Shown here: piece after piece, positions 1 through 64,000 of the stretch
Layout: every line of letters begins with the position of its first letter
Position numbering within the stretch: the first letter of the stretch is position 1
Virus record (IMG/VR): IMGVR_UViG_3300001282_000003
From: an uncultured virus (IMG/VR IMGVR_UViG_3300001282_000003)
Lineage: Duplodnaviria > Heunggongvirae > Uroviricota > Caudoviricetes
Direction: 5' to 3' (one strand)
Length of the DNA: 64,000 nt
Position numbers and translations under genes: made by a program
The notes under the pieces: model-generated
What the model saw: the letters and a program-made list of their open reading frames with translations, nothing else
Database searches by the model: none
Told to the model about the DNA's origin: nothing

Positions 1-10
1 GGTTTTTAAT

Positions 11-595
11 TTATTCTGTCTCAATTTCAAATTCTTCTTCATCACCAAACTTATCATCGATTTCGATTTTTAAGTCAATTAAAAATTCCTCATCAATATC
101 TTTAATTTTAACATTTTTAGTTATTTGACCAATAACCTCAAATGTATCTAGATTATATTTTTTAAATTTAATGTAACACATTTCAATATTTTCATAAGAG
201 AAGTCTTTAGTAGCATCTTTAGGCATAGCATCTTTAATATCAATTGCTAAGTAAAGATTATATGTTGCCTCATCATCTGTAAACTTGATAGTTAAAGAGT
301 CATACATTTTTGAATATTTAGAAACCTCTGAACTATCTAATCTAACGCCTAAATCTTTTAAAGACATTTTAGATTTATCTCTACTTTCAGACTTAGCCTT
401 TTGTATAGATTTACTACCGTCTTTTTCTTTTTCTAATTCATCAGCTGGTCCATTAACATCCGATTCACCTTCTTGAAACTCAAACATCTTATCAAACTTT
501 CTCTTTAATTGGTTAAGTGCTATTTCAACATATGATTCAGGAGTATCATTCATAATCTCCTCGTTGATAAATTCTGAGTATTTTCTAATTTTCAT
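11..595 (-). CDS. hypothetical acidic protein with N-terminal capsid-targeting-like motif (putative internal virion protein)
   Basis: 194 aa ORF starting MKIRKYSEFINEE; AATATATA motif just upstream (600-607, minus strand). Confidence 0.7.
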   Translation of the reverse strand: MKIRKYSEFINEEIMNDTPESYVEIALNQLKRKFDKMFEFQEGESDVNGPADELEKEKDGSKSIQKAKSESRDKSKMSLKDLGVRLDSSEVSKYSKMYDSLTIKFTDDEATYNLYLAIDIKDAMPKDATKDFSYENIEMCYIKFKKYNLDTFEVIGQITKNVKIKDIDEEFLIDLKIEIDDKFGDEEEFEIETE

Positions 596-599
596 AATG

Positions 600-607
600 T
601 ATATATT
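600..607 (-). promoter_or_regulatory. putative phage late promoter (AATATATA)
   Basis: Motif recurs a few nt upstream of start codons at about 13 sites; reminiscent of T4 late TATAAATA. Confidence 0.6.
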
Positions 608-620
608 AAATATTATTCCT

Positions 621-628
621 TATATTTG
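621..628 (+). promoter_or_regulatory. Bacteroidota-type -7 promoter element TAnnTTTG
   Basis: TATATTTG 5 nt before the uvsE ATG; same element at about 17 intergenic sites. Confidence 0.65.
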
Positions 629-633
629 TATTT

Positions 634-1560
634 ATGATGAAGAATATCGGATATTGTTGTATTCCAATGGGATGTAACGAAGGTAAACCTAAAAAAGAAC
701 ATATAACAGTTAATAGAGGTATGGTTCGTAGAACTTTTGATGCTAAAGGCTTGCCTTATGCTTCCGAGTTAATTATTGAGAATCTAAAAGATACTCTCAA
801 AGTTCTAGACTATAATCTTAAAAATCATATCTATATCTATCGTTTGAGTTCAGACTCATTTCCATGGATGTCTGAATATGAATTCTCTGACTTACCAAAT
901 TTCAAATTGATTCAAATTCTTATGGCTCAAATTGGTGAGAAGATTAAATCAAATAAAATTCGTGTGAGCTATCACCCAGGTCCTTTCAACGTTTTGGCAA
1001 GTGAGAATCCATCAGTTGTTGAGAAAACAATTAAAGAGTTAAATAAACACGCTGAATTAATGGATTTAATGAACTTAGACAAGACTACGTTCTATCCGAT
1101 AAACATTCATATCAATACAACTAAACCTACCAGAGAAGAAGCCGCAGTGCGTTTCTGTGAGCAGTTTGAGAACCTAAGTGAATCTTGTAAGTTAAGATTA
1201 GTTGTTGAGAATGATGATGGTCAAAATCAATACTCTGTAAAGATGTTACACGACTGGGTTCATACTAAGATTGGTATTCCAATTACTTTTGACCAACATC
1301 ACTTTAACTATGGTCCACAAGACCAATCAATGGAAGAAGCATTGAGATTAGCTCACTCTACTTGGAAAACAAGAGCCTTAACTCATATGAGTTCACCAAA
1401 AACATTAGAAGATACATCAGGAAAACAAACAGCACATGCCGATTATATTTATGAAGAAATTAAAACATTTGGTCTTGACTTTGATACAGAAATCGAAGCG
1501 AAAGCAAAAGACCTCGCAGTTATTAGATATAGAAATCAGTTTAAAGTTCTCAAAGGGTGA
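634..1560 (+). CDS. uvsE: UV damage repair endonuclease UvsE/UVDE
   Basis: IGYCC start, YRLSSD, HPGPFNVLAS, LVVENDD, PITFDQHH, HADYI, EIEAKAKD motifs. Confidence 0.92.
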   Translation: MMKNIGYCCIPMGCNEGKPKKEHITVNRGMVRRTFDAKGLPYASELIIENLKDTLKVLDYNLKNHIYIYRLSSDSFPWMSEYEFSDLPNFKLIQILMAQIGEKIKSNKIRVSYHPGPFNVLASENPSVVEKTIKELNKHAELMDLMNLDKTTFYPINIHINTTKPTREEAAVRFCEQFENLSESCKLRLVVENDDGQNQYSVKMLHDWVHTKIGIPITFDQHHFNYGPQDQSMEEALRLAHSTWKTRALTHMSSPKTLEDTSGKQTAHADYIYEEIKTFGLDFDTEIEAKAKDLAVIRYRNQFKVLKG

Positions 1561-1792
1561 TCGTGTTGTTATTGTGACACGAGCTTATGAGGATCTTAAA
1601 TATCGAGTAGGTTCGGTGGTTGCTGCTAAAGATACACTGGAATTTAACTCATATAGAGTTGAACTAGATTTATATCCAAGTGGATATCAATTAAAACAAC
1701 ATTTAATACCTATTATTTTTGCTGAAGAAGAACTTCAGTTTGAAGATACATCTAAAGAAAGAGATTGGAAGTTAAAACAAGTTCTAAAATGA
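1436..1792 (+). CDS. hypothetical SH3/KOW-like protein with C-terminal RxxK[IL] tag
   Basis: FSKGDRVVIV beta-barrel-like start, ends ERDWKLKQVLK; start uncertain (1451 possible), overlaps end of uvsE. Confidence 0.6.
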   Translation: MPIIFMKKLKHLVLTLIQKSKRKQKTSQLLDIEISLKFSKGDRVVIVTRAYEDLKYRVGSVVAAKDTLEFNSYRVELDLYPSGYQLKQHLIPIIFAEEELQFEDTSKERDWKLKQVLK

Positions 1793-2103
1793 TAAAAAAA
1801 ATACTTTCTATATTCAAAAATAAAGAAGAAGAAATTTATGGTTTTGTTAAATATAACAGAGGTGATGAAGTCAAAGTAACTATTTACTCTGAGGTGCCAG
1901 AATTTTGGTATATTGGTAAAGTATTAGATATTAATGCTCGTTATGTTCTGCCAGATATTAAACAAAGTTGGAAAGTAGAATATTATGTTTCATTTAAGAA
2001 TAGTAAAGGAAGTGAACTAAGATACTGGTTCTTAGAATCAGAATTAAGAAAGTACTCTTTACAAGAAGAAAGAAATTCAAGAATAGACCAATTGTTAAAT
2101 TAA
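1789..2103 (+). CDS. hypothetical SH3/KOW-like protein with C-terminal tag
   Basis: YNRGDEVKV...WFLESEL, ends ERNSRIDQLLN; ATG overlaps previous stop (ATGA). Confidence 0.7.
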   Translation: MIKKILSIFKNKEEEIYGFVKYNRGDEVKVTIYSEVPEFWYIGKVLDINARYVLPDIKQSWKVEYYVSFKNSKGSELRYWFLESELRKYSLQEERNSRIDQLLN

Positions 2104-2121
2104 AACTTAATATATAAGTCT

Positions 2122-2484
2122 ATGAAGAAAATGAGTGAATTAATCAAAGAAAGTGTAGGTTATGTAGGAGTTGGTTGTCAAAGCCTTAATTCTGAGTTAA
2201 TATACTTGACAGAAGGTGGTAATCAGGTTGGGAGTCTTGTACTTATTTATAACGAAAATACAGCTTCTATTTTTTCAGTAGAAGTTCTAAATAAACATAG
2301 AGGAAAAGGATATGGTAAGAAATTAGTAGTTGAGGCTATTAGTAGAGCTAAGTCTAAAGGTTCATATGTTTTAGAGTTAAATACAGAAACAGATAATACT
2401 GTTGCTAATAATCTTTATCAATCTTTAGGATTTGAATTAAGAGGATTAAAAGATGATTTTAATAATTACATAAAAACATTATAA
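2122..2484 (+). CDS. GNAT-family acetyltransferase
   Basis: V-x4-RGKGYGKKL acetyl-CoA motif A and NTVANNLYQSLGF motif B; AATATATA at 2109-2116. Confidence 0.9.
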   Translation: MKKMSELIKESVGYVGVGCQSLNSELIYLTEGGNQVGSLVLIYNENTASIFSVEVLNKHRGKGYGKKLVVEAISRAKSKGSYVLELNTETDNTVANNLYQSLGFELRGLKDDFNNYIKTL

Positions 2485-2485
2485 A

Positions 2486-2515
2486 AGAAAAGAGAGTCAA
2501 ATGACTCTCTTTTTT
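2486..2515. terminator. bidirectional intrinsic terminator
   Basis: AAGAGAGTCA-aa-TGACTCTCTT hairpin flanked by A and T runs between convergent genes. Confidence 0.8.
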
Positions 2516-2537
2516 GTTATTGCTAGACTTTTTTTGC

Positions 2538-2915
2538 TTATTTTTTAAGACCTAAAGCTTGTCTTGTCATTTCTCTAAGATGTTCAATACTTTCATCTCT
2601 TTTTTGTAGCTCCTGATAAATACTTGCTACTTCTTTATTATATCCGTCATATAATTTATCACAACGGCTATCTAACTTTCTATCTAAGTCATTGTAAACA
2701 TTAGACACTGAGTTATCAAACTCTACTAATCTATTGTTTATGTTTTGTACCTCAGCAATTAAGGCATTTTGTAGATTTGTAATGTCTACTACATTGTCTT
2801 TAACAACTTGTCTTAACTTTCTCACAACCACAACCAAGTAAGCTATAGAGCCTACGACCGCAACTGACAAAAGAGTAATCAAAACTGTTACTAAAATTAA
2901 TTGTAAATTTTCCAT
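2538..2915 (-). CDS. membrane-anchored coiled-coil protein
   Basis: N-terminal hydrophobic segment followed by heptad-rich helix. Confidence 0.7.
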   Translation of the reverse strand: MENLQLILVTVLITLLSVAVVGSIAYLVVVVRKLRQVVKDNVVDITNLQNALIAEVQNINNRLVEFDNSVSNVYNDLDRKLDSRCDKLYDGYNKEVASIYQELQKRDESIEHLREMTRQALGLKK

Positions 2916-2917
2916 TT

Positions 2918-3391
2918 TTAATTGTTTATTTTTTGTTGTCTAGCAATTTCTTTTTCTTTTTCTAATTCTTCTGGATGAAGTAAACCTCTTCCATAGACTT
3001 TAAATCTATCTGAGTATCTTAGTTTAACTCTATCTGAAATAGGAATGGGTGATCCTTCTCCATCAAGTTTAACGAATACCATTTTTGTTGAACAAACCAA
3101 TTCTTGTTTACCAGTATGAACATTATGTTTTCTTGCCTCAAGATTGATAGTGATTGATGTTGTTCCAAATTTATCAACCGAAGCATAAATTTTGATAAGG
3201 TTACCTACTCTAACAGGGCTTTGAAAAACTACTTCTTCTATTTTCATTGTGACCATTTTATCCGAGTCACATATTTGACAAGCGTATGCCGCTGCTGCTT
3301 CATCTAAAAATGACATCATATTACCACCAAAGAGATTACCGTGAACTCCTAAGTCTAATGCCATACAAATTTTTGTTGTTACTAATTCCAT
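2918..3391 (-). CDS. acyl-CoA thioesterase (hotdog fold, YciA-like)
   Basis: DLGVHGNLFGGNMMSFLDEAA motif; FQSPVRVG; GTTSITI. Confidence 0.9.
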   Translation of the reverse strand: MELVTTKICMALDLGVHGNLFGGNMMSFLDEAAAAYACQICDSDKMVTMKIEEVVFQSPVRVGNLIKIYASVDKFGTTSITINLEARKHNVHTGKQELVCSTKMVFVKLDGEGSPIPISDRVKLRYSDRFKVYGRGLLHPEELEKEKEIARQQKINN

Positions 3392-3393
3392 AA

Positions 3394-3894
3394 TTACTTT
3401 AATATTTCTTCTAATTTATTATCTCTTTCTTCGTACTTCTCTGTTATATCAGCATATCTTAATCTATATGATGTGCTTAGATTTACTAGATCTACATATT
3501 TTATAATTGAAAAGAGCACAAATGTTTTCCATCTTCTCTTTTCAAAAAAATCATTAACTAAATCTTCGGATTCAAATTCTTTTGTTTCAGCATTATATTG
3601 TTTTGAAACTATTTTATTATCAACTACTTTCATTATATGAAATGATGGCATCGAAGTAACATAAGAAATTTTAGTCCAATGTTTATCTAAAAATTGACCT
3701 AACCATAATGATGGATCAACTGTAGCCATTCTAACATTACTATTATCACTACCCATTCTAAAGCAGTTATCAATTAGTATTTTAATACCTTCAAGATTAT
3801 TCTCACCAATAGGATAAACTGATATACTTTTTGGATCCGTATTCGTTAGTTGAGTCGGTCCATTTAAATTTTTTATAAAGTCTTTGAATATCAT
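3394..3894 (-). CDS. hypothetical protein with C-terminal tag
   Basis: 166 aa; ends EERDNKLEEILK. Confidence 0.7.
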   Translation of the reverse strand: MIFKDFIKNLNGPTQLTNTDPKSISVYPIGENNLEGIKILIDNCFRMGSDNSNVRMATVDPSLWLGQFLDKHWTKISYVTSMPSFHIMKVVDNKIVSKQYNAETKEFESEDLVNDFFEKRRWKTFVLFSIIKYVDLVNLSTSYRLRYADITEKYEERDNKLEEILK

Positions 3895-3896
3895 AT

Positions 3897-4574
3897 TTAT
3901 TTTATGTAATAATATAGTTTAAGTTTATCTCCCCAGGAGACATCAACGACAAATTCTTCTTTTAATATCTTACAAGATTTATTTTCGTGTGATGTAATAA
4001 AGTGACAGCCTTTTGACAGCCTATTAAATATATCAGACCTCATATCATAATCAAAACAAACATCATTCATAAAAACAATAGAACCCATTGATAAATCAAA
4101 ATCTTTTACATCTTTTTCAATGAAAAAAATTGATTTATGTTCTGGTAAAACTTCTTCTTTAATAGACTTAGCATATCTAAGTCTTTGTGGAACTATTTCA
4201 ATACCAACAAATGTTTTTATATCAGACTTAATAGCAGTATGTATAATTAATTTACCACAACCACAACCAATATCTACGAAAACATCTTTATCAGATACTT
4301 TTTTATATTTATTGATTTTATTTATGATTTCATCAACACCATTTCTAAGAATCTCACCATATGTAAAATTATTATTATAATTTCCTTTATATGTGAAGTG
4401 TTTATTGATATTTGTATCTCTTTTAGTAAAATTTTCTAATTTGAATTTGTCTTCAGATGAATAGTTATCCCAAACACCTAAAGACACACAAATAGATTTA
4501 ATACTAAATAAGTTATGCTTATAAAGTTGATCTAATTTAGAATTGTCTAATAATAATTTAAGTTCCTTGTCCAT
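3897..4574 (-). CDS. SAM-dependent methyltransferase, DOT1-like
   Basis: TYGEI, FVDIGCGCGK (motif I), GIEI, IVFMNDVCF resemble the DOT1 family; start set at MDKELK. Confidence 0.7.
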   Translation of the reverse strand: MDKELKLLLDNSKLDQLYKHNLFSIKSICVSLGVWDNYSSEDKFKLENFTKRDTNINKHFTYKGNYNNNFTYGEILRNGVDEIINKINKYKKVSDKDVFVDIGCGCGKLIIHTAIKSDIKTFVGIEIVPQRLRYAKSIKEEVLPEHKSIFFIEKDVKDFDLSMGSIVFMNDVCFDYDMRSDIFNRLSKGCHFITSHENKSCKILKEEFVVDVSWGDKLKLYYYIK

Positions 4575-4980
4575 ATTTAACAATCTCAATTTTAGCCTCT
4601 CTTAAAAAATCTAAGCCAGAGGTGTCTTTATAGTCTTCAATGTAGACTAATCGTTTTATTCCAGATTGTAGTATAAGTTTAGAACAATCTCTACAAGGAG
4701 AATGTGTTTGATATAAAGTACTACCCTCACAAGAATGACCATGTTTAGCACACTTTAGAATAGCATTAGCTTCACCGTGAATAACATACCAATTAGTATC
4801 ACCATCACCATTCTCACAAGAGTTATCAAAGCCTGTTGGTGTTCCATTATAACCATCAGATATAATCATTCCGTTCTTAACTATTAGGGCACCTACTTGT
4901 TTTCTACTACAATGTGAAAGTTTAGCCCACTCTGTAGCCATATTCAAATAAGTTCTATCGTATCTTTCTTCCTTAGTCAT
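4558..4980 (-). CDS. dCMP deaminase (ComEB-like)
   Basis: SHCSRKQVGALIV, GYNGTP, HGEANA and SPCRDC zinc motifs. Confidence 0.93.
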   Translation of the reverse strand: MTKEERYDRTYLNMATEWAKLSHCSRKQVGALIVKNGMIISDGYNGTPTGFDNSCENGDGDTNWYVIHGEANAILKCAKHGHSCEGSTLYQTHSPCRDCSKLILQSGIKRLVYIEDYKDTSGLDFLREAKIEIVKYGQGT

Positions 4981-5122
4981 TTTTAAATAGTTTATTTATT
5001 TTATATTTTCTAACCTCGTTTCTTTCCAGACCTAACATTTTAATTATCCAATCTATTGAAAAGTATGGAGTATTATATGATTTAATCATATCAGACATTA
5101 TTTTCATTCTATCCTTATTCAT
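4973..5122 (-). CDS. 49-aa mini-protein: portal (gp20)-like fragment plus C-terminal tag
   Basis: Not in ORF track; MNKDRMKIMSDMIKSYNTPYFSIDWIIKMLGLERNEVRKYKINKLFKND; 8-nt ATGANTAA overlaps at both ends. Confidence 0.7.
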   Translation of the reverse strand: MNKDRMKIMSDMIKSYNTPYFSIDWIIKMLGLERNEVRKYKINKLFKND

Positions 5123-5267
5123 TGAATAATTTATTAATTTTTTTCTTTCTTATAAGTTTTCTAACACTATCTTTATATACCTTATTAAAGGCTTCTTTTG
5201 GATATATTCTACCATTGTGTTTATCATAGGCTTTTTGTATAACACCTTCTAGAATATACTTACTCAT
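5115..5267 (-). CDS. 50-aa mini-protein: prohead protease (gp21) N-terminal-like fragment plus C-terminal tag
   Basis: MSKYILEGVIQKAYDKHNGRIYPKEAFNKVYKDSVRKLIRKKKINKLFNE; start at the ATGAGTAA overlap. Confidence 0.75.
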   Translation of the reverse strand: MSKYILEGVIQKAYDKHNGRIYPKEAFNKVYKDSVRKLIRKKKINKLFNE

Positions 5268-5433
5268 CTGGAAATAACTTTTTAATTTTTTCTTTTCTAC
5301 TACCTCTTTTAAAATCATTTATAACATCAGCAACAGCAGGTGAAACAACCATATAATTAGCACTACCTTTAGTAGATGCTTTATGAATCATTTCAGATGC
5401 CTTTAATAATTTATTAATTAGTTCTTTACTCAT
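5260..5433 (-). CDS. 57-aa mini-protein: major capsid protein (gp23)-like fragment plus C-terminal tag
   Basis: Not in ORF track; MSKELINKLLKASEMIHKASTKGSANYMVVSPAVADVINDFKRGSRKEKIKKLFPDE; ATGAGTAA overlap with upstream HNH gene. Confidence 0.72.
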   Translation of the reverse strand: MSKELINKLLKASEMIHKASTKGSANYMVVSPAVADVINDFKRGSRKEKIKKLFPDE

Positions 5434-6211
5434 GTGTTATTCTTATATTAGTTTTCACACTCCAATCTTTTGGTAAATGTTTACACTCATTATGTTCTAA
5501 GAAGTGTGATCTCCACATCTCTATAAAACTTTGTATATTATCTATCTTAGACATAACAACTTCACCGTGGGTCTTTTTAATAACCATTGTTTTTATTTTA
5601 GATATCTTCTCTAATCTTCTACAATCTAACCTTTTAATACCAAAGTAATCTTTAATCTTCTTTTTCATCAGATTAATTTTATCTTTAGGTATAGTAATAT
5701 CTGGATTAAGTAAAGCAATTGATATCTTCACATAAGTTATTAACTCTTTACTATCACTACATAATTCACCGTTCAAAGGTATTTGATACTCTTCGCCAAT
5801 TTTGTTTTTTAACTCATCTGCTTTTCTTTCATAAGAATCATGACAATCAGCACATAATGAAAGAACATCGTGGAAGTTATGAGATTTTAATTCCATCGGA
5901 AAGTATCTACGATAACAGTAAGGCACAACGTGGTGTCTAGTAAGATATTCTTCATTACCACAAGTAACACAGCGATTACCCATTTCAGATAAACCGAATG
6001 ATTTATTATGATTACCTAAACCTCTTGGTTCAAATTTCAATTTAACTATTAATGGTGATTCTGATACAATCTCACCTAAATTTCTATTAAGATACCACTT
6101 GGCTTTTTTCTCGTCACATCTAAACATCAAAATCCCACCCGGAGATAGGACTTGACAGTTTCCATAAATTTTTCGGTCTTTCTCTACACCATATGATGTA
6201 ACTCTACCCAT
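5426..6211 (-). CDS. HNH-like nuclease resembling the C-terminal HNH region of EXD2
   Basis: CVTCG...LTRHHVVP...HDVLSLCADCH; N-terminal IYGNCQVLSP...CDEKKAKWYL...LKFEP. Confidence 0.75.
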   Translation of the reverse strand: MGRVTSYGVEKDRKIYGNCQVLSPGGILMFRCDEKKAKWYLNRNLGEIVSESPLIVKLKFEPRGLGNHNKSFGLSEMGNRCVTCGNEEYLTRHHVVPYCYRRYFPMELKSHNFHDVLSLCADCHDSYERKADELKNKIGEEYQIPLNGELCSDSKELITYVKISIALLNPDITIPKDKINLMKKKIKDYFGIKRLDCRRLEKISKIKTMVIKKTHGEVVMSKIDNIQSFIEMWRSHFLEHNECKHLPKDWSVKTNIRITHE

Positions 6212-6214
6212 TTA

Positions 6215-6772
6215 TTAAGCGATATGTTTGTCGATTTGTTGAATGTTTAATTCTACCAAAGTTTTTCTACCAAAGATTAAAACAGCAATCTTAACCTTAT
6301 CACCATCAATGTTTTCAACATCACCAGTGAATGAATTAAAAGGACCATCTAAGATTTTAACTTCTTCGCCTATGATGAATCTGTTTGTAGATTCCTGTTC
6401 AACAGCTACTTGTTCTTGTACACCAATCATTCTTTCTACTTCTTTAAGAGAAAGTACTTGAGGTTTTTTAGCTCTATCTGAAAGTAAACCAGTGGCACCA
6501 TCACAACCTTTAACAAAGTGTGCTAATTCTCCAATTGATATTGTTTCAACAAAAATATAACCAGGGTACATAACTTTTTCTCTGGTAACTTTCTTACCGT
6601 CTTTTAAGTGGAAGCTTTTTTCAGTAGGTACTAAAACTCTACTAATAGCACCCATCAAGTCACCTTTTTCAGATTCTTTTCTTAACTTTTCGGCTACAGA
6701 ACGCTCACGATTAGATTGTGCTCTAACGATGTACCACTTCATTGTTGTTTCTTTTTCCATTGTTGTATTCAT
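6215..6772 (-). CDS. nusG: transcription elongation/antitermination factor NusG
   Basis: KWYIVRAQSNRE, YPGYIFVE (NGN domain), GEEVKILDGPFNSFTG (KOW), IFGRKTLVEL. Confidence 0.93.
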   Translation of the reverse strand: MNTTMEKETTMKWYIVRAQSNRERSVAEKLRKESEKGDLMGAISRVLVPTEKSFHLKDGKKVTREKVMYPGYIFVETISIGELAHFVKGCDGATGLLSDRAKKPQVLSLKEVERMIGVQEQVAVEQESTNRFIIGEEVKILDGPFNSFTGDVENIDGDKVKIAVLIFGRKTLVELNIQQIDKHIA

Positions 6773-6781
6773 ATTTTTAAT

Positions 6782-7177
6782 TTAATTTCCTTTTTCTATT
6801 TGTTTGTAATATTTGAGTTCTTCTTTAATGAAGTCGATATGATGTTCAATTAGATAATCTAAATCAATATCTTTTATTTTAAGTTTTTGTAAAAGAAGTT
6901 TGTAATCCTTATCAATGATCTCAGACTTTTCGCCTTTCTCACTCTTAGACCAAAACCAATTTGGATAAGGTTGCTTTAACATAAACTGATACCATAAATT
7001 CATGGCGGTTATCTTATCTATTGATTTTAGGTTAAGAAGTTGAGCCTTTTCGGGAAATTTTTTAGCAAAGTAACGGTTGAAGATAAAGAAGCAAGACTCC
7101 TTTTCTTCATCCGGTACATTTACCCAATCACTCTTTTTATAGAACATTGCGTTCCCTACAAGTTTCAAATCCGCCAT
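6782..7177 (-). CDS. hypothetical protein, possibly clamp-loader small subunit (T4 gp62-like)
   Basis: FFIFNRYFA...AQLLN segment, size, and position next to RNase H; weak by-eye similarity. Confidence 0.45.
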   Translation of the reverse strand: MADLKLVGNAMFYKKSDWVNVPDEEKESCFFIFNRYFAKKFPEKAQLLNLKSIDKITAMNLWYQFMLKQPYPNWFWSKSEKGEKSEIIDKDYKLLLQKLKIKDIDLDYLIEHHIDFIKEELKYYKQIEKGN

Positions 7178-8151
7178 TATCTTAATACTGAATAACCAGT
7201 TTCCATTTTGTTAATAATCTCATCTGGTAAATTGTGTAATCTTAAATCGATTAATCTCATATTACCTTTAATGTTTTCTACAATTGATTCAATTTGAGTT
7301 TTACTTAACTTTTTCTTTTCACAGATTAAGTCAGCTATATTCTCATATAAATCTGGATCGCCTAAGTTTACTTCACCAAACTCTTGTAGATATTCGTCAT
7401 AAATTGTTTTAGCTCCTTTATCACCAATACCTCTTTTCTTTCCATTCTTAGTAACAGACCAAACAGAGCCGATATTATCTGAAGTATCACCTGAAATGAC
7501 TTTAATCATTAAAGATTCAACTGGGTCAATTTCGTTGATTTCATACTTGTTAATAAATCTATCAAGTAATAATAAGAAGTCTGTATTATCATTTAGACTA
7601 AAAATATCGTCACTTGGTAGTTTAGATACTTTATTCAAAAAGACTTGATAGTTTCTTGGTAAAAAGAGTTTTTCTTTATTATACATTTCATTAGTCATAA
7701 TGTTAATGTACAATGGATCCAAACCATAGTTAACAATTTGTTTAATATCATAGTCATTTGAAACTATGATTGCTGATCTTCCTTCTTTATTAGCTTTAGT
7801 AACTAAGAATGAAATCCAGTCATCACCTTCAACATGAGGTGCTTCTAAAATTTTCACTAAATCTCTCATAGAATCTTTGAATTCACCGTAAGCGTTATAA
7901 ACGAATTGCCAGTCAATATCAGAATCTTTTTTACGAGTAGCTTTGTAAGCAGTGGTTAATTGTTTTCTCCAAGATTTCTCTTTGGAATCAGAGACAAGAT
8001 AAACATTAGCAAATGGGTACCACTTTCTATAATTGTTTATTGTATTCTCTAATGACTTATGTAGTGCGCCGAACAATAAATTGTTCTTGTGTAGTGTGAA
8101 TGTATTCTTACTTAGAATATAATTACCATCTATTATTAAATCACATATCAT
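7177..8151 (-). CDS. rnh: T4 RNase H-like 5'-3' exonuclease/flap endonuclease
   Basis: LIIDGN, SWRK...YKATRK, EGDD, VSNDYD, GDTSDNI, GIG motifs of the FEN/5'-nuclease family. Confidence 0.88.
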   Translation of the reverse strand: MICDLIIDGNYILSKNTFTLHKNNLLFGALHKSLENTINNYRKWYPFANVYLVSDSKEKSWRKQLTTAYKATRKKDSDIDWQFVYNAYGEFKDSMRDLVKILEAPHVEGDDWISFLVTKANKEGRSAIIVSNDYDIKQIVNYGLDPLYINIMTNEMYNKEKLFLPRNYQVFLNKVSKLPSDDIFSLNDNTDFLLLLDRFINKYEINEIDPVESLMIKVISGDTSDNIGSVWSVTKNGKKRGIGDKGAKTIYDEYLQEFGEVNLGDPDLYENIADLICEKKKLSKTQIESIVENIKGNMRLIDLRLHNLPDEIINKMETGYSVLR

Positions 8152-8206
8152 TGGATTTTATTAATTTTATTTTTATACTAAAATAAAGATGGTTTGTTTT
8201 TCTAAT

Positions 8207-8629
8207 CTATTTAAGAATCTCTTTTATTTTTCTATCTCTTTCTAAAATTTTGAATTTAATTTCTAAATATTCTTCTATCTCTGAAGGTAAGTTAAGGTTA
8301 TTCTTTTTTAACTCATCGTAAAAAGGTTTACCTAAAACATTTAATGTTGAAATAGCAACAGCAAGATGTGGATCACCATAACCATCAACTTCAATATCTT
8401 CATCTAAAACATGATAAGTTGTTTTATTAATTGAGTAGTTCATAGTGCTACCGCCCCAAGTAAGATATTGACCAGATGATAATGTAGATGTTGTGATTGA
8501 AGAATTTGTACCAGATATGTTGATAACTCCAGAATTACCTACTGAGCTTGATATAGAAGGTGTTCCAAATACTGGAGCACCTATTGCGCTTGTGTGAACT
8601 GTTTGTCCGGCTATGTTTACGAATCCCAT
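8207..8629 (-). CDS. hypothetical protein with Ser/Thr-rich N-terminus and C-terminal tag
   Basis: ends ERDRKIKEILK with a TAG stop. Confidence 0.7.
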   Translation of the reverse strand: MGFVNIAGQTVHTSAIGAPVFGTPSISSSVGNSGVINISGTNSSITTSTLSSGQYLTWGGSTMNYSINKTTYHVLDEDIEVDGYGDPHLAVAISTLNVLGKPFYDELKKNNLNLPSEIEEYLEIKFKILERDRKIKEILK

Positions 8630-8658
8630 AGGAATTATATAAACATCATATAGAAAGT

Positions 8659-9204
8659 TTAGATAATCTTACTAATTTGAATATGGCGATAAAGACTTTG
8701 AAACTCTTCTCTTATTTCTTCTTTGTATTCATATGAATAATTATTTGAAAAATAATCATATTCTTTTCTCTCTACTTTCTTACTAATTGATTCATAATTG
8801 GCTTTAACTTTATCAAAGCAGTTTTCTTTATCAGTCCACTTAACCATATTGTTAATTAAGTCAAAGTCAATCTTTTTGAATCCGTCAAAAAACTCAACTT
8901 GAGCATGTGAGTATAGATAGTGTCTAATAACTTTATCATAATAATCTTCTTCTAAAACTCCTTTAGGATTTGATAACTCTGTTGTTGTAAAGTAAAACTC
9001 AACACCTATGTTTATTAAATGTTTAACTAATTTTACTATTGCGTTTGAAACTCTATTGTCTAAAAAAACATAAACTATATCATCCTCAACAAAACAAACC
9101 GGTATATGTTCATATTTTTTGAACATAACAAATTTACCTTTAACAACCCAAGTAGGATTGACTAAAGGTCTAAATTTATCTGGTATTAAGTTATTTAAGT
9201 CCAT
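8659..9204 (-). CDS. hypothetical protein with C-terminal tag variant
   Basis: ends YRHIQISKII. Confidence 0.7.
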   Translation of the reverse strand: MDLNNLIPDKFRPLVNPTWVVKGKFVMFKKYEHIPVCFVEDDIVYVFLDNRVSNAIVKLVKHLINIGVEFYFTTTELSNPKGVLEEDYYDKVIRHYLYSHAQVEFFDGFKKIDFDLINNMVKWTDKENCFDKVKANYESISKKVERKEYDYFSNNYSYEYKEEIREEFQSLYRHIQISKII

Positions 9205-9520
9205 TCTCTTTTAATATCTTCAAAAATAATCTTTTTTGTTTTTCTCTGGTTTGACCATTACCTTCATCACGATAATAACCTTGGTCTTTGTTTGGAGAGT
9301 ATTTTACTTTGTGTTTAGTGTCCCACTTTGTAGTGGTGTGAGTTTTAGCTCTAAAGTGTATTTCAGTTCCGATATAAATTGCTATAGTAGGTCTTTGATG
9401 ATTAATGTCATTAACATCTCTAAATCCTCGCCACCACCTATTGGTACAAACAGCGCGAGACATTCTACGAATGACTATTCGTTCTTCCATATACCTACGC
9501 CATGCTCTATTTCGGATCAT
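9191..9520 (-). CDS. basic hypothetical protein
   Basis: Arg/Lys-rich ORF directly behind TATCTTTG (9525-9532, minus). Confidence 0.65.
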   Translation of the reverse strand: MIRNRAWRRYMEERIVIRRMSRAVCTNRWWRGFRDVNDINHQRPTIAIYIGTEIHFRAKTHTTTKWDTKHKVKYSPNKDQGYYRDEGNGQTREKQKRLFLKILKENGLK

Positions 9521-9543
9521 CAGGCAAAGATAGTAAAACTAAA

Positions 9544-11388
9544 TTACTTTAGCAACTCTGTTTTTCTTAGGTCAGAGTTTTTACCAAACCATATATCTAA
9601 AGAATTAGCTGACATATCATCTTTTGAGATTAAAGTCATTTTAGGACTATTGATAATATCTTGATACTCATCATCAACAAGTGCGGCTAAACCTTTCTTA
9701 TACTTAATCTCATAGTTCTTCAAGTCGTTCTTAGCGGCCCAATCATTATATTCTGTTTGAGTATAGAAAAGAACTTTCTTTTTAGTTTTAGCTTTTGGAA
9801 CAGCAACTACGATAGGAGTTTCAACTTTATAAATCATTCGTCTCTCAAACATATCAGGCCAGTACTTGTAGAAAAAGTTTAGAAGCAATCCAGCGATTGA
9901 ATTTCCATCAACATCAGCATCTACATAGAAAAGTATTCTACCATATCTTAAATCTTTTAATTCAATTCTTTGTCCTAATTTCAAACCAATAGCCGCCATT
10001 AAATTAACAACTTCTGTATTTTGAACTAATTTTTGATTAGTCATTTCAGATACATTTACAAACTTGCCTTTAAGAGCAAAGGCTCCCATTGTTTGTGGAT
10101 CTCTATACTTTCTGAAAGCAGAGATAGCAGAATCACCTTCAAATAAACCAATTGAGTACTTCCATCTGTCTTTACCTTTAGCATCAATAAGCTTCTCAAC
10201 TTTAATCTTGTCAAGTTTCTTATTTAAGTCTCTTTGTAATTTAGATTCTTCAGCACTTTTCTTTTGTTGAATCCAATCTAAGATAGAATTAACTATTTCA
10301 GATTTAATAATTGATTGAATTAATTTATTAGTGACTTCAAAAGTAGAACCAAAGTCTTTAATCTCAGTGATAAGTTTCTCTTTAGTTTGAGAAGAGAATG
10401 ATGGATTAATTACAGTAGAATCTAGGAATAGAAACATATGATTCCTTAATTCACCAGGTCTTACATCTACTTTATGTTTCTTCATAAAGAACTCTCTTAA
10501 CTGAGCAATGATTTGATTCATCACATAATCAACGTGAGTACCACCATCATAAGTATCGGTAGAGTTGGCGAAACTGACTTGTTGGAATCCATTGTTAGAA
10601 AGAGCTATACCTAAAGACCAAGTTTTATCTTTCTTAGCTTCGTAGAAGAAGTCTTTAGTATAATACTTAATGTAATCTTCAAATGTTTTGATATTGACTA
10701 ACTTACCGTTAAAATAAACTTTAAGATTGGTATTACAAGCCGCAATATCATAAACTCTTTTCTCAAGCATCTTAAAGTGGTCATCATCGATTCCAGTTAT
10801 GGCAAACTTTTCGAAATCAATTAGGTAATTGATTTCAGTGAATCCTTTTGTAGATTTCTTAACTTTAGCCGCGGTTCTTTTTCTCATATTATTAGAGAAA
10901 GTTTGTGTAAAGTGATTCACTCCGTCGCAAGTAGTTACTGTAAATTCTTTTGAGTAAATGTTAGTAAGTGTAGAACCCACACCGTTTGTACCAGCACCAG
11001 TTCTTTGTTCTTCATCATTGAAGTTAGAACCTGCTTTAAGATTCGAGAATATCATCTCAGGAATCCACTCTTTATGTTGTGTGTGTTTAACTACAGGAAT
11101 ACCACCATTGTCCCAGATGTTTATGTAGTTTGTTGTTCTATCAATATTTACTTTAACAGTATTTAATTTAGAACCTGCTCTTTTGCTTTCATCTACAGAG
11201 TTGGTAACAATCTCATCAAAAATTTTAAGTAAACCTGGATTATAGGTTACTTCTTTTTGAATCATTTTATCATCTTCAACTATCCATTTAGTAGCTTTGT
11301 GAGGTTTAATAGAACCGATATACATACCAGGTCTTAATATAACGTGGTCAATATCATCTAACTTTTTGAACTTCTTATCTACTGACAT
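9544..11388 (-). CDS. DNA topoisomerase II large (ATPase/TOPRIM) subunit, T4 gp39+60-like
   Basis: HVILRPGMYIGS, EIVTNSVDE, GTNGVG GHKL motifs; EGDSA, DADVDG TOPRIM; YKKGL. Confidence 0.95.
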   Translation of the reverse strand: MSVDKKFKKLDDIDHVILRPGMYIGSIKPHKATKWIVEDDKMIQKEVTYNPGLLKIFDEIVTNSVDESKRAGSKLNTVKVNIDRTTNYINIWDNGGIPVVKHTQHKEWIPEMIFSNLKAGSNFNDEEQRTGAGTNGVGSTLTNIYSKEFTVTTCDGVNHFTQTFSNNMRKRTAAKVKKSTKGFTEINYLIDFEKFAITGIDDDHFKMLEKRVYDIAACNTNLKVYFNGKLVNIKTFEDYIKYYTKDFFYEAKKDKTWSLGIALSNNGFQQVSFANSTDTYDGGTHVDYVMNQIIAQLREFFMKKHKVDVRPGELRNHMFLFLDSTVINPSFSSQTKEKLITEIKDFGSTFEVTNKLIQSIIKSEIVNSILDWIQQKKSAEESKLQRDLNKKLDKIKVEKLIDAKGKDRWKYSIGLFEGDSAISAFRKYRDPQTMGAFALKGKFVNVSEMTNQKLVQNTEVVNLMAAIGLKLGQRIELKDLRYGRILFYVDADVDGNSIAGLLLNFFYKYWPDMFERRMIYKVETPIVVAVPKAKTKKKVLFYTQTEYNDWAAKNDLKNYEIKYKKGLAALVDDEYQDIINSPKMTLISKDDMSANSLDIWFGKNSDLRKTELLK

Positions 11389-11445
11389 TTTACTTAACTT
11401 AGAATTTTAAGTATATATGGTAAATAATTTCTTTTGTTTAGGAAT

Positions 11446-12111
11446 TTAATCTTTTAGAGGAATTTCGGGATTAACTTCAAAGTTTCTATTTAAATAATCT
11501 TTTAGTTCATTTTCAATATAGTGTTGAGGAACTTCCATATTAGAATCCATATTAGCCATCTTCTCAGATAACTCTAATGAAAACTTTTGTAGAACTTCTG
11601 GTTTAATTGCTTCTACTAATCTATCGGATACAACGAATGCTCTTGTGAATCTATCTTTTTCGGTAGTTAAATCACCTTCAGCGATTCTCATTGTTGCGTC
11701 AATAACTTTCTTTAAGAAGTCTGGATAATCGTGTCCTGGATCTGCTAAGATAGGAGCAACAACTTTATTAAATGCTCTTGATGTACCTAAAACATAACCA
11801 AAAATTGCTAATATTGGAAAGAAAGGTGCTAATAACATTGGAACAATTCTGTGTACGGCTTTAATAATACCTACTTTAAGTTCAGTTCCTTTTTTAGCGG
11901 CTCTAGCATCTTTGAATAAGGCATTTAACATACCAAATGTAAATACTTTACCATTTTCTTCTAAGTATTTTGCTAAATGACCTCTATGAGCGTGATATAA
12001 ATATGTGTTGATTTCTTTTTCATCAGTTACACCTAATTTTATAAGTTCAGCCTTGATATTACTATCAAACTTCTCTAAAATCAAAAAATCGTCATATTTT
12101 TTAAGTCTCAT
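11446..12111 (-). CDS. hypothetical protein with N-terminal capsid-targeting-like motif
   Basis: starts MRLKKYDDFLILEK directly behind AATATATA (12116-12123); one hydrophobic segment. Confidence 0.65.
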   Translation of the reverse strand: MRLKKYDDFLILEKFDSNIKAELIKLGVTDEKEINTYLYHAHRGHLAKYLEENGKVFTFGMLNALFKDARAAKKGTELKVGIIKAVHRIVPMLLAPFFPILAIFGYVLGTSRAFNKVVAPILADPGHDYPDFLKKVIDATMRIAEGDLTTEKDRFTRAFVVSDRLVEAIKPEVLQKFSLELSEKMANMDSNMEVPQHYIENELKDYLNRNFEVNPEIPLKD

Positions 12112-12221
12112 AATGTATATATTATTTTTACTTAGCATAAAAATAACATTGAAAAAATCAGTGTAATTTTTAAGAATTAAAGAACTTTATTAAAAATGAC
12201 TTTTATACATGAATAGATATA

Positions 12222-13160
12222 TTGATGAAAATTTTATACGGAATACAACTTAATGGAAACGGACATATAACAAGATCTTTAGAATTGATAAATCAACTAA
12301 AGGTAAAAGGTTATGAGGTTGATGTTATTGCCTCTGGTGGTAATTACAGTATAGAATTACCAGATTACATTAAGAAGTTCAAAGGTTTATCAATGTATTT
12401 TAACAAGTCTGGTAGAATCAATAAACTTAAAACAACATTATCATTAAATTTATTTAAATTAATAAAAGATATAAATTATGATTGTAGTGGATATGATTTA
12501 GTTATCTCTGACTTTGAACCTATAAGTGCTTACTCTGCTAAAAAGTACAAGGTAATATCAATAGGTATTTCAAATCAAGTTTCAATTACAAAATCAAGTT
12601 TTTTAGAATCTCTTTTTATTAAATACTTTGCTCCTTGTGATTATTATATACCTTTAGATTATACAAATGGTTATCAGCCTATTATATCTGAGAAGTTCTT
12701 GAATGGTAAAGTATCTGATGAAGATTTCTATTTAGTTTACTTAGCCGCTTACAGTTTGGAACATATTAAGAATGAACTTAAATACTCAGATAAAAAATTC
12801 AAAGTTTATAGTAGTGATGTTATTGTAGATTACGTTTATAACAATATAGAATTCAAAAAATCAAATAAAGATTCATTTCAGTCTGACTTACTTAGATGTT
12901 CTGGAGTTATAACTGCTTCTGGATTCTCAACAACATCTGAGGCTCTTGTTTTAGGTAAAAGACTATGGTCAATTCCAATAAAAGGTCAGTTTGAACAAAT
13001 TGATAATGCTACAAAGTTAAATAAGTTAGGTATCTATACAGATGACTTAACTTCTGAAAATTTAGAAAATTGGTTAAATAATTATACTAAAATAGATTAT
13101 GAATGGATTAATCCAATTGAAAGTATAGTTACTAAAATAAAAGAGATATATGAAAGTTAA
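12222..13160 (+). CDS. glycosyltransferase (GT-B, MJ1255/VC2487-like family)
   Basis: MKILYGIQLNGNGHITRS, DLVISDFEP, GFSTTSEAL, PIKGQFEQ. Confidence 0.85.
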   Translation: MMKILYGIQLNGNGHITRSLELINQLKVKGYEVDVIASGGNYSIELPDYIKKFKGLSMYFNKSGRINKLKTTLSLNLFKLIKDINYDCSGYDLVISDFEPISAYSAKKYKVISIGISNQVSITKSSFLESLFIKYFAPCDYYIPLDYTNGYQPIISEKFLNGKVSDEDFYLVYLAAYSLEHIKNELKYSDKKFKVYSSDVIVDYVYNNIEFKKSNKDSFQSDLLRCSGVITASGFSTTSEALVLGKRLWSIPIKGQFEQIDNATKLNKLGIYTDDLTSENLENWLNNYTKIDYEWINPIESIVTKIKEIYES

Positions 13161-13884
13161 AACATTATTTGTATCTGATATACATTTAGGTAACCACAAA
13201 TCACAACCAGAAAAACTACTTGAAGTTTTGAGAGACTACGAGTATGAAAATTTAGTAATTGTTGGAGACTTTATTGATTTAACATCATTAAAAAAGAAAT
13301 TCTATTGGAGTGCTAATCATTCAACAGTTATTCAAAAAGTTTTAAGAGCATCCAGAAAAGGAGTTAATGTTACTTACATATTAGGCAATCATGATTTCTA
13401 TTTAAGAGGTTTAATAAAAGATGAGAATATAAATATTGGTGATATAACTATTTGTGATGAGATGTATTATGAAACATCTAAAGGTGAGAAAATATACATT
13501 TGTCACGGTGACCAGTTTGATGGTTTTATCAGATTACATCCTTTTTTATATGTCTTAGGTGACTGGGCTTACGAATTTAGTTTTAAGATTAACAAAGCTT
13601 ATAACTGGTTAAGAAAAATTGTAGGTTTAGAATACTGGTCTTTATCTCAATATCTCAAATATAAAGTTAAGAATGCTATAACATTTATTAATGACTTCAA
13701 AATTTTATCACTTAGAAAATTAGATGAGGTTGATTGTGATTCAATTATGATTGGACATATTCACACACCAGCAATTGAAAAAATAGGAGAAAAAACCTAC
13801 TACAACACAGGTGATTTCTGTGAGACCTGTTCATTTTTATATGAAGATTTAGATGGTGAGATTAAGTTAGTCGTGATCGGATAA
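13150..13884 (+). CDS. metallophosphoesterase, LpxH/PlcP-like
   Basis: SDIHLG, GDFID, GNHD, HGDQFD, GHIH, NTGDFCE calcineurin-like motifs. Confidence 0.88.
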   Translation: MKVKTLFVSDIHLGNHKSQPEKLLEVLRDYEYENLVIVGDFIDLTSLKKKFYWSANHSTVIQKVLRASRKGVNVTYILGNHDFYLRGLIKDENINIGDITICDEMYYETSKGEKIYICHGDQFDGFIRLHPFLYVLGDWAYEFSFKINKAYNWLRKIVGLEYWSLSQYLKYKVKNAITFINDFKILSLRKLDEVDCDSIMIGHIHTPAIEKIGEKTYYNTGDFCETCSFLYEDLDGEIKLVVIG

Positions 13885-13921
13885 TCTAAAACAAACAAAC
13901 ATTTTTATCATATATAAACGT

Positions 13922-15265
13922 ATGATGACAGAAAAAACAATATCTGATTTCTTAGCCAATGAGTATAAGGAGTTCGCAATGTATTCAATTGAAGGTAGAG
14001 CTATCCCTTCTGTTATTGATGGTTTCAAACCAACTCAACGAAAAATTATTCACGTTTCAAACGATATCTGGAAGAATGGTAGTGAAAAAGCACTTAAAGT
14101 ATTTCAACTAGCCGGTAAAGTAGCATCTGATGCTTTCTACCATCACGGTAATGCTTCTTTAGAGAATGCTATTATCACAATGGCTCAACGATTTAAGAAC
14201 AATGCGGCTTTATTAGAAGAAGATGGTCAGTTTGGATCATTACGTTCACCTCAAGCTGGTGCGCCTCGTTATATCGGTACTAAACTATCTGAAAACTTTA
14301 GATTGATTTATAAAGACTTTGAACTTCTTGAATACAAAGAAGAAGAGGGTGAATCAATTGAACCAAGATTTTTCTTACCAATTGTACCAACCGTATTATT
14401 AAATGGCTCATCTGGTATTGCTGTAGGATTTGCTTCTAATGTTCTTAATAGAGATATTAAAAGTATCATTGATGCTTGTGTTAAAGTACTTGCTGATAAG
14501 AATCCTGGTGAAGTTAAACCATCTCTAAATGGATTCACTGGTGAGTTTGTTCAAGATTCTGAGAATAATAAAAGATGGATGATTAGAGGTAAGTTTGATA
14601 GAGCAAATACTTCTACTGTTAAGATTAGTGAACTTCCTCCTTCAATGACTTATGAAAAATATGAAGAAATATTAGATAAGTTAGTTGATGATAAATTAAT
14701 TGTTTCTTATGATGACAACTGTAAAGATAATATTGATTACACTATTAAATTTACAAGAGCTGATTTAGATAAGTTAGATGATGAGAAGTTAGTTAAGTTA
14801 CTAAAGTTAGAAGAATCATCTACAGAAATCTTCTCAACATTAGATGAGTTTGGTAAGTTAATGATATTTGAAAATACAAGTGACATCATTAAATACTTTG
14901 TTAACTTCAGGTTAAAATATTATCACAAAAGAAAACAATTCTTATTAGATAAAATGAACAGAGAGTTGAAAATACTTTCTAATCGTGGTCGATTTATTAA
15001 AGCCATTATTGATGGTAAGTTAAAAGTAAACAATGTTGCTAAAGCCCTCATCATTGAAGGCATTGAAGCAATGGGTTTGGATAAGATTGATGATTCATAT
15101 GATTACTTATTGAGAATGCCTATCTACTCTTTGACTAAAGAGATGTATGAAAAGATTAAAGAGGATTTTACTACTAAGAAAGAAGAAATTAAAATCTTAG
15201 AAGCAACTGATCCTAAAGATATGTACTTATTAGATTTAACTGAATTGAAAAAGAAATTCAAATAA
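13922..15265 (+). CDS. DNA topoisomerase II small subunit (GyrA/ParC-like, T4 gp52)
   Basis: RAIPSVIDGFKPTQRK, YHHG, APRYI with catalytic Tyr, LNGSSGIAVGF. Confidence 0.95.
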   Translation: MMTEKTISDFLANEYKEFAMYSIEGRAIPSVIDGFKPTQRKIIHVSNDIWKNGSEKALKVFQLAGKVASDAFYHHGNASLENAIITMAQRFKNNAALLEEDGQFGSLRSPQAGAPRYIGTKLSENFRLIYKDFELLEYKEEEGESIEPRFFLPIVPTVLLNGSSGIAVGFASNVLNRDIKSIIDACVKVLADKNPGEVKPSLNGFTGEFVQDSENNKRWMIRGKFDRANTSTVKISELPPSMTYEKYEEILDKLVDDKLIVSYDDNCKDNIDYTIKFTRADLDKLDDEKLVKLLKLEESSTEIFSTLDEFGKLMIFENTSDIIKYFVNFRLKYYHKRKQFLLDKMNRELKILSNRGRFIKAIIDGKLKVNNVAKALIIEGIEAMGLDKIDDSYDYLLRMPIYSLTKEMYEKIKEDFTTKKEEIKILEATDPKDMYLLDLTELKKKFK

Positions 15266-15279
15266 ATTGAATATCTAAG

Positions 15280-15633
15280 ATGAATCAAAGATCAATTAAT
15301 CTTTCACCCTGGAAAGAAATTTCTATATCAACTGAAGTACAACATCATACTTTAATTGATATAGCAACCATTATCATAAGTGATGATGAAGACTATTATA
15401 TAATTGAGGATGATATTGAAAAAGTAATGGATGTTAGTCAAATGCCTCATTATATAAAAGAAGATTGGATTAACTACAATAAGAAAGAACTTAACCAAAA
15501 AGTTATAGATAAACACATCGCAGTTTATACCGATAAGTCTGAAATGATATATCCACCTGACAGAGAAGTTGAAGAAATAATTTCTACACTAAAATCAATA
15601 AAAAGACATTTAATTATTAAAAAGATAATTTAA
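15280..15633 (+). CDS. hypothetical protein with C-terminal tag variant
   Basis: ends IKRHLIIKKII. Confidence 0.65.
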   Translation: MNQRSINLSPWKEISISTEVQHHTLIDIATIIISDDEDYYIIEDDIEKVMDVSQMPHYIKEDWINYNKKELNQKVIDKHIAVYTDKSEMIYPPDREVEEIISTLKSIKRHLIIKKII

Positions 15634-15651
15634 TTTTTGTATATTTGCTAA

Positions 15652-15822
15652 ATGAAGCATTTAAGACCAAGAAAAGAAGATCCATTTAAAGATTTTGCGC
15701 CAGTGATGACAAAAGATTGTCAAGGTGTCTGTGATCGTCAAGTTGTAATGACTAAGGAAGGACCAGTTATTGTTTGTAATGGTTGTATGAGAATTGTAAT
15801 GGATAATAGAGATAAAAAATGA
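15652..15822 (+). CDS. small zinc-ribbon-like protein (56 aa)
   Basis: Not in ORF track; MKHLRPRKED...CQGVC...CNGC; behind TATATTTG 15640-15647; ATGA overlap with rhomboid gene. Confidence 0.6.
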   Translation: MKHLRPRKEDPFKDFAPVMTKDCQGVCDRQVVMTKEGPVIVCNGCMRIVMDNRDKK

Positions 15823-16382
15823 TAAATTTAACACCAGTTGTAAAGCAGTTATTAAAGATTAATGTTATAGCTTTTATTATATCATATCTTTTATTTGAAA
15901 TGGGATTACCTTTTGTTAGTCAATTTCTATTATATCCAATTCAATCTGAAGAATTTCACATCTACCAGCTTGTGAGTTATATGTTTTTACATAGCTCACT
16001 CATGCATATTATATTCAATATGCTAGGTTTAATAACATTTGGACCAGATATAGAAGAAAGATTTGGTAGTAAAAAGTTTTTGAACTATTATTTAATAATG
16101 GGAATAGTATCTGGTTTATGTCATGCTTTATTTATAAGTAATCCAGTTTTAGGCGCATCAGGTGCTGTTTGGGGAGTTATGATGATATATGCTTTATCTA
16201 ATCCAAATACAATTCTACATCTTTACTTTTTAATTCCGGTTAAAGTTAAATATATTGTTGGTGTGTTTTTTACCATAGAGTTATACTTAGCACTTATAGG
16301 TGGTAGTGATGGTGTGAGTCATATTGCTCATGTTGGAGGTGCTTTAACTGGTCTTTTAATTTATTTGCTCAATAGAAAGTAG
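15819..16382 (+). CDS. rhomboid intramembrane serine protease
   Basis: YMFLH, HIIFNM, GASG catalytic Ser motif, AHVGG catalytic His. Confidence 0.93.
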   Translation: MINLTPVVKQLLKINVIAFIISYLLFEMGLPFVSQFLLYPIQSEEFHIYQLVSYMFLHSSLMHIIFNMLGLITFGPDIEERFGSKKFLNYYLIMGIVSGLCHALFISNPVLGASGAVWGVMMIYALSNPNTILHLYFLIPVKVKYIVGVFFTIELYLALIGGSDGVSHIAHVGGALTGLLIYLLNRK

Positions 16383-16545
16383 CCTTTGCTCATCCATTGT
16401 AAATAAATTATAACTTTAGATAAATCTTTATTTATAACTTGATATATATATATATTATATGTTATCTGGGCTAATATTCTAACATAATTTTTGTTAGTCA
16501 CCCAATTTGAGATAACTTTTGTTTTGAAAAATTTTATTTTATTTT

Positions 16546-18756
16546 ATGAGAAAATTGCTAACTATGTTATTTTCTGTGATTAGTTTATTTGCTATTTCAC
16601 AGAACTGTCCTGAATTAGGACCAAATCAGATTTTACCTTGTGGTGTAAATACTGCTATATTGACTGCTAACCTAACCGCTTGTGGTGCTGGTACAAATCC
16701 AAATCAAACAACTAACTATTCTGTTGCTTCTATTCCTTATGTTGCTCAAACAAATACGGGAACTCAGTTATTTATGACTGATGATTCACAACAAGGACCT
16801 TTTAATATAGGTTTTAACTTTTGTTTCTTTGGTACAACATACACTCAATTTTATATAGGTTCAAATGGTTGGATATCTTTCTCACCCGCACAACCAACAA
16901 CATTTAGTTCTCAACTAATACCAACTATCAATCCTTTAGTTCCAAAGAACTGTATTATGGGTCCTTGGCAAGATTGGCATCCAGGTTTAGGAGGTCAAAT
17001 TAGATATCAAACGTCTGGTGTTGCTCCTTGTAGAAAACTAACAGTTAGTTGGATTGGGGTTCCAATGTTCTCTTGTACAGGTAATCAAGGAACATTTCAT
17101 ATAGTTATTTATGAATCTAGTAATAATATTGAAAATCATATTCAAAATAAACCGGCTTGTTTAGGTTGGCAAGGTGGTACTGCTGTTGAAGGTATACATA
17201 ACTTAGCGGGTACAATAGGAATTCCAGTACCTGGTAGAAATTCAACTGCTTGGGTTGCTAATAATGATGCTTGGAAATGGACACCTAGTGGACCAGTAGT
17301 TACACCTGTATTAACTTGGTATCAAGTTGGTAATCCAGTTGCTATTGGAACAGGTCCTACTATAACTGTAAATCCATTAGTACCAACACAATATACTTGT
17401 CATTTTGTTTACCCTATTTGTAATGCGGGTTGGACTTCTTGTAATGCTGGTATTGCTGGACCTGGACCAGATACTGTTTTAGTTGTGCCAGGTCCACCTA
17501 ACATTCTTCTTAATACTTCATTTACCGAACCACTTTGTTTTAATGATTGTAATGGGACAGCAACTGTTACTCCAATAACAGGAACACCACTATATAATTA
17601 TTTATGGTCAAATGGTCAAACAACTCAAACTGCTACTAGTTTATGTGCTGGTGTTTATAGTGTAAATGTAACTGATATAAACGGATGTTCAGCAAATACC
17701 ACTGTTAATATAACTCAACCAACACAATTGATTTTTGATAGTTTAGTTTTATCTGATGTTACTTGCTCATTAAATGATGGACAAATTTTTATTTATCCAA
17801 ATGGTGGAACACCAACATATGATTATTTTATAGATGGTTTAATATCAAATGACACAATTACTAATCTCGCTGGTGGTAACTATACAGTTTCTGTAACAGA
17901 TAATAATGGTTGTACTATAGACTCAATCGTTTTTATTGATTTTCCTACACCTATAAATATTTCAGTATCACCAGTTGATACAATTCTTTGTGTTCCAGGT
18001 ACATTCAATTTTATAAATAACTCTACACCTGCTGTTAATATTGTTAGTTCAATAATAGATTATGGTGATGGATTTACTGATAATATATTATCAAATTCTA
18101 ACTTTACACATACTTATAGTACAGTTGGTATTTGGGATGTTATAGTAACAACGGTTAATGATTATGGATGTACATACACACAAACATTTAACAATATAGT
18201 AGAAACCGTTTCATTGCCAGTTTCTCAGTTTATGGTTGGACCAAACCCAACAACAATGTTTGAGACAACTGTTTCTACATTTGATTATTCAGGTCCTAAT
18301 ATTGTGGCTTGGAATTGGTCAGCACCAGGATCTTTAGAACTAACTAGTGGTCTTTCTAATCCAAATTTCACATACCCTGAAGGAATTATAGGTCAGTATT
18401 TAATTACTCTAACAGTTCAAAATAGCTTAGGTTGTAGTGATTCATCTTCTGTTGTTTTAATTGTTAATCCAGATGTATTAACTTATATACCTAATGCTTT
18501 CACTCCGGGTGGTGATGAATTCAATTCAACTTGGAAATTCTACTTATCAGGTGTTGATGAGCAAGATTTCACTATGTCTATATTCAATAGATGGGGTCAA
18601 ATGATATGGGAATGTCATGATATAAATGGTGAGTGGGATGGATCTTATAATGGGTATTATGTTCCAGATGGTTGTTATTTTTGGAAATCTCAGTTTACGG
18701 TTTTAAACTCTTCAGAGAAAAGAACTGTTATGGGTTATGTAACTATTATCAGATAA
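16546..18756 (+). CDS. secreted adhesin-like protein with SprB-like/PKD repeats and T9SS type B (gliding motility-associated) C-terminal domain
   Basis: Signal peptide; YLWSNGQTT...YSVNVTDINGC repeats; C-terminal IPNAFTP...IFNRWG...WDGSYNG...PDGCY. Confidence 0.88.
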   Translation: MRKLLTMLFSVISLFAISQNCPELGPNQILPCGVNTAILTANLTACGAGTNPNQTTNYSVASIPYVAQTNTGTQLFMTDDSQQGPFNIGFNFCFFGTTYTQFYIGSNGWISFSPAQPTTFSSQLIPTINPLVPKNCIMGPWQDWHPGLGGQIRYQTSGVAPCRKLTVSWIGVPMFSCTGNQGTFHIVIYESSNNIENHIQNKPACLGWQGGTAVEGIHNLAGTIGIPVPGRNSTAWVANNDAWKWTPSGPVVTPVLTWYQVGNPVAIGTGPTITVNPLVPTQYTCHFVYPICNAGWTSCNAGIAGPGPDTVLVVPGPPNILLNTSFTEPLCFNDCNGTATVTPITGTPLYNYLWSNGQTTQTATSLCAGVYSVNVTDINGCSANTTVNITQPTQLIFDSLVLSDVTCSLNDGQIFIYPNGGTPTYDYFIDGLISNDTITNLAGGNYTVSVTDNNGCTIDSIVFIDFPTPINISVSPVDTILCVPGTFNFINNSTPAVNIVSSIIDYGDGFTDNILSNSNFTHTYSTVGIWDVIVTTVNDYGCTYTQTFNNIVETVSLPVSQFMVGPNPTTMFETTVSTFDYSGPNIVAWNWSAPGSLELTSGLSNPNFTYPEGIIGQYLITLTVQNSLGCSDSSSVVLIVNPDVLTYIPNAFTPGGDEFNSTWKFYLSGVDEQDFTMSIFNRWGQMIWECHDINGEWDGSYNGYYVPDGCYFWKSQFTVLNSSEKRTVMGYVTIIR

Positions 18757-18794
18757 TTCTTTGGTATTTATAATTTTTTTACTATCTTTGCTTT

Positions 18795-19157
18795 ATGAAG
18801 ACTGAAAGTGTATTTAACATGATTGATAAAAAGATAATTGAACATCTTGTTGAAGGTCATGCTATACCTTTTATTCAGAAGGATCTTAATGATAAGATGA
18901 ATAAATTCTGTGATAATATTAAACAAGCTGACAAGACAGTGGATCTTTTGAAGCTACTTATGATGGAAACAGAAATCATAACTCCTTCAAAGACTAAGTA
19001 TCAAGTAATGTATATTAAAGTTTGTGCTCAAAGAGTTAAAGACTTAGATTGGTTGATAAAGAATAAATATAAGTTTCCTGGAAGATCTAATTCTCAAGTA
19101 TTTAAGTTAATAAAATTAAAAGAAAAACTTTCAATAGAAAACGCTATTTCTTTCTAA
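18795..19157 (+). CDS. hypothetical protein
   Basis: ORF directly behind TATCTTTG 18783-18790. Confidence 0.65.
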   Translation: MKTESVFNMIDKKIIEHLVEGHAIPFIQKDLNDKMNKFCDNIKQADKTVDLLKLLMMETEIITPSKTKYQVMYIKVCAQRVKDLDWLIKNKYKFPGRSNSQVFKLIKLKEKLSIENAISF

Positions 19158-19197
19158 TTTATTTGGCAAATTAGGTAGTTTTGCTTATATTTGTATT

Positions 19198-19431
19198 ATG
19201 AAAATCACTACAGAAAATAAAGCAATCCTTTGGTCAATTCTTGAAAAATATGACGGTATTTCAGAATATTCAAATTTCTGTGATGCTCTTTCTAGATTTA
19301 TTCAAAATAAAGTAAATAATACTGATATTCTTGTTGTTTATCAAAGTCTTTTGATTATAGATATGGTTGATAAGAAAAAAATTGACTCTACTATTGGTGA
19401 TGAAATCGACGCTTGCTTGTTCTCTATCTAA
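19198..19431 (+). CDS. hypothetical protein
   Basis: ORF directly behind TATATTTG 19186-19193 with upstream TTTG. Confidence 0.65.
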   Translation: MKITTENKAILWSILEKYDGISEYSNFCDALSRFIQNKVNNTDILVVYQSLLIIDMVDKKKIDSTIGDEIDACLFSI

Positions 19432-19511
19432 AAATCATGTAACATCATGATGCCTATTCTTACTAATAATACTTGAATTTTTTGAAAAATCTTATACTGG
19501 ATTTTTTATAG

Positions 19512-19542
19512 AAAAAGAAACCTCTCAAATTGAGAGGTTTTT
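19512..19542. terminator. bidirectional intrinsic terminator
   Basis: AAACCTCTCAA/TTGAGAGGTTT hairpin with A and T runs. Confidence 0.75.
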
Positions 19543-20282
19543 TACTTTTTTATCCATTCTTTGAATTTCATAACTGATTCTTTTAGTGATTCTACAAAAT
19601 CAAACTCTCTAAGAAAATCTCCAAAGTCTTCAAGATAACCTTTCTTACTTTCATCGTTCTTATCTTTAGTCCATTGCCAGTTAAAAGAAAGAACATCTGG
19701 AGTTTTGAATCCAAAGAAACTTAAAACTTGTTTTTCTAACTTAACAGCTTCTTCACCGTTCCAGTTGTGACCAGTTGCTATAACACCAACTTCTTTATCT
19801 TTAAGTAAATTAGATTCACCTAAAGTTGTATGTCTGTTATCTAACCAAGTTAATCTTTCAACTAACTCACCATATATAGAATTCATTTTACCCCAACGAA
19901 TTGAACCAAAGAAAATAACTATATCAGCATCAAAAATAGCATTTGCTACTTTATACATTTCGTCTGATTTATTATTCAAAGATGCCCAACATCTAATGTT
20001 ACCTGTTGGATTTTTTTCTTTATCATCTAACTTAGCTTCTTTCAATCCACAAGTATTACCTCTTTTAGTTGAAACATTTCCTTCACAAGGATATATTTTT
20101 AATTTAGCAACATTAATCAATTGAACTCTATCAGAACCTAACTTTTTAATAAGTTCATCAGCTATTATTGATGATTTAGGAAGTTCATTATCACCTTCCC
20201 ATCTGTTAGATGTTGTTAAGAAAAGAATTTTTTTATTCTTATTTTTCTTTAAGTAATTGTAAAGTTTCTTTAAGTTATCCAT
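19542..20282 (-). CDS. flavodoxin-like NAD(P)H-dependent FMN reductase / iron-sulfur flavoprotein family
   Basis: ILFLTTSNR, IYPCEGNVS, ADIVIFFGSIRWG, LVERL; AATATATA upstream (20291-20298). Confidence 0.75.
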   Translation of the reverse strand: MDNLKKLYNYLKKNKNKKILFLTTSNRWEGDNELPKSSIIADELIKKLGSDRVQLINVAKLKIYPCEGNVSTKRGNTCGLKEAKLDDKEKNPTGNIRCWASLNNKSDEMYKVANAIFDADIVIFFGSIRWGKMNSIYGELVERLTWLDNRHTTLGESNLLKDKEVGVIATGHNWNGEEAVKLEKQVLSFFGFKTPDVLSFNWQWTKDKNDESKKGYLEDFGDFLREFDFVESLKESVMKFKEWIKK

Positions 20283-20317
20283 TATGAAGTTATATATTAA
20301 AATTTATATATAGGTAT

Positions 20318-20893
20318 ATGAAATTTCTTAAAAAATTTGAAGCCAAATCAGAAGACTCTAAAGAAAAGTTAATAGAGTATGCTGATGATATTGTAAAAGT
20401 TATAACAACTTATTACTCAACTCATACTGGTGATTTATGTGATCAAATTGATGAAATACTTTGGAATACCTCAAATGTTGATTTAGATGGTTGGGAGAAT
20501 GATGGTGTGCTAACTGAAGAGATGATGAGAGAAGTAGTTGAGGATTATAAAGGTGCTTGGTCCAGAGAAATAGAAAAATTACTTGATGTATATTATGATT
20601 GTAGACATTTTGTTAAACATGTAAATAAAGACTTAGTTGAAGATATAAAAGAAGTATTTTTAGAATATTCTGATATGGGTAAGGTTGAAGTTAGTAAAAC
20701 GTCTAGGTTAAATGATGATAGATATTCTGTAAAAATTTATATTAAAGATATATTATTTAAAATTAACTTTGAAGAAGTATTAGATAGAATAAAAGAATTA
20801 GGTTTTGAACATTATTCCATAGAGTGTGTCAAAAATGGTTATATAGAAAGTATGACTATTGAATTTTGGAAGCCATTACCAGAAGAAGAATAA
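20318..20893 (+). CDS. hypothetical acidic protein with N-terminal capsid-targeting-like motif
   Basis: starts MKFLKKFEA behind TTATATATA. Confidence 0.7.
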   Translation: MKFLKKFEAKSEDSKEKLIEYADDIVKVITTYYSTHTGDLCDQIDEILWNTSNVDLDGWENDGVLTEEMMREVVEDYKGAWSREIEKLLDVYYDCRHFVKHVNKDLVEDIKEVFLEYSDMGKVEVSKTSRLNDDRYSVKIYIKDILFKINFEEVLDRIKELGFEHYSIECVKNGYIESMTIEFWKPLPEEE

Positions 20894-20919
20894 AAAACCC
20901 ACTTTAGAGTGGGTTTTTT
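20892..20919. terminator. bidirectional intrinsic terminator
   Basis: AAAAAACCCACT-ttag-AGTGGGTTTTTT. Confidence 0.85.
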
Positions 20920-20921
20920 AT

Positions 20922-21896
20922 TTAGTCGAACATATTATTGTCAACTCTATCTTTTAACTTTTGTATTGCTCTTGTTAACTCACCAGCAACTTGAATAACA
21001 ACTGGATGATTAAATCCTGAAAGGCTATTTGCTATGCTACTAATATTTCTAACTTCTGATTCTATTCCTTTTAATTCAGCCTCTAAATCACCGTATATTT
21101 TACTTTTATTAGCCTCTGTAATTTCATTCATCTTAGATTCTAACATAGACTCTAATTCTTGAACTTTTTTGAATCCAGCTTCTAATTCTTTCTCTCTCTT
21201 AGAAAGATCAGCTAAGTCAGAATCAATTTTAGTTTGAAGTTCTGCGTATTTAGAATCTACTTCTTTAGCTGATGAAAGAGCAGTTCTATCAAGATTTCTT
21301 TCTCTTTCATTTAACTCTTGAATCTTTTCTTGTAAGTCTAATTCTTTTTCAGTTATAGTTCTTGTTCTTAATCTTAAATCATCGTCTTTCTTTTCAATTG
21401 TTTTAAGATCTAATTTATATTCGTCTTCTCTTTTTTCAACTCTTTTAATTCTGATTTCAAGTTCATCTTCTTTATCTTTGATTCTTCTATCCCTTGAATC
21501 TAAATCAGTTTCTCTTCTATCTAAATCTCTTTTGAAAGTGTTTAATTCAGATTCTCTTCTTTCTACATCTTTCATTAAAGCAGGGTCCATAGATGGAACA
21601 TTATCATGTTGAATTGAAGACATAATCATATCTTCAAAGAAAGGAATTAATTTTTTACCTAATTGAGCAGGTTGAGGCATTTTTTCAGCTCTCATAAATG
21701 TTAATAATTCGGCTTTCCAGTCGATTACCTCGAAAAACTCCGGATTATTATCTATGATAGCTCTATCAATAGGAATTAATTCAGTCTTTACCTTATAAAT
21801 GTACTCTTCTAAGATAGCACCAATTTTAAGAATAAAGATTTTTTTATCTGGACTTAAATACTGAAACTCCTTTATTACTTTATGTTTAATTTTCAT
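20922..21896 (-). CDS. long coiled-coil protein
   Basis: heptad repeats of the RExxLxx type over about 200 aa; AATATATA at 21918-21925. Confidence 0.7.
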   Translation of the reverse strand: MKIKHKVIKEFQYLSPDKKIFILKIGAILEEYIYKVKTELIPIDRAIIDNNPEFFEVIDWKAELLTFMRAEKMPQPAQLGKKLIPFFEDMIMSSIQHDNVPSMDPALMKDVERRESELNTFKRDLDRRETDLDSRDRRIKDKEDELEIRIKRVEKREDEYKLDLKTIEKKDDDLRLRTRTITEKELDLQEKIQELNERERNLDRTALSSAKEVDSKYAELQTKIDSDLADLSKREKELEAGFKKVQELESMLESKMNEITEANKSKIYGDLEAELKGIESEVRNISSIANSLSGFNHPVVIQVAGELTRAIQKLKDRVDNNMFD

Positions 21897-21967
21897 GTTT
21901 CGAAAATGAATTTTATTTATATATTAAAAACCATTGTTTTTGTTTTAATTTTTAGTATATTTGTAAA

Positions 21968-22432
21968 ATGGTGTCTTTGAATAAAGAATATAATCAAATT
22001 GTGAACCTTACTAAATTCAATGTGAATTTTAGTAAGTTTATTCATAATAATGACTTATTGAGTCATAGTCCAGACTATATTCTTGAAAAATATAATCATT
22101 GGATTGGATTTGAACCAACTATTGAGTGTAAATTATATACACCAGATGATATGACTGATTTTTTTCTTAAATATTGGAAAAGATGGGGTATATTTGAAGA
22201 ATATTCTGTGAAAAATATTTTGATGTATCTTTACTCAACTAGAAGTATGAATCTAGTATTAATGTCTGAGAAGTTTGAAGAGTATATCGGGCCAATGAAT
22301 ATGATATCAGATATACCAGATAAAAAAGGATTACATCATAAATCAGATTTATTTATTAATGATGTATTAGAAAAGAATAAAGACAATGTAAAAGTTGTTT
22401 TAAGAGATATGAAAATTGGAAGTATAATATAA
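21968..22432 (+). CDS. hypothetical protein with C-terminal tag
   Basis: behind TATATTTG 21956-21963; ends LRDMKIGSII. Confidence 0.7.
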   Translation: MVSLNKEYNQIVNLTKFNVNFSKFIHNNDLLSHSPDYILEKYNHWIGFEPTIECKLYTPDDMTDFFLKYWKRWGIFEEYSVKNILMYLYSTRSMNLVLMSEKFEEYIGPMNMISDIPDKKGLHHKSDLFINDVLEKNKDNVKVVLRDMKIGSII

Positions 22433-22666
22433 GTCAGAGAAGCTATCGCTGGTAGAAATACTAGAGAAACTTCGACACTACAGAACCTAACACGGGAGAA
22501 TAAGTAAAGAAATTGAAAGTTCGTTTGTACCGAGGAAGTAGCAACACATACAGACTTAGGGTATCGGTTCCCCTTTGATGGTCGGGTTGTGGCAGTCCTT
22601 CGGGACCACTGAAAGGTGAGATAAATGATAGCTTAAAGCAAAATGTCGGGTACGCTCAACTTATAT
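22427..22666 (+). ncRNA. rnpB: compact RNase P RNA (type A-like catalytic domain, reduced specificity domain)
   Basis: P1 ATATAAGT/ACTTATAT, P2 GCTATC/GATAGC, P3 CTGGTA-GAAA-TACTAG, P4 AC(T)TCGACA/TGTCGGGT with bulged U, P5 CTAC/GTAG-CAA, P6 GAACC/GGTTC, L15 GGGT, conserved AGATAAATGAT. Confidence 0.85.
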
Positions 22667-22710
22667 AACTTTCAATTATAAAATAGTAACAAATAAAAAA
22701 TAAAATAAAT

Positions 22711-23175
22711 ATGAAAATGATTAAATTCTTGATGTTGGCTCTTGTAGCAACAATGTTCTTAACTTCTTGTACTGAGAACTATTCTAATGGTGAACGTATT
22801 GGTATGATTACCAAATTCTCACAAAAAGGTCTTGTTTGGAACTCTTGGGAAGGCTCATTAAACACAACACAAACTGGTATGAATAGTGCCACTCCGTTTG
22901 AGTTCTCTGTTGATAATGATGTAAATGATGCTAAAGTTATCTCTACTTTAGATTCAGCGGCTACCGAAGGATGGAAAGTTAAAATTAAATATCATGAAAC
23001 ATTCGGTAAGAACTGGCTTTCTAATAGAGGTGAAACTAATTACTTTGTTAAAGAAGTAGAAGTTTTAGATAGAGACCCAATGGGTAGCGTATTTGGTAAC
23101 TCAAATAATACAGGTGGTAAAGTTGTTGACACAATCTATGTGGTAATCGTTCCAAAAGAAAAAGTAATTAAATAA
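22711..23175 (+). CDS. putative lipoprotein
   Basis: signal peptide with LTSC lipobox; YSNGERIG...KG...WEG motif. Confidence 0.75.
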   Translation: MKMIKFLMLALVATMFLTSCTENYSNGERIGMITKFSQKGLVWNSWEGSLNTTQTGMNSATPFEFSVDNDVNDAKVISTLDSAATEGWKVKIKYHETFGKNWLSNRGETNYFVKEVEVLDRDPMGSVFGNSNNTGGKVVDTIYVVIVPKEKVIK

Positions 23176-23388
23176 ATGAATATAAGAAAGGGAGATAAGC
23201 TTTTATGTACCGAAGATGTGAATAACGTCTTCGGTTGGCCCTTATTTGAAAAAGGTAAGCAATATGAAGTTCTTTATGTAGATAATGAAAAGGTAAAAAC
23301 TTATGTCTATATGAACCATAATCTATATGGTAATGAATATATGGAACACGAATTACAATGGGTATTAAAAAGATTTAAGAAACAATGA
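23176..23388 (+). CDS. small SH3-like hypothetical protein
   Basis: IRKGDKLLC...FEKGKQYEV; coupled to neighbours. Confidence 0.65.
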   Translation: MNIRKGDKLLCTEDVNNVFGWPLFEKGKQYEVLYVDNEKVKTYVYMNHNLYGNEYMEHELQWVLKRFKKQ

Positions 23389-23837
23389 TAAACGATAAAG
23401 TGATAATGATTGTAGAAAATCTGATACAATCAACTAAAAACGCAGAGTTAGAATGGATTGATAAAGGTTCTGTTGATAAAAGAAGTTATCATCGTGAGTA
23501 TTATGCTATTGCTGAAGATGGTACAAAATACGAGGCAGAAGTTAAGTACACATTAAGTAATAGTGGTACTTGGGTATTAGAATCTGCTCCTTCTATCTGG
23601 GTTAGAAGTGAGAAACTTCCAAATGGTGTTTTCTATATCTATGGTGGTCAATCCGAATTGAAAGAAATTATTTCCGAATTTAGAAAAGTAATTATGGATA
23701 AGTATTGTCAAGATATGAAGCCATCTGAAAAAGTGGTTGAAGATGCTTTAGATGGTATTGCTAAAGGTATTAGTATATCAACTTATCGTGATAATAAACT
23801 AAATAAGATTCTTGGTGTCTTTGGATTAGGTAAATAA
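23385..23837 (+). CDS. hypothetical protein with C-terminal tag
   Basis: ends YRDNKLNKILGVFGLGK. Confidence 0.7.
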   Translation: MINDKVIMIVENLIQSTKNAELEWIDKGSVDKRSYHREYYAIAEDGTKYEAEVKYTLSNSGTWVLESAPSIWVRSEKLPNGVFYIYGGQSELKEIISEFRKVIMDKYCQDMKPSEKVVEDALDGIAKGISISTYRDNKLNKILGVFGLGK

Positions 23838-23870
23838 TAAACTTATTAATTTCCATAGAATATAACGTCT

Positions 23871-24683
23871 ATGGAAATTAATGATATTCATCAAGGTGAT
23901 TCTTTGGAGTTACTAAAAAAACTACCAGACAACTCTGTTGACTTGGTAATAACATCACCACCTTACGCTGACTTAAAAGTTTATATAGACAATGGTGGAA
24001 TCTTAGCCAAAGATTATGTCAATTGGTTTATACCTTATTGTAAGGAAATAGAAAGAGTTCTTAAACCAACAGGGTCTTTCATCTTAAACATCAATGATAA
24101 AGTAGAGAATGGTTTTAGACATCCTTATGTCTTTGACTTAATATCAGAACTACATAAACAAACAGGTCTAAAAATGTTTGAGAGATTGTTCTGGAATAAA
24201 TTAAAAAGTCTTCCTAACAGAGCCAGATTTGGTGATAGAGTAGAATACTTATTTTGGTTCGCTAAAGAAAAAGGATTCAAGTTTAATCTTGATGAAATGA
24301 GAACTGAGTATTCTGAGAAGTCTATTAAAAGAATGACTAAACCTCTAAAGAAAAGATTTGCCAGAACTGAAGGTGATGATAATTTAGAGTATAAAGATTG
24401 GGCTCCAAATCCAAAAGGTGCTTTACCGACTACATTAGTAAACATCTCATCTGAATCAAAACGAATTGCTGATAATCACGTTGCTGTTTTTCCAGTTGAT
24501 CTTATTGAATACTTTATCAAAGGTGCTACTGATAAAGGTGATTTAGTTTTAGATATATTTATGGGAACTGGTACAACTGCTGTTGCCGCTAAGAAGTTAG
24601 GTAGAAATTGGATGGGATTTGAACTACAACAAGATTATATAGATGTTGCGAATATTAGAATAGGTGATGTTGAGAATAACTAA
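23871..24683 (+). CDS. site-specific DNA methyltransferase (N4-C/N6-A, beta class)
   Basis: TSPPY catalytic motif precedes VLDIFMGTGTT SAM-binding motif. Confidence 0.92.
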   Translation: MEINDIHQGDSLELLKKLPDNSVDLVITSPPYADLKVYIDNGGILAKDYVNWFIPYCKEIERVLKPTGSFILNINDKVENGFRHPYVFDLISELHKQTGLKMFERLFWNKLKSLPNRARFGDRVEYLFWFAKEKGFKFNLDEMRTEYSEKSIKRMTKPLKKRFARTEGDDNLEYKDWAPNPKGALPTTLVNISSESKRIADNHVAVFPVDLIEYFIKGATDKGDLVLDIFMGTGTTAVAAKKLGRNWMGFELQQDYIDVANIRIGDVENN

Positions 24684-24936
24684 AAATATGGGTAAGATAA
24701 TTTCTATGAAGAGAGGTGACTTTCCCATAGATAGTTTTGTTATTATGCCTGGTGTTACCCATTATAAAAACATATACACAAATGGAAATTATTTATTCTT
24801 TAGTCAAGAAGACTATAAACAATCCATAACTATTGAATTTACTAATGAAGGTGAGTTAGATAGATTTTTTACTATGTTAATGAGAGAGATAAAATTAAAT
24901 CAGCTAATAAATGTTGAGACGAAAAATACTAAATAG
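24664..24936 (+). CDS. hypothetical protein with C-terminal tag
   Basis: ends MREIKLNQLINVETKNTK. Confidence 0.6.
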   Translation: MMLRITKNMGKIISMKRGDFPIDSFVIMPGVTHYKNIYTNGNYLFFSQEDYKQSITIEFTNEGELDRFFTMLMREIKLNQLINVETKNTK

Positions 24937-25141
24937 AATAGGTGTTGTGTTTGGTATATTAGCATTCTTAATGATGTTTGTTATACCATTCTTTATCAAG
25001 TCTAATGATAAAATGTATGCTGGTATTTACTTTTGTTTCTTTCTAACTTGTACTTGTGTGGCTAATGTAACATTAGAAAAATCAAATAAACCACCATCTC
25101 TTGAAGAAAGAGAAGAAAAAATTAGACAAATTATTAAGTGA
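24911..25141 (+). CDS. two-TM membrane protein with C-terminal tag
   Basis: two hydrophobic segments; ends EREEKIRQIIK. Confidence 0.65.
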   Translation: MLRRKILNRIGVVFGILAFLMMFVIPFFIKSNDKMYAGIYFCFFLTCTCVANVTLEKSNKPPSLEEREEKIRQIIK

Positions 25142-25416
25142 AAGTTTATTGTAAAAGAACTTGCTTTGAAAAGAATACAAATGCTTTTCCAGTAAATGGA
25201 AAAGAGTATGGTCAAGACTATGTTAAATGGGCTTGGGGTAAGATATATGAATGTCACGAACCAAAAGATTATGAAAAATCGGCTACTTATTTAATAATAG
25301 AGTCTGAAGTAAAAGAATCTTGGTATCCAATAAGTGAGAAGAATTTTAACAAACATTTTGAAACTTTAGAAGAAAATCGTAATAAGAAAATAGAAAAAAT
25401 TTTAAAAAATGATTAA
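25138..25416 (+). CDS. hypothetical protein with C-terminal tag
   Basis: GTG start overlapping previous stop; ends NRNKKIEKILKND. Confidence 0.7.
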   Translation: MKVYCKRTCFEKNTNAFPVNGKEYGQDYVKWAWGKIYECHEPKDYEKSATYLIIESEVKESWYPISEKNFNKHFETLEENRNKKIEKILKND

Positions 25417-25918
25417 AGAAATACCAAATTATTTAACCGAACATGAATGTAGCATGTTGATTGGATTAGGAGAGTCTGGTCAATTAGATGCTGGTCGTGT
25501 ATCTAATCATAAGTTGGCTTATAGAAAAGCCAGAGTTACTTGGTTAAAAACACAATCACCTTTAGTTGATAAAATTAAAAGTGATGTTGCTGAATTAACA
25601 GGATATCCAGTTGAAAATCAAGAAGATTTTCACTTTGTTAAATATAACACTGATGGTGAATACAAAGTACACACTGATGGTAAAGATAGACCAAAAACTG
25701 CTTTAGTTTATTTAAATGATGGATTTGTTGGTGGTGAAACTGAGTTTCCAAAATTAAATACTATCATAAAGCCAGAAATTGGAAAGTTAGTGATATGGGA
25801 CAATACTTTAGAAGATGGATCAAGTGATCCTAATAGTTTACATGCTGGATTGCCTGTAATTGTTGGTACTAAATACATTGGTGTTATTTGGATAAGAGGG
25901 GAAAAATATAAAAAATGA
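25409..25918 (+). CDS. 2OG-Fe(II) oxygenase, prolyl 4-hydroxylase-like
   Basis: YKVHTD, LVYLND, GGETEFP, LHAGLPV...K motifs. Confidence 0.9.
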   Translation: MIKEIPNYLTEHECSMLIGLGESGQLDAGRVSNHKLAYRKARVTWLKTQSPLVDKIKSDVAELTGYPVENQEDFHFVKYNTDGEYKVHTDGKDRPKTALVYLNDGFVGGETEFPKLNTIIKPEIGKLVIWDNTLEDGSSDPNSLHAGLPVIVGTKYIGVIWIRGEKYKK

Positions 25919-26658
25919 AATATTTATCAGATACAGAAATCCTTAACTGGAACAGAAGATTAGAAAGAAGTGATTACGCAGTTTATCCACTTTCCAATGT
26001 TAGATCAGGTCATCCTGACATCATCTTTAGACAAAAAATCAATAATGGTTATAGTCCTATGGGTGAACAACTTGTTGAAACAATTGATCCATTTATTCGA
26101 TATGACTTTACATTCTCAGTAGCTTCTAACAGGAAAGAAACATTTCATGACTTATTTGAAAAACTATCAAAAGATCCATTTGGTACTAAATCTATTTATA
26201 GAGATCAGAAAAGTGAGAAGATAATGGATATTACTTTTAATGATACTGTTATTGAAAGTAAAGAAGTAAATACACACTTAGTTTTTGAAAAAGAGTATAT
26301 TAGATTTACCATACATTTTGCTGGTAAGTTAGGATCTATAATGGCTTATGTTTCTTATTTAGAAGATACTATTAATTTCTTCTCTGAGATTTGGGGTTAT
26401 AATGAAGATGGTTCAGAAGTTTGTTTATTAAAATATCCAATTGGTACAATTGTTTCTTTACCTAAAGATAAGTCTACTGATTATTTAGTTTTAGAATATA
26501 AGTATAGAAAATTAGATGATAAGTATTTTATCGATTTTATTGCTAGTGAAATGTTAAATAATAAAGGTTCGGTTATAACTTATGGTGAGATTTATACATT
26601 TAGAGAATCAGAATTATGTTACAGTCGTAATTCAAGAATTGATGATATTTTAAATTAA
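25915..26658 (+). CDS. hypothetical protein with C-terminal SH3-like region and tag
   Basis: KYPIGTIV...FRESEL; ends SRNSRIDDILN. Confidence 0.7.
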   Translation: MKYLSDTEILNWNRRLERSDYAVYPLSNVRSGHPDIIFRQKINNGYSPMGEQLVETIDPFIRYDFTFSVASNRKETFHDLFEKLSKDPFGTKSIYRDQKSEKIMDITFNDTVIESKEVNTHLVFEKEYIRFTIHFAGKLGSIMAYVSYLEDTINFFSEIWGYNEDGSEVCLLKYPIGTIVSLPKDKSTDYLVLEYKYRKLDDKYFIDFIASEMLNNKGSVITYGEIYTFRESELCYSRNSRIDDILN

Positions 26659-26666
26659 TAATTGAA

Positions 26667-27632
26667 ATGAAAGATTTAATAATAGTAACCGCCTATTGTA
26701 AAACTGAAGAGCAAGAAAGGTGTTTAGAAAAATGTATTGATTCAGTAATTAAATCAGATGCTCACGTTGCTCTTATTTCACACTCACATGCTCCAATACA
26801 TATTCAGAAAAAGTGTCAATATTATTTTTATGATTATCTAAATGATATTTCAGATGATTACAAACTACTGGGTTTAAAGTATTTCTCATTTAATAATAAT
26901 GTTAATAATGTGATTCAATCTATATTTTTTGAAAAATATTTTTATGGATTTGCCATTTATAGAATGTTTTCAATTGCTAGTCAAATAGCTATAAATTTTG
27001 GTTATCAAAATATTCATCATATTGAATATGACTGTGAGCTTTTAGATGTAAATCTTATAAACGAACACAGTAATTTACTTGAAGAATGTGATTCAGTAAT
27101 TTATACAAACACTGGTAAAGAAGATGGTTTTCTTTATGGATCATTCAAGTCATTTAAAGTTAGCTCACTTCCAGATAATTTCAAAAATTATAATCGTGAA
27201 TTTATTAAAAATGAAATTTCAAAAATGAATCCAGCCGCTTTGGAGTTTTTAACAAAAAGAATTTTTATGAATTCCGGAAAAGTTTTATTTAAAAATACAA
27301 ATGGATTGTATAATAGATTTAAGGGTGGTGAGCATTTTTATAATAGAAATCTACACTATACTTTTTATTATAATCCTGATGACGGATCATTAAATTTATT
27401 TTATAAAGGTTTTGATTTTGAAGAAAAAATAACTGTTATTGTTAATAAACAAAAAGTTATTAATTTGGATGTTAAACCAAATCATTGGTATGTAAGACCA
27501 TTAGGTACATTTGATGAAATAGATAATGTTAGAATTGATAACTCTGTTAAAATTTTATTTGAAAAGAATTTTGACCAAATCGAAAGAGAAATCTATAAAA
27601 ATAAATCATTTATTTGTGAACAAAATAATTAA
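26667..27632 (+). CDS. hypothetical protein, possibly glycosyltransferase-like
   Basis: IIVTAY...LISHS...HIEYD pattern; clustered with a sugar acetyltransferase. Confidence 0.5.
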   Translation: MKDLIIVTAYCKTEEQERCLEKCIDSVIKSDAHVALISHSHAPIHIQKKCQYYFYDYLNDISDDYKLLGLKYFSFNNNVNNVIQSIFFEKYFYGFAIYRMFSIASQIAINFGYQNIHHIEYDCELLDVNLINEHSNLLEECDSVIYTNTGKEDGFLYGSFKSFKVSSLPDNFKNYNREFIKNEISKMNPAALEFLTKRIFMNSGKVLFKNTNGLYNRFKGGEHFYNRNLHYTFYYNPDDGSLNLFYKGFDFEEKITVIVNKQKVINLDVKPNHWYVRPLGTFDEIDNVRIDNSVKILFEKNFDQIEREIYKNKSFICEQNN

Positions 27633-28443
27633 TTTTACTCCAACTGGTACACAAACCACAAGAGATAATTCGTATGCTCCTTTGATTCCAAATGAGATAA
27701 TTGAGTCTGTACATGAGGCTAATGAATTAGGTATATCTATAGTTCATTTACACGCAAGAGATGAGATTACATTAGAGAATACTTATAAGAAAGAAGTATA
27801 TCAAAAGATAATAGAGGGTATAAAAAAATATTGTCCTGAGTTATTGATTTGTGTTTCTTTAACGGGTAGAAATTTTCCTGAATTAGAGAAAAGATCAGAA
27901 GTGTTACAGTTACTACCTGATATGGGTTCACTAACTATGTCTTCTTTAAATTTTCCATCAGGTGCCTCAGTTAATCAACCTAATATGATTCTATCTTTGA
28001 TAGATGAAATGAATAAATATGGAGTACAGCCAGAGATAGAATGTTTTGATACAGGTATGTTGAATTATACTAATTATCTTATATCAAAAGGTAAATTAAA
28101 TCCACCGTATCACATTAATATAATCTTAGGTAATATATACAACGGTCAGTGTGATTTAAGTAATTTATCATCGATTAAGACCAATCTACCATCTAATTCA
28201 TATACTTGTTTAGGTGGTATAGGCTCTCAACAATTAAATAGTAACTTATATGGTTTATTAGATTTTGATGGCGTTAGAATTGGACTTGAGGATAATTTAT
28301 ATCTTAAAGAAAAGAAAAAAACAACAAATAGTGAACTATTAAAAAGATTACATAGAATAATGAATGAGTTAGATATAACTCATTATACATCAAAAGAATT
28401 AAAACAATTAGGATATGGAAACAAAATTATTAATAATAGGTAA
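27616..28443 (+). CDS. 3-keto-5-aminohexanoate cleavage enzyme family (BKACE/DUF849)
   Basis: INFTPTG, VHLHARD, PDMGSL, PEIECFD, VRIGLEDN; GTG start at 27616. Confidence 0.88.
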   Translation: MNKIINFTPTGTQTTRDNSYAPLIPNEIIESVHEANELGISIVHLHARDEITLENTYKKEVYQKIIEGIKKYCPELLICVSLTGRNFPELEKRSEVLQLLPDMGSLTMSSLNFPSGASVNQPNMILSLIDEMNKYGVQPEIECFDTGMLNYTNYLISKGKLNPPYHINIILGNIYNGQCDLSNLSSIKTNLPSNSYTCLGGIGSQQLNSNLYGLLDFDGVRIGLEDNLYLKEKKKTTNSELLKRLHRIMNELDITHYTSKELKQLGYGNKIINNR

Positions 28444-29053
28444 AGGAGATAATATTATAACAATGATATTAGATAATTTATATTCTAATAAGAGTACACC
28501 AGAAATTCACATATACAATAATCTAAAACTTCCTATACTGAACACATTTGAACATGATGAATTTGATATAAAAGTATTAGAGGATTTAGACCTAAATGAA
28601 TATGATAAAATGACTCTGGGTGTTTATCAACCTCAACATAAAATAAAAATAATAGAATCATTAAAGCCTGATGTGAATAAATTTACTAATATTATACATA
28701 GTGGTTTAGATATATCTAAAATGAGTAAAATAGGAAGAGGAGTTTTAATCAATTCAAAAGTATCAATTGCTGCTCATACAACAATTGGTGATTTTGTTTC
28801 AATTAATAGACACGTTTCTATAGGACATCATACTATAATAGAAGATTATTGCTCTATTAATCCAGGTGTTAATATTGCTGGAAATGTTGTAATAGGCGAA
28901 GGCACAACAATTGGAATGGGTACAAACATTCTTCATCAAGTTAAGATAGGTAAAAATTCAATTATTGGAGCTGGTTCAGTTGTTACAAAAGATATACCTG
29001 ATAATGTTGTAGCATATGGATCACCGTGTAAAATAATCAGAAATATTATTTGA
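28415..29053 (+). CDS. NeuD/PglD-like sugar O-acetyltransferase (hexapeptide repeat)
   Basis: NIIH, IGHH, hexapeptide repeats, IGAGSVVTKDIP...YGSPC. Confidence 0.9.
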   Translation: METKLLIIGKGDNIITMILDNLYSNKSTPEIHIYNNLKLPILNTFEHDEFDIKVLEDLDLNEYDKMTLGVYQPQHKIKIIESLKPDVNKFTNIIHSGLDISKMSKIGRGVLINSKVSIAAHTTIGDFVSINRHVSIGHHTIIEDYCSINPGVNIAGNVVIGEGTTIGMGTNILHQVKIGKNSIIGAGSVVTKDIPDNVVAYGSPCKIIRNII

Positions 29054-29071
29054 CAATTCAAAAAGTTTTAC

Positions 29072-29079
29072 TATCTTTG
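29072..29079 (+). promoter_or_regulatory. Bacteroidota-type promoter for the tRNA-CUA unit
   Basis: TTTG at about 29050 and TATCTTTG -7 element. Confidence 0.7.
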
Positions 29080-29090
29080 TAAAACAAATT

Positions 29091-29170
29091 GCGAGTAGAG
29101 TCTAATGCGGCGTGGAAGTCGCGGGCGCCTCTAAAACGTCTAACACCGGGTTCAAATCCTGCTACTCGCA
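29091..29170 (+). tRNA. atypical tRNA with CUA (amber suppressor) anticodon
   Basis: acceptor GCGAGTAG/CTACTCGC, anticodon loop CTCTAAA, T arm CGGG-TTCAAAT-CCTG; CCA not encoded. Confidence 0.75.
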
Positions 29171-29183
29171 CTAATTTTTTATT

Positions 29184-29360
29184 ATGAAATATATTCTTGT
29201 TGCCCTATTATCTATTGCTCTTTTTTCTTGTAAAACACAAAAGACATCTTGTGATGCTTATTCCGTAAATCAAAGTGATACTACTTTTATCACACCCAAT
29301 CATTATCATATAGAGTCAGAATATAAATGTGTTTGGTTGGATACGGCAGTTAGAAAATGA
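29184..29360 (+). CDS. small putative lipoprotein (58 aa)
   Basis: Not in ORF track; MKYILVALLSIALFSC lipobox; ATGA overlap with next gene. Confidence 0.65.
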   Translation: MKYILVALLSIALFSCKTQKTSCDAYSVNQSDTTFITPNHYHIESEYKCVWLDTAVRK

Positions 29361-29647
29361 TAGTTCAAACTAAATTTCTTTGTAAAACAGGTAGCAGAAC
29401 CGCACCGAGAGGTCCACTTGATGGTATTAAATGGCAAGATAGATTCATTGAAGATAAGTGGTATGATGGTGAGTATGAAACTTGGTCTTGGGAAGATGGC
29501 TATAGAATAAATAGTGGATGGAGAAGATATTGGGTTATAAATGAACAAGGTGAGAAAGAAGAAATATCAAAACCAATGTTCAGATTACTTTTTGAAACTG
29601 ATACACAACAATTAAGAGATAGAAAAATAGAAGACTTAATAAAATAA
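29357..29647 (+). CDS. hypothetical protein with C-terminal tag
   Basis: ends LRDRKIEDLIK. Confidence 0.7.
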   Translation: MIVQTKFLCKTGSRTAPRGPLDGIKWQDRFIEDKWYDGEYETWSWEDGYRINSGWRRYWVINEQGEKEEISKPMFRLLFETDTQQLRDRKIEDLIK

Positions 29648-29653
29648 AATAAT

Positions 29654-30055
29654 ATGTACGATAACGAATCAACCAAAGAGAACCAAATTCATGTTTCAAA
29701 TGAGTTTGTTGATATATTCTCAAACTTCAACGTTGTAACACAAGTTGAAAAAATGAAACAACTTACTAAGCGTGAGTTGTATTTACTTCTAACCGTTTGC
29801 TTAGATAAATTCTCTGATGAAGATCCTGTTGTTAAACACAACTTACTTCCTTTCAAAGAAGAAATTATGAATATCTTTGATGTTCAAGATGATAAAGATG
29901 CTATTGACTCAGTGCTGATTGATTTAATCACTGAATCTGGTGATAAATACATTGAAACTGATAACATCGTTTATAATGACGACCAAAAGTTACCAGAGCC
30001 TTTAACCAAAGACCAAGTTCGTGATGCTAAAATTAATATCATCAACGAGAACTAA
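29654..30055 (+). CDS. hypothetical protein with C-terminal tag
   Basis: ends VRDAKINIINEN. Confidence 0.7.
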   Translation: MYDNESTKENQIHVSNEFVDIFSNFNVVTQVEKMKQLTKRELYLLLTVCLDKFSDEDPVVKHNLLPFKEEIMNIFDVQDDKDAIDSVLIDLITESGDKYIETDNIVYNDDQKLPEPLTKDQVRDAKINIINEN

Positions 30056-30098
30056 TTCTAAATTATTTTTACTATATTTGTAATCTAAATAAAAATTC

Positions 30099-31898
30099 AT
30101 GGAAGAAACATTAAATACTGAACAAGAAGTGAAACAACCTGTAATTGGTGAGTTCAAACCTAAGCGCAAGTTCTTAAACTTTGTATCGGCTGTAAACGGA
30201 GCAAGAATTCGTTTCATCCGTGATATCGCATTTGTAAAAGGCGAGAAACTATCTGGCACCTTAGAAGGTGTCGTTTTCAAAATCACAATCTGTGATGAAG
30301 GTACAATTAACTTTGAAGAAGTTGATACTACTGTAACTGATGCGGCTCAACGTAAACGTCTTATTGATGATATTGATTCAACTGATGTTACAGGTTACGC
30401 TCAGAAATTTGTAGTTGCTGGTATTCAGTTTGCTGATGTTAATGGTGACCTTTGCTATCTTGAAGTAGAACAAATGAAACCAATTGATAAATTGAAATCT
30501 ATCTTTGACGATGAAGAAACTCCTTCTTTGTCTAATAAAGGTATGAGTTTTCTTGATGATTTACTAAGTGGTTCTAATGAAGTTGAAACATTAGAATTGT
30601 CTGAAAAAGATGCTGAGATTTTTGTTGAAGCTATTGAAAATCCACCATCACCAAATGAAAAATTAATCAAAGCTTCTGAGTCTTATTTGGAACAACAATT
30701 CCGTAAGATGAATGAAGATAAAATTAATGAGTTAAAAAACCGCATTGAGGATGCTGAGAAAGAGTCTGCTCGTTTAAGAAGAGAGATCTCTATGAATGAA
30801 ACTAAGTTGAAGAAACAAACAGAAGATTTAGGTGTATTAGAAACTCGTTTAGATAGTTTCAATGCTAATGATGAATCTACGGGTTATGTATTCTTCGTTT
30901 CGGAAGAACAAAAGCCAGAAGAAATTGGATTAACAGAAGATAACAGAGCAATGGCTGATAAGATTGCGGATATCGTTGGTCTTAAAAAAGATGTTCTTTT
31001 CAAAATGTTAACAGAAGGTCACTACAAAATTCGTATTGCTGAGAAATCAGATATGACTGCTGAGAAAGTAAAAGTTACTAATGATATCTTAGAAAAGATG
31101 AAGGCTTTGGTTAATGGTGATAGTTCACTTGAAGCTAAAGTAACTATGACTGAACCAGGTCAGTTTGAGTATCGTGGTAGTATGACTTGGCATCAAATTG
31201 TTGGTAAGATGATTCGTAAAGGATTTGAACAAGAGCCAGAGTTTGATAAGATTTGTCAATCTAACTCTTACGATTCTAAAGAAGAGGTTAAAGATGAAAT
31301 GTCTGATATGAAATCAGACATTCAAAAAATGGCTGATGGTTTAGGTCTTGGTAAAGTTGATTTTGGTAAAGACGGAATTTCAGTAGAAGGTGAGACAAAA
31401 ACACCTTCAATTGAGATTAAATCAAAAACTGTAAGAACATACAAAGAAGAAACTACATTAGTAGTTGTAGGTACAATCGACCACGAGGATAACCGTGATG
31501 TTGAAATCACTGACGACTATACCGGATTTGAAGTTTATGTTGGTAATAAAAAGATGAAGGGTGGTTATGAGTCCGATGGATTTATTTCAATTATGACTTT
31601 AACAGAGTTTGCTAAATGGCAAAAACAATACCCAGATGCTATGACTGATGGTGGTGGTATAGGTTCATTCTTATTACCTAACTTCAAAGGAACTATTGGA
31701 GTAACTGCTATGTATGATGTAGGTGAATTCACAAATGAATTTGATTTGGATGATTACATTCTACACCAAGATGGAATGGAAGATGCTTATGTGTCCTTGA
31801 CTCTACCAGAAGGAACTCAAATTATGAAGATGGATGATTATCATCAAGTTCCAGTTGCCGCAATGAGAGATATTAAAATCAATAAAATAATTAAGTAA
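30099..31898 (+). CDS. large hypothetical protein with central coiled coil and C-terminal tag
   Basis: behind TATATTTG 30073-30080; ends MRDIKINKIIK. Confidence 0.75.
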   Translation: MEETLNTEQEVKQPVIGEFKPKRKFLNFVSAVNGARIRFIRDIAFVKGEKLSGTLEGVVFKITICDEGTINFEEVDTTVTDAAQRKRLIDDIDSTDVTGYAQKFVVAGIQFADVNGDLCYLEVEQMKPIDKLKSIFDDEETPSLSNKGMSFLDDLLSGSNEVETLELSEKDAEIFVEAIENPPSPNEKLIKASESYLEQQFRKMNEDKINELKNRIEDAEKESARLRREISMNETKLKKQTEDLGVLETRLDSFNANDESTGYVFFVSEEQKPEEIGLTEDNRAMADKIADIVGLKKDVLFKMLTEGHYKIRIAEKSDMTAEKVKVTNDILEKMKALVNGDSSLEAKVTMTEPGQFEYRGSMTWHQIVGKMIRKGFEQEPEFDKICQSNSYDSKEEVKDEMSDMKSDIQKMADGLGLGKVDFGKDGISVEGETKTPSIEIKSKTVRTYKEETTLVVVGTIDHEDNRDVEITDDYTGFEVYVGNKKMKGGYESDGFISIMTLTEFAKWQKQYPDAMTDGGGIGSFLLPNFKGTIGVTAMYDVGEFTNEFDLDDYILHQDGMEDAYVSLTLPEGTQIMKMDDYHQVPVAAMRDIKINKIIK

Positions 31899-32368
31899 TG
31901 ACTAATATAAAGAAATTAAAGTACAAGTATTTACGTCTAAGAGTTAAATGGCGTAATTTTAGAAATTCGATCGATGATAAAATGGTCGCTGAGAAATCTA
32001 AACTAACCCCATATGAAGAAAAAGCCATTAGACTTTGGAAGATTCTTCTAAGAGACGAAGACACTAAAATGTCGTATAATACTTACGGTGTTCGTCAAAT
32101 TGAAAAGAATAATGTATTTATGACTTTTCAATCTGGCGGTAATAACGATTATATAATGACACTTATTGACATCACTGATGAAAGAAGAAGTTTATATGAG
32201 TTACATATTCCACTTAAACACGCTGATGTTGTATCAGATCACTTTGACTATGAGTTAGAGAAAAGAATGAAAAGAGCTGAGACTAATAAAAGAGCAATTA
32301 TTGAAACAGATATTGATAAGTTATTAGAACAAGAAGAGAAAATTCTTTTAAGTAGAATAAAGAAATAA
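31898..32368 (+). CDS. hypothetical protein
   Basis: 156 aa ORF coupled to upstream stop (TAATG). Confidence 0.7.
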   Translation: MTNIKKLKYKYLRLRVKWRNFRNSIDDKMVAEKSKLTPYEEKAIRLWKILLRDEDTKMSYNTYGVRQIEKNNVFMTFQSGGNNDYIMTLIDITDERRSLYELHIPLKHADVVSDHFDYELEKRMKRAETNKRAIIETDIDKLLEQEEKILLSRIKK

Positions 32369-32421
32369 TTTGCCAATTAAAAATAAATACATATCTTTGT
32401 AAAAAGAAATAAATAATAACT

Positions 32422-33987
32422 ATGGTATTAAAGAATATACACGAAAAACTATTATCAGGTATCCAGACGATGTTGATTGATACTAAGATTAACCTACCTT
32501 ACTACGGTGAGTTTAACTTACATATTAACTTCATAGAGCAAGACTCTGTTGGTACTTGTGGTGTCAACGTATCGTCTAAGGGTATGAACTTTTTCTACTC
32601 TCCAAAGTTCTTGGAAGATATGTCACAAAAAGAAGTGAATTTCATTACTCTTCACGAGGATTTCCACTTATTGTTTAATCACCCAAAACGTACAGTTACT
32701 GGTCAATACGACCATAAGATGTCTAACATCGCCCAAGATATGATTATCAATCACGTTATCTGGGAAGATATTCCACACGCTTTCGTTGAAATTCCTAAGA
32801 ACAAAGATGGTAAGAATATGGCTTTATTCGTTCCGAAAGAGTACACTGGTAAACTTATCTTTGAAGAGTTGTACGAGTGGTTGAAAGACGAGAAAGAAAA
32901 ATGGCAGAAAGAGCAAAAGAAAAACTCTGAATGTAAATCTTGTGGTGGTTCTGGTAAGAAAGACCAAGGTCAAGGTCAACAAGACCAAAAACAAAAAGGT
33001 CAAGGTCAACAACCAGGTGATGGTCAAGGCGAAGGCGAGAAACAAGAAGGTCAAGGCAAAGGTCAACAACCAGGCGAAGGTCAAGGTCAAGGTGAAAGCC
33101 AAGACAAACAAGACGGTCAAGGAAAAGGCGAAGGTCAAGGTCAACAAGGTGGTGGTTCTGGTGAAGGTGAAAGTTGTCCAGACTGTCAAGGTACTGGTAA
33201 CGAAGGTGGTAAAGACTCAAGTGGTAAACCATCTTACGGACCTTACGGAAAGAACCCATCTAAAGATGGTGAGTCTTTAGATACTTGGTCTAAAGAGCAA
33301 ATCTTCCAAGATATGGAAAATGGTAACGGAGAATACATGGACAAACACATGGGAGACGATGTTCCAGAAGAAATGCGTGAAGCAATGGTTAAAGACGTTA
33401 TGGAGCGTTTAGCGGCTCGTGGTTTATCTGCGGGTAATGTTGAGACTACTCTTAACAAACTTCGTAAGAAACGTAAAGATTATCTTCGTGAAATCAAACG
33501 TGCTGTATCAAATATGATTTTCGGTACTGTAAAACAAAAAACGATTGTTAAACCTAACCGTAGACAAATCGCTGGTTTGAAAGGTAACCGTAAAGTTAAA
33601 AACAAAATCAATTGTATCTTAGATACATCTGGTTCAATGGGTGGTACTTTTGAAAGAGTTCTTTCTTACATCTACCGTAATGATATTGAAATCAACTTGA
33701 TTGAGGCTGATACTGAAGTTAAGTGGATTGAGAACATCAAGAACAAACGCAAGTTGGAAACAATGGTGATTAAAGGTCTTGGTGGTACTATCTTACAACC
33801 TGCTATCGACTTGGTAGCTGACCAGTTCAATGAGTTCAACACTGTTGTCTTAACAGACGGATATTGTGACTCTCTTGACTTGTCAAAAATCAAAGGCAAA
33901 GTATTAATGGTTTCAATTGGAGTGAAAGTTCCAATCTCAAGAAGTAATGGTAAGGTAAAACAAATTATGGTTGAGAAAGAAAGCTAA
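32422..33987 (+). CDS. VWA-domain protein with putative metallopeptidase domain (DUF2201-like)
   Basis: HEDFH (HExxH), NIAQDMIIN, DTSGSM MIDAS, GGT, LTDG; Gly/Gln linker bracketed by CKSCGGSG and CPDCQGTG. Confidence 0.88.
   Translation: MVLKNIHEKLLSGIQTMLIDTKINLPYYGEFNLHINFIEQDSVGTCGVNVSSKGMNFFYSPKFLEDMSQKEVNFITLHEDFHLLFNHPKRTVTGQYDHKMSNIAQDMIINHVIWEDIPHAFVEIPKNKDGKNMALFVPKEYTGKLIFEELYEWLKDEKEKWQKEQKKNSECKSCGGSGKKDQGQGQQDQKQKGQGQQPGDGQGEGEKQEGQGKGQQPGEGQGQGESQDKQDGQGKGEGQGQQGGGSGEGESCPDCQGTGNEGGKDSSGKPSYGPYGKNPSKDGESLDTWSKEQIFQDMENGNGEYMDKHMGDDVPEEMREAMVKDVMERLAARGLSAGNVETTLNKLRKKRKDYLREIKRAVSNMIFGTVKQKTIVKPNRRQIAGLKGNRKVKNKINCILDTSGSMGGTFERVLSYIYRNDIEINLIEADTEVKWIENIKNKRKLETMVIKGLGGTILQPAIDLVADQFNEFNTVVLTDGYCDSLDLSKIKGKVLMVSIGVKVPISRSNGKVKQIMVEKES
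32963..33170 (+). repeat. low-complexity GGTCAA/GGCGAA coding repeat (GQGQ linker)
   Basis: tandem imperfect CAAGGT units within the VWA gene. Confidence 0.7.
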
Positions 33988-34013
33988 AAAAGAGTCCCGA
34001 AAGGGACTTTTTT
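33986..34013 (+). terminator. intrinsic terminator
   Basis: AGTCCC-GAAA-GGGACT followed by T run. Confidence 0.85.
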
Positions 34014-34042
34014 ATTTTAAAAACTTTCCGTATATTTGTCAA

Positions 34043-34309
34043 ATGACTGAATGTGATATTTGGATAAAAGTATTTGATAAATTGGGATTTAAGTTTATAG
34101 AAGAATATTCCTCTCAAAGTAAGATAAACTTTTTAGTTTATCGCAATGATGATGGTGACTATAACTTATACTTTAATAGAGAAACCGATGAAGTTTTATC
34201 TTTATTTATCAGAAATAGTAAAACTGAAAATCAAACTACTAAACAGTTATTTATAGAAGAAAATAAAAATCTATTCAGGGATGTAAAACTTGAATTAATG
34301 AATATATAA
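34043..34309 (+). CDS. hypothetical protein with C-terminal tag
   Basis: start reassigned to ATG behind TATATTTG 34031-34038; ends FRDVKLELMNI. Confidence 0.65.
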   Translation: MTECDIWIKVFDKLGFKFIEEYSSQSKINFLVYRNDDGDYNLYFNRETDEVLSLFIRNSKTENQTTKQLFIEENKNLFRDVKLELMNI

Positions 34310-34313
34310 TAAG

Positions 34314-34877
34314 ATGAAAGTAATATTTTTAGATAATGATGGTGTTGTTTGCTTGTCTACCGAATGGGGTGGACGAGGCAAAAAGAAATCTAAGTACTTG
34401 AAAGAATTTCCAGGTACTGAAGATACTATGCCTGCTTGGGTAAAAATGGATAACTTCAATGATAAAGCTGTTAAGATTCTTAATTCAATCTTATTAGAAA
34501 CTGATGCTGAAATTGTTGTTAGTTCTGATTGGAAGTTATATTGTACTTTAGATGAACTAAAAGAAATGTTTACTAAGTATGGTGTTATCAAACAACCAAT
34601 TGATACTACTCCTAGTATTCCTTTGAAGTATGATAAAAACTATTACACTGCTGGAGAATTAGCTGACTATAGAATAAGTGAAGTTAATAAGTGGTTAAAA
34701 GAACATCCAGAAGTAACTCACTGGGTTGCTGTTGATGATTTGCCTTTAGGTGAATTATATGGTCCAATCTCTGGTAACTTTCTTGGTGGTTTGAAGAACT
34801 TTGTCTTAACACCAAAGAGTTCCGAAGGTATTAAACAAAGTGGCATTAAAGAAAAAATATTAAAATTCTTACTGTGA
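34314..34877 (+). CDS. HAD-superfamily phosphatase (Swiss-army-knife RNA-repair type)
   Basis: IFLDNDGV, IVVSSDW, WVAVDD motifs. Confidence 0.82.
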   Translation: MKVIFLDNDGVVCLSTEWGGRGKKKSKYLKEFPGTEDTMPAWVKMDNFNDKAVKILNSILLETDAEIVVSSDWKLYCTLDELKEMFTKYGVIKQPIDTTPSIPLKYDKNYYTAGELADYRISEVNKWLKEHPEVTHWVAVDDLPLGELYGPISGNFLGGLKNFVLTPKSSEGIKQSGIKEKILKFLL

Positions 34878-35341
34878 TATACAGATTAGATTTCGGCAAT
34901 CTTTATGAGTGGAATAATTGTAATTCTGCTAACTCTAAGTTACTTGAAATGGTTCATAACTTAGTGCTAGATTCTTTATTACTATATCGTTACAAGGTTA
35001 AGAAATCTATTGTTAATAGGTATGGTGTTAGTGATCCTGAAAAGATTAACTTTGATTTGATTAAACATAAATCAATTATTGTTTATCATTTAGATATCTA
35101 CAAAGAAAAGCCTACTTTAATAAATGATTTAATTAAATTCTGCTTAAAAACAGATAGAGATTTGTTTATACCTACCCAAAGAGAAAGATACTGGGGTAAA
35201 GATGATGTTTATAGAAAAAAACACGAGTATAGATTTGATATAGCACTTGAGTTAGACACTTATGATTATCAATACTATGATATGAATAAAGATAGCTCTT
35301 TAGTACAATTAAAAAGAGAGCTAATAATTAGCTCTCTTTAA
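34874..35341 (+). CDS. hypothetical protein with C-terminal tag variant
   Basis: GTG start overlapping previous stop; ends LKRELIISSL. Confidence 0.6.
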   Translation: MIYRLDFGNLYEWNNCNSANSKLLEMVHNLVLDSLLLYRYKVKKSIVNRYGVSDPEKINFDLIKHKSIIVYHLDIYKEKPTLINDLIKFCLKTDRDLFIPTQRERYWGKDDVYRKKHEYRFDIALELDTYDYQYYDMNKDSSLVQLKRELIISSL

Positions 35342-36757
35342 TTAAAATTTTATGTACCAAGCTTTAACTGGTATACCTAGTTGTAAAGCTACTGTAGTTC
35401 TTTTATGACCACCAACTAAATGATATGGTTTACCTTCTGTATTTTTCAAGTTGATTATAAATGGTGCTGGTTTAGATATTGATTTTTCTTTAACTAATTC
35501 ATCATAAGTAAATAGGTATCTTTCCATATCTTTTGAATTTGGTGCTAAATCAGTTTTTAATCTACTTCTTAAATCCTCTATACCTTCTACTCCTGATTTG
35601 AAAGATATTTTACTTTTAAAACCTCCTTTACCAGAGTTAGGACCAAATACTTGAGTTAAATCACCCATATTACCAGTTTTTTTAACTTCATCTAAAGACC
35701 AGTCTTGTAGTTTACCTGATTTGATTAGGTTAAATACCTCTTTCTTAATATCTGCTGGTGTATTTTCTTTAAAACTTTCCATATCAGCACCTAAACCAAT
35801 TTGGTCTGGATTTTTACCTACAACTAAACCTCTGATTTCTTCTTTATCAGTAGTTTCTTTCTTTAAGTATTTAGATACAATATAATGATATACACTTGGT
35901 AGTTTAGAATAAACTTTATCAAAGTTATCTTTAATAAAGAATAATTCTATATTATTAAGTAATTCATGCATTTCTTGATTAATCAATTCATCAGTTGGAC
36001 CTTGCCAAGTTATTGAATACTTTTCATTAAAATTCTCATAAAACTTTAAATATTTCATTTTATAATTGAATGACTCAGCTACCGAACCTTTTGAATTTTC
36101 AATAACTTCTTTACTTGTAGTTGTAAAGTAATAACCTTGTTTCATAAAGTCATTTCTATTAGCAACTTCAGCACCATTTTTACCTGGAAAAGCTGTCATA
36201 ACAGAAAGAACTGATTTATCTCCTATTTTACCAAGTTTAGCACCAATGAAACTCAAGAAAGTAGTTTTTTCACCTTCACCTTCTTTTACTTTAATATTAA
36301 ATTCATTACCTCTTGAATCTTTATAAGTATAAACATTCATTGATTTGAATTCATCAGCATTTGGTTCTAATTTATGAACATTCTCAACACCAACATTTGT
36401 TTTAGAGTCTAAACCTAACCATTTGAACTTTTCAGCTTCTTCTGGATTAGTTACTTTAGATTCACTTGGTCCAAAACCTTTTGTCATTTCAGTTGGTTTA
36501 TTATTTGAAACTAAACCAATAATTGCTTTTTTCAAATCAACTCCTTTTTCAAATTTAGAACCAGGAATTGTCTCATCAACGTGAGCATCTGTGATGTGTG
36601 TTAAATCACCAAGTAGAAGAATAAAATCACCAGCTTCAAATACTGTTGAGTTGTCAGCTTTTACTTTACCTTTTAAAAATTGATTATTATCAATCATACT
36701 TTGTATTTCTTGATAAAGTGTTTCATTTAAGTCTTCAAACATTTTTAAGTGTTTCAT
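35342..36757 (-). CDS. putative internal virion protein; two capsid-targeting-like motifs, C-terminal ParB/Srx-like motif
   Basis: MKHLKMFEDLNE at start, internal MKYLKFYENFNE, C-terminal YHLVGGHKR. Confidence 0.65.
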   Translation of the reverse strand: MKHLKMFEDLNETLYQEIQSMIDNNQFLKGKVKADNSTVFEAGDFILLLGDLTHITDAHVDETIPGSKFEKGVDLKKAIIGLVSNNKPTEMTKGFGPSESKVTNPEEAEKFKWLGLDSKTNVGVENVHKLEPNADEFKSMNVYTYKDSRGNEFNIKVKEGEGEKTTFLSFIGAKLGKIGDKSVLSVMTAFPGKNGAEVANRNDFMKQGYYFTTTSKEVIENSKGSVAESFNYKMKYLKFYENFNEKYSITWQGPTDELINQEMHELLNNIELFFIKDNFDKVYSKLPSVYHYIVSKYLKKETTDKEEIRGLVVGKNPDQIGLGADMESFKENTPADIKKEVFNLIKSGKLQDWSLDEVKKTGNMGDLTQVFGPNSGKGGFKSKISFKSGVEGIEDLRSRLKTDLAPNSKDMERYLFTYDELVKEKSISKPAPFIINLKNTEGKPYHLVGGHKRTTVALQLGIPVKAWYIKF

Positions 36758-36758
36758 A

Positions 36759-37013
36759 TTAAAATTCTATTTTTTCAACGTCATTTAAATCGACATTGTA
36801 TTGTTTTCCATCAATCTCAACGGTGATTAAGCCATCTTGATCAATATCAATCGGAGTTATACCTTCTTCAGGTTTATTTTCAGGGAAATCATGAACAATA
36901 GTTGAATAAATAAGACCTCTATTTTTTATACACTTGATAATATCATCTTGTGTTATAAGAGTTCCTTCCTCATTATTCTTCTTAAAATCCTCAAAAAGTT
37001 TCATCCATTTCAT
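36759..37013 (-). CDS. small protein with N-terminal capsid-targeting-like motif
   Basis: starts MKWMKLFEDF behind AATATATA (37019-37026). Confidence 0.65.
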   Translation of the reverse strand: MKWMKLFEDFKKNNEEGTLITQDDIIKCIKNRGLIYSTIVHDFPENKPEEGITPIDIDQDGLITVEIDGKQYNVDLNDVEKIEF

Positions 37014-37059
37014 GAATTTATATATTAAAAATAATATATACATAAAATTACTTTATAAA

Positions 37060-38364
37060 ATGGCAGTAAGATGGAAAGGTGGGTGGTCCGGCTCCGGTTC
37101 ACCTGAAACTAGTTTAATCACATATTATAACGGTGATTCTGTTTTATATGAAAACATAACATACACCGTCCAAACAAATGTATTGAGTGTACCTATTGGT
37201 TCACCTCCCCCACCAAGTGACATGGCTAATTGGGATGTTCTTGTTGCTGGTGGATCTGATGGTACTTCTGGATCTTCCGGTACAAGTGGATTATCAGGAT
37301 CAAGTGGAACTTCAGGTTCTTCCGGATCAAGTGGCTCTGCTGGTACAAGTGGTTCATCTGGGTCTTCTGGTGCTTCAGGGTCAAGTGGTACTTCTGGATC
37401 TTCAGGTATTTCAGGTTTTAAAGATAACGATTGGTTATCCTTAATCCCCACTAGCGGAAGCATAGCTACTACGGGTAATGTGTTTGTTTTAAGTGGGACT
37501 ACGACCTCGTATGGTGAGGTCTCCTATAACAATTCCACAGGAATAATTACCCTAGCATCCAATAAGACTTATAATATAAGAGCATCATTATCACTTGCTA
37601 ATGATGTGCTCAATGCCGAAGTTCAATATCAATGGATAAATGTAACATCAGGTAATACTACGATAGGAAATTCAGGAGGAGTTTTAGTAGTTTCCAGCAC
37701 AGCAACAGCAGCTTGGCAACCTGTCGCAGAAGCTATCATTACAACATCTGCTTCAACTCAAATTGCTTTAAAATCAAACTTTAGTAATTCATCCGGAAGT
37801 TTAAACTTTTACATGTGTTACTTTTTAGTCCAAGAGATATACGGATATTCAGGATCGAGTGGATCATCTGGTACTTCTGGATCATCTGGTACATCAGCAC
37901 CTGGTATAACATCTGGATCTTCTGGTACTTCAGGATCTTCTGGTTCATCAGGTAGTTCTGGAACAAGTGGTTCTTCGGGTACATCAGGATTGAGTGGTAA
38001 TGTACCAGTCACGGGAAGTTGGACTTTATCTACAGGTGCCAATACTGTTAGTTTTACAGTTCCCAGTGCGAATTCATATGTTATGTGGGTGAACGGAAAT
38101 ATTCCAAATGGTATTGTTAATTGGAATGCCACGGTAACATTATCAAACTCAAATGTGCCAGTAATAGGTTCGCAATATGGTTGGTACTATTCAGCAGGAA
38201 ATGCTTTAGTTTTAACATCAATACCAAGTCAAATAGTTGGAACTCTAGGAAGTATTAGTACCTCAATGCCAGCAGTTTCAAATTCAAATACATTTACATT
38301 TGGTATAACAAATAACAGTGTTACATCACAAACAGTTTATTACGGATATATTAAAGTAAGTTAG
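37060..38364 (+). CDS. collagen-like (Gly-Ser/Thr-Ser repeat) structural or fibre protein
   Basis: start MAVRWKGGW behind AATATATA 37033-37040; two blocks of GTSGSS triplets separating beta-rich domains. Confidence 0.7.
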   Translation: MAVRWKGGWSGSGSPETSLITYYNGDSVLYENITYTVQTNVLSVPIGSPPPPSDMANWDVLVAGGSDGTSGSSGTSGLSGSSGTSGSSGSSGSAGTSGSSGSSGASGSSGTSGSSGISGFKDNDWLSLIPTSGSIATTGNVFVLSGTTTSYGEVSYNNSTGIITLASNKTYNIRASLSLANDVLNAEVQYQWINVTSGNTTIGNSGGVLVVSSTATAAWQPVAEAIITTSASTQIALKSNFSNSSGSLNFYMCYFLVQEIYGYSGSSGSSGTSGSSGTSAPGITSGSSGTSGSSGSSGSSGTSGSSGTSGLSGNVPVTGSWTLSTGANTVSFTVPSANSYVMWVNGNIPNGIVNWNATVTLSNSNVPVIGSQYGWYYSAGNALVLTSIPSQIVGTLGSISTSMPAVSNSNTFTFGITNNSVTSQTVYYGYIKVS

Positions 38365-38382
38365 AAAATTAATATATAACAT

Positions 38383-39147
38383 ATGAAATACTTAAAAAGA
38401 TTTAACGAAGAACTTAGACCAAGAACATATCTATCTGCTGCTAAAAAATTAACAGCTATTGGACATACTGATAGAGCTAACACCCTAAAAGATTGGGCTA
38501 ATGAAACTGAAAAAAGAGAAGAAATTGCTAAATGGAAAGAACAACTTCAAAATTATTCACCATTTGGTATTTATAAAGTGAATGTTGTTAATCCAGAAAG
38601 TGGTGAAAAATTCACTGCTGATTTTGCGTTAGATTTAAGTTTTGATGAATTAGCATTTGAAGATAACTTTGAATATGAAAAACAAAAAGATCCAAACAAT
38701 ATTAGTGAAGTAAGTATTTTCTTTTTTGTTGGTTTAATTCCTACATCAGAAGAAGTTCTTAAAAAATGTGAAGAAGTAATGCCTGAACCTGAATTTGGTA
38801 ACGGTATGTACTGGGGCATGTCTTGTGGTATAGATTTCAAAGTCGAAAATGGACAAGTTATACTTGATAAATTTGCCTTAGATGATTATGACGATAACTT
38901 ATCTGGTAATGTTTCTTTTGCTGATAGAGCTTCTGCTGGTAAATTCAAAAACTTATTAAAAAGTATTTTTAGTAACCCTGACTTAAATTATCCAAGTGGA
39001 TATACTGATGCTGATAGTATCTATCAGAAATTAGAACAAGTTATTTTAATTCAACAAGGATTCTCATCTGATTATGGATTTGAATTAAAAAATATTGCCG
39101 ACTTTATTAACACTCAATCACCAAATACAATGTATAAAACTATTTAA
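38383..39147 (+). CDS. paralog family member 1, N-terminal capsid-targeting-like motif
   Basis: MKYLKRFNEE-LRPRTYLSAAKKL..IGH; ADRASAGKFK; AATATATA 38371-38378. Confidence 0.75.
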   Translation: MKYLKRFNEELRPRTYLSAAKKLTAIGHTDRANTLKDWANETEKREEIAKWKEQLQNYSPFGIYKVNVVNPESGEKFTADFALDLSFDELAFEDNFEYEKQKDPNNISEVSIFFFVGLIPTSEEVLKKCEEVMPEPEFGNGMYWGMSCGIDFKVENGQVILDKFALDDYDDNLSGNVSFADRASAGKFKNLLKSIFSNPDLNYPSGYTDADSIYQKLEQVILIQQGFSSDYGFELKNIADFINTQSPNTMYKTI

Positions 39148-39148
39148 T

Positions 39149-39976
39149 ATGAAACATCTAAAAAGTATTAATGAATTAAAATCTAGTACATATGCTTCTG
39201 CTGCTAATAAGTTGAAGAATATGGGTCATATTAGAAGATCTGGTGAATTAGAACAATGGACTAAAGAAGTCCAAAATAAAGAAAAAGATGCTAGAGAATT
39301 AGAAAATTTTAATTCATTCAAACACGGTGTTCCTTTCAAAATTAACTTAGTTAAAGTTAAATATAATAGTGCTACTAAAAGTAGAGATCATGACATAATG
39401 GTTACAGGTAACTTTTATCTAAAGCCTTCTTTTGATTTTTCATGGGCTCAAGATCAATACAATGATAATGCTGATGAGAATGGAAATACTGAATACTCTT
39501 ACTATATGCCTTTTGAAGTAGGTATAATGGCAGCAGATGAAGAAACAAAAGAGAAATTCAGATCAATTGAAGAAAATCTTTCTGATGAAGTATATGAAGG
39601 AGTTTATTGGTTACAAAGACTTTATTATAAAATAATTAATGAAGGTTCTAAAGAAATAACTCCAACTGGTGAATTTTCTTGGGAATGTAGAGAAAGTGAT
39701 GAAATAATGTTTGAAAATAGAGCCGAGGCTTTAAGATTCAAAAAGATGTTTGTTGATGCGGTTCACGGTAGAAATACTTTTGGTAATTCAAAATGGGTAC
39801 CAAGTATGCATGAAGAATTAAAGAAATTCTTTTTAGGTGATTGGTTACAGAGATATAATCGTGATACAAAATCATATGATAAAGTAGACAGACAAGAAGT
39901 ATTTAACGAAGAAGCTTTCAAAAGATTCTTAGATTCAACTAATAAAATGTCAATAAATCAATTATATAGAAACTAA
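39149..39976 (+). CDS. paralog family member 2, N-terminal capsid-targeting-like motif
   Basis: MKHLKSINE-LKSSTYASAANKL..MGH; ENRAEALRFK; ends MSINQLYRN. Confidence 0.75.
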   Translation: MKHLKSINELKSSTYASAANKLKNMGHIRRSGELEQWTKEVQNKEKDARELENFNSFKHGVPFKINLVKVKYNSATKSRDHDIMVTGNFYLKPSFDFSWAQDQYNDNADENGNTEYSYYMPFEVGIMAADEETKEKFRSIEENLSDEVYEGVYWLQRLYYKIINEGSKEITPTGEFSWECRESDEIMFENRAEALRFKKMFVDAVHGRNTFGNSKWVPSMHEELKKFFLGDWLQRYNRDTKSYDKVDRQEVFNEEAFKRFLDSTNKMSINQLYRN

Positions 39977-40743
39977 TGAAGTATCTAAAGAAATATAATG
40001 AAGAGTTAAAGGCTGATACTTATAAATCAGCGGCTGATAAATTGGCTAAGATGGGTCATGTTAAAAGACCAGAAGAGTTAATGAAGTTTCATGTTGTGGC
40101 TAAAGAAAGAGAAAAAGAAGAAGCTAAAAGAAAAGCCATTGAAGAAGCATCTGAATTAGGTACTTATAAAATGACCTTAAAAGGTCGTGGTGATATTAAA
40201 TTCACTGGTGATTTCTATGTTTATTTTTACTGGAATAATGATAATTTTGATGAAAGCTATGGAGATTGGAAATCATTTGATAGCAGTTCTCTTTGGTTAC
40301 AATTTGACTTTTCTGTTTTACCAGCATCTGAAGAATCTAAAGAATTTACTCAAAATGTTCTTAATAAAGAAATAGGTCTTAATTATGACGGTAAATGTTA
40401 TTTAGGTTCATTTGGTCTTAATCTAACACAAGGTGGTGCCTCTTATGATGAAAATGATAAACCAACATATGTTCTAAAACCTAATGGTGGATTCTATTTT
40501 GAGGAGTATGATAGTATAGCATGGTATATGGCTGATAGAGGATCTGCTCAGAAATTTAAGAAGATGCTTTATGATGTATTTGAGGGTAATATTGTTTGGA
40601 GAGAAACTCCACAATTACCTGGTGGTGTGAAAGAACAAATCTTAGACTTCCTTTGTTCAGATATGGATCATACCTTAGAAGAGTTTGAAGAATTTATAGA
40701 ATCTCTAAAACGAATAAGTGTAAATAAACTTTATAAAGACTAG
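39976..40743 (+). CDS. paralog family member 3, N-terminal capsid-targeting-like motif
   Basis: MKYLKKYNEE-LKADTYKSAADKL..MGH; ADRGSAQKFK; ends ISVNKLYKD. Confidence 0.75.
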   Translation: MKYLKKYNEELKADTYKSAADKLAKMGHVKRPEELMKFHVVAKEREKEEAKRKAIEEASELGTYKMTLKGRGDIKFTGDFYVYFYWNNDNFDESYGDWKSFDSSSLWLQFDFSVLPASEESKEFTQNVLNKEIGLNYDGKCYLGSFGLNLTQGGASYDENDKPTYVLKPNGGFYFEEYDSIAWYMADRGSAQKFKKMLYDVFEGNIVWRETPQLPGGVKEQILDFLCSDMDHTLEEFEEFIESLKRISVNKLYKD

Positions 40744-41111
40744 TGAAATATCTAAAAAGATTTAATGAATCCTCTGACTTTACTCCAGAAGAAATAATGA
40801 AAGAATTAACTCTTGGATTATTAGATGCTGGTTTACAAGTTAATGTTTATTCTGGTGAATATAAAAAATCAAATCACCCAAGATTTGAAGGTGAGTTACA
40901 TGTTGAGATAACTGATAATAATAAAGTATTTTGTAAAAACTATCCTGAAGATGATATGGATTGGTTATATGGTAAACCTGTTATTATGGATTTCTTTGAT
41001 GAGCTAACAGACTTTGGTTTAATAAGAGATAAAGATTACAAAGTATATGGTGGTGGATTAAATGTTAATTTAGTCTTCCAAAAAGAAGGACTTAATAAAG
41101 TTAAACTATAA
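40743..41111 (+). CDS. hypothetical protein with N-terminal capsid-targeting-like motif
   Basis: GTG start, (M)KYLKRFNES. Confidence 0.7.
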   Translation: MKYLKRFNESSDFTPEEIMKELTLGLLDAGLQVNVYSGEYKKSNHPRFEGELHVEITDNNKVFCKNYPEDDMDWLYGKPVIMDFFDELTDFGLIRDKDYKVYGGGLNVNLVFQKEGLNKVKL

Positions 41112-41135
41112 CCTGAAACTCTTTCAGGTTTTTTT
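41110..41135 (+). terminator. intrinsic terminator
   Basis: AACCTGAAA-ctc-TTTCAGGTT plus T run. Confidence 0.75.
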
Positions 41136-41161
41136 ATTATATTTGTAGAATATATACACAT

Positions 41162-42331
41162 ATGAAATTAAAAAGATATAATCAATTTTTAGAATCTAAA
41201 TCTGATATGTGGGATATCATTCCACAATCAGTGAAAGAGTTACACGAACTATTTCAATCAGCAGGTAAGAAACTTTACTTAGTTGGTGGTTCAGTGCGTG
41301 ACTTCTTAACTGGTGATAAACCAAAAGATTTTGACTTAGCAACCGATGCTCTTCCAGATGAAGTTTTGGAAATTGTCGGAGATAAATTTAGAACTAACCT
41401 TCAAGGTAAAGCCTTCGGAGTTGTTGTAGTTTACACTAAAGAAGTTCCAGAAGGAATGGAAATTGCTACATTCAGAGAAGATGTTTCAAAAGGTCGTAAC
41501 CCAGAAGTTAAATTGGGTGTTACTATTGAAGATGATGTTAAGCGTAGAGACTTAACTTACAACTCTCTTTTCTATGATTTAGATACAAGACAAATCGTTG
41601 ACTTAGTTGGTGGTAAAGAAGATTTACAATCTGGTATTACGAGAATGGTTGGTGATCCTATTGAAAGATTTGATGAAGATTCATTAAGAATTTTAAGAGC
41701 ATTTAGATTTGCTTCAAGATATGAACATCCTTTACATAAAGATACTGAAAGTGCTATTGAGAAAAGAAAACAACTTCAAAACATTGATCCAGAGACTGGT
41801 GAAATGAAAAGAATTTCTCAAGAAAGAGTTTGGGAAGAAATGAAGAAAGCTTGGAAACAAGCCAAAGATTACAGATACTACTTATCATTCTTTACTAAGT
41901 TTGATATGTGGGATGAAGTATTTCCTGTTGCTAACATCAATACTAATTTAGTTGATTCAAAAGACTTTATAGTTGTTGTTGCTAACTTATTTAAGAACGA
42001 ATCCACTTTAGGTTTGACTGATAGACTAGCTCAAGAATATAAGATTGAATTAGAAACAGCTACTAAAGTAACTTTCTTACTTTCGTTATTAAATTTCAAA
42101 GTAGAAGATGTATTTGATATTTACAAGAAAAGACAACAATGTGCTATCACTGATGCTACTATTTTAGAGTGGTTAAAAGTCGAAGGTATTGATACTGATA
42201 CTTTAGTTAAGTTTGTTGAATACAAACCAAGTGTATCTGCTCAAGAACTTATGTCTCAAGGATTCAAGGGTAAAGATCTTGGTGATGAAATCAAAAGATT
42301 AGAGATAGAAAAATTTAAACAAATGCTATGA
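41162..42331 (+). CDS. cca: CCA-adding tRNA nucleotidyltransferase (class II)
   Basis: VGGSVRD, DFDLAT, EIATFR, RRDLTYN, EDSLRILRAFRFA, ISQER motifs; N-terminus MKLKRYNQFLES. Confidence 0.92.
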   Translation: MKLKRYNQFLESKSDMWDIIPQSVKELHELFQSAGKKLYLVGGSVRDFLTGDKPKDFDLATDALPDEVLEIVGDKFRTNLQGKAFGVVVVYTKEVPEGMEIATFREDVSKGRNPEVKLGVTIEDDVKRRDLTYNSLFYDLDTRQIVDLVGGKEDLQSGITRMVGDPIERFDEDSLRILRAFRFASRYEHPLHKDTESAIEKRKQLQNIDPETGEMKRISQERVWEEMKKAWKQAKDYRYYLSFFTKFDMWDEVFPVANINTNLVDSKDFIVVVANLFKNESTLGLTDRLAQEYKIELETATKVTFLLSLLNFKVEDVFDIYKKRQQCAITDATILEWLKVEGIDTDTLVKFVEYKPSVSAQELMSQGFKGKDLGDEIKRLEIEKFKQML

Positions 42332-42792
42332 CACATAAATTAACTTATTTAAAAGATGCGGTTGGGAATAATTATGTTGGAATTAATATTCCAAATGAAG
42401 TTGTCGAACCACATTTAGAAAAACTAAAAGAAATTTTAGGTGAAGAAGATTTTGAAATCTTTACACAAAATCAAAAGACGAGAGATCACGGACACTATCA
42501 CATTACTGTTATTAATGTAATGGATTGTAACCGACTTTCTAAAGAAATGGGAATGGCTAACTTTGTTAAATCAGTTGAATTAGCATTTGATTATACTGTA
42601 GAAGATTTAGAACTATTAGGTGTTGGCATGGCTTCTAAGAATGCCAATACCGCTTACTTTATAGTTTGCTCATCTGATAGTTTAGATGCCGTTAGAACTC
42701 GTTTTAACTTACCTAAACAAGACTTTCATGTTACACTTGGTTTCAATACTAAAGATGTGTTTGGTGTTCCAAAAAATTTGGTAATAAATTAA
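42328..42792 (+). CDS. 2H phosphoesterase (RNA repair type)
   Basis: two HxT motifs, YHITV and FHVTLG; coupled to cca. Confidence 0.82.
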   Translation: MTHKLTYLKDAVGNNYVGINIPNEVVEPHLEKLKEILGEEDFEIFTQNQKTRDHGHYHITVINVMDCNRLSKEMGMANFVKSVELAFDYTVEDLELLGVGMASKNANTAYFIVCSSDSLDAVRTRFNLPKQDFHVTLGFNTKDVFGVPKNLVIN

Positions 42793-42843
42793 AACTTTTT
42801 TTAATTTCTAAATAAGAAAGAAACAATTATAAATAAATTTAAA

Positions 42844-43119
42844 ATGGAACTATTTAATTATTACAGCATGGACGAGTGTCCAGAAAGAAAAGTGATCAAA
42901 AAAAGACTTACTCAATTAGAAGAAGAAGGCAAAATCGATTTTGATATCGATGGAGACATTCTTAAAATATCAGACTTAGATTTAGATGAAGATGAGGTTG
43001 CTGAGTTAGTAGAAATGTTTGATAAATATGATGTCTTTCCTTATCCTGATTATGAAGAAGGAATAGATGATGAAGAAGATGATTACTATGATGGTTTTGA
43101 CGAAGAAGACGATTATTAA
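42844..43119 (+). CDS. small, very acidic protein
   Basis: Asp/Glu-rich 91 aa ORF. Confidence 0.7.
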   Translation: MELFNYYSMDECPERKVIKKRLTQLEEEGKIDFDIDGDILKISDLDLDEDEVAELVEMFDKYDVFPYPDYEEGIDDEEDDYYDGFDEEDDY

Positions 43120-43146
43120 TATCAAATTGAATCAATAAGACCTAAT

Positions 43147-43177
43147 AAAAAAACCCAATCATTTGATTGGGTTTTTT
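43147..43177. terminator. bidirectional intrinsic terminator
   Basis: AAAAAACCCAATCA-tt-TGATTGGGTTTTTT. Confidence 0.85.
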
Positions 43178-43179
43178 AT

Positions 43180-45993
43180 TTAGAATGTATATTTAACTGA
43201 GGCTGATATTGTTTGACCAAAGTTTATGTTTTGCCAATTGTTATCACCTTTATCATACTTTTGATTACCGTTCAAGTCTTGGAAGTAAACTAAGTCTTGA
43301 GCTAAGATATCTTTTATATTAAGTTTTGTTTCAAAGTGTTTACCAAACTTTTTAGATACTTGAAAGTCTATAACATTTCTTCCATTTTCCCAAACTGAAG
43401 GCTCTTGAATATTACCTACAATGTAAATTCTTTGACCAATTACATTATAAGATAAAGTTACTGTCATATCTTTCTTAGGTGTATTATAGAATATACCAGA
43501 GTTTATAATGTAAGGTGACTGACCTTGTAGTGGTCTGTTCTCACCAGAACCAATGAAGTGACTCATATCAACTGTTGACTTTATTAAAGACAGGTTTGAA
43601 TAAACTGTTATGTTATCCCATACTTTACTTTCTTTCTTACAGAATGTTCCTAAGTTATATCTAATTTCAAATTCAGCACCGATATTTGTTACTTTATTTA
43701 CATTAGCGTAGTAAAGTTCAGGTGCTCCTGATGTACCAGTTCTATTGATTAACTCAATTGGATTCTCAAATGTTTTATAGAAACCAGATACAGATATGAT
43801 TTGACCTTTACCAGGATACATTTCCCATCTAACATCAAAGTTATCTATGGTAGCTCTTTTCAAATTAGGGTTACCACTTACTATATTATCAATAACAAAG
43901 TTATAGAAACTAAATGGTGCTAACTCTCTAAACTCTGGACGAGAAACTGTTCTATAATAAGAACCTCTTACTTTCATCTTTTTGTTTAACGAATAAACTA
44001 TATTAACTGATGGTAAGAAATCAACAACTGTTGTATCAATATGTTTATTTTCGTTAGAACCAAACTCAATATAATTAAATTGTTGATTATATGACTCTAT
44101 TCTTAAACCACCAATGATTCTAAACTTCTCACCAATCTTTGTATCTGTCATTGCGAAAGCCGCATTTAGAAAAGAGTTGGCTTGATAACTATCATCAACA
44201 TTTGTAGCTTCATCTAATTTGAAACCTCCTTGACCATTTGATAAAAGACCCATATTTTCTTGAGAGAATATCTCATCTGGTCCTAATAGTAGTAAGTTAC
44301 TATTGAATGTGCTACCTGTTGGTTTGTATTGAGAGAACCCTAAGTTTCTTGATGAGAAATCACGAGTTCTGTATTGATGCCATCCACCTATCTTAAATTC
44401 ATTTTCTATTTTATTAAAAGTAAAAGGAATAGACCAATCATAATTAGCACTGTAGATTTTCTCAGATGATTTAGACCAAAACATATTACCAGCCGCAGTT
44501 GGAATAGTTCCATTTTGTTGAATAATAGCTGTCCATTGTTGAGTTGTATCATCTTCAAGTAATGAATACTTACGATAAACTAATCTTCTAAGATTTGGAA
44601 TATCTCTTTTAACATCACTGAATCCTAAATTCCAGTTCAATTTAGTTTTCTTAATCTCATGTTTACCATATAGTTGTTGAGTTAATAAATTGTTTTGTGT
44701 ATACCAGAAGTTTGTTGATCTTTCCCATTGACGAGGATCATTATCCATCTCTCTAACACCGTTTCTAATATTTACTTTATCTTCTGAATTGATAGAATAA
44801 AGATTTTTGAATCTAATTATGTTCTTATCATTAATCTGATAAGCAAAGTTTAACATAGCACTATTCAAAATAGTTTGAGTAAATACAGAATCTTTCAATT
44901 CCATTTTTTGAACAACACCTGCTGATTGTTCTTCAAAGTCTCTTCTTACTGAGTTATTCATAGTAGAAGCACTTTGATAACTATAAGCGAAAGTTATACC
45001 AAGTGAGTTATCTTTTTTGAATTTGATATATCTACCAATCGAGTATTGTAAACTACCAATTGGTAAAGCCAATCTTGATTTAGTTGACCAAGAAGTGTTA
45101 ATCATTTTTGATAAATCCGCCTTATCTGACTTATTTAGAGTAGAAAAGTCTAAAGTACTTGGCATTGATTCAGGTAAACTTCTATAGTTAGAACCAAACC
45201 CTAAGAAGTCAGTAGAACTTCCTTGATAAGTTTTGAAGTTTTGAAATGTAGATATCGCATTGAATCCTAAACCATACTGAATACTTTGAAACTTAGAATC
45301 TTTTGGTTCAGATGTGCTGATATTAATAACACCACCAGCAAACTCACCTGGCATATCTGGTGAACCAGACTTCATAACAATTAGATTATCTAACATATTA
45401 GAAGGAAAGATATCAAATGAGAAAGCTTTTCTATCTGATTCTGAACTTGGTAGTGGAGAACCATTTATTAGAGCGAAGTTGTATCTATCATTTAGACCAC
45501 GAATAACTACAAACTTATTATCTTGTACAGAAGCACCACTCACTCTTTTGAATACATCTGATACTTTCGTATCTGGTGTTTTCTTAAAAGTTTCAGCATT
45601 AACACCATCTTGAACGACAGCACTGTTGCTTTGTTGTTTAACTAAATCAACTGTTGATTCTTTATTAGCTTTAGCTTTAACTGTAACAGTTCCTATGTCT
45701 AAAGTTTTTTCCTTTAACTTTATATTTAAAGTGTCTTTTGATGTCGCTTTAATGAATTGTGAATGATAACCCATGTATCTAAATTCTAAAGAGTAAGTAG
45801 GTTTATCTAAACCTTTCAATTCAAATTTACCATTTATGTCAGTTGTGGTTCCTTTTCCGGACTCACCTTGAATTAGTATCAACACGCCAATGACTGGCTC
45901 GTTTGAAATCGAGTCAGTCACTGTGCCTGATATTTGTGAAAATGCTGTAAGTGTCGATATTAAGAATGTAAATATCAGTAAGAGTTTTTTCAT
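43180..45993 (-). CDS. TonB-dependent outer-membrane receptor (Bacteroidota type)
   Basis: signal peptide, carboxypeptidase-regulatory-like N domain (GTTTDING), plug (IRGLNDRYN, GEFAGGVINI), GNPNLK, terminal Phe (VKYTF). Confidence 0.92.
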   Translation of the reverse strand: MKKLLLIFTFLISTLTAFSQISGTVTDSISNEPVIGVLILIQGESGKGTTTDINGKFELKGLDKPTYSLEFRYMGYHSQFIKATSKDTLNIKLKEKTLDIGTVTVKAKANKESTVDLVKQQSNSAVVQDGVNAETFKKTPDTKVSDVFKRVSGASVQDNKFVVIRGLNDRYNFALINGSPLPSSESDRKAFSFDIFPSNMLDNLIVMKSGSPDMPGEFAGGVINISTSEPKDSKFQSIQYGLGFNAISTFQNFKTYQGSSTDFLGFGSNYRSLPESMPSTLDFSTLNKSDKADLSKMINTSWSTKSRLALPIGSLQYSIGRYIKFKKDNSLGITFAYSYQSASTMNNSVRRDFEEQSAGVVQKMELKDSVFTQTILNSAMLNFAYQINDKNIIRFKNLYSINSEDKVNIRNGVREMDNDPRQWERSTNFWYTQNNLLTQQLYGKHEIKKTKLNWNLGFSDVKRDIPNLRRLVYRKYSLLEDDTTQQWTAIIQQNGTIPTAAGNMFWSKSSEKIYSANYDWSIPFTFNKIENEFKIGGWHQYRTRDFSSRNLGFSQYKPTGSTFNSNLLLLGPDEIFSQENMGLLSNGQGGFKLDEATNVDDSYQANSFLNAAFAMTDTKIGEKFRIIGGLRIESYNQQFNYIEFGSNENKHIDTTVVDFLPSVNIVYSLNKKMKVRGSYYRTVSRPEFRELAPFSFYNFVIDNIVSGNPNLKRATIDNFDVRWEMYPGKGQIISVSGFYKTFENPIELINRTGTSGAPELYYANVNKVTNIGAEFEIRYNLGTFCKKESKVWDNITVYSNLSLIKSTVDMSHFIGSGENRPLQGQSPYIINSGIFYNTPKKDMTVTLSYNVIGQRIYIVGNIQEPSVWENGRNVIDFQVSKKFGKHFETKLNIKDILAQDLVYFQDLNGNQKYDKGDNNWQNINFGQTISASVKYTF

Positions 45994-45999
45994 ATAGAA

Positions 46000-47583
46000 T
46001 TATTTTCTAACTATAATCTTTTTTGTTGTATTATCAACTTGTAAGAAATAGATACCATTCGTAAGTGTACTAACATCTAAACTAAGATTTCCTGATACTG
46101 TTTGAGTATTAATTACTCTACCCATACCATCGATTAAAGTTACTTGTACTAATCTATCAGTTGTGATGTTTACATTGTTTGTAGCAGGGTTAGGGTAGAT
46201 AGATACGTTTGTAGTTTTAGTAATCTCATTTACACTAACAAATCCACCAACAAATTTAGAGTTTGTGAAATCAGCTCCTGTTGCTACTAATGAAGTAGAA
46301 TCTAATCTACAGTCAGGTGTAGTTCCTAATGTTGGAAAAGCATTGACCCAATTGATTTGAGATACTGAAGTTGTTGTATCATTTACTGAAGCAACTGTTG
46401 TAAAGAAAGTTGGTGTGGCAGTTACATAACTAGCACCTAAAGGTAGTTCAGTTAAAACATTGTTTGAGAAAACTAATGTTCCAGATGTTACGTTATTCTC
46501 ACAAGAAGGACCTTCGATTGATAATCCTTTTTCCCAACCAACTACTAAAGAGTTGAATACTGAGATAGAAGAGTTTCTTCTAATTCTAAAAGCTTTTTCA
46601 AATTTTTCACCAACTGGTAAAGATAAAGAACCATTTCCTTTAGCTCCAATAATTGTTAAGTTTGAGAATATTGCTGCTGTTTGTGGTGTGTTAGCTGAAC
46701 CAGCCGCATCGTTATCTGATTCTAAACCGTTTGAGTCACCAGCCGCATCATACATAGTATTATCACGAATGATTAAACCAAATTGAATTCTACCTCTGTA
46801 ACCAAAATCAGTATCGAAGTCATCATCAATTCCTCTGTAAGCGATTAGATGTTTACAATCAACTGTGCCACCAAACCATTCGTAAGAGTCATCACCTGAG
46901 AAAGAAACTTGTATAAAGTCTACTTGAGTTCCTCTACCAACTGAACCAAAAGTAATACCGTTGATTTCTTTGTTTGGTTCTAAAGCGATACCAGCAAATT
47001 CAATTCTTACATATTTTAATGAACCTGAGTTATCATTGTCATCTGATCCACCATATTGTGTATTAGCAGTTGGTACAATACCTTCAATGTTAGCAACACC
47101 ACCTGGTTGATTATTTGTAGCTTGACCTAAGATAACTAAACCACCCCAGTCACCTTCAGCTCTATTACCAACTGATTCATTTGAAGTGAAAACGATTGGT
47201 AAGTTTTGTGTACCTTCAGCTATTATTTTACAACCTTTAGTAACGATTAAAGTTGCTTGTGTTGCTTTGTCACCTCTGATAATTGTACCAGGTAAGATAG
47301 TTAATGTAGCTCCGTTAGTTACATAGATTTTATTTTGTAATAAAACATTACCACCGATTGTTGTGTTTGTTGTAATGTCTGAGTTAAGTGTAGAAGTAGT
47401 TGAAGGATAGTTAGTGTTTTCTGGGTCGAAATTTGACCATCCATATGTCCAGTTTGTACCTGGTGTTCCATCAGTTACAGGGAATGCTCCTTTGTAAGAT
47501 GTTGCTGTCCAAAATGTAGACTGTGCGTTTAGACTAAGATTAAGACCAAGTCCGATTAAAATAAGAGTAAATAATTTTCTCAT
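46000..47583 (-). CDS. secreted beta-helix-like protein with T9SS type A C-terminal sorting domain
   Basis: signal peptide; GDWGGLVILG, DNSGSLKYVRIEFAG, DDSYEWFGG; C-terminal IYPNPA...GIYFL...KKIIVRK. Confidence 0.88.
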   Translation of the reverse strand: MRKLFTLILIGLGLNLSLNAQSTFWTATSYKGAFPVTDGTPGTNWTYGWSNFDPENTNYPSTTSTLNSDITTNTTIGGNVLLQNKIYVTNGATLTILPGTIIRGDKATQATLIVTKGCKIIAEGTQNLPIVFTSNESVGNRAEGDWGGLVILGQATNNQPGGVANIEGIVPTANTQYGGSDDNDNSGSLKYVRIEFAGIALEPNKEINGITFGSVGRGTQVDFIQVSFSGDDSYEWFGGTVDCKHLIAYRGIDDDFDTDFGYRGRIQFGLIIRDNTMYDAAGDSNGLESDNDAAGSANTPQTAAIFSNLTIIGAKGNGSLSLPVGEKFEKAFRIRRNSSISVFNSLVVGWEKGLSIEGPSCENNVTSGTLVFSNNVLTELPLGASYVTATPTFFTTVASVNDTTTSVSQINWVNAFPTLGTTPDCRLDSTSLVATGADFTNSKFVGGFVSVNEITKTTNVSIYPNPATNNVNITTDRLVQVTLIDGMGRVINTQTVSGNLSLDVSTLTNGIYFLQVDNTTKKIIVRK

Positions 47584-47685
47584 GTTTGTTTTTTGTTGTT
47601 TTTTGTTTGTTTTAATGTATATATGAATGGAGTCTGAATTGGAAAGTGTCTAAAAAAATTAAAAAATCCTACAACATAGAGCCAG

Positions 47686-47740
47686 TCTAATGTTCTGTCT
47701 TTATTAACTAATTGTTAATTTTTGGTTGATCTATTGTAAA
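47686..47740 (-). promoter_or_regulatory. five 11-bp-period degenerate direct repeats (Pho-box-like)
   Basis: minus strand units TTTACAATAGA/TCAACCAAAAA/TTAACAATTAG/TTAATAAAGAC/AGAACATTAGA upstream of the T9SS protein-TBDT operon. Confidence 0.5.
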
Positions 47741-47769
47741 TTTAATTTGGTGTAATATAAAATCTTCCG

Positions 47770-47869
47770 TATCTTTGTATTCACAAAGGAAGAGAAAGAT
47801 TAAGAGATAAAAAAAAATAAAAAAATCTCTAAAAAAGTTTGACAAAACGAAAAAGTCTCCTTATCTTTG
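47770..47869 (+). promoter_or_regulatory. tandem Bacteroidota-type promoters
   Basis: TATCTTTG at 47770-47777 and 47862-47869, each with an upstream TTTG. Confidence 0.7.
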
Positions 47870-47909
47870 TAAAACAAATAAGATAAATCACTACTTAAAA
47901 AAAGAAAAT

Positions 47910-48530
47910 ATGGCAAATCTATTCGCAAAAGCAAAGAAATCAGCACCAGCTAAAACAACTAAAGCTAAAGACGAGAAAGTTCGTATAGCTATTGAAGACA
48001 AAACCTTCTTCGATAAAATCGAAAAGTTAGAAGTACTACAAGACCAAATGAAAGTTGCGAAAGCGAAAGCAGATATGATTTCTGACGAGCTTCGTGACCT
48101 TGGTAAATCAGAGTGGGCTAAACTTTATGACCAAACAGGTAAAAATCCTGGCTCTGTAATGTTAGAGCAAGTTAATGCTGAAGATGTTGCTCAATTGATG
48201 TTTATCCCTACTGATAAATACATCACAATCACTCCAGAAAGAGCTGAAGAATTACAAGAAACATACGGTGCTGAAATCGTTGAAGAAGAAACTACTTTCT
48301 CTTTTGACTCTGCTATGATTGAGAAATATGGTGAAATCCTTTCTCGTCTTATCGAAGAGTCTGATGAAATCAAAGACACTGATAAAGAAAAAATCATCAA
48401 AGCTACTACTAAGTACTCTGTAGCTAAAGGTACAATCGACAAGTTTGCTACCTACGGTGATGTAAACGAAGTGATGGATGCTGTAAAGCCAGTAGTAGCA
48501 CTTAAAAACGTAGAAATTATCAAAGGATAA
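47910..48530 (+). CDS. hypothetical protein, probably highly expressed early
   Basis: 206 aa, biased codon use, tandem host-type promoters. Confidence 0.75.
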   Translation: MANLFAKAKKSAPAKTTKAKDEKVRIAIEDKTFFDKIEKLEVLQDQMKVAKAKADMISDELRDLGKSEWAKLYDQTGKNPGSVMLEQVNAEDVAQLMFIPTDKYITITPERAEELQETYGAEIVEEETTFSFDSAMIEKYGEILSRLIEESDEIKDTDKEKIIKATTKYSVAKGTIDKFATYGDVNEVMDAVKPVVALKNVEIIKG

Positions 48531-48579
48531 TATAAACTTTCTGAAAGTGAGTACATATATAATGAACTCACTTTCACTT

Positions 48580-48664
48580 GGTCGGGTGGTGGAATAGGTA
48601 GACACGAGGGACTTAAAATCCCTTGCCCCTAAAGGGCGTGCGGGTTCGATTCCCGCCTCGACTA
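48580..48664 (+). tRNA. trnL: tRNA-Leu(UAA)
   Basis: GGTCGGG/CTCGACT acceptor, GGTAGAC D-loop, CT-TAA-AA loop, long variable arm, GGTTCGATTCC; CCA not encoded. Confidence 0.93.
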
Positions 48665-48672
48665 CAAATATT

Positions 48673-48746
48673 GGTTGCGTAGCTCAGCTGGATAGAGCAA
48701 CTCACTTCTAATGAGTAGGTCACAGGTTCGAATCCTGTCGCGATCA
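48673..48746 (+). tRNA. trnR: tRNA-Arg(UCU)
   Basis: canonical cloverleaf, CT-TCT-AA loop; CCA not encoded. Confidence 0.95.
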
Positions 48747-48759
48747 CAAATCAAATAAA

Positions 48760-49017
48760 ATGAGAACATCAATACTATCAGTGGCTGCTTTAGGAATTCT
48801 ATCAATTGGTTTTATGTTTGGTTCAGTTGTATCAAACGGTAAACGTGAGAAGATAGAACAGTCTTATCAAAGTAAAATTGACTCACTAGGTCTTATAATT
48901 GAAGATAAAGACTGGCAAATTGAAGAATTAGAAAAAGAAATCTCTTTTAGAGAATCAGAAATTAGCTACTGGGGTCAAAAGTACGATTCGCTTCGATTCG
49001 AAGAAAATTGGCCCTAA
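48760..49017 (+). CDS. membrane-anchored coiled-coil protein
   Basis: N-terminal TM segment plus heptads. Confidence 0.65.
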   Translation: MRTSILSVAALGILSIGFMFGSVVSNGKREKIEQSYQSKIDSLGLIIEDKDWQIEELEKEISFRESEISYWGQKYDSLRFEENWP

Positions 49018-49105
49018 TAAAGTAGCCCTTGGGCCTCGTTAAGCCTCTTACCCTAGTGGTAACGTAACGAGTGGGAGTAGGGTAACACCGACGCCTCCCA
49101 AATTT

Positions 49106-49179
49106 GGTCCTGTAGCTCAGTTGGTTAGAGCAACTGACTCATAATCAGTAGGTCCACGGTTCGAGCCCGTGCGGGACCA
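49106..49179 (+). tRNA. tRNA with CAU anticodon, probably Ile2 (lysidine type) rather than Met
   Basis: canonical cloverleaf, GACTCATAATC arm; lacks initiator GGG/CCC; CCA not encoded. Confidence 0.9.
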
Positions 49180-49196
49180 CTAAAAAAGAAAAGAAT

Positions 49197-49379
49197 ATGA
49201 ATATGAATTTTATAAATGAAAACATCGAAGTTCTAACTCAGTTAGAAAAAGAATTTCCAAATAATATGGAGTTTGGAAATGCTATTAGAAGTAGATTTAT
49301 GGATGAAGAGTTCGTAAGAAGTCTACCCAATGACCAAGAGTTTGGTAAAGAAGTTAGAAAAATAATTAAAAATATCTAA
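49197..49379 (+). CDS. small protein with duplicated PNxxEFG motif
   Basis: FPNNMEFGNAIR and LPNDQEFGKEVR internal repeat. Confidence 0.65.
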   Translation: MNMNFINENIEVLTQLEKEFPNNMEFGNAIRSRFMDEEFVRSLPNDQEFGKEVRKIIKNI

Positions 49380-49449
49380 AATAAATTTTGTCGGTTCGAA
49401 AAAAGTTCCTACATTTGTATAAATAATTAAAAAACATAAAAAATAAGAT

Positions 49450-50589
49450 ATGGCTGAAATGACACAAAAATCCACAATGCCTCAATCAGTGATTGAGAAT
49501 CTTTCAAAGTTAACCGAGAAAGAGCGTAAATACTTTGCCGTGATGTGGGCAAAATATGGTGTATTGAATATTACATCTAAACCAGGCGTTGCGAAGTCTG
49601 CTATTGGTAAATCAATTGCCGATAAAATGAACTTCCGATATATGGATATTCGTTTGTCAATGGTTGACGAAACTGACGTGGGTTTGTATCCATCTATCAA
49701 CGAAATTGAAGTTGATGGTAAGATGGTTAAGTGTTTGGACTTCGTTGTTCCTCGTTGGGCAGTTGAAGCTAACAAGCAACCAACGATTATCCACTTTGAA
49801 GAGTTGAACCGTGCTTCTCAGCAAGTTCGTAATGCCGCTCTTCAAATCCTACTTGAGCGTCAGATTGGTACTGACTTCAAATTCAACGATAGCGTACTTA
49901 TGATGTCTTCTGGTAACTTAGGTGACGAAGACGGAACAGACGTTGAAGAGTTTGACTCTGCCTTGAACAACCGTTTGGTTCACATCAACCATACATTGTC
50001 AGTTGACGAGTGGATTAAAGACTTCGCGATGGATAACTGTCACAAGTTAATCACCTCTTTCATCAAAGCTCACCCAGAGCAAATGTACAAAGGTGCCACT
50101 GAGAACACAAAGGCTTACGCTACTCCACGTTCTTGGACTATGATGTCTAAGTTCATCACCGAAAACTTCGGTCAAGATGCTTCACCTCGTGAGTTCTTGC
50201 CTTTGTTGAAAGAGGTGGCAAGTGGTTACTTAGGTAACTCTGCTGTGAAGTTCGTTCAATACTGCGAAGATATGTTGAATATTTCTATCAACGATGTAAT
50301 CAACAACTACGACGGTATCAAGAAAGACCTTGAGAAGTACAACCGTGATAAGAACTCTGAATTGATTCAATCATTGAAAGAGATCGATATCACCAAGTTG
50401 AATAAGAAACAACTTGACAACGTTGTAAAGTTCTTGAACAACGTGGGTGATGATGAGAAAACCGCTTACTTGCTTTACATCTTAGATAACATCGCCGATG
50501 TAACGAACCCAACCTTGAAGACTTTCTTGCTTCAGTTCGAAGACCTTCTTCGTACTATCAAGAAAATCAACAAGCCTGGTAGTAAGTAA
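49450..50589 (+). CDS. MoxR-like AAA+ ATPase
   Basis: SKPGVAKS Walker A variant, IIHFEELNRA Walker B, SGN sensor, ALNNR Arg finger, TPRSW; TACATTTG promoter 49410-49417. Confidence 0.88.
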   Translation: MAEMTQKSTMPQSVIENLSKLTEKERKYFAVMWAKYGVLNITSKPGVAKSAIGKSIADKMNFRYMDIRLSMVDETDVGLYPSINEIEVDGKMVKCLDFVVPRWAVEANKQPTIIHFEELNRASQQVRNAALQILLERQIGTDFKFNDSVLMMSSGNLGDEDGTDVEEFDSALNNRLVHINHTLSVDEWIKDFAMDNCHKLITSFIKAHPEQMYKGATENTKAYATPRSWTMMSKFITENFGQDASPREFLPLLKEVASGYLGNSAVKFVQYCEDMLNISINDVINNYDGIKKDLEKYNRDKNSELIQSLKEIDITKLNKKQLDNVVKFLNNVGDDEKTAYLLYILDNIADVTNPTLKTFLLQFEDLLRTIKKINKPGSK

Positions 50590-50610
50590 TCAGAACCAGC
50601 CAATCTGATT

Positions 50611-50647
50611 AAAAAGGGGATGTCAGTATTGATATCCCCTTTTTTTC
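50611..50647 (+). terminator. intrinsic terminator
   Basis: AAAAAGGGGATGTCA-gtat-TGATATCCCCTTTTT. Confidence 0.85.
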
Positions 50648-50681
50648 TAAACAAATTATTCATAAATAGATATAATCTACA

Positions 50682-50948
50682 ATGGAAACATATCAAGTAC
50701 AACTGGTTCTAATAAATAAATTCGGTGAGTTCAAAGGAAAACCAGCGGATATTGACGAAGAAAAATATGACAATTTAATTAAAATGTCTAGAACATTTTA
50801 TGCCAGTGGTGGATTTGAATTAACATGTGAAGATGATTCATATGCTATATTTCCACCAAACATTGTAGAAGAATCTATATTAATAATAAATAAAAAAATC
50901 ATAACTGATATAACATCAGAAGAAGGAGAAGAAAATGTACAAGAGTAA
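50682..50948 (+). CDS. hypothetical protein
   Basis: 88 aa ORF heading an operon. Confidence 0.65.
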   Translation: METYQVQLVLINKFGEFKGKPADIDEEKYDNLIKMSRTFYASGGFELTCEDDSYAIFPPNIVEESILIINKKIITDITSEEGEENVQE

Positions 50949-51585
50949 GTTTAAACGTTTTGGAGGTGAATATATTCCAGACATAATAGAATACCTAAAG
51001 GACTATCTAAAAGATGATCCTACTGCTACGATTACAGTTGGTTGCGACTCTATTCAAAAGAGACGTAGAACTGTTTATGCTGTTACGATTATGATGTATA
51101 ATACAGATTTAAGAAATGGTGCTCACGTTATTTTCTTCCGTGAATCTTGTGATAAGATTAGAGATAATCAAGAAAGACTTTATAAAGAAGCTCAATATCT
51201 TCATGATGTTGGTGTTTATCTTGATGAAGAATTATCTAATTTTTATGAAAGAAAAGACTTAACTGAAATAGAAAGAAAAAGATATAAGTTTCACTTAGCC
51301 AAGTGTAATCACGAATATTCTCATGTACCACTACATCTTGAAGAAGGTGTAATGAATGCTATGAACTTAGTACCTGCTGATAGAATGTACTTTAGATTAG
51401 TTGATATTCATATTGACTTTAATCCAAATGAAGGAACTAAGAATGAAAGAGGTGTTAGTAAGAATAAGTCTTATGCTGCCTATAAAGCTTATGTGCCTTG
51501 GTTAAGAGGTATGGGATTCAGAACTTGGGCTAAGCCGCTTGCCTTTGGAGCCACAACAGCGGCAGATCTTTTACTTCAAGACTAA
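50935..51585 (+). CDS. RNase H-like YkuK (DUF458) family protein
   Basis: ITVGCDS, GAHV, RLYKEA, IHIDFN, KP..FGATTAAD. Confidence 0.8.
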   Translation: MYKSKFKRFGGEYIPDIIEYLKDYLKDDPTATITVGCDSIQKRRRTVYAVTIMMYNTDLRNGAHVIFFRESCDKIRDNQERLYKEAQYLHDVGVYLDEELSNFYERKDLTEIERKRYKFHLAKCNHEYSHVPLHLEEGVMNAMNLVPADRMYFRLVDIHIDFNPNEGTKNERGVSKNKSYAAYKAYVPWLRGMGFRTWAKPLAFGATTAADLLLQD

Positions 51586-51586
51586 T

Positions 51587-51898
51587 ATGTTTCAAATAAA
51601 TTCAATGCTATTAAGAAAAATGGGGTGGACTGATCACAGTTCACCTACATTTAATAGTCCTAGATTTGATGATAATGACTTGGTTAGATTTTATATCAGA
51701 CCAGAAACAATTTATTTTTTTATAAAAGAACTTTCAGAAGAAGAAAAACAAATATCAAAAAATTCATATAAATTTGTAATTGGTAAAAGAGAAATTCAAT
51801 TTGATTCTAATATAGAATTAATTAGATTAATAATTGAAAATGAAGCTTGTAACGAAGATTATAAAAGGCACTTTAAATTAAATAAAATATTAAGATGA
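51587..51898 (+). CDS. hypothetical protein with C-terminal tag
   Basis: start reassigned to 51587; ends KRHFKLNKILR. Confidence 0.65.
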   Translation: MFQINSMLLRKMGWTDHSSPTFNSPRFDDNDLVRFYIRPETIYFFIKELSEEEKQISKNSYKFVIGKREIQFDSNIELIRLIIENEACNEDYKRHFKLNKILR

Positions 51899-52497
51899 AA
51901 AAAGAAGTAAAAGTATTAGGTTTATCCTACAGTCAATCACAGTCAGGATCTTATGTTGTTGTTCTTTCTGAAAAGAAAGGCAAACGTAAATTACCTATCG
52001 TAATTAAACCATCAGACGCGCAACAAATCGCTTTGAAGATTGAAGGAGTTAAATCACCTAGACCTTTGACTCACGACTTGTTCAAAACAATCACAGATTC
52101 CTATCAAATTGATATTCAAGAAGTTTATATCTATGCTATCTTAGAAGGTATCTTCTATACTAAATTAATCACTTCAAATGGAGTTGAAGAAGCTGAGATT
52201 GATTGTACAGCGGGTGATGGTATTGCTTTATCTATTGTTTATGGTTGTCCTTTATATGCTTCTAAGGAAGTTTTAGATTTATCTGGTGTTTACATCAATG
52301 ACGATGGAAGTACTCTGGATAATTCAAATATCGAAGACATTGATGATTACGAAGAAGACATTGAAGAAACTCCAAAAAGAGTTGTTTCTATTGAAGACTT
52401 AGAACATATGATTGAAGATGCTATCAGAAATGAAGAGTATGAAATTGCGGCTGAAATTCGTGATAGAATTGAAAAATTAAAAAAAGAAGGTAACTAA
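51895..52497 (+). CDS. bifunctional nuclease (DUF151) with C-terminal UVR motif
   Basis: LPIVI...AQQIA, PRPLTHDL, D...DGIAL; EEYEIAAEIRD UVR motif. Confidence 0.9.
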   Translation: MKKEVKVLGLSYSQSQSGSYVVVLSEKKGKRKLPIVIKPSDAQQIALKIEGVKSPRPLTHDLFKTITDSYQIDIQEVYIYAILEGIFYTKLITSNGVEEAEIDCTAGDGIALSIVYGCPLYASKEVLDLSGVYINDDGSTLDNSNIEDIDDYEEDIEETPKRVVSIEDLEHMIEDAIRNEEYEIAAEIRDRIEKLKKEGN

Positions 52498-52498
52498 T

Positions 52499-53335
52499 AT
52501 GGCATTATCGTATATCGGTGGTAAATCGAAAATCGGAACTTGGATTAGAAATTACATTCCAAACAATATTGAAACTTATGTAGAACCATTCTCAGGGATG
52601 TTCTGGGTATTCTTTAAGTTGAATACACCAAGTTTCAAAAATCTTAAAACTGTTGTTTACAATGACGTAAACCCGTTAAATGTAAACTTATATCTTTGTC
52701 TTAAAGATTATAAGAAGTTTTGGGATATGACTCAAAACACACCAATTGAAAACAAAGAGTTATTCAATAAATGTAAATCAGATTTATTTGATACTGAGTT
52801 TGTATTAGATATGAATAACCCTAACTTTGATATTGCTATCAAGTATGCTTATGTTTTAAGTCAAGTTTGGTCTGGTACCGATCCTAAAAAAGGTAACCTA
52901 ATCTTAAAAGGTGGTTATGAAGGTAAAGATGGTGTTTATAAATCTAAGTTTGAAATCTTTAGAAGTAAACTAATTGATCCTAAATGGCACAGATACTTTG
53001 ATGCTATTACGAACATTGAGAATCTTGATTTTGAAGAAGTTATTAAGAAATATGATTCACCTACAACTTACTTCTATTGTGATCCACCATACTTCAAAAC
53101 CGAAGACTATTATATCAATCATGACTTTGGTATTCAAACACACGAAAGATTGGCTAATGCTTTGAAGGCTATGGAAGGTAGATTCTCATTAAGTTACTAT
53201 CATTTTGATTTATTAGATGATTGGTTTCCAAGAGAAGAATACACTTGGAAAGATAAAGAGTTTGCTAAGACCGCAATGGCTGTTCCTGGTAAGGCACAGA
53301 CTAAAGGTACCGAGATTCTAATAATGAACTACTAA
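52499..53335 (+). CDS. dam: DNA adenine methyltransferase (Dam/D12 class)
   Basis: YIGGKS, YVEPFSG, NDVN, YCDPPY. Confidence 0.9.
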   Translation: MALSYIGGKSKIGTWIRNYIPNNIETYVEPFSGMFWVFFKLNTPSFKNLKTVVYNDVNPLNVNLYLCLKDYKKFWDMTQNTPIENKELFNKCKSDLFDTEFVLDMNNPNFDIAIKYAYVLSQVWSGTDPKKGNLILKGGYEGKDGVYKSKFEIFRSKLIDPKWHRYFDAITNIENLDFEEVIKKYDSPTTYFYCDPPYFKTEDYYINHDFGIQTHERLANALKAMEGRFSLSYYHFDLLDDWFPREEYTWKDKEFAKTAMAVPGKAQTKGTEILIMNY

Positions 53336-53336
53336 G

Positions 53337-53675
53337 ATGATTATACTTACTTGTCAGTTAATCTTTGATAAAGGCGGTGAAAGAATACTTACCTCAGTTG
53401 TTTATGATGATATTACTGATAGATTTGTTAGAACGGCTCAAAAAATATCACCTGAATTAGTACAGGATTTAAATTCTAACAACCCTATGGTTGATATTAA
53501 TGATGTTGTTAGTTTAGATTATATTGATTATGTATTAGATGATGAAGAGTTAGAAGAAGTTATTGAAATGGTTGAAGATGGACCTGACAATGATATAATT
53601 AAAAAAGCAAAAGAATTTATTGTCTTCTATAAAAGAGATAAAAAAATAAAAAATATAATAGATGAAAAAGATTAA
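53337..53675 (+). CDS. hypothetical protein with C-terminal tag
   Basis: ends KRDKKIKNIIDEKD. Confidence 0.7.
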   Translation: MIILTCQLIFDKGGERILTSVVYDDITDRFVRTAQKISPELVQDLNSNNPMVDINDVVSLDYIDYVLDDEELEEVIEMVEDGPDNDIIKKAKEFIVFYKRDKKIKNIIDEKD

Positions 53676-54252
53676 GTCAGTTTTAATATCAGTTTTTGAT
53701 AAAGAAGGATTAGAACCATTAGTTAGAATATTAAATGATAATGGTGTAAGAATTTACTCAACCGGTGGTACAGAAAAATTTATTAATGACTTAGGGGTTA
53801 ATGTTATTTCTGTTGAAACAGTTACTGACTATCCATCTATCTTAGGTGGTAGAGTTAAAACTTTACATCCAAAAGTATTTGGTGGTATCTTAAATCGTAG
53901 AGAAAATGAAAAAGACCAATTAGAAATTTCAGCATTTGGAATTCCAGAAATTGATATGGTAATTGTTGATCTTTATCCTTTCTCAGAAACAGTTAAGAAT
54001 GAATCATCAACACATCAAGATATAATTGAGAAGATTGATATTGGTGGTGTTTCTTTAATCAGAGCCGCTGGTAAAAACTATAAAGATGTTCTTATTGTTT
54101 CAAATAAGGACCAATATTCTGATGTTTGTGAAATTTTAAGTACCCAAGAAGTCTCAACGTCATTAGAACAAAGAATGAAGTTTGCTGGTAAGTCATTTGA
54201 GTTAACTACTAAATATGATTCTGAAATAGCAGAATATTTTTATGAAATATAA
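53662..54252 (+). CDS. purH: IMP cyclohydrolase domain (stand-alone N-terminal half of PurH)
   Basis: LISVFDKEG, STGGT, GGRVKTLHP, DLYPF, IDIGGVSLIRAAGKN; AICAR transformylase domain absent. Confidence 0.9.
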   Translation: MKKIKSVLISVFDKEGLEPLVRILNDNGVRIYSTGGTEKFINDLGVNVISVETVTDYPSILGGRVKTLHPKVFGGILNRRENEKDQLEISAFGIPEIDMVIVDLYPFSETVKNESSTHQDIIEKIDIGGVSLIRAAGKNYKDVLIVSNKDQYSDVCEILSTQEVSTSLEQRMKFAGKSFELTTKYDSEIAEYFYEI

Positions 54253-54559
54253 GAAGATAATTAAAGAGTGGAAAGAAGCAACACCACAAGAAGTCTGGGA
54301 AGGAGTTAAAGATAACTTTCTTTTTGGATTTATTGGAGCTACTTTAGTTGTCTTCATTGCCACAAAAACAGACTTAGCTGTTTTGATTGGTTATATGGCT
54401 TACTATATGTTTATGGGTAAGATTGTTAATAGACCTAAGTATGTAACTGATTTAGGTAGAATGATTGTATTCCCTATCCCGTCTGCGTTAGGTGCTTTCA
54501 CTGGTTATAAACTATCATATTTAATGATAGAACTTTTAAATCAATTGATGGGAAGTTAA
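54242..54559 (+). CDS. membrane protein
   Basis: three hydrophobic segments. Confidence 0.7.
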   Translation: MKYKKIIKEWKEATPQEVWEGVKDNFLFGFIGATLVVFIATKTDLAVLIGYMAYYMFMGKIVNRPKYVTDLGRMIVFPIPSALGAFTGYKLSYLMIELLNQLMGS

Positions 54560-54596
54560 AAACTTTAATAAATAAGATATAAAAATATCTTTATTA

Positions 54597-54827
54597 ATGA
54601 AGTATAAACCCGGAGATGTCGTAATAAAAACCACTGGTGGAAATAAAATGACTGTCTTTGATAAAGTTAATGATAGTTATAAATGTCTTTGGTTTGTTGA
54701 AAGTTCAATGAATGAATCTGAGTTCAAAGAAGAAGAGATAGTCTCTCTAAATGAATATAAACGATTTCTAAAGACAGAAGAAAGAGAAGATAAGATTAAC
54801 CAACTTCTTAATTCTTTTACCAATTAA
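54597..54827 (+). CDS. YodC/DUF2158-like small protein with C-terminal tag
   Basis: YKPGDVV...GGNKMTV...CLWF; ends EREDKINQLLN. Confidence 0.72.
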   Translation: MKYKPGDVVIKTTGGNKMTVFDKVNDSYKCLWFVESSMNESEFKEEEIVSLNEYKRFLKTEEREDKINQLLNSFTN

Positions 54828-55578
54828 TATTTACTACTTCTGGATTTGAATAAAGTGATTTAGAATAATAGTTATCAAATATATTTCTATACTTTTGTTG
54901 CCAAATCTCTACATCTGGAATATTCATTTCAGTCATTTTTCTACCTAAACCAGTTGACATATAAGCTTGTAACTCATCTGGTAAAACGTGGTCAGCATAA
55001 CCATATTCAGTAATACACTTATACATCATATCTTTTACCGTAGGATCACACTCATCATTCATTTTAGACATTTCTGCCTTATATTCAGGTAAAGTAAACC
55101 ACATAGCGTGAGCAAATTCGTGTTCAAGTAAGCTATTTGATAACTCATCAACACCTAAAAGATAGTAGTTATGATCACCTTCTATTTCTTTAATTGTATT
55201 AATAGTTGATAACATTAATTTATCCCAGTTGTTTATTTCATCTTCTGGTATATTAAACATACACTCTTCTAATATATTTGAAGGAATGTTAAATCCAGAC
55301 CAATCAGAACCATATGTAAACTGTTGTTTACCATAGTGTTGTTTGTAGATATTTACAAAGTCTGTTACCTTAAATTGTTTACCAATAATTTCTTCAAATG
55401 AAGATTCATAAAACTCTTGAGGTCTCATAAACATTAATGCTCTAGTGTGAGAGTCTGGAGCCTTTATTGCCCAAATATGATCACCACAATGATACAATTC
55501 AATTTGAGCTGAAAAAAGATCTATCTCAGGTCTCATATTTAATTCTTCTAAGAACAGTTTATACTTTTTAATAATCAT
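54817..55578 (-). CDS. HExxH-containing protein with N-terminal capsid-targeting-like motif
   Basis: MIIKKYKLFLEE; HEFAH...DELQAY. Confidence 0.7.
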   Translation of the reverse strand: MIIKKYKLFLEELNMRPEIDLFSAQIELYHCGDHIWAIKAPDSHTRALMFMRPQEFYESSFEEIIGKQFKVTDFVNIYKQHYGKQQFTYGSDWSGFNIPSNILEECMFNIPEDEINNWDKLMLSTINTIKEIEGDHNYYLLGVDELSNSLLEHEFAHAMWFTLPEYKAEMSKMNDECDPTVKDMMYKCITEYGYADHVLPDELQAYMSTGLGRKMTEMNIPDVEIWQQKYRNIFDNYYSKSLYSNPEVVNINW

Positions 55579-55582
55579 AGTA

Positions 55583-56620
55583 TTATTTAATTTTTAACGA
55601 GTAAAGTTTTAGTATATTTCTTTGTATTCTATTACCAGCTCTATTGATTCTCTTTTGAATGAATGCTAAAAACTTATCAACTGACATAGCTTTAACAGAT
55701 TCACCCGATAAAGTAGGTTTGTCTTCTTCTCTACTAATAGAGCCCTCTCTATTTTTTATTAACTCATTAGCAAATCCATTTTTAACTCTTCTCAACATCA
55801 TTTCAACATCAGCATCTGGATAAACACTTAGTATCTTATCAGTCATTTTTTGTTTGAACTGATTAGCATCAAACTCTATCATCTTTGTAGCAAACTTCCA
55901 AGATGGTGCTTTTTCTTTTACTTCTTCTATATCATATCTTTTAACATAAGGATAAGCATCTTGAGTCATTGCGTTAATTTCATGAAGTTCACTCCAGTAA
56001 ACATAAAACCCAATCTCATCATACCAAATCTTCCAAATATCTTTTCTAATCTTAGCTCTATTAGCATCTAAAGCCCAAGTAACATCAGTTGATACTTGAC
56101 CTTTACCTTTTCTCATTCTATTCCAACCCTCATAACCGTGATTTAATTCGTGTGTTATAGAAGATTCAATCTCAAGAGATAATCCTTCTCTATCATTAAG
56201 AACATCGCTTACAATAGCACCAATCTCAAGTACTAAATGAAGAGTAGCATCTGATCTATCATCAATTGCTGGTTTGATTGCTGAACCACCTTCTTCACCA
56301 ATATTATAACAAGCACCAGTACCAATATATTTCTTTTTTGATGTTGGAAATCTTTTAATAAAATCTTCATCAGTCATTGTTTTAAGTGTGTAATTAACAG
56401 ACATTGATGAGATAGGATATTTGGACCAAATATCATTTTGAATAAATTGAGTTAAATCTTCTTGACTATATTCTTGAATGTGTGAATAATCTTTTTCACC
56501 GGATTCTAAAGCGATATCACAATACTTATTGAACTCATCTAATAAGAACTGATTGTAGATAAGAGTAGCTTCTGCTACACCGTGTGCTTCAAATAATTGA
56601 TATGATTTTAAGTGTTTCAT
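55583..56620 (-). CDS. HExxH putative metallopeptidase with N-terminal capsid-targeting-like motif
   Basis: MKHLKSYQLFEA; HELNH...EINA; AATATATA 56626-56633. Confidence 0.7.
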   Translation of the reverse strand: MKHLKSYQLFEAHGVAEATLIYNQFLLDEFNKYCDIALESGEKDYSHIQEYSQEDLTQFIQNDIWSKYPISSMSVNYTLKTMTDEDFIKRFPTSKKKYIGTGACYNIGEEGGSAIKPAIDDRSDATLHLVLEIGAIVSDVLNDREGLSLEIESSITHELNHGYEGWNRMRKGKGQVSTDVTWALDANRAKIRKDIWKIWYDEIGFYVYWSELHEINAMTQDAYPYVKRYDIEEVKEKAPSWKFATKMIEFDANQFKQKMTDKILSVYPDADVEMMLRRVKNGFANELIKNREGSISREEDKPTLSGESVKAMSVDKFLAFIQKRINRAGNRIQRNILKLYSLKIK

Positions 56621-56624
56621 TTCG

Positions 56625-57098
56625 TTATATATTAAAATAGACTAAGAACTTAACAGGTTTGTATTGTCCGTGACTAGCATTCAAATCCATTTTAACATCA
56701 TATCCGGATTCTATTAGTCTTGAATTAGCGGTTAACATATCATCAAATAATCTAATACCTTCATTACCAATTACAGTAGAACCAAATTCATTTGATTCAC
56801 CAGGTAGTTTAATATCAACGATGATACAAACTTTATCTAACTTCTTTGACTTAGTTCCTAATTCAGAAGTTGATATAATTACTGGTAATTGATAATCTAA
56901 AAATCTATTTACATCACCTCTTTTTGGATCGAAACTAATATATCCACCTCTTTCAAATCCAGGAGATACCATAGAGTATGATATAATACCCATATCTTCA
57001 AAATCTAAAAATACTTCTCTCACTTCAAGAAACTTACTTGAAATAATTTCTTTAGAATTACTTGTATTTTCATTAAAAGTAGACCAACGTTTAATCAT
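56625..57098 (-). CDS. hypothetical protein with N-terminal capsid-targeting-like motif
   Basis: starts MIKRWSTFNEN behind AATATATA 57103-57110. Confidence 0.65.
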   Translation of the reverse strand: MIKRWSTFNENTSNSKEIISSKFLEVREVFLDFEDMGIISYSMVSPGFERGGYISFDPKRGDVNRFLDYQLPVIISTSELGTKSKKLDKVCIIVDIKLPGESNEFGSTVIGNEGIRLFDDMLTANSRLIESGYDVKMDLNASHGQYKPVKFLVYFNI

Positions 57099-57114
57099 AT
57101 AATATATATTAAAT

Positions 57115-57459
57115 ATGAAACTCGATATCAATGAAGTTTACCACAATTATATAGTTAGAATAGTAATATTTGCTCTTTTTACTTTCAAAAGACAGATAAG
57201 ACAACCAAATATTTATAAGATTTCTGTTATAACTTTCACTATTAAAAGATTGCCTTGGAAAATTAATTTAGTAATTGATACTGGATTGAAATTAAATAAA
57301 GAAGATGAAAGAGAAATACTACTTAATGAATTATTAGAGGGTATTGAAACAGATTATTTATCAACAGTTGTTGTTACATTTGTGACACCATTAAAAGAAG
57401 TTACGATGAGTATTGATTTAAGTGATGAAGAAAAGTATGAACACTATCTTTATTCTTAA
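57115..57459 (+). CDS. hypothetical protein
   Basis: 114 aa; internal EREILLNELL resembles the tag. Confidence 0.55.
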   Translation: MKLDINEVYHNYIVRIVIFALFTFKRQIRQPNIYKISVITFTIKRLPWKINLVIDTGLKLNKEDEREILLNELLEGIETDYLSTVVVTFVTPLKEVTMSIDLSDEEKYEHYLYS

Positions 57460-58748
57460 TATTCAAATATTACTTCAGCTCTTCTGTAGTTTAAGTCATA
57501 TGAACTAAATCCAAAGATATCACAGATTCTTTCAAATTTATCATCACAACTTTCTTCAGATGGTAATTCACCATCATAAGCATAAGAACTAAATTCTAAT
57601 TTTGTTTCATAATCACCTATTCTTATACTTTCAACTCTGAATCCTAACTTTTCAACTTCTTCTCTTAACTCATCTTCATCAGGCAATTCGAATTTATCAT
57701 TTTCAATATCTGTCTTACTAAATTCAAAAAATACCCAATCAATTTTAACTTCTTTACCTTTTCCACTAGTTTCACTACGCCAAGCACCATCAGATCCTGC
57801 TCTAAAAGTAGAAAGAACCCAACCATCTTCACCTAATCTACCAATTGTGGATTGCATGTTATCAAGCACTACCATTAAGTTATTATAACTACCATCTTTA
57901 GGTGAATAAACAATAGTAAATTTACTAACCGTTTTATTTTTAGATACAAGAACTGGTTTGAAGTTTTGATACCTTGTATTCTTCTCAAGATAATCTGTAT
58001 AAGTCATTTCACCAGTAGATGATTTGAATGTTATCTTTTCACCTTCATCAATAAAGTCTAACATAGTATCAACTATCTTATCAACTTCATTTTCAATACC
58101 GTGTGATTCTCTTAAAAAAGAAACATACTTATCTACTTTTCTTTTCTTTAACTCACCATTATCAAATTTATAGTATTTATAATTACCATCTTTATTAAGA
58201 ACAACATAGAAAGCATCTGGTTTAACATATTTCAAATAACTTTTTGTAGTTTGTAGTTGAGTTGAGTAGACATGGTCGATATAATCATCATCTGCCGTAT
58301 GACCACCCGTCATTCCTCTTTTTTTGTTTTGTGACTTAGCAGTCTCAACATCAATTAAAATTAAGATAAACATTATCTTATATCCTAATTTTTGAGCGTC
58401 TTTTGTAATTTCAAAAACATTTATATCATTTGAGCCAGTTGTGTCATAGATAAAGTTTTGACCGCTTTTCATATAATGTTTTAATGAAGTAATATTTAAT
58501 TCAGAAGCTCCTTTGTAATAGTCAGACTTGTCTTTAGTAAACAAATAAGAAACATCATCTGTTGAAAATGTTTTGATATTTGAATTATGAGGAACAATGA
58601 ATCTATTGGCAAATGTAGACTTACCAGAACCAGGTAGACCTAAAAGAACAATGCCAAGTTTTTCTTTCATCCTATTGATTTCAGGAATAGGATCATTCTT
58701 AGAATACTCTTCATTTACAAAACCACTGAAATTGTTAATAACTTTCAT
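57456..58748 (-). CDS. P-loop kinase (AAA_33/zeta-toxin/PNK-like) fused to an unknown domain; capsid-targeting-like motifs
   Basis: GLPGSGKS, FIYDTTG; N-terminal FSGFVNEE and internal YVSFLRES; AATATATA 58755-58762. Confidence 0.72.
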   Translation of the reverse strand: MKVINNFSGFVNEEYSKNDPIPEINRMKEKLGIVLLGLPGSGKSTFANRFIVPHNSNIKTFSTDDVSYLFTKDKSDYYKGASELNITSLKHYMKSGQNFIYDTTGSNDINVFEITKDAQKLGYKIMFILILIDVETAKSQNKKRGMTGGHTADDDYIDHVYSTQLQTTKSYLKYVKPDAFYVVLNKDGNYKYYKFDNGELKKRKVDKYVSFLRESHGIENEVDKIVDTMLDFIDEGEKITFKSSTGEMTYTDYLEKNTRYQNFKPVLVSKNKTVSKFTIVYSPKDGSYNNLMVVLDNMQSTIGRLGEDGWVLSTFRAGSDGAWRSETSGKGKEVKIDWVFFEFSKTDIENDKFELPDEDELREEVEKLGFRVESIRIGDYETKLEFSSYAYDGELPSEESCDDKFERICDIFGFSSYDLNYRRAEVIFEY

Positions 58749-58827
58749 ATTTTTTATATATTAAATTTTCAATAATCATTTTGTTTATCAAGAAAAGTTT
58801 CCTATATTTGTAGAAACAATTTTATAT

Positions 58828-59682
58828 ATGAAAGGCTTTAGAAACTACAACAAAACAGAACTCTTCAACACAATCGATAAAATTTCCATTGAAAAGGTTG
58901 GAAGTCAGGTTGTCACTAAATTTGACAATCGTGTTATAAACACATCAAATGTCTCTAATCGTTATGAGATTTTTGATATTGTTAAGTATCTAAAAGACAA
59001 GATTGAACTTATTGAGAAAAACTTTACCATCACTAAATATAATTTTAGATTGACAAGAGGTCAACAATCACTTACACTTGTTTCCGATAGTGTTGAGATT
59101 GGTGGTGTTGAATTCCATAAATCATTTTACATACTAAACTCAACTGATAAATCAAGACGTTTGAGTTTCAATGCTGGTCTGAAATCAGATAACTTCTATA
59201 CCATCGGTATGAACAATGTTGGAATGAATAAGAAACACCTTACTGGTGTTACACAAGCCGCAGAAGATGCTTCAGTTGGTTTGAACGGTGAAACATTTGA
59301 CGAACAAATTGAATCTTTACAATCTTTAGTAGGACATCGTATACATTTTTCTAAACTTCGTCAGATTATTCTTGGTGATAAAGAAGAAATTCCACAAATC
59401 AATCACCGTAAGTTTGATGCGTTTAAGAACACAGTTCGTTATGCTAGTTCTGACCGTAAAATTAACTTAACATCTGAGCAACATAAGCAATTGTTTCAAA
59501 ATTCTGAAGCAATGAAAGAAGTTGAGCACGATTTTTACTTAGATGCTTTCTGGTCTTTTCAAATGTATTTGAGATTGTTTAATAAGCAAGATTCTCACAT
59601 TATTAAGAATGAGACAGAACGAATTATGAAAATGACTCAGTGGGCTGTTCGTAATTCAGTTTTGGAAGCTTTAGGAATTTAA
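58828..59682 (+). CDS. hypothetical protein, DUF932-like
   Basis: ILNSTDKS...FNAG motif; TATATTTG 58803-58810. Confidence 0.55.
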   Translation: MKGFRNYNKTELFNTIDKISIEKVGSQVVTKFDNRVINTSNVSNRYEIFDIVKYLKDKIELIEKNFTITKYNFRLTRGQQSLTLVSDSVEIGGVEFHKSFYILNSTDKSRRLSFNAGLKSDNFYTIGMNNVGMNKKHLTGVTQAAEDASVGLNGETFDEQIESLQSLVGHRIHFSKLRQIILGDKEEIPQINHRKFDAFKNTVRYASSDRKINLTSEQHKQLFQNSEAMKEVEHDFYLDAFWSFQMYLRLFNKQDSHIIKNETERIMKMTQWAVRNSVLEALGI

Positions 59683-59704
59683 TTATATTTGTAAAAAGAA
59701 AAAT

Positions 59705-60211
59705 ATGTTAAGAGAAGATAATTCAGGATTTGTTAATTTTCCTATACCAGGTAAAGTTTTCAATCGTTTAGAGACTGGTAAGACATTTGTATATCTTGTT
59801 GCGTTTGATTCTGAGGATGTATCAAACAAAGCATATGAGTTATCTAATCTTAGATTAATATCTACTGGTACTTTCATTGCTGATGATATCAGTATGAGAG
59901 CCAGACCAAAGACATCTGGTAAAATGTCTATTGATGAACTTATTAAGAATAAGTTAAAAGATGATGAATATGATAATCTTTATTTTCCAAACTCTGGTGA
60001 TAAAGACGATCTTAAAAAGTTAATGTCTATTCCTTTAACAACTTGTATTTGTATGGGTTGGTCTGATTATACTTTTGATGTAAAAGATGATTTAGGATTT
60101 TGGAATGCTTCGTTCAGAGACTTAACAAATGAAGGTAGAAAACTTTACTACTCAATAAAAAAGTTACACAATAATAAAGAAGTTAGAATTTTAACTTTTA
60201 ACAATATTTAA
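59705..60211 (+). CDS. hypothetical protein
   Basis: ORF behind TATATTTG 59684-59691. Confidence 0.7.
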   Translation: MLREDNSGFVNFPIPGKVFNRLETGKTFVYLVAFDSEDVSNKAYELSNLRLISTGTFIADDISMRARPKTSGKMSIDELIKNKLKDDEYDNLYFPNSGDKDDLKKLMSIPLTTCICMGWSDYTFDVKDDLGFWNASFRDLTNEGRKLYYSIKKLHNNKEVRILTFNNI

Positions 60212-60259
60212 TTTGTGTTAGTCAAAAATAAAAACTAAATTTGTATAAAAAATAACCAT

Positions 60260-61645
60260 ATGGCATACGAAAGAAAAACATTTGATTTAATCATATCAGA
60301 AGAGTTAAAAGCCGTGTTATCAGAAATTGAATCTGATTCACAGGTAGCAAGATTGTTACTAAAGAAAAGACATGATAAAGAAGACTTGGTTGATGATCCA
60401 ATCAATTTCATTTCTGTTGCTCAAGATAAAACTAAAGTTTCTTATCTAACTACAGATAGGATTGCTAAAATTGAAGACCCTTCTTTATACTGGTCTTCTT
60501 CTCGTAGATTTGCCGTAAAACCGGGTGGATTTATTTCTAAATTATTCAAAGACATTCCGGCTAAAGAGGTAGAGAAATTCTCTAACCTTTATCGTGCTCA
60601 GTCTAACAAGGCTAAGTTCACATTCAAAATAGTTGATGGTGATTATATCAAAACTTACTACCATATCAACTCATATGCTCAAGAGCGTGGTACGCTTGGT
60701 GCTTCTTGTATGAAGTATGACAACTGCCAAGATTATTTTGGTATCTATACAGAGAACACTGACAAAGTAAAATTGTTAGTTATGTTAAACGAAGATGGTG
60801 GTCTTATGGGTCGTGCTCTTCTATGGGACTTTGATACTAATAAGATTATGGATCGTATTTATACGATTGTTGATGAAGAGTTTGTATTCCAATTCAAAAA
60901 ATGGGCAACTGATAACGGTTACCTTTATAAATCAGAGCAAAACTGGTATAATACTTTGTTCTTTGAAAACCTTTCAACTGAAAAGAAAGAGTTAAAACTT
61001 TCTATCAAGTTAGATAACTCAAAGTTTAGACGTTATCCTTATGTTGATACATTCAAATTCTTCGATGAAGAAAAAGGATTGTTATTGAACTATATGGAGG
61101 GTCATGAGTTCAGAACACTTTGTGCTTCTGATGGTGGTAAATACGGCTCAGACTATTTAGCATTTGATGATATTGACCGTGTTCTTCGTCATAGAGGTGA
61201 TTCAGTTTATGTTCGTTACTTAGACATCAGAACTTCTCATAATAATGTTAACTACTCTGAAATTCATGATCAATACATTCTTTGTAGAGACGCTAGATAT
61301 GATGAAGAAATTGGTGAATATCTTTTCAATGAAGAGAATGATAGATTCAACAACACTGAGAGAATCAATGAGAGAAGAGAATATCTTAGAAAGAGAAGAG
61401 AAGAAAAAGAAAAAACTCCTCGTAAAAAGAAATCTACATCTTCTTGGATTGAATCTCTTATGGGTAGCTCTGGTTTAACTGAAGATACTATTAACGAAGT
61501 GTATCAAAGAATAACTCAACAAACTGGTATTCCTCAAGGTTACTTTAGTTTGGATTATGATTATGCTAATACTGTAGCGAGAGACAACTACACTGTTGTT
61601 CCACAAGATGAAGAACCTGTTCCAGTACCAGAACCTGAACAATAA
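60260..61645 (+). CDS. conserved phage hypothetical protein
   Basis: SCM...GRALLW...MDRIY...YPYVDT motifs; TAAATTTG 60236-60243. Confidence 0.7.
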   Translation: MAYERKTFDLIISEELKAVLSEIESDSQVARLLLKKRHDKEDLVDDPINFISVAQDKTKVSYLTTDRIAKIEDPSLYWSSSRRFAVKPGGFISKLFKDIPAKEVEKFSNLYRAQSNKAKFTFKIVDGDYIKTYYHINSYAQERGTLGASCMKYDNCQDYFGIYTENTDKVKLLVMLNEDGGLMGRALLWDFDTNKIMDRIYTIVDEEFVFQFKKWATDNGYLYKSEQNWYNTLFFENLSTEKKELKLSIKLDNSKFRRYPYVDTFKFFDEEKGLLLNYMEGHEFRTLCASDGGKYGSDYLAFDDIDRVLRHRGDSVYVRYLDIRTSHNNVNYSEIHDQYILCRDARYDEEIGEYLFNEENDRFNNTERINERREYLRKRREEKEKTPRKKKSTSSWIESLMGSSGLTEDTINEVYQRITQQTGIPQGYFSLDYDYANTVARDNYTVVPQDEEPVPVPEPEQ

Positions 61646-61650
61646 TACAC

Positions 61651-61674
61651 AAACCCTCGTCAAGAGGGTTTTTT
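61651..61674 (+). terminator. intrinsic terminator
   Basis: AAACCCTC-gtcaa-GAGGGTTT plus T run. Confidence 0.8.
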
Positions 61675-61728
61675 ATTTTAAACTTTATCACTATTTCCGT
61701 ATAAAACATAAAAATATAGTGATGATAG

Positions 61729-62481
61729 ATGATAGAATTGCTTCGCAATCAACTAGACTGTTTTGAGGATATTAAATTTGAATTTGACCCGGTAGCTCAC
61801 CGATACACATATGAAGGTGAACCTTTTATTTCTGTAACAAGATTCATACAACAATTTCATAAACCGTTTGAACAAGACTACTGGTCTAAAAAGAAAGCCG
61901 AACAAGCCGGAGTTCCACAAGATTGGATTTTAGCCGAGTGGAAAAAATTAAATGATTATGCCAACGAAGTTGGTACAGATACTCACCAATGGATTGAAGA
62001 TTACTTTAATCAAATATGGAAACCACTTCCAAATAACTTAGATGTTATACATCGCATAAATAAATTCAATAAGATTTATGCTAAACAATTATTCAAGTTA
62101 GAACCATTGAAGTTCGAGGTAAGAGTATTCTCACCAAAGTGGAAAATAGCTGGAATGATTGACTCTTTATTTTTATATAGAGGTAAGATTTACATTCTTG
62201 ACTGGAAAACTAATAAAGATTTTACAGATGATAATCATCCTAAAGGAATCTATGAGAAATTACTTGCTCCTTTTCAAGACCATTTCAAAAATCATCTTAA
62301 TGAATACTCAATACAACTTTCACTTTACTCACTTATCTTAGAAGAGTGGGGCTTTCAAGTAGGTGGTGCTTACATTGTTCACATTGGACCAGGAGATGAA
62401 GATGCTGAATTATATAAAGTAGTTGATATGAGAGACAATCTAAAATTATTCTTAAATGGATCTATACAAGAGTCTAATTAA
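61729..62481 (+). CDS. PD-(D/E)XK exonuclease (RecB/Cas4-like family)
   Basis: ISVT, GTDTH, E...IAGMID, ILDWKT, QLSLY motifs. Confidence 0.85.
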   Translation: MIELLRNQLDCFEDIKFEFDPVAHRYTYEGEPFISVTRFIQQFHKPFEQDYWSKKKAEQAGVPQDWILAEWKKLNDYANEVGTDTHQWIEDYFNQIWKPLPNNLDVIHRINKFNKIYAKQLFKLEPLKFEVRVFSPKWKIAGMIDSLFLYRGKIYILDWKTNKDFTDDNHPKGIYEKLLAPFQDHFKNHLNEYSIQLSLYSLILEEWGFQVGGAYIVHIGPGDEDAELYKVVDMRDNLKLFLNGSIQESN

Positions 62482-62761
62482 TGACGATGAATTCTTAGAT
62501 TACTTCTGTGATGTCTTAGAGGATAACATTTCCGAAAAAGCAAAATATAAAGTTAGTATTGGTTTTAAGAAACATGACATGTCTATATTCTTTTTTATAG
62601 ATGGTTCATCTATATTACAGGTTATGCCTGATAAGGATTTACAATACACATATGCTAATGTTCCTTCTTATGAAGATGAAATACAACATTCGATTAATAT
62701 TATTGAGAAACAATATAAACGAGATAAAACGATAGAAGATATCATAAAAAAAGAGAGTTAA
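62456..62761 (+). CDS. hypothetical protein with C-terminal tag
   Basis: ends KRDKTIEDIIKKES. Confidence 0.7.
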   Translation: MDLYKSLINDDEFLDYFCDVLEDNISEKAKYKVSIGFKKHDMSIFFFIDGSSILQVMPDKDLQYTYANVPSYEDEIQHSINIIEKQYKRDKTIEDIIKKES

Positions 62762-62779
62762 ATATTTAACTCTCTTTTT
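62748..62779. terminator. bidirectional intrinsic terminator
   Basis: AAAAAGAGAGTTAAAT/ATTTAACTCTCTTTTT inverted repeat between convergent genes. Confidence 0.8.
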
Positions 62780-62799
62780 GTTTATAGATATTTTACAGA

Positions 62800-63288
62800 T
62801 TAGATTTGTGGACCTACAGCTTCACCTGAAACAGTTTCAACTTCAGTGTAGTACACACCTTTTTCTTTAATAACTTCTAAGATTTGCTCAGTAGCATCGA
62901 TGTTATCTGTATTAAAAATAACTTCCATTTTACCCATAACCAAATTGATTGAATTAGCAGTAGCCCATTCTTCAACAATAACTGCTAGTTGTTCAAAAAC
63001 ATTTGTATTTAATTCATCAGACATTTCTTTAAGTTTTCTTTTAAAGTCTTGGTCTAATTTCATTAATTTGTCTTGGATTTGTCTAAATGCTTCCATATCT
63101 CTTTTTTGAGATGCTTCATCCAGTACTAAATCTGATTGAGATCTTTTAATGATAGTTTCCATTTCCTTTTTATCAGGATCTATACTTTCTAACATTTTTC
63201 TTTTTTCAGATTCGATTTGTTTGTAACCTTCAACATATGGTTGAAAGTTTCTTGTTAAAACTTCAAAGTCTATTACTCTTAATTCCAT
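62800..63288 (-). CDS. OmpH/Skp-like chaperone lacking an obvious signal peptide
   Basis: RVIDFEVL start, long coiled coil, WATANSINLVM...DATEQIL ending typical of Skp. Confidence 0.7.
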   Translation of the reverse strand: MELRVIDFEVLTRNFQPYVEGYKQIESEKRKMLESIDPDKKEMETIIKRSQSDLVLDEASQKRDMEAFRQIQDKLMKLDQDFKRKLKEMSDELNTNVFEQLAVIVEEWATANSINLVMGKMEVIFNTDNIDATEQILEVIKEKGVYYTEVETVSGEAVGPQI

Positions 63289-63342
63289 TTAAAATATTTT
63301 TTCTTATTATAGATTAAATAGGTAAAAATGTTTAATGATTAT

Positions 63343-63894
63343 TTAAGAAAGAAGATAGTCAATAGCCACTTTATATCTATTAACTAGATTAGTTTCCTCT
63401 GATGCTTGAGGATTTTCAATATTTACTATTACACTTGATGTTGCTCCAAGCTTAGTAACTTCTAAATAAGTAACTCTTGTACCAATCAATTTAGCGTATT
63501 GTTTATTTTGTAAATAATATTTAGCGTCTTCTGAGAGTTGATCCATTTCTAGAATCTTACCAAGATTCTGATTATTATTATCTCTGAAAATATTAAATCC
63601 CATTTGATAAACACCCTTTGTATCTAAAGCTTTTTTAATTTTTTTAGAAACGGGTGTGTTTGTTTGAAATAATATCTCTTCCCAAGTTTTATTTTTAACA
63701 TCTGCTATACTAGAATAATCTTTTATGTCAATTTGATAACTATAAAATAAAGTTAATTCAAGGTAATTATAATCACCTTTAGAGATTAAATCATCTATTA
63801 TTTTATGATACTCATAGATTTGTTCTCTACCTTTTGTAGCTAACTTATCTATTTGATTAAATATCTTTTGAATTTTCTTTTTATCTGGACTCAT
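63343..63894 (-). CDS. hypothetical protein (late-type promoter)
   Basis: 183 aa ORF behind AATATATA 63899-63906. Confidence 0.7.
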   Translation of the reverse strand: MSPDKKKIQKIFNQIDKLATKGREQIYEYHKIIDDLISKGDYNYLELTLFYSYQIDIKDYSSIADVKNKTWEEILFQTNTPVSKKIKKALDTKGVYQMGFNIFRDNNNQNLGKILEMDQLSEDAKYYLQNKQYAKLIGTRVTYLEVTKLGATSSVIVNIENPQASEETNLVNRYKVAIDYLLS

Positions 63895-63904
63895 AATTTA
63901 TATA

Positions 63905-64000
63905 TTAATCTTCTACTCCGTCTTCATCATGACTAGAGTGTTGTATATGACAAACGATAGAAAACATAGAAGATTCAGCAAATGAAAACTCTGGTTCAAA
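63905..64000 (-). CDS. 3' end of a CDS running in from beyond the window
   Basis: open frame FEPEFSFAESSMFSIVCHIQHSSHDEDGVED-stop. Confidence 0.5.
   Translation of the reverse strand, partial: FEPEFSFAESSMFSIVCHIQHSSHDEDGVED

What the first reader, a model, noticed from the sequence alone, without database searches (positions are those of the whole stretch)
1436..62761. Shared C-terminal R-x-x-K-[IL]-x-x-[IL]-[IL] tag on more than 20 unrelated proteins
Seen at or near the C-terminus: RDWKLKQVL (1436), RNSRIDQLL (1789), RDNKLEEIL (3394), RKYKINKLF (4973), RKKKINKLF (5115), RKEKIKKLF (5260), RDRKIKEIL (8207), RHIQISKII (8659), RHLIIKKII (15280), RDMKIGSII (21968), RDNKLNKIL (23385), REIKLNQLI (24664), REEKIRQII (24911), RNKKIEKIL (25138), RNSRIDDIL (25915), RDRKIEDLI (29357), RDAKINII (29654), RDIKINKII (30099), RDVKLELM (34043), RELIISSL (34874), RHFKLNKIL (51587), RDKKIKNII (53337), REDKINQLL (54597), RDKTIEDII (62456). 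The carriers run from 49 to 599 aa, include SH3-like, YodC-like and membrane proteins, and sit on both strands. The motif is conserved at protein rather than DNA level. No recognisable enzyme carries it, nor does any protein with the N-terminal late motif. Inference: a modular adaptor library of variable binding domains plus a constant amphipathic docking helix (conceptually like F-box or PRANC adaptors) that docks onto one phage or host hub such as an AAA+ machine, protease, RNA polymerase or compartment. I know of no description of this motif.
Basis: partly seen in the sequence, partly recalled or inferred. Interest (0 to 1): 0.9.

Follow-up and report, generated by a model that had tools for sequence, protein, structure and literature searches.

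The report
Tail tag marking early phage proteins
About one gene in five in this stretch of a giant bacterial virus ends in the same short peptide, carried only by small proteins of unknown function whose genes look early-expressed; it probably lets one common partner recognise them all, but that partner is not yet identified.

Summary
In the window, 18 of 98 crude genes end in the strict motif R-x-x-[KR]-[IL]-x-x-[ILMV]-[ILFMV], against 0.07 expected and with no internal copy. A profile finds 22 of 98.

The window belongs to a T4-type huge phage of Bacteroidota. A 635-kb relative carries the tag on 108-161 of 989 genes. So do 128 of 1234 genes in 48 related viral contigs, against 0 of 474 in host-like bacterial loci.

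Conservation is at protein level. The carrier bodies are unrelated, small, soluble and have no family assignment. Orthologues keep the tag down to 36% identity. It forms the end of a long C-terminal helix in two models, one of them low-confidence overall.

New here: carriers look like early genes and almost never bear the N-terminal motif that marks about 100 late genes. A sister lineage shifts the tag from R-D to R-K, another uses a different tail (DPYGEExW), and more distant relatives have none.

Best reading: an address or docking tag read by one co-evolving partner. The phage's N-domain-less ClpC-type ATPase with ClpP is the leading candidate, but the evidence for it is weak. No binding was tested.

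The scan has noted comparable, different tags in other giant phages. My literature searches found no description.

The parts
1760..1786 (+). tag core RDWKLKQVL, 1 aa before the stop of ORF 1436-1792 (true start probably later; it overlaps uvdE)
   Evidence: profile 24.6
2071..2097 (+). tag core RNSRIDQLL of gene 1789-2103 (104 aa)
   Evidence: 24.7
3400..3426 (-). tag core RDNKLEEIL of gene 3394-3894 (166 aa)
   Evidence: 23.3
4985..5011 (-). R-K sub-variant RKYKINKLF of tiny gene 4973-5122 (49 aa)
   Evidence: 21.4
5124..5150 (-). R-K sub-variant RKKKINKLF of gene 5115-5318 (67 aa)
   Evidence: 21.7
5272..5298 (-). R-K sub-variant RKEKIKKLF of gene 5260-5433 (57 aa); the body has a sub-threshold Pfam Gp23 (capsid) match
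   Evidence: 14.6
8213..8239 (-). tag core RDRKIKEIL of gene 8207-8629 (140 aa); it ends the terminal helix H116-139 of the model
   Evidence: (25.5)
8662..8688 (-). degenerate tag RHIQISKII at the very end of gene 8659-9204 (181 aa)
   Evidence: loose regex; 10.6
15604..15630 (+). degenerate tag RHLIIKKII at the very end of gene 15280-15633 (117 aa)
   Evidence: loose regex; 13.8
22403..22429 (+). tag core RDMKIGSII of gene 21968-22432 (154 aa); a TAnnTTTG box lies just upstream of the gene
   Evidence: 18.0
23787..23813 (+). tag core RDNKLNKIL, 7 aa before the stop of gene 23385-23837 (150 aa)
   Evidence: 23.3
24883..24909 (+). tag core REIKLNQLI, 8 aa before the stop of gene 24667-24936 (89 aa)
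   Evidence: 22.6
25109..25135 (+). tag core REEKIRQII of gene 24911-25141 (76 aa, hydrophobic N-terminal half)
   Evidence: 19.7
25378..25404 (+). tag core RNKKIEKIL of gene 25138-25416 (92 aa)
   Evidence: 24.0
26626..26652 (+). tag core RNSRIDDIL of gene 25915-26658 (247 aa)
   Evidence: 20.4
29615..29641 (+). tag core RDRKIEDLI of gene 29357-29647 (96 aa)
   Evidence: 23.3
30020..30046 (+). one-residue-shifted variant RDAKINIIN of gene 29654-30055 (133 aa)
   Evidence: 12.6
31866..31892 (+). tag core RDIKINKII of the only large carrier, gene 30099-31898 (599 aa); a TAnnTTTG box lies upstream
   Evidence: 22.1
51866..51892 (+). tag core RHFKLNKIL of gene 51587-51898 (103 aa)
   Evidence: 20.0
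53634..53660 (+). tag core RDKKIKNII of gene 53337-53675 (112 aa)
   Evidence: 20.1
54783..54809 (+). tag core REDKINQLL of the YodC-like (DUF2158) gene 54597-54827 (76 aa); it lies in helix H51-75 behind a small beta-barrel
   Evidence: (24.9)
62720..62746 (+). tag variant RDKTIEDII of gene 62456-62761 (101 aa), at an operon end (the next gene is convergent)
   Evidence: loose regex; 18.5

Best explanation
The motif is a portable C-terminal address or docking peptide. Its consensus over about 14 residues is [K/hydrophobic]-x-[E/Y]-[I/L]-R-[D/E/N]-x-K-[I/L]-x-x-[I/L/V]-[L/I/F]-[K/N/D], and it forms the end of a long terminal alpha-helix.

A clade of 0.4-0.64 Mb T4-type phages of Bacteroidota attaches it to 11-22% of their gene products. 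The likely hosts are Crocinitomicaceae-like freshwater Flavobacteriales. The carriers are small, soluble proteins with no family assignment. Where their genes have their own upstream region, they show host-type sigma-A promoter boxes, so they are probably early genes. Late proteins instead carry an N-terminal motif resembling the T4 capsid-targeting sequence, and the two labels almost never coincide.

Inferred, not shown: one common reader that co-evolves with the phage lineage recognises the tail through the invariant Arg, the Lys and three hydrophobic residues.

My most likely concrete mechanism, at about 0.2 on its own: the tail docks on the phage's own ClpC-type unfoldase. That ATPase lacks the N-domain, keeps the M-domain and the ClpP-docking loop, and is encoded together with ClpP. 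The tagged early proteins, and whatever they hold, would then be handed to proteolysis as consumable adaptors or timed substrates.
For: Enrichment and specificity:
- 18 of 98 window genes carry the strict motif, against 0.07 expected.
- 108 of 989 genes in LR745206, against 0.71 expected; 138-161 of 989 by profile.
- 128 of 1234 genes in 48 related viral loci, against 0 of 474 in host-like loci.
- An unbiased spaced-triplet scan recovers R..KI at p = 1e-78.

Protein-level selection:
- Tag codon usage equals genome usage.
- 120 of 120 YodC-like homologues keep R and K, while the residues after the motif vary.
- 9 of 9 orthologues of gene 8207 keep the tag down to 36% identity.
- All 11 tagged window proteins with a best hit in LR745206 hit a tagged protein; none of the 44 untagged ones does.

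Modularity: the bodies are unrelated. 108 carriers give 1 BLAST pair. 0 of 107 have a Pfam family over the cut-off.

Specific reader: position 1 is Arg 108 times and Lys 4 times.

Structure: the tag ends a helix of about 24 residues in two models.

Expression class:
- The late-type word TAATATATA lies upstream of the capsid, portal and scaffold genes.
- Among genes with an upstream gap of at least 40 nt, it precedes 27 of 28 N-motif genes but 1 of 20 C-tag genes.
- Overall it precedes 3 of 107 C-tag genes against 98 of 518 untagged small genes, p = 4.5e-6.
- TAnnTTTG precedes 9 of 20 C-tag genes, 0 of 28 N-motif genes and 37 of 195 untagged small genes. This is the flavobacterial sigma-A -7 box according to a passage read in PMC9723704.

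Lineage pattern:
- The tag is R-D in the window clade and R-K in LR756504.
- LR756501 has a different tail.
- LR756500, PTm1 and Lak-A1 have no tag.

ClpC lead:
- The ATPase is present in the three tag-bearing lineages and absent from the three tag-less relatives.
- It is ClpC-like (E = 8e-239 to 3j3s) and starts at ClpC residue 145.
- The A-tag lineages keep the M-domain, the VGF loop and ClpP. The DPYGEExW lineage has an N-domain but no M-domain.
Against: No binding or turnover was tested.

Against the ClpC link:
- Four other jumbo phages with a ClpC-like ATPase and ClpP (G005, G006, G007, G009) show no comparable C-terminal tag. Their best triplets cover 6-17 proteins, with p between 2e-6 and 8e-12.
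- The LR756501 lineage has a tail tag but no ClpP and no VGF loop.
- 77 LR745206 proteins, the ATPase among them, have homologues in LR756504 and LR756501 but none in PTm1 or Lak-A1. The phyletic pattern therefore does not single the ATPase out.

Against the early-gene assignment: it rests on promoter-like words, not on expression data. 81% of C-tag genes have no upstream gap of 40 nt or more of their own.

Other points:
- The tag also occurs internally. There are 22 strict internal hits against 10.8 expected, some in helicases and an RNA ligase.
- The helical moment is not above that of shuffles.
Confidence: 0.5

Rival explanations
1. Capsid or virion loading signal. The tail binds the scaffold core or the inner capsid wall, so that the carriers are packaged and injected. 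This would be a C-terminal counterpart of the T4 capsid-targeting sequence or of encapsulin cargo peptides.
For: The phage has T4-type head genes (Gp23, Portal_T4, Terminase_6N).

T4 offers a precedent of diverse proteins that share only a terminal targeting peptide (passage read in PMC3012670).

Some carriers are copies of pieces of head proteins. In one search, 8 of 17 small paralogues of capsid or protease-scaffold fragments in the three tag-bearing genomes carry their lineage's tail; one more was seen only. Examples from LR745206:
- 207176 has capsid residues 344-530 plus the tag.
- 460435 has scaffold 14-residue repeats plus the tag.
Against: - C-tag genes lack the late-type promoter word found upstream of head genes (1 of 20 against 27 of 28) and show sigma-A-type boxes instead.
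- The late class already has its own N-terminal motif resembling the T4 targeting sequence, on about 100 proteins, and the two labels exclude each other (1 double in 208).
- Carriers are sparse in the structural region. The 150-200 kb bins of LR745206 hold 1 C-tag gene among 52 genes.
- In a wider test the fragment class is not enriched in the A-tag genomes: 2 of 24 in LR745206 against a background of 160 of 789.
Confidence: 0.1
2. A docking tag for a reader other than the Clp machine. The early proteins would be brought to one place, for example a host hub (RNA polymerase, ribosome, replisome clamp, cell pole) or another phage protein, without any proteolysis.
For: All the evidence for a specific reader applies equally.

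The spacing of the three hydrophobic residues (i, i+3, i+4), preceded by a polar residue near the C-terminus, recalls clamp-binding tails. That comparison is recalled, not tested.

The tail is absent from host-like loci (0 of 474), so it does not copy a common host motif. The tag changes between phage lineages.
Against: - No T4-type clamp C-domain was found in three relatives by Pfam PF09116. This is a weak negative.
- A conserved host hub predicts a stable tag, yet the tag shifts from R-D to R-K and is absent in sister lineages that are also assigned to Bacteroidota.
- More than 100 unrelated proteins docking on a replisome or polymerase site would be without precedent in a phage.
Confidence: 0.2
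3. No external reader. The terminal helix makes the carriers associate with each other (a short bundle) or with the membrane.
For: - The tag lies in a helix of about 24 residues.
- The net charge of the 15-mer is about +1.7.
- The hydrophobic residues lie three and four positions apart.
Against: - Strict Arg over Lys at position 1 (108 against 4) and a conserved acidic or amide residue at position 2 are not expected for lipid binding.
- The helical hydrophobic moment is 0.23, not above the 0.30 of shuffles.
- Only 3 hydrophobic positions are conserved.
- The bodies are soluble and mildly acidic; 5% have a membrane-like segment.
Confidence: 0.08
4. Not a functional peptide. The pattern would be a by-product of A/U-rich composition, of RNA-level constraints on the start region of the next gene, or of common descent of the carriers.
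For: - The tag uses amino acids with A/U-rich codons.
- The genome has 30% G+C.
- The genes are tightly packed; the median upstream gap of C-tag genes is -1 nt.
Against: - Composition predicts 0.07 hits in the window and 0.71 in the relative, against 18 and 108 observed.
- PTm1 (30% G+C) and Lak-A1 (26% G+C) give 0 of 327 and 2 of 648.
- 42 of 106 tagged genes have no closely following gene. The coupled fraction is 60%, against 53% for untagged small genes.
- Arg and Lys codon usage in the tag equals genome usage.
- The bodies share no similarity.
Confidence: 0.02

Closest known systems
Capsid-targeting sequence (CTS) of phage T4 internal proteins and Alt
   Same: A short terminal peptide is the only feature shared by a diverse, fast-changing set of small phage proteins, and it addresses them to one destination (PMC3012670, passage read). 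This phage also has T4-type head genes.
   Different: - The CTS is N-terminal, sits on late head proteins and is cut off by the head protease (this part recalled).
- The tag here is C-terminal and sits on genes that lack the late-type promoter word.
- It excludes the CTS-like N-terminal motif that about 100 late proteins of the same phage carry.
- It covers 10-20% of all genes.
Adaptor tails that dock on AAA+ unfoldases (the C-terminal ClpX-binding tail of SspB; MecA on the ClpC N- and M-domains)
   Same: A variable binding body plus a constant C-terminal docking peptide. The phage encodes a ClpC-type ATPase with an M-domain and a ClpP-docking loop, plus ClpP.
   Different: - No binding has been shown.
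- SspB's tail follows a long flexible linker (recalled), whereas here the tail ends a helix.
- The phage ATPase lacks the N-domain that MecA uses.
- Known adaptors number a handful per cell, not more than 100.
C-terminal degradation tags (ssrA-type and other ClpXP/ClpAP C-motifs)
   Same: A C-terminal peptide that acts independently of the body and could explain a label shared by proteins of unrelated function.
   Different: - Those tags need the free C-terminus (recalled). Here 0-9 variable residues follow the motif, and internal copies exist.
- Here the Arg is invariant and the tail is helical.
Encapsulin cargo-loading peptides and microcompartment encapsulation peptides
   Same: Short terminal peptides or helices on unrelated cargo, read by one shell protein. 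Encapsulin shells share the phage capsid fold (recalled).
   Different: The carriers look like early genes, and a separate late N-terminal label exists. No shell other than the capsid is known here.
F-box / PRANC adaptor families of eukaryotes and poxviruses
   Same: Many variable binding modules share one C-terminal docking module that links them to a degradation machine.
   Different: - F-box and PRANC are folded domains of 40 residues or more that bind Skp1 (recalled). Here there is a 9-14 residue motif.
- There is no homology, the host is bacterial, and the hub is unknown.
Terminal tags noted by this scan in other giant phages (e1-5347349, e1-6090216, e1-5650595)
   Same: Giant T4-type phages put a lineage-specific short tail on unrelated small proteins, some of which are copies of pieces of the phage's own capsid or protease. 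I saw the same here.
   Different: The peptide is different and the genomes are different. Those notes are unpublished AI notes. The enrichment of 'bait' fragments among carriers is weak in this clade.

Membership tests
T4-type capsid-targeting sequence (CTS) | N-terminal position on the precursor | tested here: not met
   The tag lies 0-9 residues from the C-terminus in 108 of 108 strict carriers of LR745206.
T4-type capsid-targeting sequence (CTS) | Carried by late-expressed head proteins | tested here: not met
   The late-type promoter word precedes 1 of 20 C-tag genes with an upstream gap of at least 40 nt, against 27 of 28 N-motif genes. These are promoter words only, not expression data.
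T4-type capsid-targeting sequence (CTS) | Removed by the head protease at a hydrophobic-x-Glu site; protein present in the virion | not testable with these tools
   Glu at position -2 occurs in only 20% of tags. No virion data exist for this uncultured phage.
SspB/MecA-type unfoldase adaptors | The constant tail binds an accessory domain of the AAA+ unfoldase | not testable with these tools
Only co-occurrence is available: 3 of 3 tag-bearing lineages have the ATPase and 0 of 3 tag-less relatives do.
SspB/MecA-type unfoldase adaptors | A cognate unfoldase and peptidase are present in the same genome | tested here: met
   A ClpC-like ATPase with M-domain and VGF loop, plus two ClpP paralogues, in LR745206. 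The ATPase is also in G002-G004. It could not be looked for in the window's own genome beyond these 64 kb.
SspB/MecA-type unfoldase adaptors | The variable body binds a substrate that is then delivered | not tested
   The bodies have no family: 0 of 107 over the Pfam cut-off. A few are copies of capsid or scaffold pieces.
C-terminal degrons (ssrA-like) | Recognition needs the extreme C-terminus | tested here: not met
   The distance from motif end to stop varies from 0 to 9 residues. The residues after the motif are variable in 120 homologues. Internal copies exist.
C-terminal degrons (ssrA-like) | The tag shortens the half-life of the protein | not testable with these tools
   This needs an experiment.
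Membrane-targeting amphipathic helix (MinD/FtsA type) | High helical hydrophobic moment; Lys and Arg interchangeable | tested here: not met
   The moment is 0.23 against 0.30 for shuffles. Arg occurs 108 times and Lys 4 times at position 1.
Sliding-clamp-binding C-terminal tails | A cognate clamp is encoded; the peptide plugs its hydrophobic pocket | tested here: inconclusive
   No PF09116 match in G002-G004. That is a single Pfam model, so a diverged clamp or the host clamp is not excluded. Binding was not tested.
Paralogous gene family with a conserved C-terminus | Similarity extends beyond the tail | tested here: not met
   21 window carriers: no pair with E below 0.1. 108 carriers of LR745206: 1 pair at E below 1e-3. 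The same test did detect a true family in LR756500, where 8 of 11 proteins ending in the FGF motif form one family.

The most novel reading that the evidence does not exclude
A phage-encoded targeted-proteolysis kit. More than 100 early mini-proteins act as baits, and some of them are copied from pieces of the phage's own capsid and scaffold. They catch host immune sensors that recognise phage structural proteins, other host factors, or proteins of rival phages. The shared tail plugs each bait into the phage's own N-domain-less ClpC-ClpP machine, which destroys the catch. A second, N-terminal label sends about 100 late proteins into the capsid. Two address tags would thus sort a quarter of the proteome.
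Probability: 0.1. Interest if true: 0.95.

Novelty: new variant of a known kind. Interest (0 to 1): 0.82.

Why it matters
Most genes of huge phages have no known function, and here 11-22% of them carry one strictly conserved peptide.

Together with the N-terminal label of the late class, it suggests that these phages sort about a quarter of their proteome with two short address tags. Such organisation has not been described for bacterial viruses.

The tail would then be a ready-made portable tag for Bacteroidota.

The tag is also a practical marker. Together with the promoter words, it splits the uncharacterised genes of these genomes into probable early and late classes.

Tried and rejected
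1. Complex prediction of the ATPase (residues 1-400, alignment A2) with the YodC-like carrier (A1). 

2. ClpC/ClpP as a sufficient marker.
- 80 viral loci with ClpC-like ATPases show A-tags in their flanks only where the ATPase is at least 66% identical, with one exception at 58%.
- Four whole jumbo-phage genomes with ClpC-like ATPase and ClpP have no comparable tag.

3. 77 LR745206 proteins have homologues in LR756504 and LR756501 but none in PTm1 or Lak-A1. That is too many to name one.

4. RNA-level or translational-coupling explanation: rejected.

5. Composition artefact: rejected.

6. Paralogy: rejected for the A and DPYGEExW tails. It was accepted for the ...FGF tail of LR756500, which is therefore not a tag.

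7. Equivalence of the DPYGEExW tail of LR756501 with the tag here.
- Homologous mini-proteins (a capsid piece, scaffold repeats) carry one tail or the other.
- But DPYGEExW genes are not depleted of the late-type word: 9 of 42 overall, and 5 of 10 with an upstream gap of at least 40 nt. Six score as double-labelled by the regex, and reading the N-termini suggests about ten.
- I therefore do not treat the two tails as the same system.

8. 'Bait' enrichment in general. Among small proteins matching part of a phage protein of 300 aa or more, 2 of 24 are tagged in LR745206 (background 160 of 789) and 1 of 18 in LR756504. In LR756501 it is 8 of 51 against a background of 39 of 804. Enrichment therefore holds only in the DPYGEExW lineage and, at small numbers, for head-protein pieces.

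9. A T4-type clamp: no Pfam PF09116 match in three relatives.

10. The window's own whole genome is not held. Genome-wide figures come from relatives.

11. Literature:
- 'huge phages' plus 'C-terminal motif' gave 2 papers, 1 listed, irrelevant.
- 'DPYGEE' gave 3 papers, all irrelevant.
- 'jumbo phage' plus 'early proteins' plus 'C-terminal' plus 'conserved motif' gave 0 papers.
- 'Mahaphage' gave 11 papers, of which I saw only the listing.
- A term search of the main text of PMC7162821 found 0 occurrences of 'C-terminal'. Its supplements were not read.

Full report
**What the window is**

The 64-kb window has about 30% G+C. It is 95% coding under the standard bacterial code, and 79 of 97 crude genes end in TAA.

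It belongs to a huge phage:
- Distant DNA matches go to three uncultured phage records of 635-642 kb.
- An IMG/VR contig carries a topoisomerase subunit 100% identical to that of the window (L014).
- The best-studied relative I could fetch whole, LR745206 (634,780 bp), has T4-type capsid, portal and terminase genes.

The window encodes Bacteroidota-style genes: a TonB-dependent receptor, type-IX-secretion tail domains, OmpH and a rhomboid protease. The receptor is 55-68% identical to genes on contigs of freshwater Crocinitomicaceae and other Flavobacteriales bins. That is my basis for the host guess.

**The observation**

I called genes crudely: longest ORFs first, at most 60 nt overlap, at least 40 aa. 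That gave 98 genes including ORF 1436-1792. A few tiny ones are spurious; one lies over two tRNA genes.

Results for the strict regex R..[KR][IL]..[ILMV][ILFMV]:
- It falls in the last 20 residues of 18 of 98 genes, against 0.065 expected from composition.
- It has no internal copy (1.0 expected).
- It has no hit in the reversed proteins.
- 2000 shuffles of the tails give a mean of 0.19 and a maximum of 3.

A looser regex adds three genes. A 14-column profile gives 22 of 98.

**Scale beyond the window**

| Source | Genes carrying the tag |
|---|---|
| LR745206, strict regex | 108 of 989 (0.71 expected) |
| LR745206, profile | 138-161 of 989 |
| 48 IMG/VR loci around topoisomerase orthologues (59-100% identity) | 128 of 1234 |
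| 32 host-like bacterial loci | 0 of 474, with 10 internal matches |

In LR745206 the motif ends 0-9 residues before the stop, most often 1. An unbiased scan of all spaced residue triplets, comparing the last 16 residues with internal windows, recovers the motif without any prior (R..KI, p = 1e-78).

The extended consensus is [K/hydrophobic]-[S/Q]-[E/Y]-[I/L]-R-[D48% E19% N15% K10%]-x-K(91%)-[I63% L37%]-[N/K/D]-[K/Q/E]-[I/L/V]-[L/I/F]-[K/N/D].

Carriers are small. They make up 17-25% of genes of 60-150 aa, 0 of 107 genes of 300-500 aa and 1 of 65 larger ones.

**Protein level, modular, under selection**

- Arg-1 uses AGA, AGG and CGN in the same proportions as the genome (71% against 76% AGA), and Lys-4 behaves likewise.
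- 42 of 106 tagged genes are not closely followed by another gene. The coupled fraction is 60%, against 53% for untagged small genes. The tail is therefore not a by-product of the next gene's start region.
- Bodies are unrelated. No pair of 21 window carriers reaches E below 0.1, and there is 1 pair among 108 in LR745206.
- None of 107 scanned carriers has a Pfam family over the cut-off.
- Bodies are soluble and mildly acidic.
- Among 120 homologues of the YodC-like carrier (72-100% identical), all keep the tag with invariant Arg and Lys, while the residues after it vary.
- Nine distinct orthologues of gene 8207, down to 36% identity, all keep it. Arg-131 and Lys-134 are two of only nine invariant columns.
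- All 11 tagged window proteins with a best hit in LR745206 hit a tagged protein, and none of the 44 untagged ones does.
- Position 1 is Arg 108 times and Lys 4 times, although Lys is 2.4 times more frequent in the proteome.

**Structure**

- AlphaFold2 on the YodC-like carrier (51-sequence alignment, mean pLDDT 88.9) gives a small beta-barrel. It is followed by one helix, residues 51-75, which contains the tag.
- The model of gene 8207 (9 sequences, mean pLDDT 61, C-terminal half 70-81) ends in a helix, residues 116-139, with the tag at its end.
- The helical hydrophobic moment of the 15-mer (0.23) is not above that of shuffles (0.30). This is not a classical amphipathic membrane helix.

**A second label and the expression class**

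The same triplet scan on N-termini finds a motif of the form M-K-[Y/H]-L-K-x-F-[E/N]... in all four LR genomes scanned for it. By my regex it sits on 100 LR745206 proteins. It coincides with the C-tag only once, against 107 proteins with the C-tag alone. It resembles the T4 capsid-targeting sequence; that comparison is recalled. An earlier scan note, e1-6007392, reads it the same way.

Genes with this N-motif are preceded by the word TAATATATA and its variants. The same word lies upstream of the capsid, portal and protease-scaffold genes, so I take it as the late promoter.

| Class (LR745206) | Late word within 70 nt | Late word, upstream gap of at least 40 nt | TAnnTTTG near the start, same gap |
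|---|---|---|---|
| N-motif genes | 51 of 100 | 27 of 28 | 0 of 28 |
| Untagged genes of 400 aa or more | 41 of 89 | not computed | not computed |
| Untagged small genes | 98 of 518 | 60 of 195 | 37 of 195 |
| C-tag genes | 3 of 107 (p = 4.5e-6 against untagged small) | 1 of 20 | 9 of 20 |

TAnnTTTG is the sigma-A -7 box of flavobacteria (PMC9723704, passage read). In the window the same pattern holds for single genes.

I therefore read the C-tag as a label of early genes transcribed by the host polymerase. This is an inference from promoter words, not from expression data.

**Lineage pattern**

| Genome (capsid identity to LR745206) | C-terminal tag |
|---|---|
| LR756504 (53%) | Shifted to R-K-x-[KR]-I-[E/D]-x-L-[L/I]: 55 of 963 strict; the triplet R...I..L in 113 of 963 |
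| LR756501 (52%) | 2 of 1077 strict hits; instead 42 unrelated proteins of 55-843 aa end in ...DPYGEExW..., with only 1 BLAST pair among them |
| LR756500 (35%) | None; its ...FGF tail belongs to one paralogous family |
| PTm1 (29%) | None |
| Lak-A1 (29%, read with code 15) | None |

Homologous mini-proteins carry different tails in different lineages:
- A copy of capsid residues 494-542 bears the R-K tag in LR745206 and DPYGEExW in LR756501.
- Copies of the scaffold's 14-residue repeats behave likewise.

However, DPYGEExW genes are not depleted of the late word: 9 of 42 overall, and 5 of 10 with an upstream gap of at least 40 nt. Six score as double-labelled by the regex, and reading the N-termini suggests about ten. 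I do not equate the two systems.

**Pieces of head proteins**

In one search, 8 of 17 small paralogues of capsid or protease-scaffold fragments in the three tag-bearing genomes carry their lineage's tail. One more was seen only. Window gene 5260-5433 has a sub-threshold capsid-family match. Scan notes e1-5347349, e1-6090216 and e1-5650595 describe similar 'bait' mini-proteins elsewhere.

A wider test tempers this. Among small proteins that match part of any phage protein of 300 aa or more:
- 2 of 24 are tagged in LR745206, against a background of 160 of 789.
- 1 of 18 is tagged in LR756504.
- 8 of 51 are tagged in LR756501, against a background of 39 of 804.

**Who reads the tag?**

LR745206 encodes a 701-aa ATPase that matches Bacillus ClpC at E = 8e-239 from ClpC residue 145 onward. 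It has no N-domain. It keeps the short M-domain and the Val-Gly-Phe loop at the position of ClpC's ClpP-docking loop; the function of that loop is recalled. Two ClpP paralogues are present.

| Lineage | ATPase | ClpP |
|---|---|---|
| G002-G004 (relatives of the window) | present | not looked for |
| LR756504 | same architecture | present |
| LR756501 | N-domain present; no M-domain, no Val-Gly-Phe loop | none |
| LR756500 | none | present |
| Lak-A1 | none | present |
| PTm1 | none | none |

So the presence of the ATPase tracks the presence of a tail tag (3 of 3 against 0 of 3), and its accessory domain tracks the tag type.

Against this lead:
- Four other jumbo phages with a ClpC-like ATPase and ClpP have no comparable tag.
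- 77 proteins, the ATPase among them, have homologues in both tag-bearing sister genomes but none in PTm1 or Lak-A1.

The ClpC reading is therefore a lead at about 0.2, not a result.

**Comparison with known systems and novelty**

In principle the closest known system is the T4 capsid-targeting sequence. [quoted passage not shown] The tag here differs in its terminus, in its inferred timing, in excluding the CTS-like label, and in scale.

In mechanism, the closest systems are adaptor tails that dock on AAA+ unfoldases, and C-terminal degrons. The defining tests for those either fail (dependence on the free C-terminus) or cannot be run here (binding, turnover).

My searches found no description of this motif. 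For one search I saw only the listing. For PMC7162821 I ran a term search of the main text and did not read the supplements.

I class the tag as a new variant of a known kind (terminal address tags). It is of high interest because of its scale, its strictness, and the two-label partition of about a quarter of the proteome.

Noticed in passing
window genes 11-595(-), 20318-20893(+), 35342-36757(-), 38383-39147(+), 39976-40743(+), 41162-42331(+), 54817-55578(-), 55583-56620(-), 57456-58748(-): An N-terminal motif M-K-[Y/H/I/L]-[L/K]-K-x-[F/Y]-x-x-[F/L]-[E/N] begins these proteins, among them the CCA/poly(A)-polymerase-like enzyme. It resembles the T4 capsid-targeting sequence (recalled). It sits on about 100 of 989 proteins of LR745206 and is enriched at N-termini in all four LR genomes scanned.
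   Followed up: partly
window, e.g. upstream of 20318, 38383, 55583(-), 57456(-) against upstream of 634, 21968, 30099, 34043: There are two promoter-like word classes. TAATATATA variants lie before N-motif genes and, in the relative, before head genes. TAnnTTTG lies just before the start codon of uvdE, several C-tag genes and others.
   Followed up: partly
L119-L138 and L211-L227 (LR756501), e.g. record positions 499642-505983 and 552409-560466: 42 unrelated proteins of 55-843 aa in the 735-kb phage end in ...[K/R]-[V/I]-[F/Y/I]-[S/T]-x-x-D-P-Y-G-E-E-x-W-x-x. Many lie in tandem arrays. Six also score for the N-terminal late-type motif by regex, and about ten do so on reading the N-termini.
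   Followed up: partly
L004/L005 (LR745206 record 198546-200669): This is a 707-aa protein just upstream of the capsid gene, homologous to the protein that PTm1's record annotates as prohead core scaffolding protein and protease. It holds about 12 tandem 14-residue repeats (...Y-S-E-Y-I-A-E-N-L-D-K-N-I-A...) whose core resembles the N-terminal late motif. Small stand-alone copies of the repeats exist.
   Followed up: partly
L009:23224-25326 (LR745206); L232:1477-3609 (G002): The phage encodes a ClpC-type ATPase without N-domain, two ClpP paralogues, DnaK, DnaJ, PrkA plus SpoVR, M16 and M42 peptidases and an SPFH protein.
   Followed up: partly
L351-L353 (G007, record about 8-45 kb): 61 proteins of another jumbo phage carry K-L-G or L-G-K within their first 17 residues. 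The 25 listed are 48-70 aa, lie at 8-24 kb and begin M-[K/N/D/E/R]-L-G (one M-G-M-K-L-G). Several end in ...N-E-I-R. This may be a family or a tag.
   Followed up: no
window 48580-48665, 48673-48747, 49106-49180: Three tRNA genes: Leu(UAA), Arg(UCU) and Met. The first two read TTA and AGA, the commonest Leu and Arg codons of the tag.
   Followed up: no
window 43180-45993(-), 16546-18756(+), 46000-47583(-), 62800-63288(-), 15819-16382(+): Host-like envelope genes inside the phage: a TonB-dependent receptor (55-68% identical to Crocinitomicaceae/Flavobacteriales contigs), two proteins with type-IX-secretion C-terminal domains, an OmpH-like chaperone and a rhomboid protease.
   Followed up: partly
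LR745206 record 120830-122440, 235077-236744, 73370-74458 and others: Full-consensus copies of the tag occur inside some larger proteins, including two helicases and an RNA ligase, and near the N-terminus of several small ones. Strict internal hits number 22, against 10.8 expected.
   Followed up: no

Follow-up and report, generated by a model that had tools for sequence, protein, structure and literature searches.

Tagged mini-genes resembling excerpts of T4-type head proteins in a huge uncultured phage, and their possible role as native-fragment competitors

Why should a phage keep, within a run of genes for DNA metabolism, three very small genes that each resemble a short piece of a different head protein and that all end in the same basic motif? 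The question is raised by a 64,000-nucleotide stretch of DNA from an uncultured virus of the Caudoviricetes (IMG/VR record IMGVR_UViG_3300001282_000003), which we refer to as the window. Open reading frame analysis of the window yields a minus-strand chain consisting of an HNH endonuclease gene, three mini-genes that we call A, B and C, and a dCMP deaminase gene, with neighbours joined by 8-nt ATGANTAA overlaps. The HNH gene (261 aa, 5426..6211; Pfam and PHROG matches at E 2e-4 to 7e-3) overlaps A (57 aa, 5260..5433) at 5426-5433, through ATGAGTAA. A overlaps B (50 aa from the ATG at 5267, 5115..5267) at 5260-5267, again through ATGAGTAA; B overlaps C (49 aa, 4973..5122) at 5115-5122, through ATGAATAA; and C overlaps the dCMP deaminase gene (140 aa, 4558..4980; phrog_174 at E 3.5e-55, PF00383 at E 6.6e-24), the last member of the coupled chain, at 4973-4980, through ATGACTAA. 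These coordinates bear out the initial annotation, which had described three chained minus-strand frames with 8-nt overlaps between the HNH and dCMP deaminase genes. The mechanically called frame for B begins at an upstream ATG at 5318 (67 aa), and the MSK-type start is the one used by 35 of 40 aligned B sequences, the window copy among them. Upstream of the HNH gene lies a NusG-like gene (185 aa, 6215..6772, minus strand; PF02357 at E 6.2e-17) that serves as a conserved anchor, being found upstream in all 10 related loci examined, and the genes among which the array lies, a series running leftward, serve DNA metabolism (topoisomerase II, 5'-3' exonuclease, NusG-like and dCMP deaminase).

The three products share the C-terminal motif R-K-x-K-I-x-K-L-F, as had been reported earlier and as both their tails and a six-frame scan of the window confirm. 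A ends in RKEKIKKLF-PDE (tag encoded at 5272-5298), B in RKKKINKLF-NE (5124-5150) and C in RKYKINKLF-KND (4985-5011). Searched for the core K[IVL]x[RK]L[FY], the six frames yielded A, B, C and two further matches, apparently fortuitous, in short frames of 21 and 26 aa. Across the wider family the tag reads R-K-x-K-I-x-K-[IL]-F: nine residues, basic, hydrophobic and predicted to be helical, with R, K, I and F invariant across the alignments; the tag is the most conserved part of these proteins. It is also more frequent than in shuffled sequence: a related 635-kb genome has 15 copies of the strict tag, compared with 0-2 in each of 10 mononucleotide shuffles. Nor is its position arbitrary: in two genomes it ends 12 of 961 and 6 of 469 called genes (1-2% of genes) and begins none. 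A loose hydrophobic pattern, by comparison, is no more frequent at C-termini than at N-termini.

What, then, are the bodies to which this tag is attached? For A the answer is firm. Residues 3-40 align to positions 222-259 of Pfam Gp23 (PF07068), and while the window copy (E 2.5e-4, 21 bits) lies under the gathering cut-off of 24.4 bits, 30 of 35 aligned relatives match the same positions at E<=0.01, the best at 1.2e-6. By hhalign, A aligns with residues 411-463 of a relative's capsid protein (P 0.0025). As a control we took a genuine 51-aa segment of a relative's capsid protein, which reaches 14.7 bits over the same Pfam positions, less than the 21 bits of A. The A profile finds T4 gp23 among PDB sequences at E 1.2, ranked under dopamine-receptor noise, and tblastn against 50,697 phage records gives no capsid among the matches listed, 150 of 156 being mycobacteriophage primase genes. 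The match covers one segment of the 376 model positions and not the whole domain. We conclude that the body of A is, on strong sequence evidence, a capsid-protein excerpt, and that A is to be classed by its alignment as a fragment homologue of Gp23 and not as a capsid protein. An AF2 model of A has helices at residues 3-22 and 32-53 joined by a loop at 23-31, with mean pLDDT 74.

For B the evidence is of moderate strength and favours an excerpt of the prohead protease N-terminus, which residues 3-29 resemble as it appears in T4-type phages. The window copy matches no Pfam family, and a genuine protease N-terminal segment, used as a control, likewise matches none. Among 40 B relatives, 15 match Peptidase_S77 (best 1.2e-3), compared with 20 that match EF-hand_7. 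With hhalign, B aligns to residues 25-54 of a relative's protease (P 0.025), and among PDB sequences the B profile places the T4 prohead protease third, at E 0.52. Against the 50,697 phage records, each tblastn match of B has an E of 1-3, at 54-58% identity. Scores such as these, together with the EF-hand_7 matches, are what one would see if the bodies were unrelated small proteins whose similarity to head proteins is noise. Yet all nine of the tblastn matches fall in T4-type prohead protease genes, a single gene family, at the same N-terminal place and in two unrelated phage groups. B is no protease in itself, for the S77 family (PF03420) is a domain of ~198 positions with catalytic residues and B aligns to the first ~30 residues only.

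The same tension appears in C, whose residues ~8-40 resemble a C-terminal segment of the portal protein (positions ~385-431 of Pfam Portal_T4). Taken singly, its scores are also weak. Portal_T4 is matched by 1 of 25 C relatives (E 0.009) and, in a separate test of the copy in one relative, at E 0.0087; the C profile finds no portal among PDB sequences, and tblastn of C against the 50,697 records returns no matches. Taken together they agree: phrog_213 (portal) is matched at E 0.089; a relative's portal is matched at residues 468-489 by hhalign (P 0.0013) and also by blastp (E 0.002 in a 3-protein database); and a profile of the C body ranks a portal first among the 1081 proteins of two genomes, at E 0.036. 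Scores of this size are to be expected of so short a piece, since a genuine portal segment reaches 18.6 bits, compared with 15.3 for a relative's C. Compared with portal Gp20 as a family (PF07230; 433 positions, 22.9 bits), C-type proteins cover positions ~385-431 only, at 12.8-15.3 bits. Because several weak matches, from six different tests, converge on one portal segment, we regard the identification of the C body as an excerpt of the portal C-terminal segment as moderately supported. A and other Gp23-type mini-genes are, moreover, significant by themselves, and we consider chance resemblance as an account of the bodies to be extremely improbable.

The likeness to gp23, gp21 and gp20 that the initial annotation had proposed is thus strong for A and moderate for B and C, with the reservation that the B of the window lacks a Pfam match. 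In general the bodies score like true pieces of their parent proteins, because genuine parent segments score similarly or give no match at all. With full-length parents, for which the head proteins of relatives were used, they share only ~25-35% identity, and against the body profiles the parents rank weakly among the 1081 proteins (2nd-3rd place and E 0.09-0.1 for the capsid, ~4th place and E 0.27 for the protease, first place for the portal). The mini-gene bodies are homologous to single segments of Gp23, prohead protease S77 and portal Gp20, and they are not members of these families: they span ~10% of each parent and have neither its fold nor its catalytic residues.

Short pieces of large genes may simply be remnants of gene splitting, of homing-endonuclease activity or of illegitimate recombination, left open by luck. 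Several features of the locus invite this reading. An HNH gene adjoins A, the excerpted pieces coincide with the best-conserved motifs of the parent proteins, and mobile endonucleases tend to cut just such motifs; in two relatives, furthermore, an A-like stretch has no ATG-started frame. Yet the HNH gene proves to be an independent insertion, one that may or may not separate the NusG-like gene from the mini-genes: it is missing at this spot in LR745206.1 and in two IMG/VR relatives, it is present in six others, and A, B and C each occur in relatives that lack it. No intron was found in the window, where the only Rfam families are three tRNAs, none of them at the locus. The frames, lengths, starts and overlaps of the mini-genes are conserved across 28-52 protein clusters (52 for A, 41 for B and 28 for C), and the order A-B-C and its coupling are retained in relatives that are only ~50% identical. 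dN/dS of A, B and C ranges from 0.15 to 0.84; of 24 pairs compared, 23 yielded a value, every one of them below 1. For the dCMP deaminase it is 0.02-0.12. The initial annotation had held that these are not decayed pseudogenes and had named conservation and dN/dS in relatives as the check, and on both counts it stands. As far as sequence can tell, A, B and C are conserved small open reading frames without the decaying frames expected of pseudogenes or endonuclease debris. The debris reading, already largely refuted by this conservation, we regard as very unlikely.

Conserved as they are, the mini-genes are also mobile in their own way. Arrays among relatives hold ABC, AC, AB, A, B or C, and presence differs even between close relatives; B, for example, is missing from a relative that is 97-98% identical. 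The two ends of a 148-nt indel of B both lie within the tag, and the spacing of the repeat is also 148; cassettes are gained, lost and recombined via the tag-coding repeat. The bodies change quickly as well. Between genome pairs whose capsid proteins are 73-77% and whose portals are 81-82% identical, A is 55% and C 34% identical, so that the bodies evolve 2-4 times faster than the parent proteins.

A, B and C belong, by their sequences, to a mini-gene family distributed throughout a clade of huge phages that are of T4 type and whose genes are Bacteroidota-like. Related phages of 385-635 kb have 11-18 tagged mini-genes per genome, with bodies that match the capsid protein (four segments), protease, scaffold and portal and, probably, the N-terminus of the gp18-type tail sheath. 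Bodies of the scaffold type match the scaffold repeats of their own genome at E 1e-37, and all 12 small frames that match Gp23 in five related genomes are tagged, one of them with a degenerate tag. In two full genomes no match was obtained for about half of the tagged bodies; every body that can be assigned derives from a virion protein, and none from another class. For a relative's mini-gene considered as a copy of DNA polymerase motif B (PolB) we found no support, and another mini-gene has a weak match to a Clp-type ATPase (E 0.065). Several tagged classes are kept in all related genomes checked, one of them in conserved synteny. Full-text literature searching found no published description of tagged fragment genes.

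Tag-like sequence also occurs outside the mini-genes proper. In one mini-gene class the tag can lie inside the protein, and tag-like ends occur on paralogous proteins of 196-309 aa. In the window, a tandem set of three paralogues includes two (275 and 255 aa; 39149..40743, plus strand) that end in [KN][KR]x S [IV] N [KQ] L Y, and these larger proteins may carry the same tag. The paralogues match no Pfam family, and the AF2 model of the 255-aa member (pLDDT 69.5) has no PDB fold match at E<=0.001 and no lead in the Atlas. A tag-like stretch follows the protease domain of a protease-scaffold fusion whose scaffold part is very acidic. The DNA polymerase of a relative finishes in a similar hydrophobic pattern.

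How might such genes act? The reading to which we lean, while rating it at somewhat below an even chance, is that the products act as native-fragment competitors on virion assembly. The body of each product, 30-45 residues taken from a conserved core part of a virion protein, would reproduce a contact or folding interaction of its parent and so bind the parent's partners during assembly, whether in the phage's own assembly or in that of a co-infecting T4-type rival; the tag would be the address or handle that all of them share. What the sequences show is the anatomy, the homology, the conservation, the shuffling of modules and the existence of a family; translation, binding, target and the role of the tag are all inferred only. 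MicroProteins are small proteins of this native-fragment competitor type, and like them each mini-gene product is small and has homology to a single segment of a larger protein. According to two reports (PMC9245647, PMC10769210), fragments of a native protein can act as its inhibitors through titration of interfaces and folding contacts, and the likeness to such dominant-negative fragments is that a short excerpt would titrate the parent's partners; the mini-gene bodies also fall within that range of lengths. Those fragments come from experimental libraries or are eukaryotic regulators, whereas the mini-genes occur naturally in phages, take their excerpts from several virion proteins, all share one tag and sit as recombining cassettes. 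The fast evolution of the mini-genes is an odd feature for partners of slowly evolving proteins and counts against native-fragment competition, as do the low identity to the full-length parents and the many tagged bodies that lack any match. The faster-evolving bodies and the variable presence of A, B and C fit an arms race; the classes kept in every genome checked, with one in conserved synteny, suit a function in the phage's own life no less well than one in such a race.

It is also conceivable, if improbable, that the nine-residue motif does the work, as an address to the prohead core or scaffold, to a membrane, to DNA or to the sliding clamp, and that the bodies are mainly raw material, for example as small packaged prohead-core proteins. 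The invariance of R, K, I and F in the tag speaks for this joint reading, as do the internal tag of one class, the tag-like ends of the larger paralogues, the tag-like stretch in the protease-scaffold fusion and the polymerase terminus; the tag may also resemble clamp-binding peptides and MinD-type membrane helices. But were the bodies incidental, one would not expect all assignable ones to come from virion proteins, or the excerpted segments to be themselves conserved within each class. No gp45-type clamp gene was found with PF09116 or PF02916 in three genomes, or among 113 LR745206.1 proteins of 195-260 aa compared with PHROGs at E<=1e-6. An address to the prohead has a parallel in the T4 capsid-targeting sequence of internal proteins, a signal at the N-terminus that the prohead protease cleaves off at an [LI]-x-E site. 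The likeness is that of one short peptide on unrelated proteins as a possible common address. The mini-gene tag, however, is strongly basic and C-terminal or internal: in two genomes every strict case (12 of 12 and 6 of 6) lies at the C-terminus and none at the N-terminus, and inspection of its sequence reveals no [LI]-x-E site. In SaPI CpmB, which mimics the scaffold's C-terminal helix, a small protein copies the binding end of a morphogenetic protein and redirects capsid assembly. There a satellite acts on its helper with one protein copied from one parent, whereas here the phage itself holds many excerpts, and their tag does not match the C-terminus of its own scaffold.

A further reading, put forward in the initial annotation, is that the products are immune decoys: excerpts that mimic the sensor-recognised parts of capsid, protease and portal and that, made early, would occupy or neutralise the sensors. 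We consider this doubtful. In its favour, the array lies within a run of DNA-metabolism genes, which by analogy with T4 suggests early expression, and A, B and C evolve fast and vary in presence between close relatives. One Gp23-type mini-gene of the clade, at 34.9 bits and thus over the Pfam cut-off, matches 1643 T4-like phage records, T4 gene 23 included, and does not match the capsid protein of its own genome at E<=1; this excerpt is nearer to canonical T4-type capsids than to its own. Bacterial receptors that sense the core phage proteome have been reported (PMC13581612). Against decoys, no sensor is known for the presumed Bacteroidota host; a peptide bearing the epitope would be expected to trigger and not to silence a sensor, unless it acted as an antagonist; bodies come also from scaffold repeats and probably from the sheath N-terminus; and several classes are present in every relative checked, one in fixed synteny, a pattern not typical of genes for anti-defence. 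The decoys and sponges that phages use against defence are likewise small, variable between relatives and related to proteins that sensors reportedly detect; for the mini-genes, sensor, ligand and defence context are hypothetical.

Native-fragment competition may be extended, in a form that we hold to be a long shot, to a modular protein-interference kit, in which the 11-18 genes of each genome would use excerpts of capsid, protease, scaffold, portal and sheath proteins as targeting peptides joined to one tag. The shared tag would bring a common effector or location, for example the phage's own Clp-type protease, a membrane or the scaffold, and new specificities would arise by excerpt swaps through recombination in the tag-coding repeat. 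Such a kit could be used against rival T4-type phages, against host sensors, or for the timing of the phage's own assembly. If real, it would do in nature what fragment inhibitors or targeted-degradation tags do by design.

Whichever function applies, tag and excerpt together define a gene class that is cleanly delimited and can be searched for; many large genomes of uncultured phages contain it, and automated annotation overlooks it or leaves it nameless. The excerpts flag 30-45-residue segments of the T4-type capsid protein, protease, portal and sheath for testing as assembly inhibitors. Should the competitor proposal be true, these genes would be the first natural case in a virus of a tagged set of fragments of conserved virion proteins, and they would offer a handle on the control of giant capsids, on conflict between phages, or on the evasion of structural-protein sensing.

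Five minus-strand genes of the window form a chain in which the stop of each gene overlaps the start of the next by 8 nt, with the pattern ATGANTAA. The chain consists of a gene for an HNH endonuclease (5426-6211), three mini-genes that we call A (5260-5433, 57 aa), B (5115-5267, 50 aa) and C (4973-5122, 49 aa), and a dCMP deaminase gene (4558-4980). Each mini-gene consists of a body followed by a nine-residue tag, R-K-x-K-I-x-K-[IL]-F, the C-terminal ends being RKEKIKKLF-PDE, RKKKINKLF-NE and RKYKINKLF-KND, respectively. The coordinates, overlaps and tag ends bear out the three chained ORFs with a common tail described in the initial annotation. A six-frame scan of the window finds the tag core in A, B and C and in two frames of 21 and 26 aa, which look like chance matches. 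At the DNA level the three tags are encoded by direct repeats with 71-76% identity, the copies in A and B being spaced 148 nt apart; an Rfam scan of the window finds no family near the locus. Directly downstream of the deaminase gene lies a DOT1-like methyltransferase gene (3897-4574, minus strand).

The window (30% G+C) carries phage-type replication and nucleotide-metabolism genes alongside Bacteroidota-style envelope genes. The latter encode a CHU_C/SprB/PKD protein (16546-18756, plus), a TonB-dependent receptor with a carboxypeptidase-regulatory domain (43180-45993, minus) and a type IX secretion sorting-tail protein (46000-47583, minus), and they point to a Bacteroidota host. Other genes include a rhomboid protease (15819-16382, plus), a collagen-like G-S-S repeat protein (37012-38364, plus), a 430-aa protein with an AAA_33 / Zeta-toxin-like kinase domain (57456-58748, minus; E 1e-8) and, on the plus strand, three RNA-repair-like genes: a Swiss-Army-Knife HAD domain (34314-34877), a poly(A) polymerase/CCA-adding-type head domain (41162-42331) and a 2H phosphoesterase (42328-42792). 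Three tRNA genes, Leu(TAA), Arg(TCT) and Met(CAT), occupy 48580-49180 (plus); the tags of A and B use the Arg codon AGA and the Leu codon TTA, and the Leu codon of the C tag is CTA. [quoted passage not shown] Together with G001 (a 40.6-kb IMG/VR fragment, 97-98% identical to the window at the locus) and the near-complete IMG/VR genomes G002 (385 kb) and G003 (476 kb), they serve as stand-in genomes in our comparisons.

The bodies had been likened to segments of the T4-type capsid protein gp23 (A), the prohead protease N-terminus (B) and the portal C-terminal region (C). For A this likeness holds: the window copy matches positions 222-259 of Pfam Gp23 (E 2.5e-4; 21 bits, under the 24.4-bit cut-off), as do, at E<=0.01, 30 of the 35 aligned family members (best 1.2e-6; the alignment holds 35 of 52 clusters, 17 similar to retained rows being omitted). 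In a relative's capsid protein of 560 aa, the family profile also aligns to residues 411-463 (P 0.0025). These matches argue strongly that A is an excerpt of the capsid protein.

For B the likeness shows in the family and in phage records, and the window copy itself has no Pfam match. Peptidase_S77 is matched by 15 of 40 aligned members (best 1.2e-3), but EF-hand_7 by 20 of 40 (best 6.2e-5). A tblastn search of 50,697 phage records gives nine matches, every one in a gene with a prohead core, scaffold or protease annotation. The phages concerned form two unrelated groups (Sinorhizobium, Xanthomonas), and each match covers residues 3-29 at 54-58% identity, but with E 1-3. Within the protease-scaffold fusion of a relative, the B profile aligns to residues 25-54 (P 0.025), and B is probably an excerpt of the prohead protease. 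C, too, is probably an excerpt, from the portal protein: six tests, each weak, converge on a single stretch of the portal, shortly before the Pfam domain ends. They are phrog_213 (E 0.089), Portal_T4 (one of 25 members, E 0.009), hhalign (residues 468-489 of a 577-aa portal, P 0.0013), a relative's C-type gene against the portal (E 0.048 and 0.0087), blastp against the portal (E 0.002 in a 3-protein database) and a body profile that ranks a portal first among 1081 proteins (E 0.036).

How well should so short an excerpt be expected to score? As a control, genuine segments of the same length were cut from a relative's proteins and scored beside the mini-genes. Overall, the genuine pieces score no better: 14.7 bits against 21 for A at Gp23 positions 222-259, and no match for the protease N-terminus, with no protease match for the B of the window or of a relative; the portal C-terminal piece stands at 18.6 bits against 15.3 for the relative's C. 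Several searches tell against the excerpt reading. Against PDB sequences, the A and B profiles reach T4 gp23 and the T4 protease only at E 1.2 and 0.52, and C finds no portal; no capsid or portal gene is among the tblastn matches listed for A and C in the phage records; and among the 1081 proteins the body profiles rank the capsid protein second to third (E about 0.1) and the protease about fourth (E 0.27). Mere chance is hardly a credible explanation of the resemblance, and the homology of the excerpts is strong for the capsid pieces and moderate for those of protease and portal.

A, B and C are each a small-ORF family found in many independent contigs and sources, with 52 (54-75 aa, 61-100% identical), 41 and 28 clusters, respectively. 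The best-conserved positions are the excerpt core and the tag: all aligned A members share the tag's R, K, I and F, and all aligned B and C members its R, K and I. Pairwise dN/dS, which is rough for mini-genes with 22-36 synonymous sites each, is 0.15-0.84 for A (14 of 15 pairs, one being saturated), 0.22-0.61 for B (6 pairs) and 0.49-0.63 for C (3 pairs), as against 0.02-0.12 for the dCMP deaminase and 0.16-0.35 for a NusG-like gene (10 pairs each). The mini-genes have diverged more quickly than the parent proteins: in the same pairs of genomes, identity is 73-77% for the capsid protein, 81-82% for the portal and 81% for the protease-scaffold fusion, versus 55% for A and 34% for C. With frames kept over 28-52 clusters and dN/dS below 1, we consider debris very unlikely; the initial annotation had likewise argued that decayed pseudogenes would not keep open frames. 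A, B and C are conserved as ORFs under moderate constraint, and are presumably translated.

Comparison of the arrays between the NusG-like gene and the deaminase gene in relatives reveals a modular arrangement. HNH-A-B-C occurs in the window and G002, HNH-A-C in G001, HNH-A-B in one record and HNH-A in three, two of them without the deaminase. The related contig G004 has an A-like frame without ATG, then B, without HNH; LR745206.1 has C alone, again without HNH; and a further relative (G005) has an A-like stretch, 41% identical, without an ATG-started ORF. The order of A, B and C is constant throughout. The HNH gene, present in six related loci and absent from three, is by this comparison an independent optional insertion. 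The absence of B from G001 is a clean 148-nt difference with both ends within the tag, so that A in G001 bears the end of B's tag. A database protein (P0114) that joins B's first residues to a complete C looks like a recombinant between cassettes, and where an ending of the ...DEAREI type takes the place of the usual one, the tag frame runs on into the start of the deaminase gene. The cassettes thus recombine through the tag-coding repeat.

The mini-genes at this locus belong to a wider family. A Pfam Gp23 search over five related genomes recovers the true capsid gene from each of the four large ones (none in the fragment G004). It also recovers a paralogue of 252-265 aa from three genomes, a single weak match within a stop-interrupted frame of 159 aa, and 12 small ORFs (57-93 aa), every one of which bears the tag (degenerate in one). 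The small ORFs fall into four segment classes, at Pfam positions of about 126-185, 155-198, 220-260 (the A class) and 300-376. One scores 34.9 bits, over the cut-off; it matches 1643 T4-like phage records at up to 43% identity (T4 gene 23 at 37%), with no phmmer match at E<=1 to the capsid protein of its own genome.

A regex scan of LR745206.1 gives 23 frames, 18 of which were taken as candidates. Among the bodies of these candidates, there are matches to the capsid protein of LR745206.1 itself (E 2.9e-5 and 0.027), to scaffold repeats in the protease-scaffold fusion (E 1.3e-37), of which the mini-gene at 460435-460686 is made up, to the protease at a weak level, to the portal, and to a family with a tail-fibre assembly protein among its members (E 3e-5 to unnamed PHROGs); some ten bodies have no match. 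G002 has 11 tagged candidates, including a protease piece (E 0.002) and one corresponding to residues 4-24 (E 0.018) of a protein of 1314 aa, which in its C-terminal part matches the T4 gp18 sheath (E 8e-11). Of 57 loci from a tag-pattern scan of IMG/VR, sorted by eye, 16 belong to known mini-gene classes, on contigs of up to 476 kb; the rest include 11 instances of one unrelated low-complexity frame and 15 loci without an in-frame tag. Judged by these matches, all assignable bodies derive from virion proteins. In the protease-scaffold fusions themselves (LR745206.1 198546-200669; G002 32744-34882), the long scaffold combines a very acidic stretch with numerous N-x-S-Y-S-E-Y-[LI]-A-E-N-L-D-K repeats. 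In LR745206.1 the family B DNA polymerase appears split into two ORFs about 100 kb apart (130568-131992, minus; 232803-234344, plus), the C-terminal piece ending in a hydrophobic ...MDIFGGFK tail.

Does the function lie in the tag rather than in the bodies? The strict tag falls within the C-terminal 18 residues in 12 of 961 and 6 of 469 called genes, all carriers being at most 100 aa, and within the N-terminal 18 residues in none; six-frame counts are 15 versus 0-2 in ten shuffles. In the class at Gp23 positions 300-376 (the capsid's last strands) the tag is usually internal, carried on an insertion of about 20 residues that the capsid protein lacks (G002 127442-127714, loci L064 and L139, and eight more IMG/VR loci). 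An AlphaFold2 model of the A alignment (mean pLDDT 74, pTM 0.32) places a helix at 3-22, a loop over the conserved N-Y-M-V-V-S and a helix at 32-53 running through the tag. With hydrophobic residues spaced i, i+3, i+4 among lysines and arginines, the tag would form a short basic amphipathic helix. It may resemble clamp-binding peptides and MinD-type membrane helices; a search for a clamp gene in the related genomes found none. Tag-like ends also occur on larger paralogous proteins (window 39149-40743 and two LR745206.1 proteins). Those of the window are two of three tandem paralogues (38383-40743, plus; 254-275 aa) that share the N-terminus MK[YH]LK...NEEL, and these two end in ...S[IV]N[KQ]LY; the paralogues have no Pfam family, and an AF2 model has no PDB fold match. 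The protease-scaffold fusion has a tag-like stretch after its protease domain. A function centred on the tag, including one in packaged core proteins, seems to us unlikely. Since the start of A's tag aligns with the capsid protein's own continuation (K-S-K-I-N ... L-Y-P), the tag may have begun as capsid sequence, which we offer as a lead.

What, then, might the mini-genes do? A search of full-text literature found no description of tagged fragment genes in phages. For bacterial proteins, inhibition by native fragments is described as an experimentally established principle (PMC9245647, PMC10769210). The reading we tentatively favour is that A, B and C are native-fragment competitors, each excerpt competing with its parent protein during virion assembly. 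The immune-decoy idea of the initial annotation, in which the excerpts would engage host sensors, we regard as quite improbable. As to the target of the competitors, the fact that several classes are kept throughout the clade speaks for the phage's own assembly, on which they may act, and the rapid change and patchy occurrence of A, B and C speak for rivals or host sensors.

Follow-up and report, generated by a model that had tools for sequence, protein, structure and literature searches.

A probable miniature RNase P RNA gene with a rewritten P4 helix in a phage genome

RNase P RNA is the ribozyme that trims new tRNAs, and it is treated as cellular housekeeping. P4 is its most conserved element, and the specificity (S) domain of the bacterial RNA binds the T-loop/D-loop elbow of the tRNA. 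Almost the entire S-domain is missing from the archaeal type-T RNase P RNA of the Thermoproteaceae (RF02357), a type that the available portion of PMC7191817 confines to that archaeal group, with phages and viruses not mentioned there. The catalytic domain of the E. coli RNA cleaves substrates on its own, with reduced efficiency (PMC5839562, available portion). Diverged RNase P RNAs have been described in CPR bacteria, and in megaphage genomes only tRNAs and a tmRNA were detected, according to the accessible sections of PMC8172020. In a search of the full-text literature, with few subscription journals covered, we came across no paper that describes an RNase P RNA encoded by a phage or virus.

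We analyzed a 64,000-nt stretch of DNA from an uncultured virus (IMG/VR record IMGVR_UViG_3300001282_000003), referred to here as the window. An earlier note on this DNA had placed a miniaturized, phage-borne RNase P RNA in a GC-richer gap at 22427-22666. The structured RNA and its GC-richer gap were borne out, with the ends refined to 22428-22665 (Table 1). The RNA fills the 278-nt gap between two plus-strand ORFs (21968..22432 and 22711..23175), neither of which has a Pfam or PHROG match, and its GC content is 0.40, compared with 0.25-0.29 in the flanks. At 238 nt, it falls among family members of 197-257 nt, and it is indeed miniature next to the 377 nt of E. coli rnpB and the 356-449 nt of four bacterial rnpB matches. 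A covariance model that we named R1, built from five family members only, scored 265.1 bits on the window RNA over model positions 1-216. Judging from the sequence and its comparison with relatives, this stretch is probably the gene for the catalytic RNA of an RNase P that the phage itself owns, a reading that draws on covariation, on a covariance-model link to other phage RNase P RNAs, on an E. coli-like order of elements, and on the RnpA protein and tRNA load of its relatives.

Table 1. Features of the RNA in the window (positions counted from the first letter of the window) and the base pairs of P4 in three kinds of sequence
Feature	Position	Strand	Remarks
Putative miniature RNase P RNA gene, whole	22428-22665	+	238 nt, outer P1 pair to outer P1 pair
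P1	22428-22434 + 22437-22439 with 22655-22657 + 22659-22665	+	8/10 pairs compensatory; 98.3% of cells pair
P2	22440-22447 with 22627-22634	+	6/8 pairs compensatory
P3 hairpin, GAAA loop	22449-22464	+	covaries among homologues
P4 5' strand ACUUCGACA, one bulged U (either of two U's)	22469-22477	+	pairs with 22644-22651
P5, CUAC with GUAG	22478-22481 with 22538-22541	+	2/4 pairs covary; 100% of cells pair
P6 pseudoknot, GAACC with L17 GGUUC	22483-22487 with 22566-22570	+	3/5 pairs covary; 100% pair
P7-like helix CACGG/CCGAG around a stub of 34 nt (22496-22529)	22491..22534	+	3/5 helix pairs covary
J5/15 CAA, P15, P16, P17, L15 3' side	22542..22591	+	P15 CACA/UGUG, P16 GAC/GUC, P17 AGGG/CCCU
Optional pair of hairpins, with UUCG and GAAA loops, where P18 would be	22595..22618	+	ahead of AGAUAAAU
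J18/2 AGAUAAAU, P2 3' strand GAUAGCUU, J2/4 AAAGCAAAA	22619..22643	+	matches E. coli layout
P4 3' strand UGUCGGGU	22644-22651	+	long-range pairing, covariation
P4 pairs, canonical (L156)			AU AU GC [U] CG CG GC GC GC
P4 pairs, window			AU CG UG [U] CG GC AU CG AU
P4 pairs, L004 and L005			AU GC UG [U] CG GC CG GC AU

The RNA retains the type-A catalytic domain, with P1-P5, the P4 and P6 pseudoknots, P15-P17 with GGU in L15, J5/15, J18/2, and J2/4. Two traits of type A are present: the P15-P16-P17 arm has its L15 GGU, and J5/7 and L17 are joined by the P6 pseudoknot. As in E. coli rnpB, GGAG-CAA-P15..CGGGUA and AGAUGAAUG..ACAGAA stand at equivalent places, and the elements follow the order of E. 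coli rnpB as Rfam-aligned (P5 3' strand, CAA, P15, a loop ending CGGGU, AGAUNAAUG, J2/4). With the type-A family RF00010, it shares the bulged U of P4, the P6-L17 pairing, CGGGU in L15, AGAUNAAUG before the 3' strand of P2, and an A-rich J2/4, and, as in type-A RNase P, relatives encode the partner protein RnpA. Unlike a type-A RNA, it has the 34-nt stub in place of the P8-P14 specificity domain, P18 is either missing or represented by small hairpins, the P4 helix is altered in six of its eight pairs, and the gene is carried by a phage. Type T likewise occurs in nature with its specificity domain lost almost entirely, but it is a cellular gene with an archaeal catalytic domain and archaeal proteins, whereas the window RNA has the bacterial P15-P17/L15/P6 set and no match to RF02357 at E ≤ 10 (with that model taken to be part of the all-Rfam scan). 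The constructs of PMC5839562, as presented in its available portion, also lack the specificity domain, but they are laboratory deletions with a canonical P4, while the window RNA is a natural gene kept by selection.

Every helix named in the earlier note can be written on the sequence. By itself this is little proof. The minimum free energy was no better than that of shuffled sequence (z-score of -0.09 on the + strand and -0.21 on the - strand), and Rfam was silent. The case was decided by comparative evidence. A promoter-like site, TTAAGA-17-TATAAT, ends at 22428, and promoter-like sites were not above the level of shuffles (5 found vs. 5.9 +/- 2.6 expected). A terminator scan around the RNA found none. 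The 5' strand of P1 (UAUAAGU..GAG, 22428..22439) includes nucleotides 22430-22432, which are the upstream ORF's TAA stop.

A blastn search of a phage collection returned one relative, LR745206.1 (W01, an uncultured phage of 634,780 bp), with 73% identity over exactly the gap. Four IMG/VR contigs were added to it through exact-word scans and the nearest virus record. Across these five homologues, 97.0% of 301 cells pair, compared with 33-39% when the 3' partners were slid, and both-sided changes were found in 11 of 65 pairs, a number reached in none of 500 shuffles. With R1, a diverged member came to light in G022, a viral fragment of 58 kb (63.9 bits), and of 66 metagenome loci containing the P4 word, 14 proved to be members. 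One of these metagenome members, on a 215-kb contig, scored equal to the window, and another, on a contig named TARA_..., measures just 197 nt. Viral contigs scanned for exact words gave few members (2 and 1 loci), a further word scan gave two among 26 loci scored, and of the 36 places where the rewritten-P4 word was met in 185,579 species genomes, none is a family member. We rejected L096 (13.8 bits) as a member since it reads as coding sequence, and an R1 match at 39747-39894 of the window (18.7 bits) was treated as chance, being inside coding sequence. The slot between the two flanking genes was empty in L008 and held an unrelated ORF in L054 and L056, with only weak R1 matches there (E of 0.36-0.63).

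We aligned 15 distinct sequences (alignment A8) and evaluated covariation in 12 of them, leaving out L065 and L214, whose 3' parts were misaligned by the model, and L245, a near-copy of L006. In this set, 95.7% of 677 cells pair, compared with 28-38% when slid, and compensatory changes were observed in 34 of 57 pairs, again reached by 0 of 500 shuffles; the alignment was fitted to the model, and the counts for modelled helices are biased towards it. P4 and P6 are outside the model, yet they pair in 94.8% and 100% of cells. Because these two unmodelled helices pair and covary, the structured RNA is real, far beyond chance. Covariation, one of the checks proposed in the earlier note, is present across 12 homologues.

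The changes in individual helices follow the same pattern. P5 is found as CAUC/GAUG and CACC/GGUG elsewhere in the family, and P6 as GAAAC/GUUUC, CAACA/UGUUG, CAACUC/GAGUUG, and UAACAC/GUGUUA. Compensatory pairs were counted at 2/4 in P15, 1/3 in P16, and 2/4 in P17. The 3' side of L15 reads GGGU at 22584-22587, and CGGGU is invariant in the 12 sequences. P3 covaries too: L004 has a GUAA loop and G-C in place of an A-U pair, L001 has gained a hairpin there, and the L065 group has a mini stem of 3 bp. The segment from J18/2 to J2/4 has the family variants AGAUAGAUG and AGACAAAUG.

The specificity domain of type A (P7-P14 with CR-II and CR-III) was not found in the window RNA. Between the P5 strands lie only the P6 strand, the 5-bp P7-like helix, and the stub. 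GAG at the 5' end of the stub and CGUUNNNA at its 3' end recur, while the hairpin in the middle varies in sequence and length, with a UUCG loop in L001, L236, and L272, and a GAAA loop in L271, whose stub is shorter. A CR-II/CR-III-like AGUAAAGAAA-UUGAAA had been proposed for this segment, and that proposal was not upheld, as the segment is a variable hairpin and the string is not conserved. At the P18 position, hairpins are present in six of the 15 sequences of A8 (window, L245, L006, L254, L236, and L269) and absent in seven. For the remaining two, L065 and L214, the model puts a longer unrelated insert at the P18 position, which we read as lying after the 3' strand of P2.

To place the RNA among known families, we compared it with Rfam. 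The expectation that standard models may score it poorly proved correct: the window had no RNase P match at the gathering threshold, and none at E ≤ 10 over 22300-22800. A cmscan with 4227 Rfam families (taken to include RF02357) gave no match to the RNase P clan at E ≤ 10, and no Rfam RNase P match at E ≤ 10 was found at the L004, L005, and L006 loci. RF00010, with a gathering threshold of 100 bits, found nothing at E ≤ 10 in the records of G001, G002, G003, and W01, and neither the window nor these records reached that threshold.

A scan of viral contigs for the canonical P4 word found at least 116 stretches, of which 80 loci were compared. R1, in which the canonical P4 word is absent, was run on these 80 loci with filters off. 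Among the matches listed, it aligned to L156 end to end (67.9 bits, E of 2.2e-15), and it also matched L153 (27.2 bits, E of 2.7e-5), L152 and L177 (22.2 bits each, E about 5e-4), and, in part, L102 (24.7 bits). These last four, at R1 E-values of 2.7e-5 to 4.9e-4, all score at or above the gathering threshold of RF00010, at 103.5 bits for L153, 118.5 for L177, 173.1 for L152, and 247.4 for L102 (367-705), where the partial R1 match lies inside the RF00010 match. RF00010 called L156 at 368-610 with 84.9 bits, below the 100-bit cut-off, and an E-value of 3.8e-25. The coordinates given by RF00010 and R1 were nearly the same in L156, L153, L177, and L152, to all of which R1 aligns end to end. A second model, R2, covering the 3' half alone, matched L156 at 45 bits (5e-8) and L102 at an E-value of 0.0064; the E-values of both models are rough, as calibration was shortened. 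Neither R1 (filters off) nor R2 matched E. coli rnpB or the four bacterial rnpB loci, and R1 gave only one partial 28-bit match, at model positions 57-110, in 121 Bacteroidota genomes. Homology to accepted RNase P RNAs is thus detectable, transitively only.

The four RNAs aligned end to end (L156, 243 nt; L177, 207 nt; L153, 290 nt; L152, 298 nt) are, like the window RNA, phage-borne and reduced, and they share its architecture. They keep the canonical P4 strands GGAAAGUCCGGG/ACAGAACCCGGCUUA and score 85-173 bits with RF00010, whereas the window family does neither. Three of the four lie beside tRNA genes, and RnpA was found in none of their records (0 of 5, with that of L102 included), whereas the window family lacks neighbouring tRNA genes and has RnpA in its near-complete genomes. 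From this transitive link through phage RNase P RNAs, together with RnpA in the relatives, we conclude that the window RNA is, by sequence comparison, a homologue of bacterial type-A RNase P RNA.

In P4 the window RNA departs from the Rfam consensus, with GAGAAACUUCGACA and GCAAAAUGUCGGGUA where the conserved helix has GGAAAGUCCGGG on the 5' side and ACAGAACCCGGCUUA on the 3' side. Although six of its eight pairs are unlike the canonical helix (Table 1), the geometry is retained, and 3 bp, a bulged U, and 5 bp were observed in all compared sequences when the register was aligned to L156. The long-range helix with its single bulged U, another type-A trait, is present and forms a pseudoknot with P2. 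Within the family, three of the eight pairs covary, and six are double-changed once the canonical-P4 L156 is added; P4 cells pair at 94.8-98.2%, and the innermost pair is A-A in five of the 12 sequences. The claim that the rewritten P4 covaries and keeps its bulged U therefore stood, in a helix absent from the alignment model. The P4 strands of L004 and L005, GGAAGUUCGCGA and ACAG(A/G)AUCGCGGCUA, are nearer the consensus and still altered. Part of the change in P4 is from G/C to A/U, in a genome of about 30% GC. With six of the eight pairs non-canonical and a change in each of the two bases immediately 5' of the bulged U, the activity of the RNA may be lost or altered.

The genomes that carry the RNA offer a second line of evidence. 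That it is phage-borne is supported by relatives in IMG/VR virus records and in LR745206.1, and by phage-type genes in the window. The window resembles a segment from the genome of a very large phage with a Bacteroidota host: PHROG matches there include tail fibre and tRNA nucleotidyltransferase families, and sorting domains of type IX secretion are encoded along with a TonB-dependent receptor and OmpH. Two relatives, G002 (476 kb and 97% complete) and W01 (635 kb), encode RnpA, which scores 49 bits where Pfam sets its cut-off at 22.3; both proteins have the RNR motif and pass the TIGR00188 equivalog cut-off. In the 58-kb fragment G022, RnpA lies 11 kb from the RNA copy. These records are also rich in tRNA matches (59 in G002, 61 in W01, and 25 in G022). 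RnpA was not found among the 84 ORFs scanned in the 64-kb window, which has three tRNA genes and a tRNA nucleotidyltransferase; the nearest tRNA is 26 kb from the RNA. Neither the RNA nor RnpA was found in any of 12 related smaller phages (at least 90% complete) that share only the neighbouring lipoprotein-like gene, and an RnpA pattern scan of prokaryote genomes found nothing.

The canonical-P4 phages show a different arrangement. RnpA was found in none of the five phage records with a canonical-P4 RNase P RNA among the matches listed, three of which are at least 96% complete. tRNA matches stood beside the RNase P RNA in 8 of 10 scanned loci of this set (among the matches listed), and adjacent tRNA genes were observed in three of the four canonical-P4 phage RNAs tested, compared with none in the fetched flanks of 16 loci of the rewritten-P4 family. 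As the rewritten P4 goes with an RnpA of the phage's own, this suggests that the RNA core and RnpA co-evolved, on a comparison of 3 records vs. 5.

For the RNA as the catalytic subunit of a phage-owned RNase P, we infer that it is expressed, assembles with the phage-encoded RnpA, and is catalytic, and that the complex would cut 5' leaders from the phage's own tRNA precursors, which form a large set. Without a specificity domain, the RNA would not be able to read the T-loop/D-loop elbow of the tRNA, and substrates would instead be positioned by the contacts that the catalytic domain makes with acceptor stem and leader, and by the hold of RnpA on the leader. The three tRNA genes of the window have no encoded CCA, so a contact between L15 and CCA would need prior CCA addition.

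A more specific possibility, which we put forward tentatively and with the balance against it, is that this is a private, orthogonal RNase P that has shed its elbow reader and re-coded P4 in co-evolution with the phage RnpA. It is suggested by the canonical-P4 phages without RnpA set beside the rewritten-P4 phages with it, and such a pair would work on the tRNA transcripts of the phage without relying on the host enzyme, or while that enzyme is shut down.

The same distribution could be read as the sign of an RNase P-derived RNA with a changed job, either re-aimed at substrates other than the ordinary ones (candidates being spacers in the dense tRNA arrays of the phage, phage mRNAs, or tRNA-like elements) or orthogonal and working with phage RnpA only. 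RnpA does go with the rewritten P4 in both of the near-complete genomes and in one fragment, it is absent from all five canonical-P4 phage records among the matches listed, and the family genes stand outside tRNA arrays (0 of 16 loci), while three of four canonical-P4 RNAs adjoin tRNAs. Still, we consider a changed job unlikely. The numbers are small (three records against five), part of the P4 change leans to A/U in a genome with a GC content of about 30%, so that compensated drift may explain the rewriting, and the positions for pre-tRNA cleavage in L15 (GGU), J5/15 (CAA), J18/2, and J2/4 are all kept.

Less probable again, and in our view improbable, is a catalytically dead mimic that would serve as a decoy for host RnpA or pre-tRNAs, or as a regulator of host RNase P during infection. 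The replacement of near-invariant P4 bases speaks for such a mimic, as does the lack of a direct link to cellular rnpB from Rfam or from the R1 and R2 models. However, a decoy would need no phage rnpA, and in diverged members compensatory change has maintained the bulged-U geometry, P6, L15, and all the junction motifs, a sign that selection acts on the active fold as a whole. It is very improbable that the RNA is an unrelated structured one with a mere likeness to the RNase P catalytic domain, as might be supposed from helix labels that had been given by eye in the earlier note and from the lack of an Rfam match at E ≤ 10, given that R1 falls on RNAs called by RF00010 (with near-identical ends in four of five), that R2 also finds L156 at 5e-8, and that relatives encode RnpA.

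A phage-owned enzyme would make this a virus-encoded RNase P RNA of the bacterial type, with its own protein in relatives. It would also be a natural bacterial-type enzyme without a specificity domain, a state that PMC7191817, in its available portion, gives for archaeal type T only. The family also supplies natural variants of the P4 sequence in which the geometry of the helix is preserved. Taken together, these points lend themselves to testing which features of P4 are needed for catalysis and how a protein offsets lost RNA domains. Standard annotation misses these putative phage RNase P RNA genes, which should be of interest to RNA enzymologists and phage biologists alike. If the RNA and RnpA do form a private pair, the near-universal sequence of P4 would not be required for catalysis, and a partner protein could set which core sequences are tolerated.

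Reduced RNase P RNAs of 207–298 nt that retain the canonical P4, the usual bacterial core-helix sequence, were also observed in other large phages, at four loci (L156, L177, L153, and L152). In three of the four, tRNA genes adjoin the RNA, and the RNase P protein, RnpA, was not found in the records that carry them. The L156 RNA, from an IMG/VR contig of 202,737 bp, scored 84.9 bits with RF00010, the Rfam model of bacterial type-A RNase P RNA, which is below the gathering score of 100 bits.

Within the rewritten-P4 family, two members, L065 (on the 58-kb viral fragment G022) and L214, were found to have an additional insert of ~35 nt, comprising two hairpins and lying 3' of the P2 3' strand, where some bacteria have P19. 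The alignment to R1, the covariance model built from five members of this family, is wrong over the insert region in both. R1 also produced a weak second match in the window (18.7 bits, E 0.004), which falls within coding sequence and is probably due to chance.

Several other features of the phage genome were observed: a set of RNA repair and tRNA end-maintenance genes, a series of Bacteroidota envelope-type genes, and a phage-encoded NusG-like protein. An encoded CCA is absent from all three tRNA genes in the window. Immediately upstream of tRNA-Met lies an 80-nt GC-rich stretch, which had no Rfam match and does not stand out in its folding energy (z-score -0.83).

Positions of the features in the window and in other loci
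Feature	Record	Position	Strand
HAD domain and 2H phosphoesterase ('Swiss Army Knife' RNA repair proteins), tRNA nucleotidyltransferase (CCA-adding type), polynucleotide-kinase/zeta-like ATPase	window	34314-34877, 41162-42331, 42328-42792, 57456-58748	
Rhomboid protease, SprB/PKD/CHU_C type IX secretion cargo, TonB-dependent receptor, Por_Secre_tail protein, OmpH	window	15819-16382, 16546-18756, 43180-45993, 46000-47583, 62800-63288	
NusG-like protein	window	6215-6772	
Weak R1 match	window	39747-39894	
GC-rich stretch	window	49020-49100	
Region with the insert	L065 (G022)	about 1501-1590	-
Canonical-P4 RNA	L156	367-610	
Canonical-P4 RNA	L177	368-574	
Canonical-P4 RNA	L153	358-647	
Canonical-P4 RNA	L152	146-443	
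Slot	L008	1440-1500	
Slot	L054 and L056	1970-2370	

In related phages (loci L008, L054, and L056), the slot between the same two genes that flank the RNA in the window is either empty or occupied by an unrelated small ORF, which suggests that the RNA gene was inserted or lost at a fixed site.
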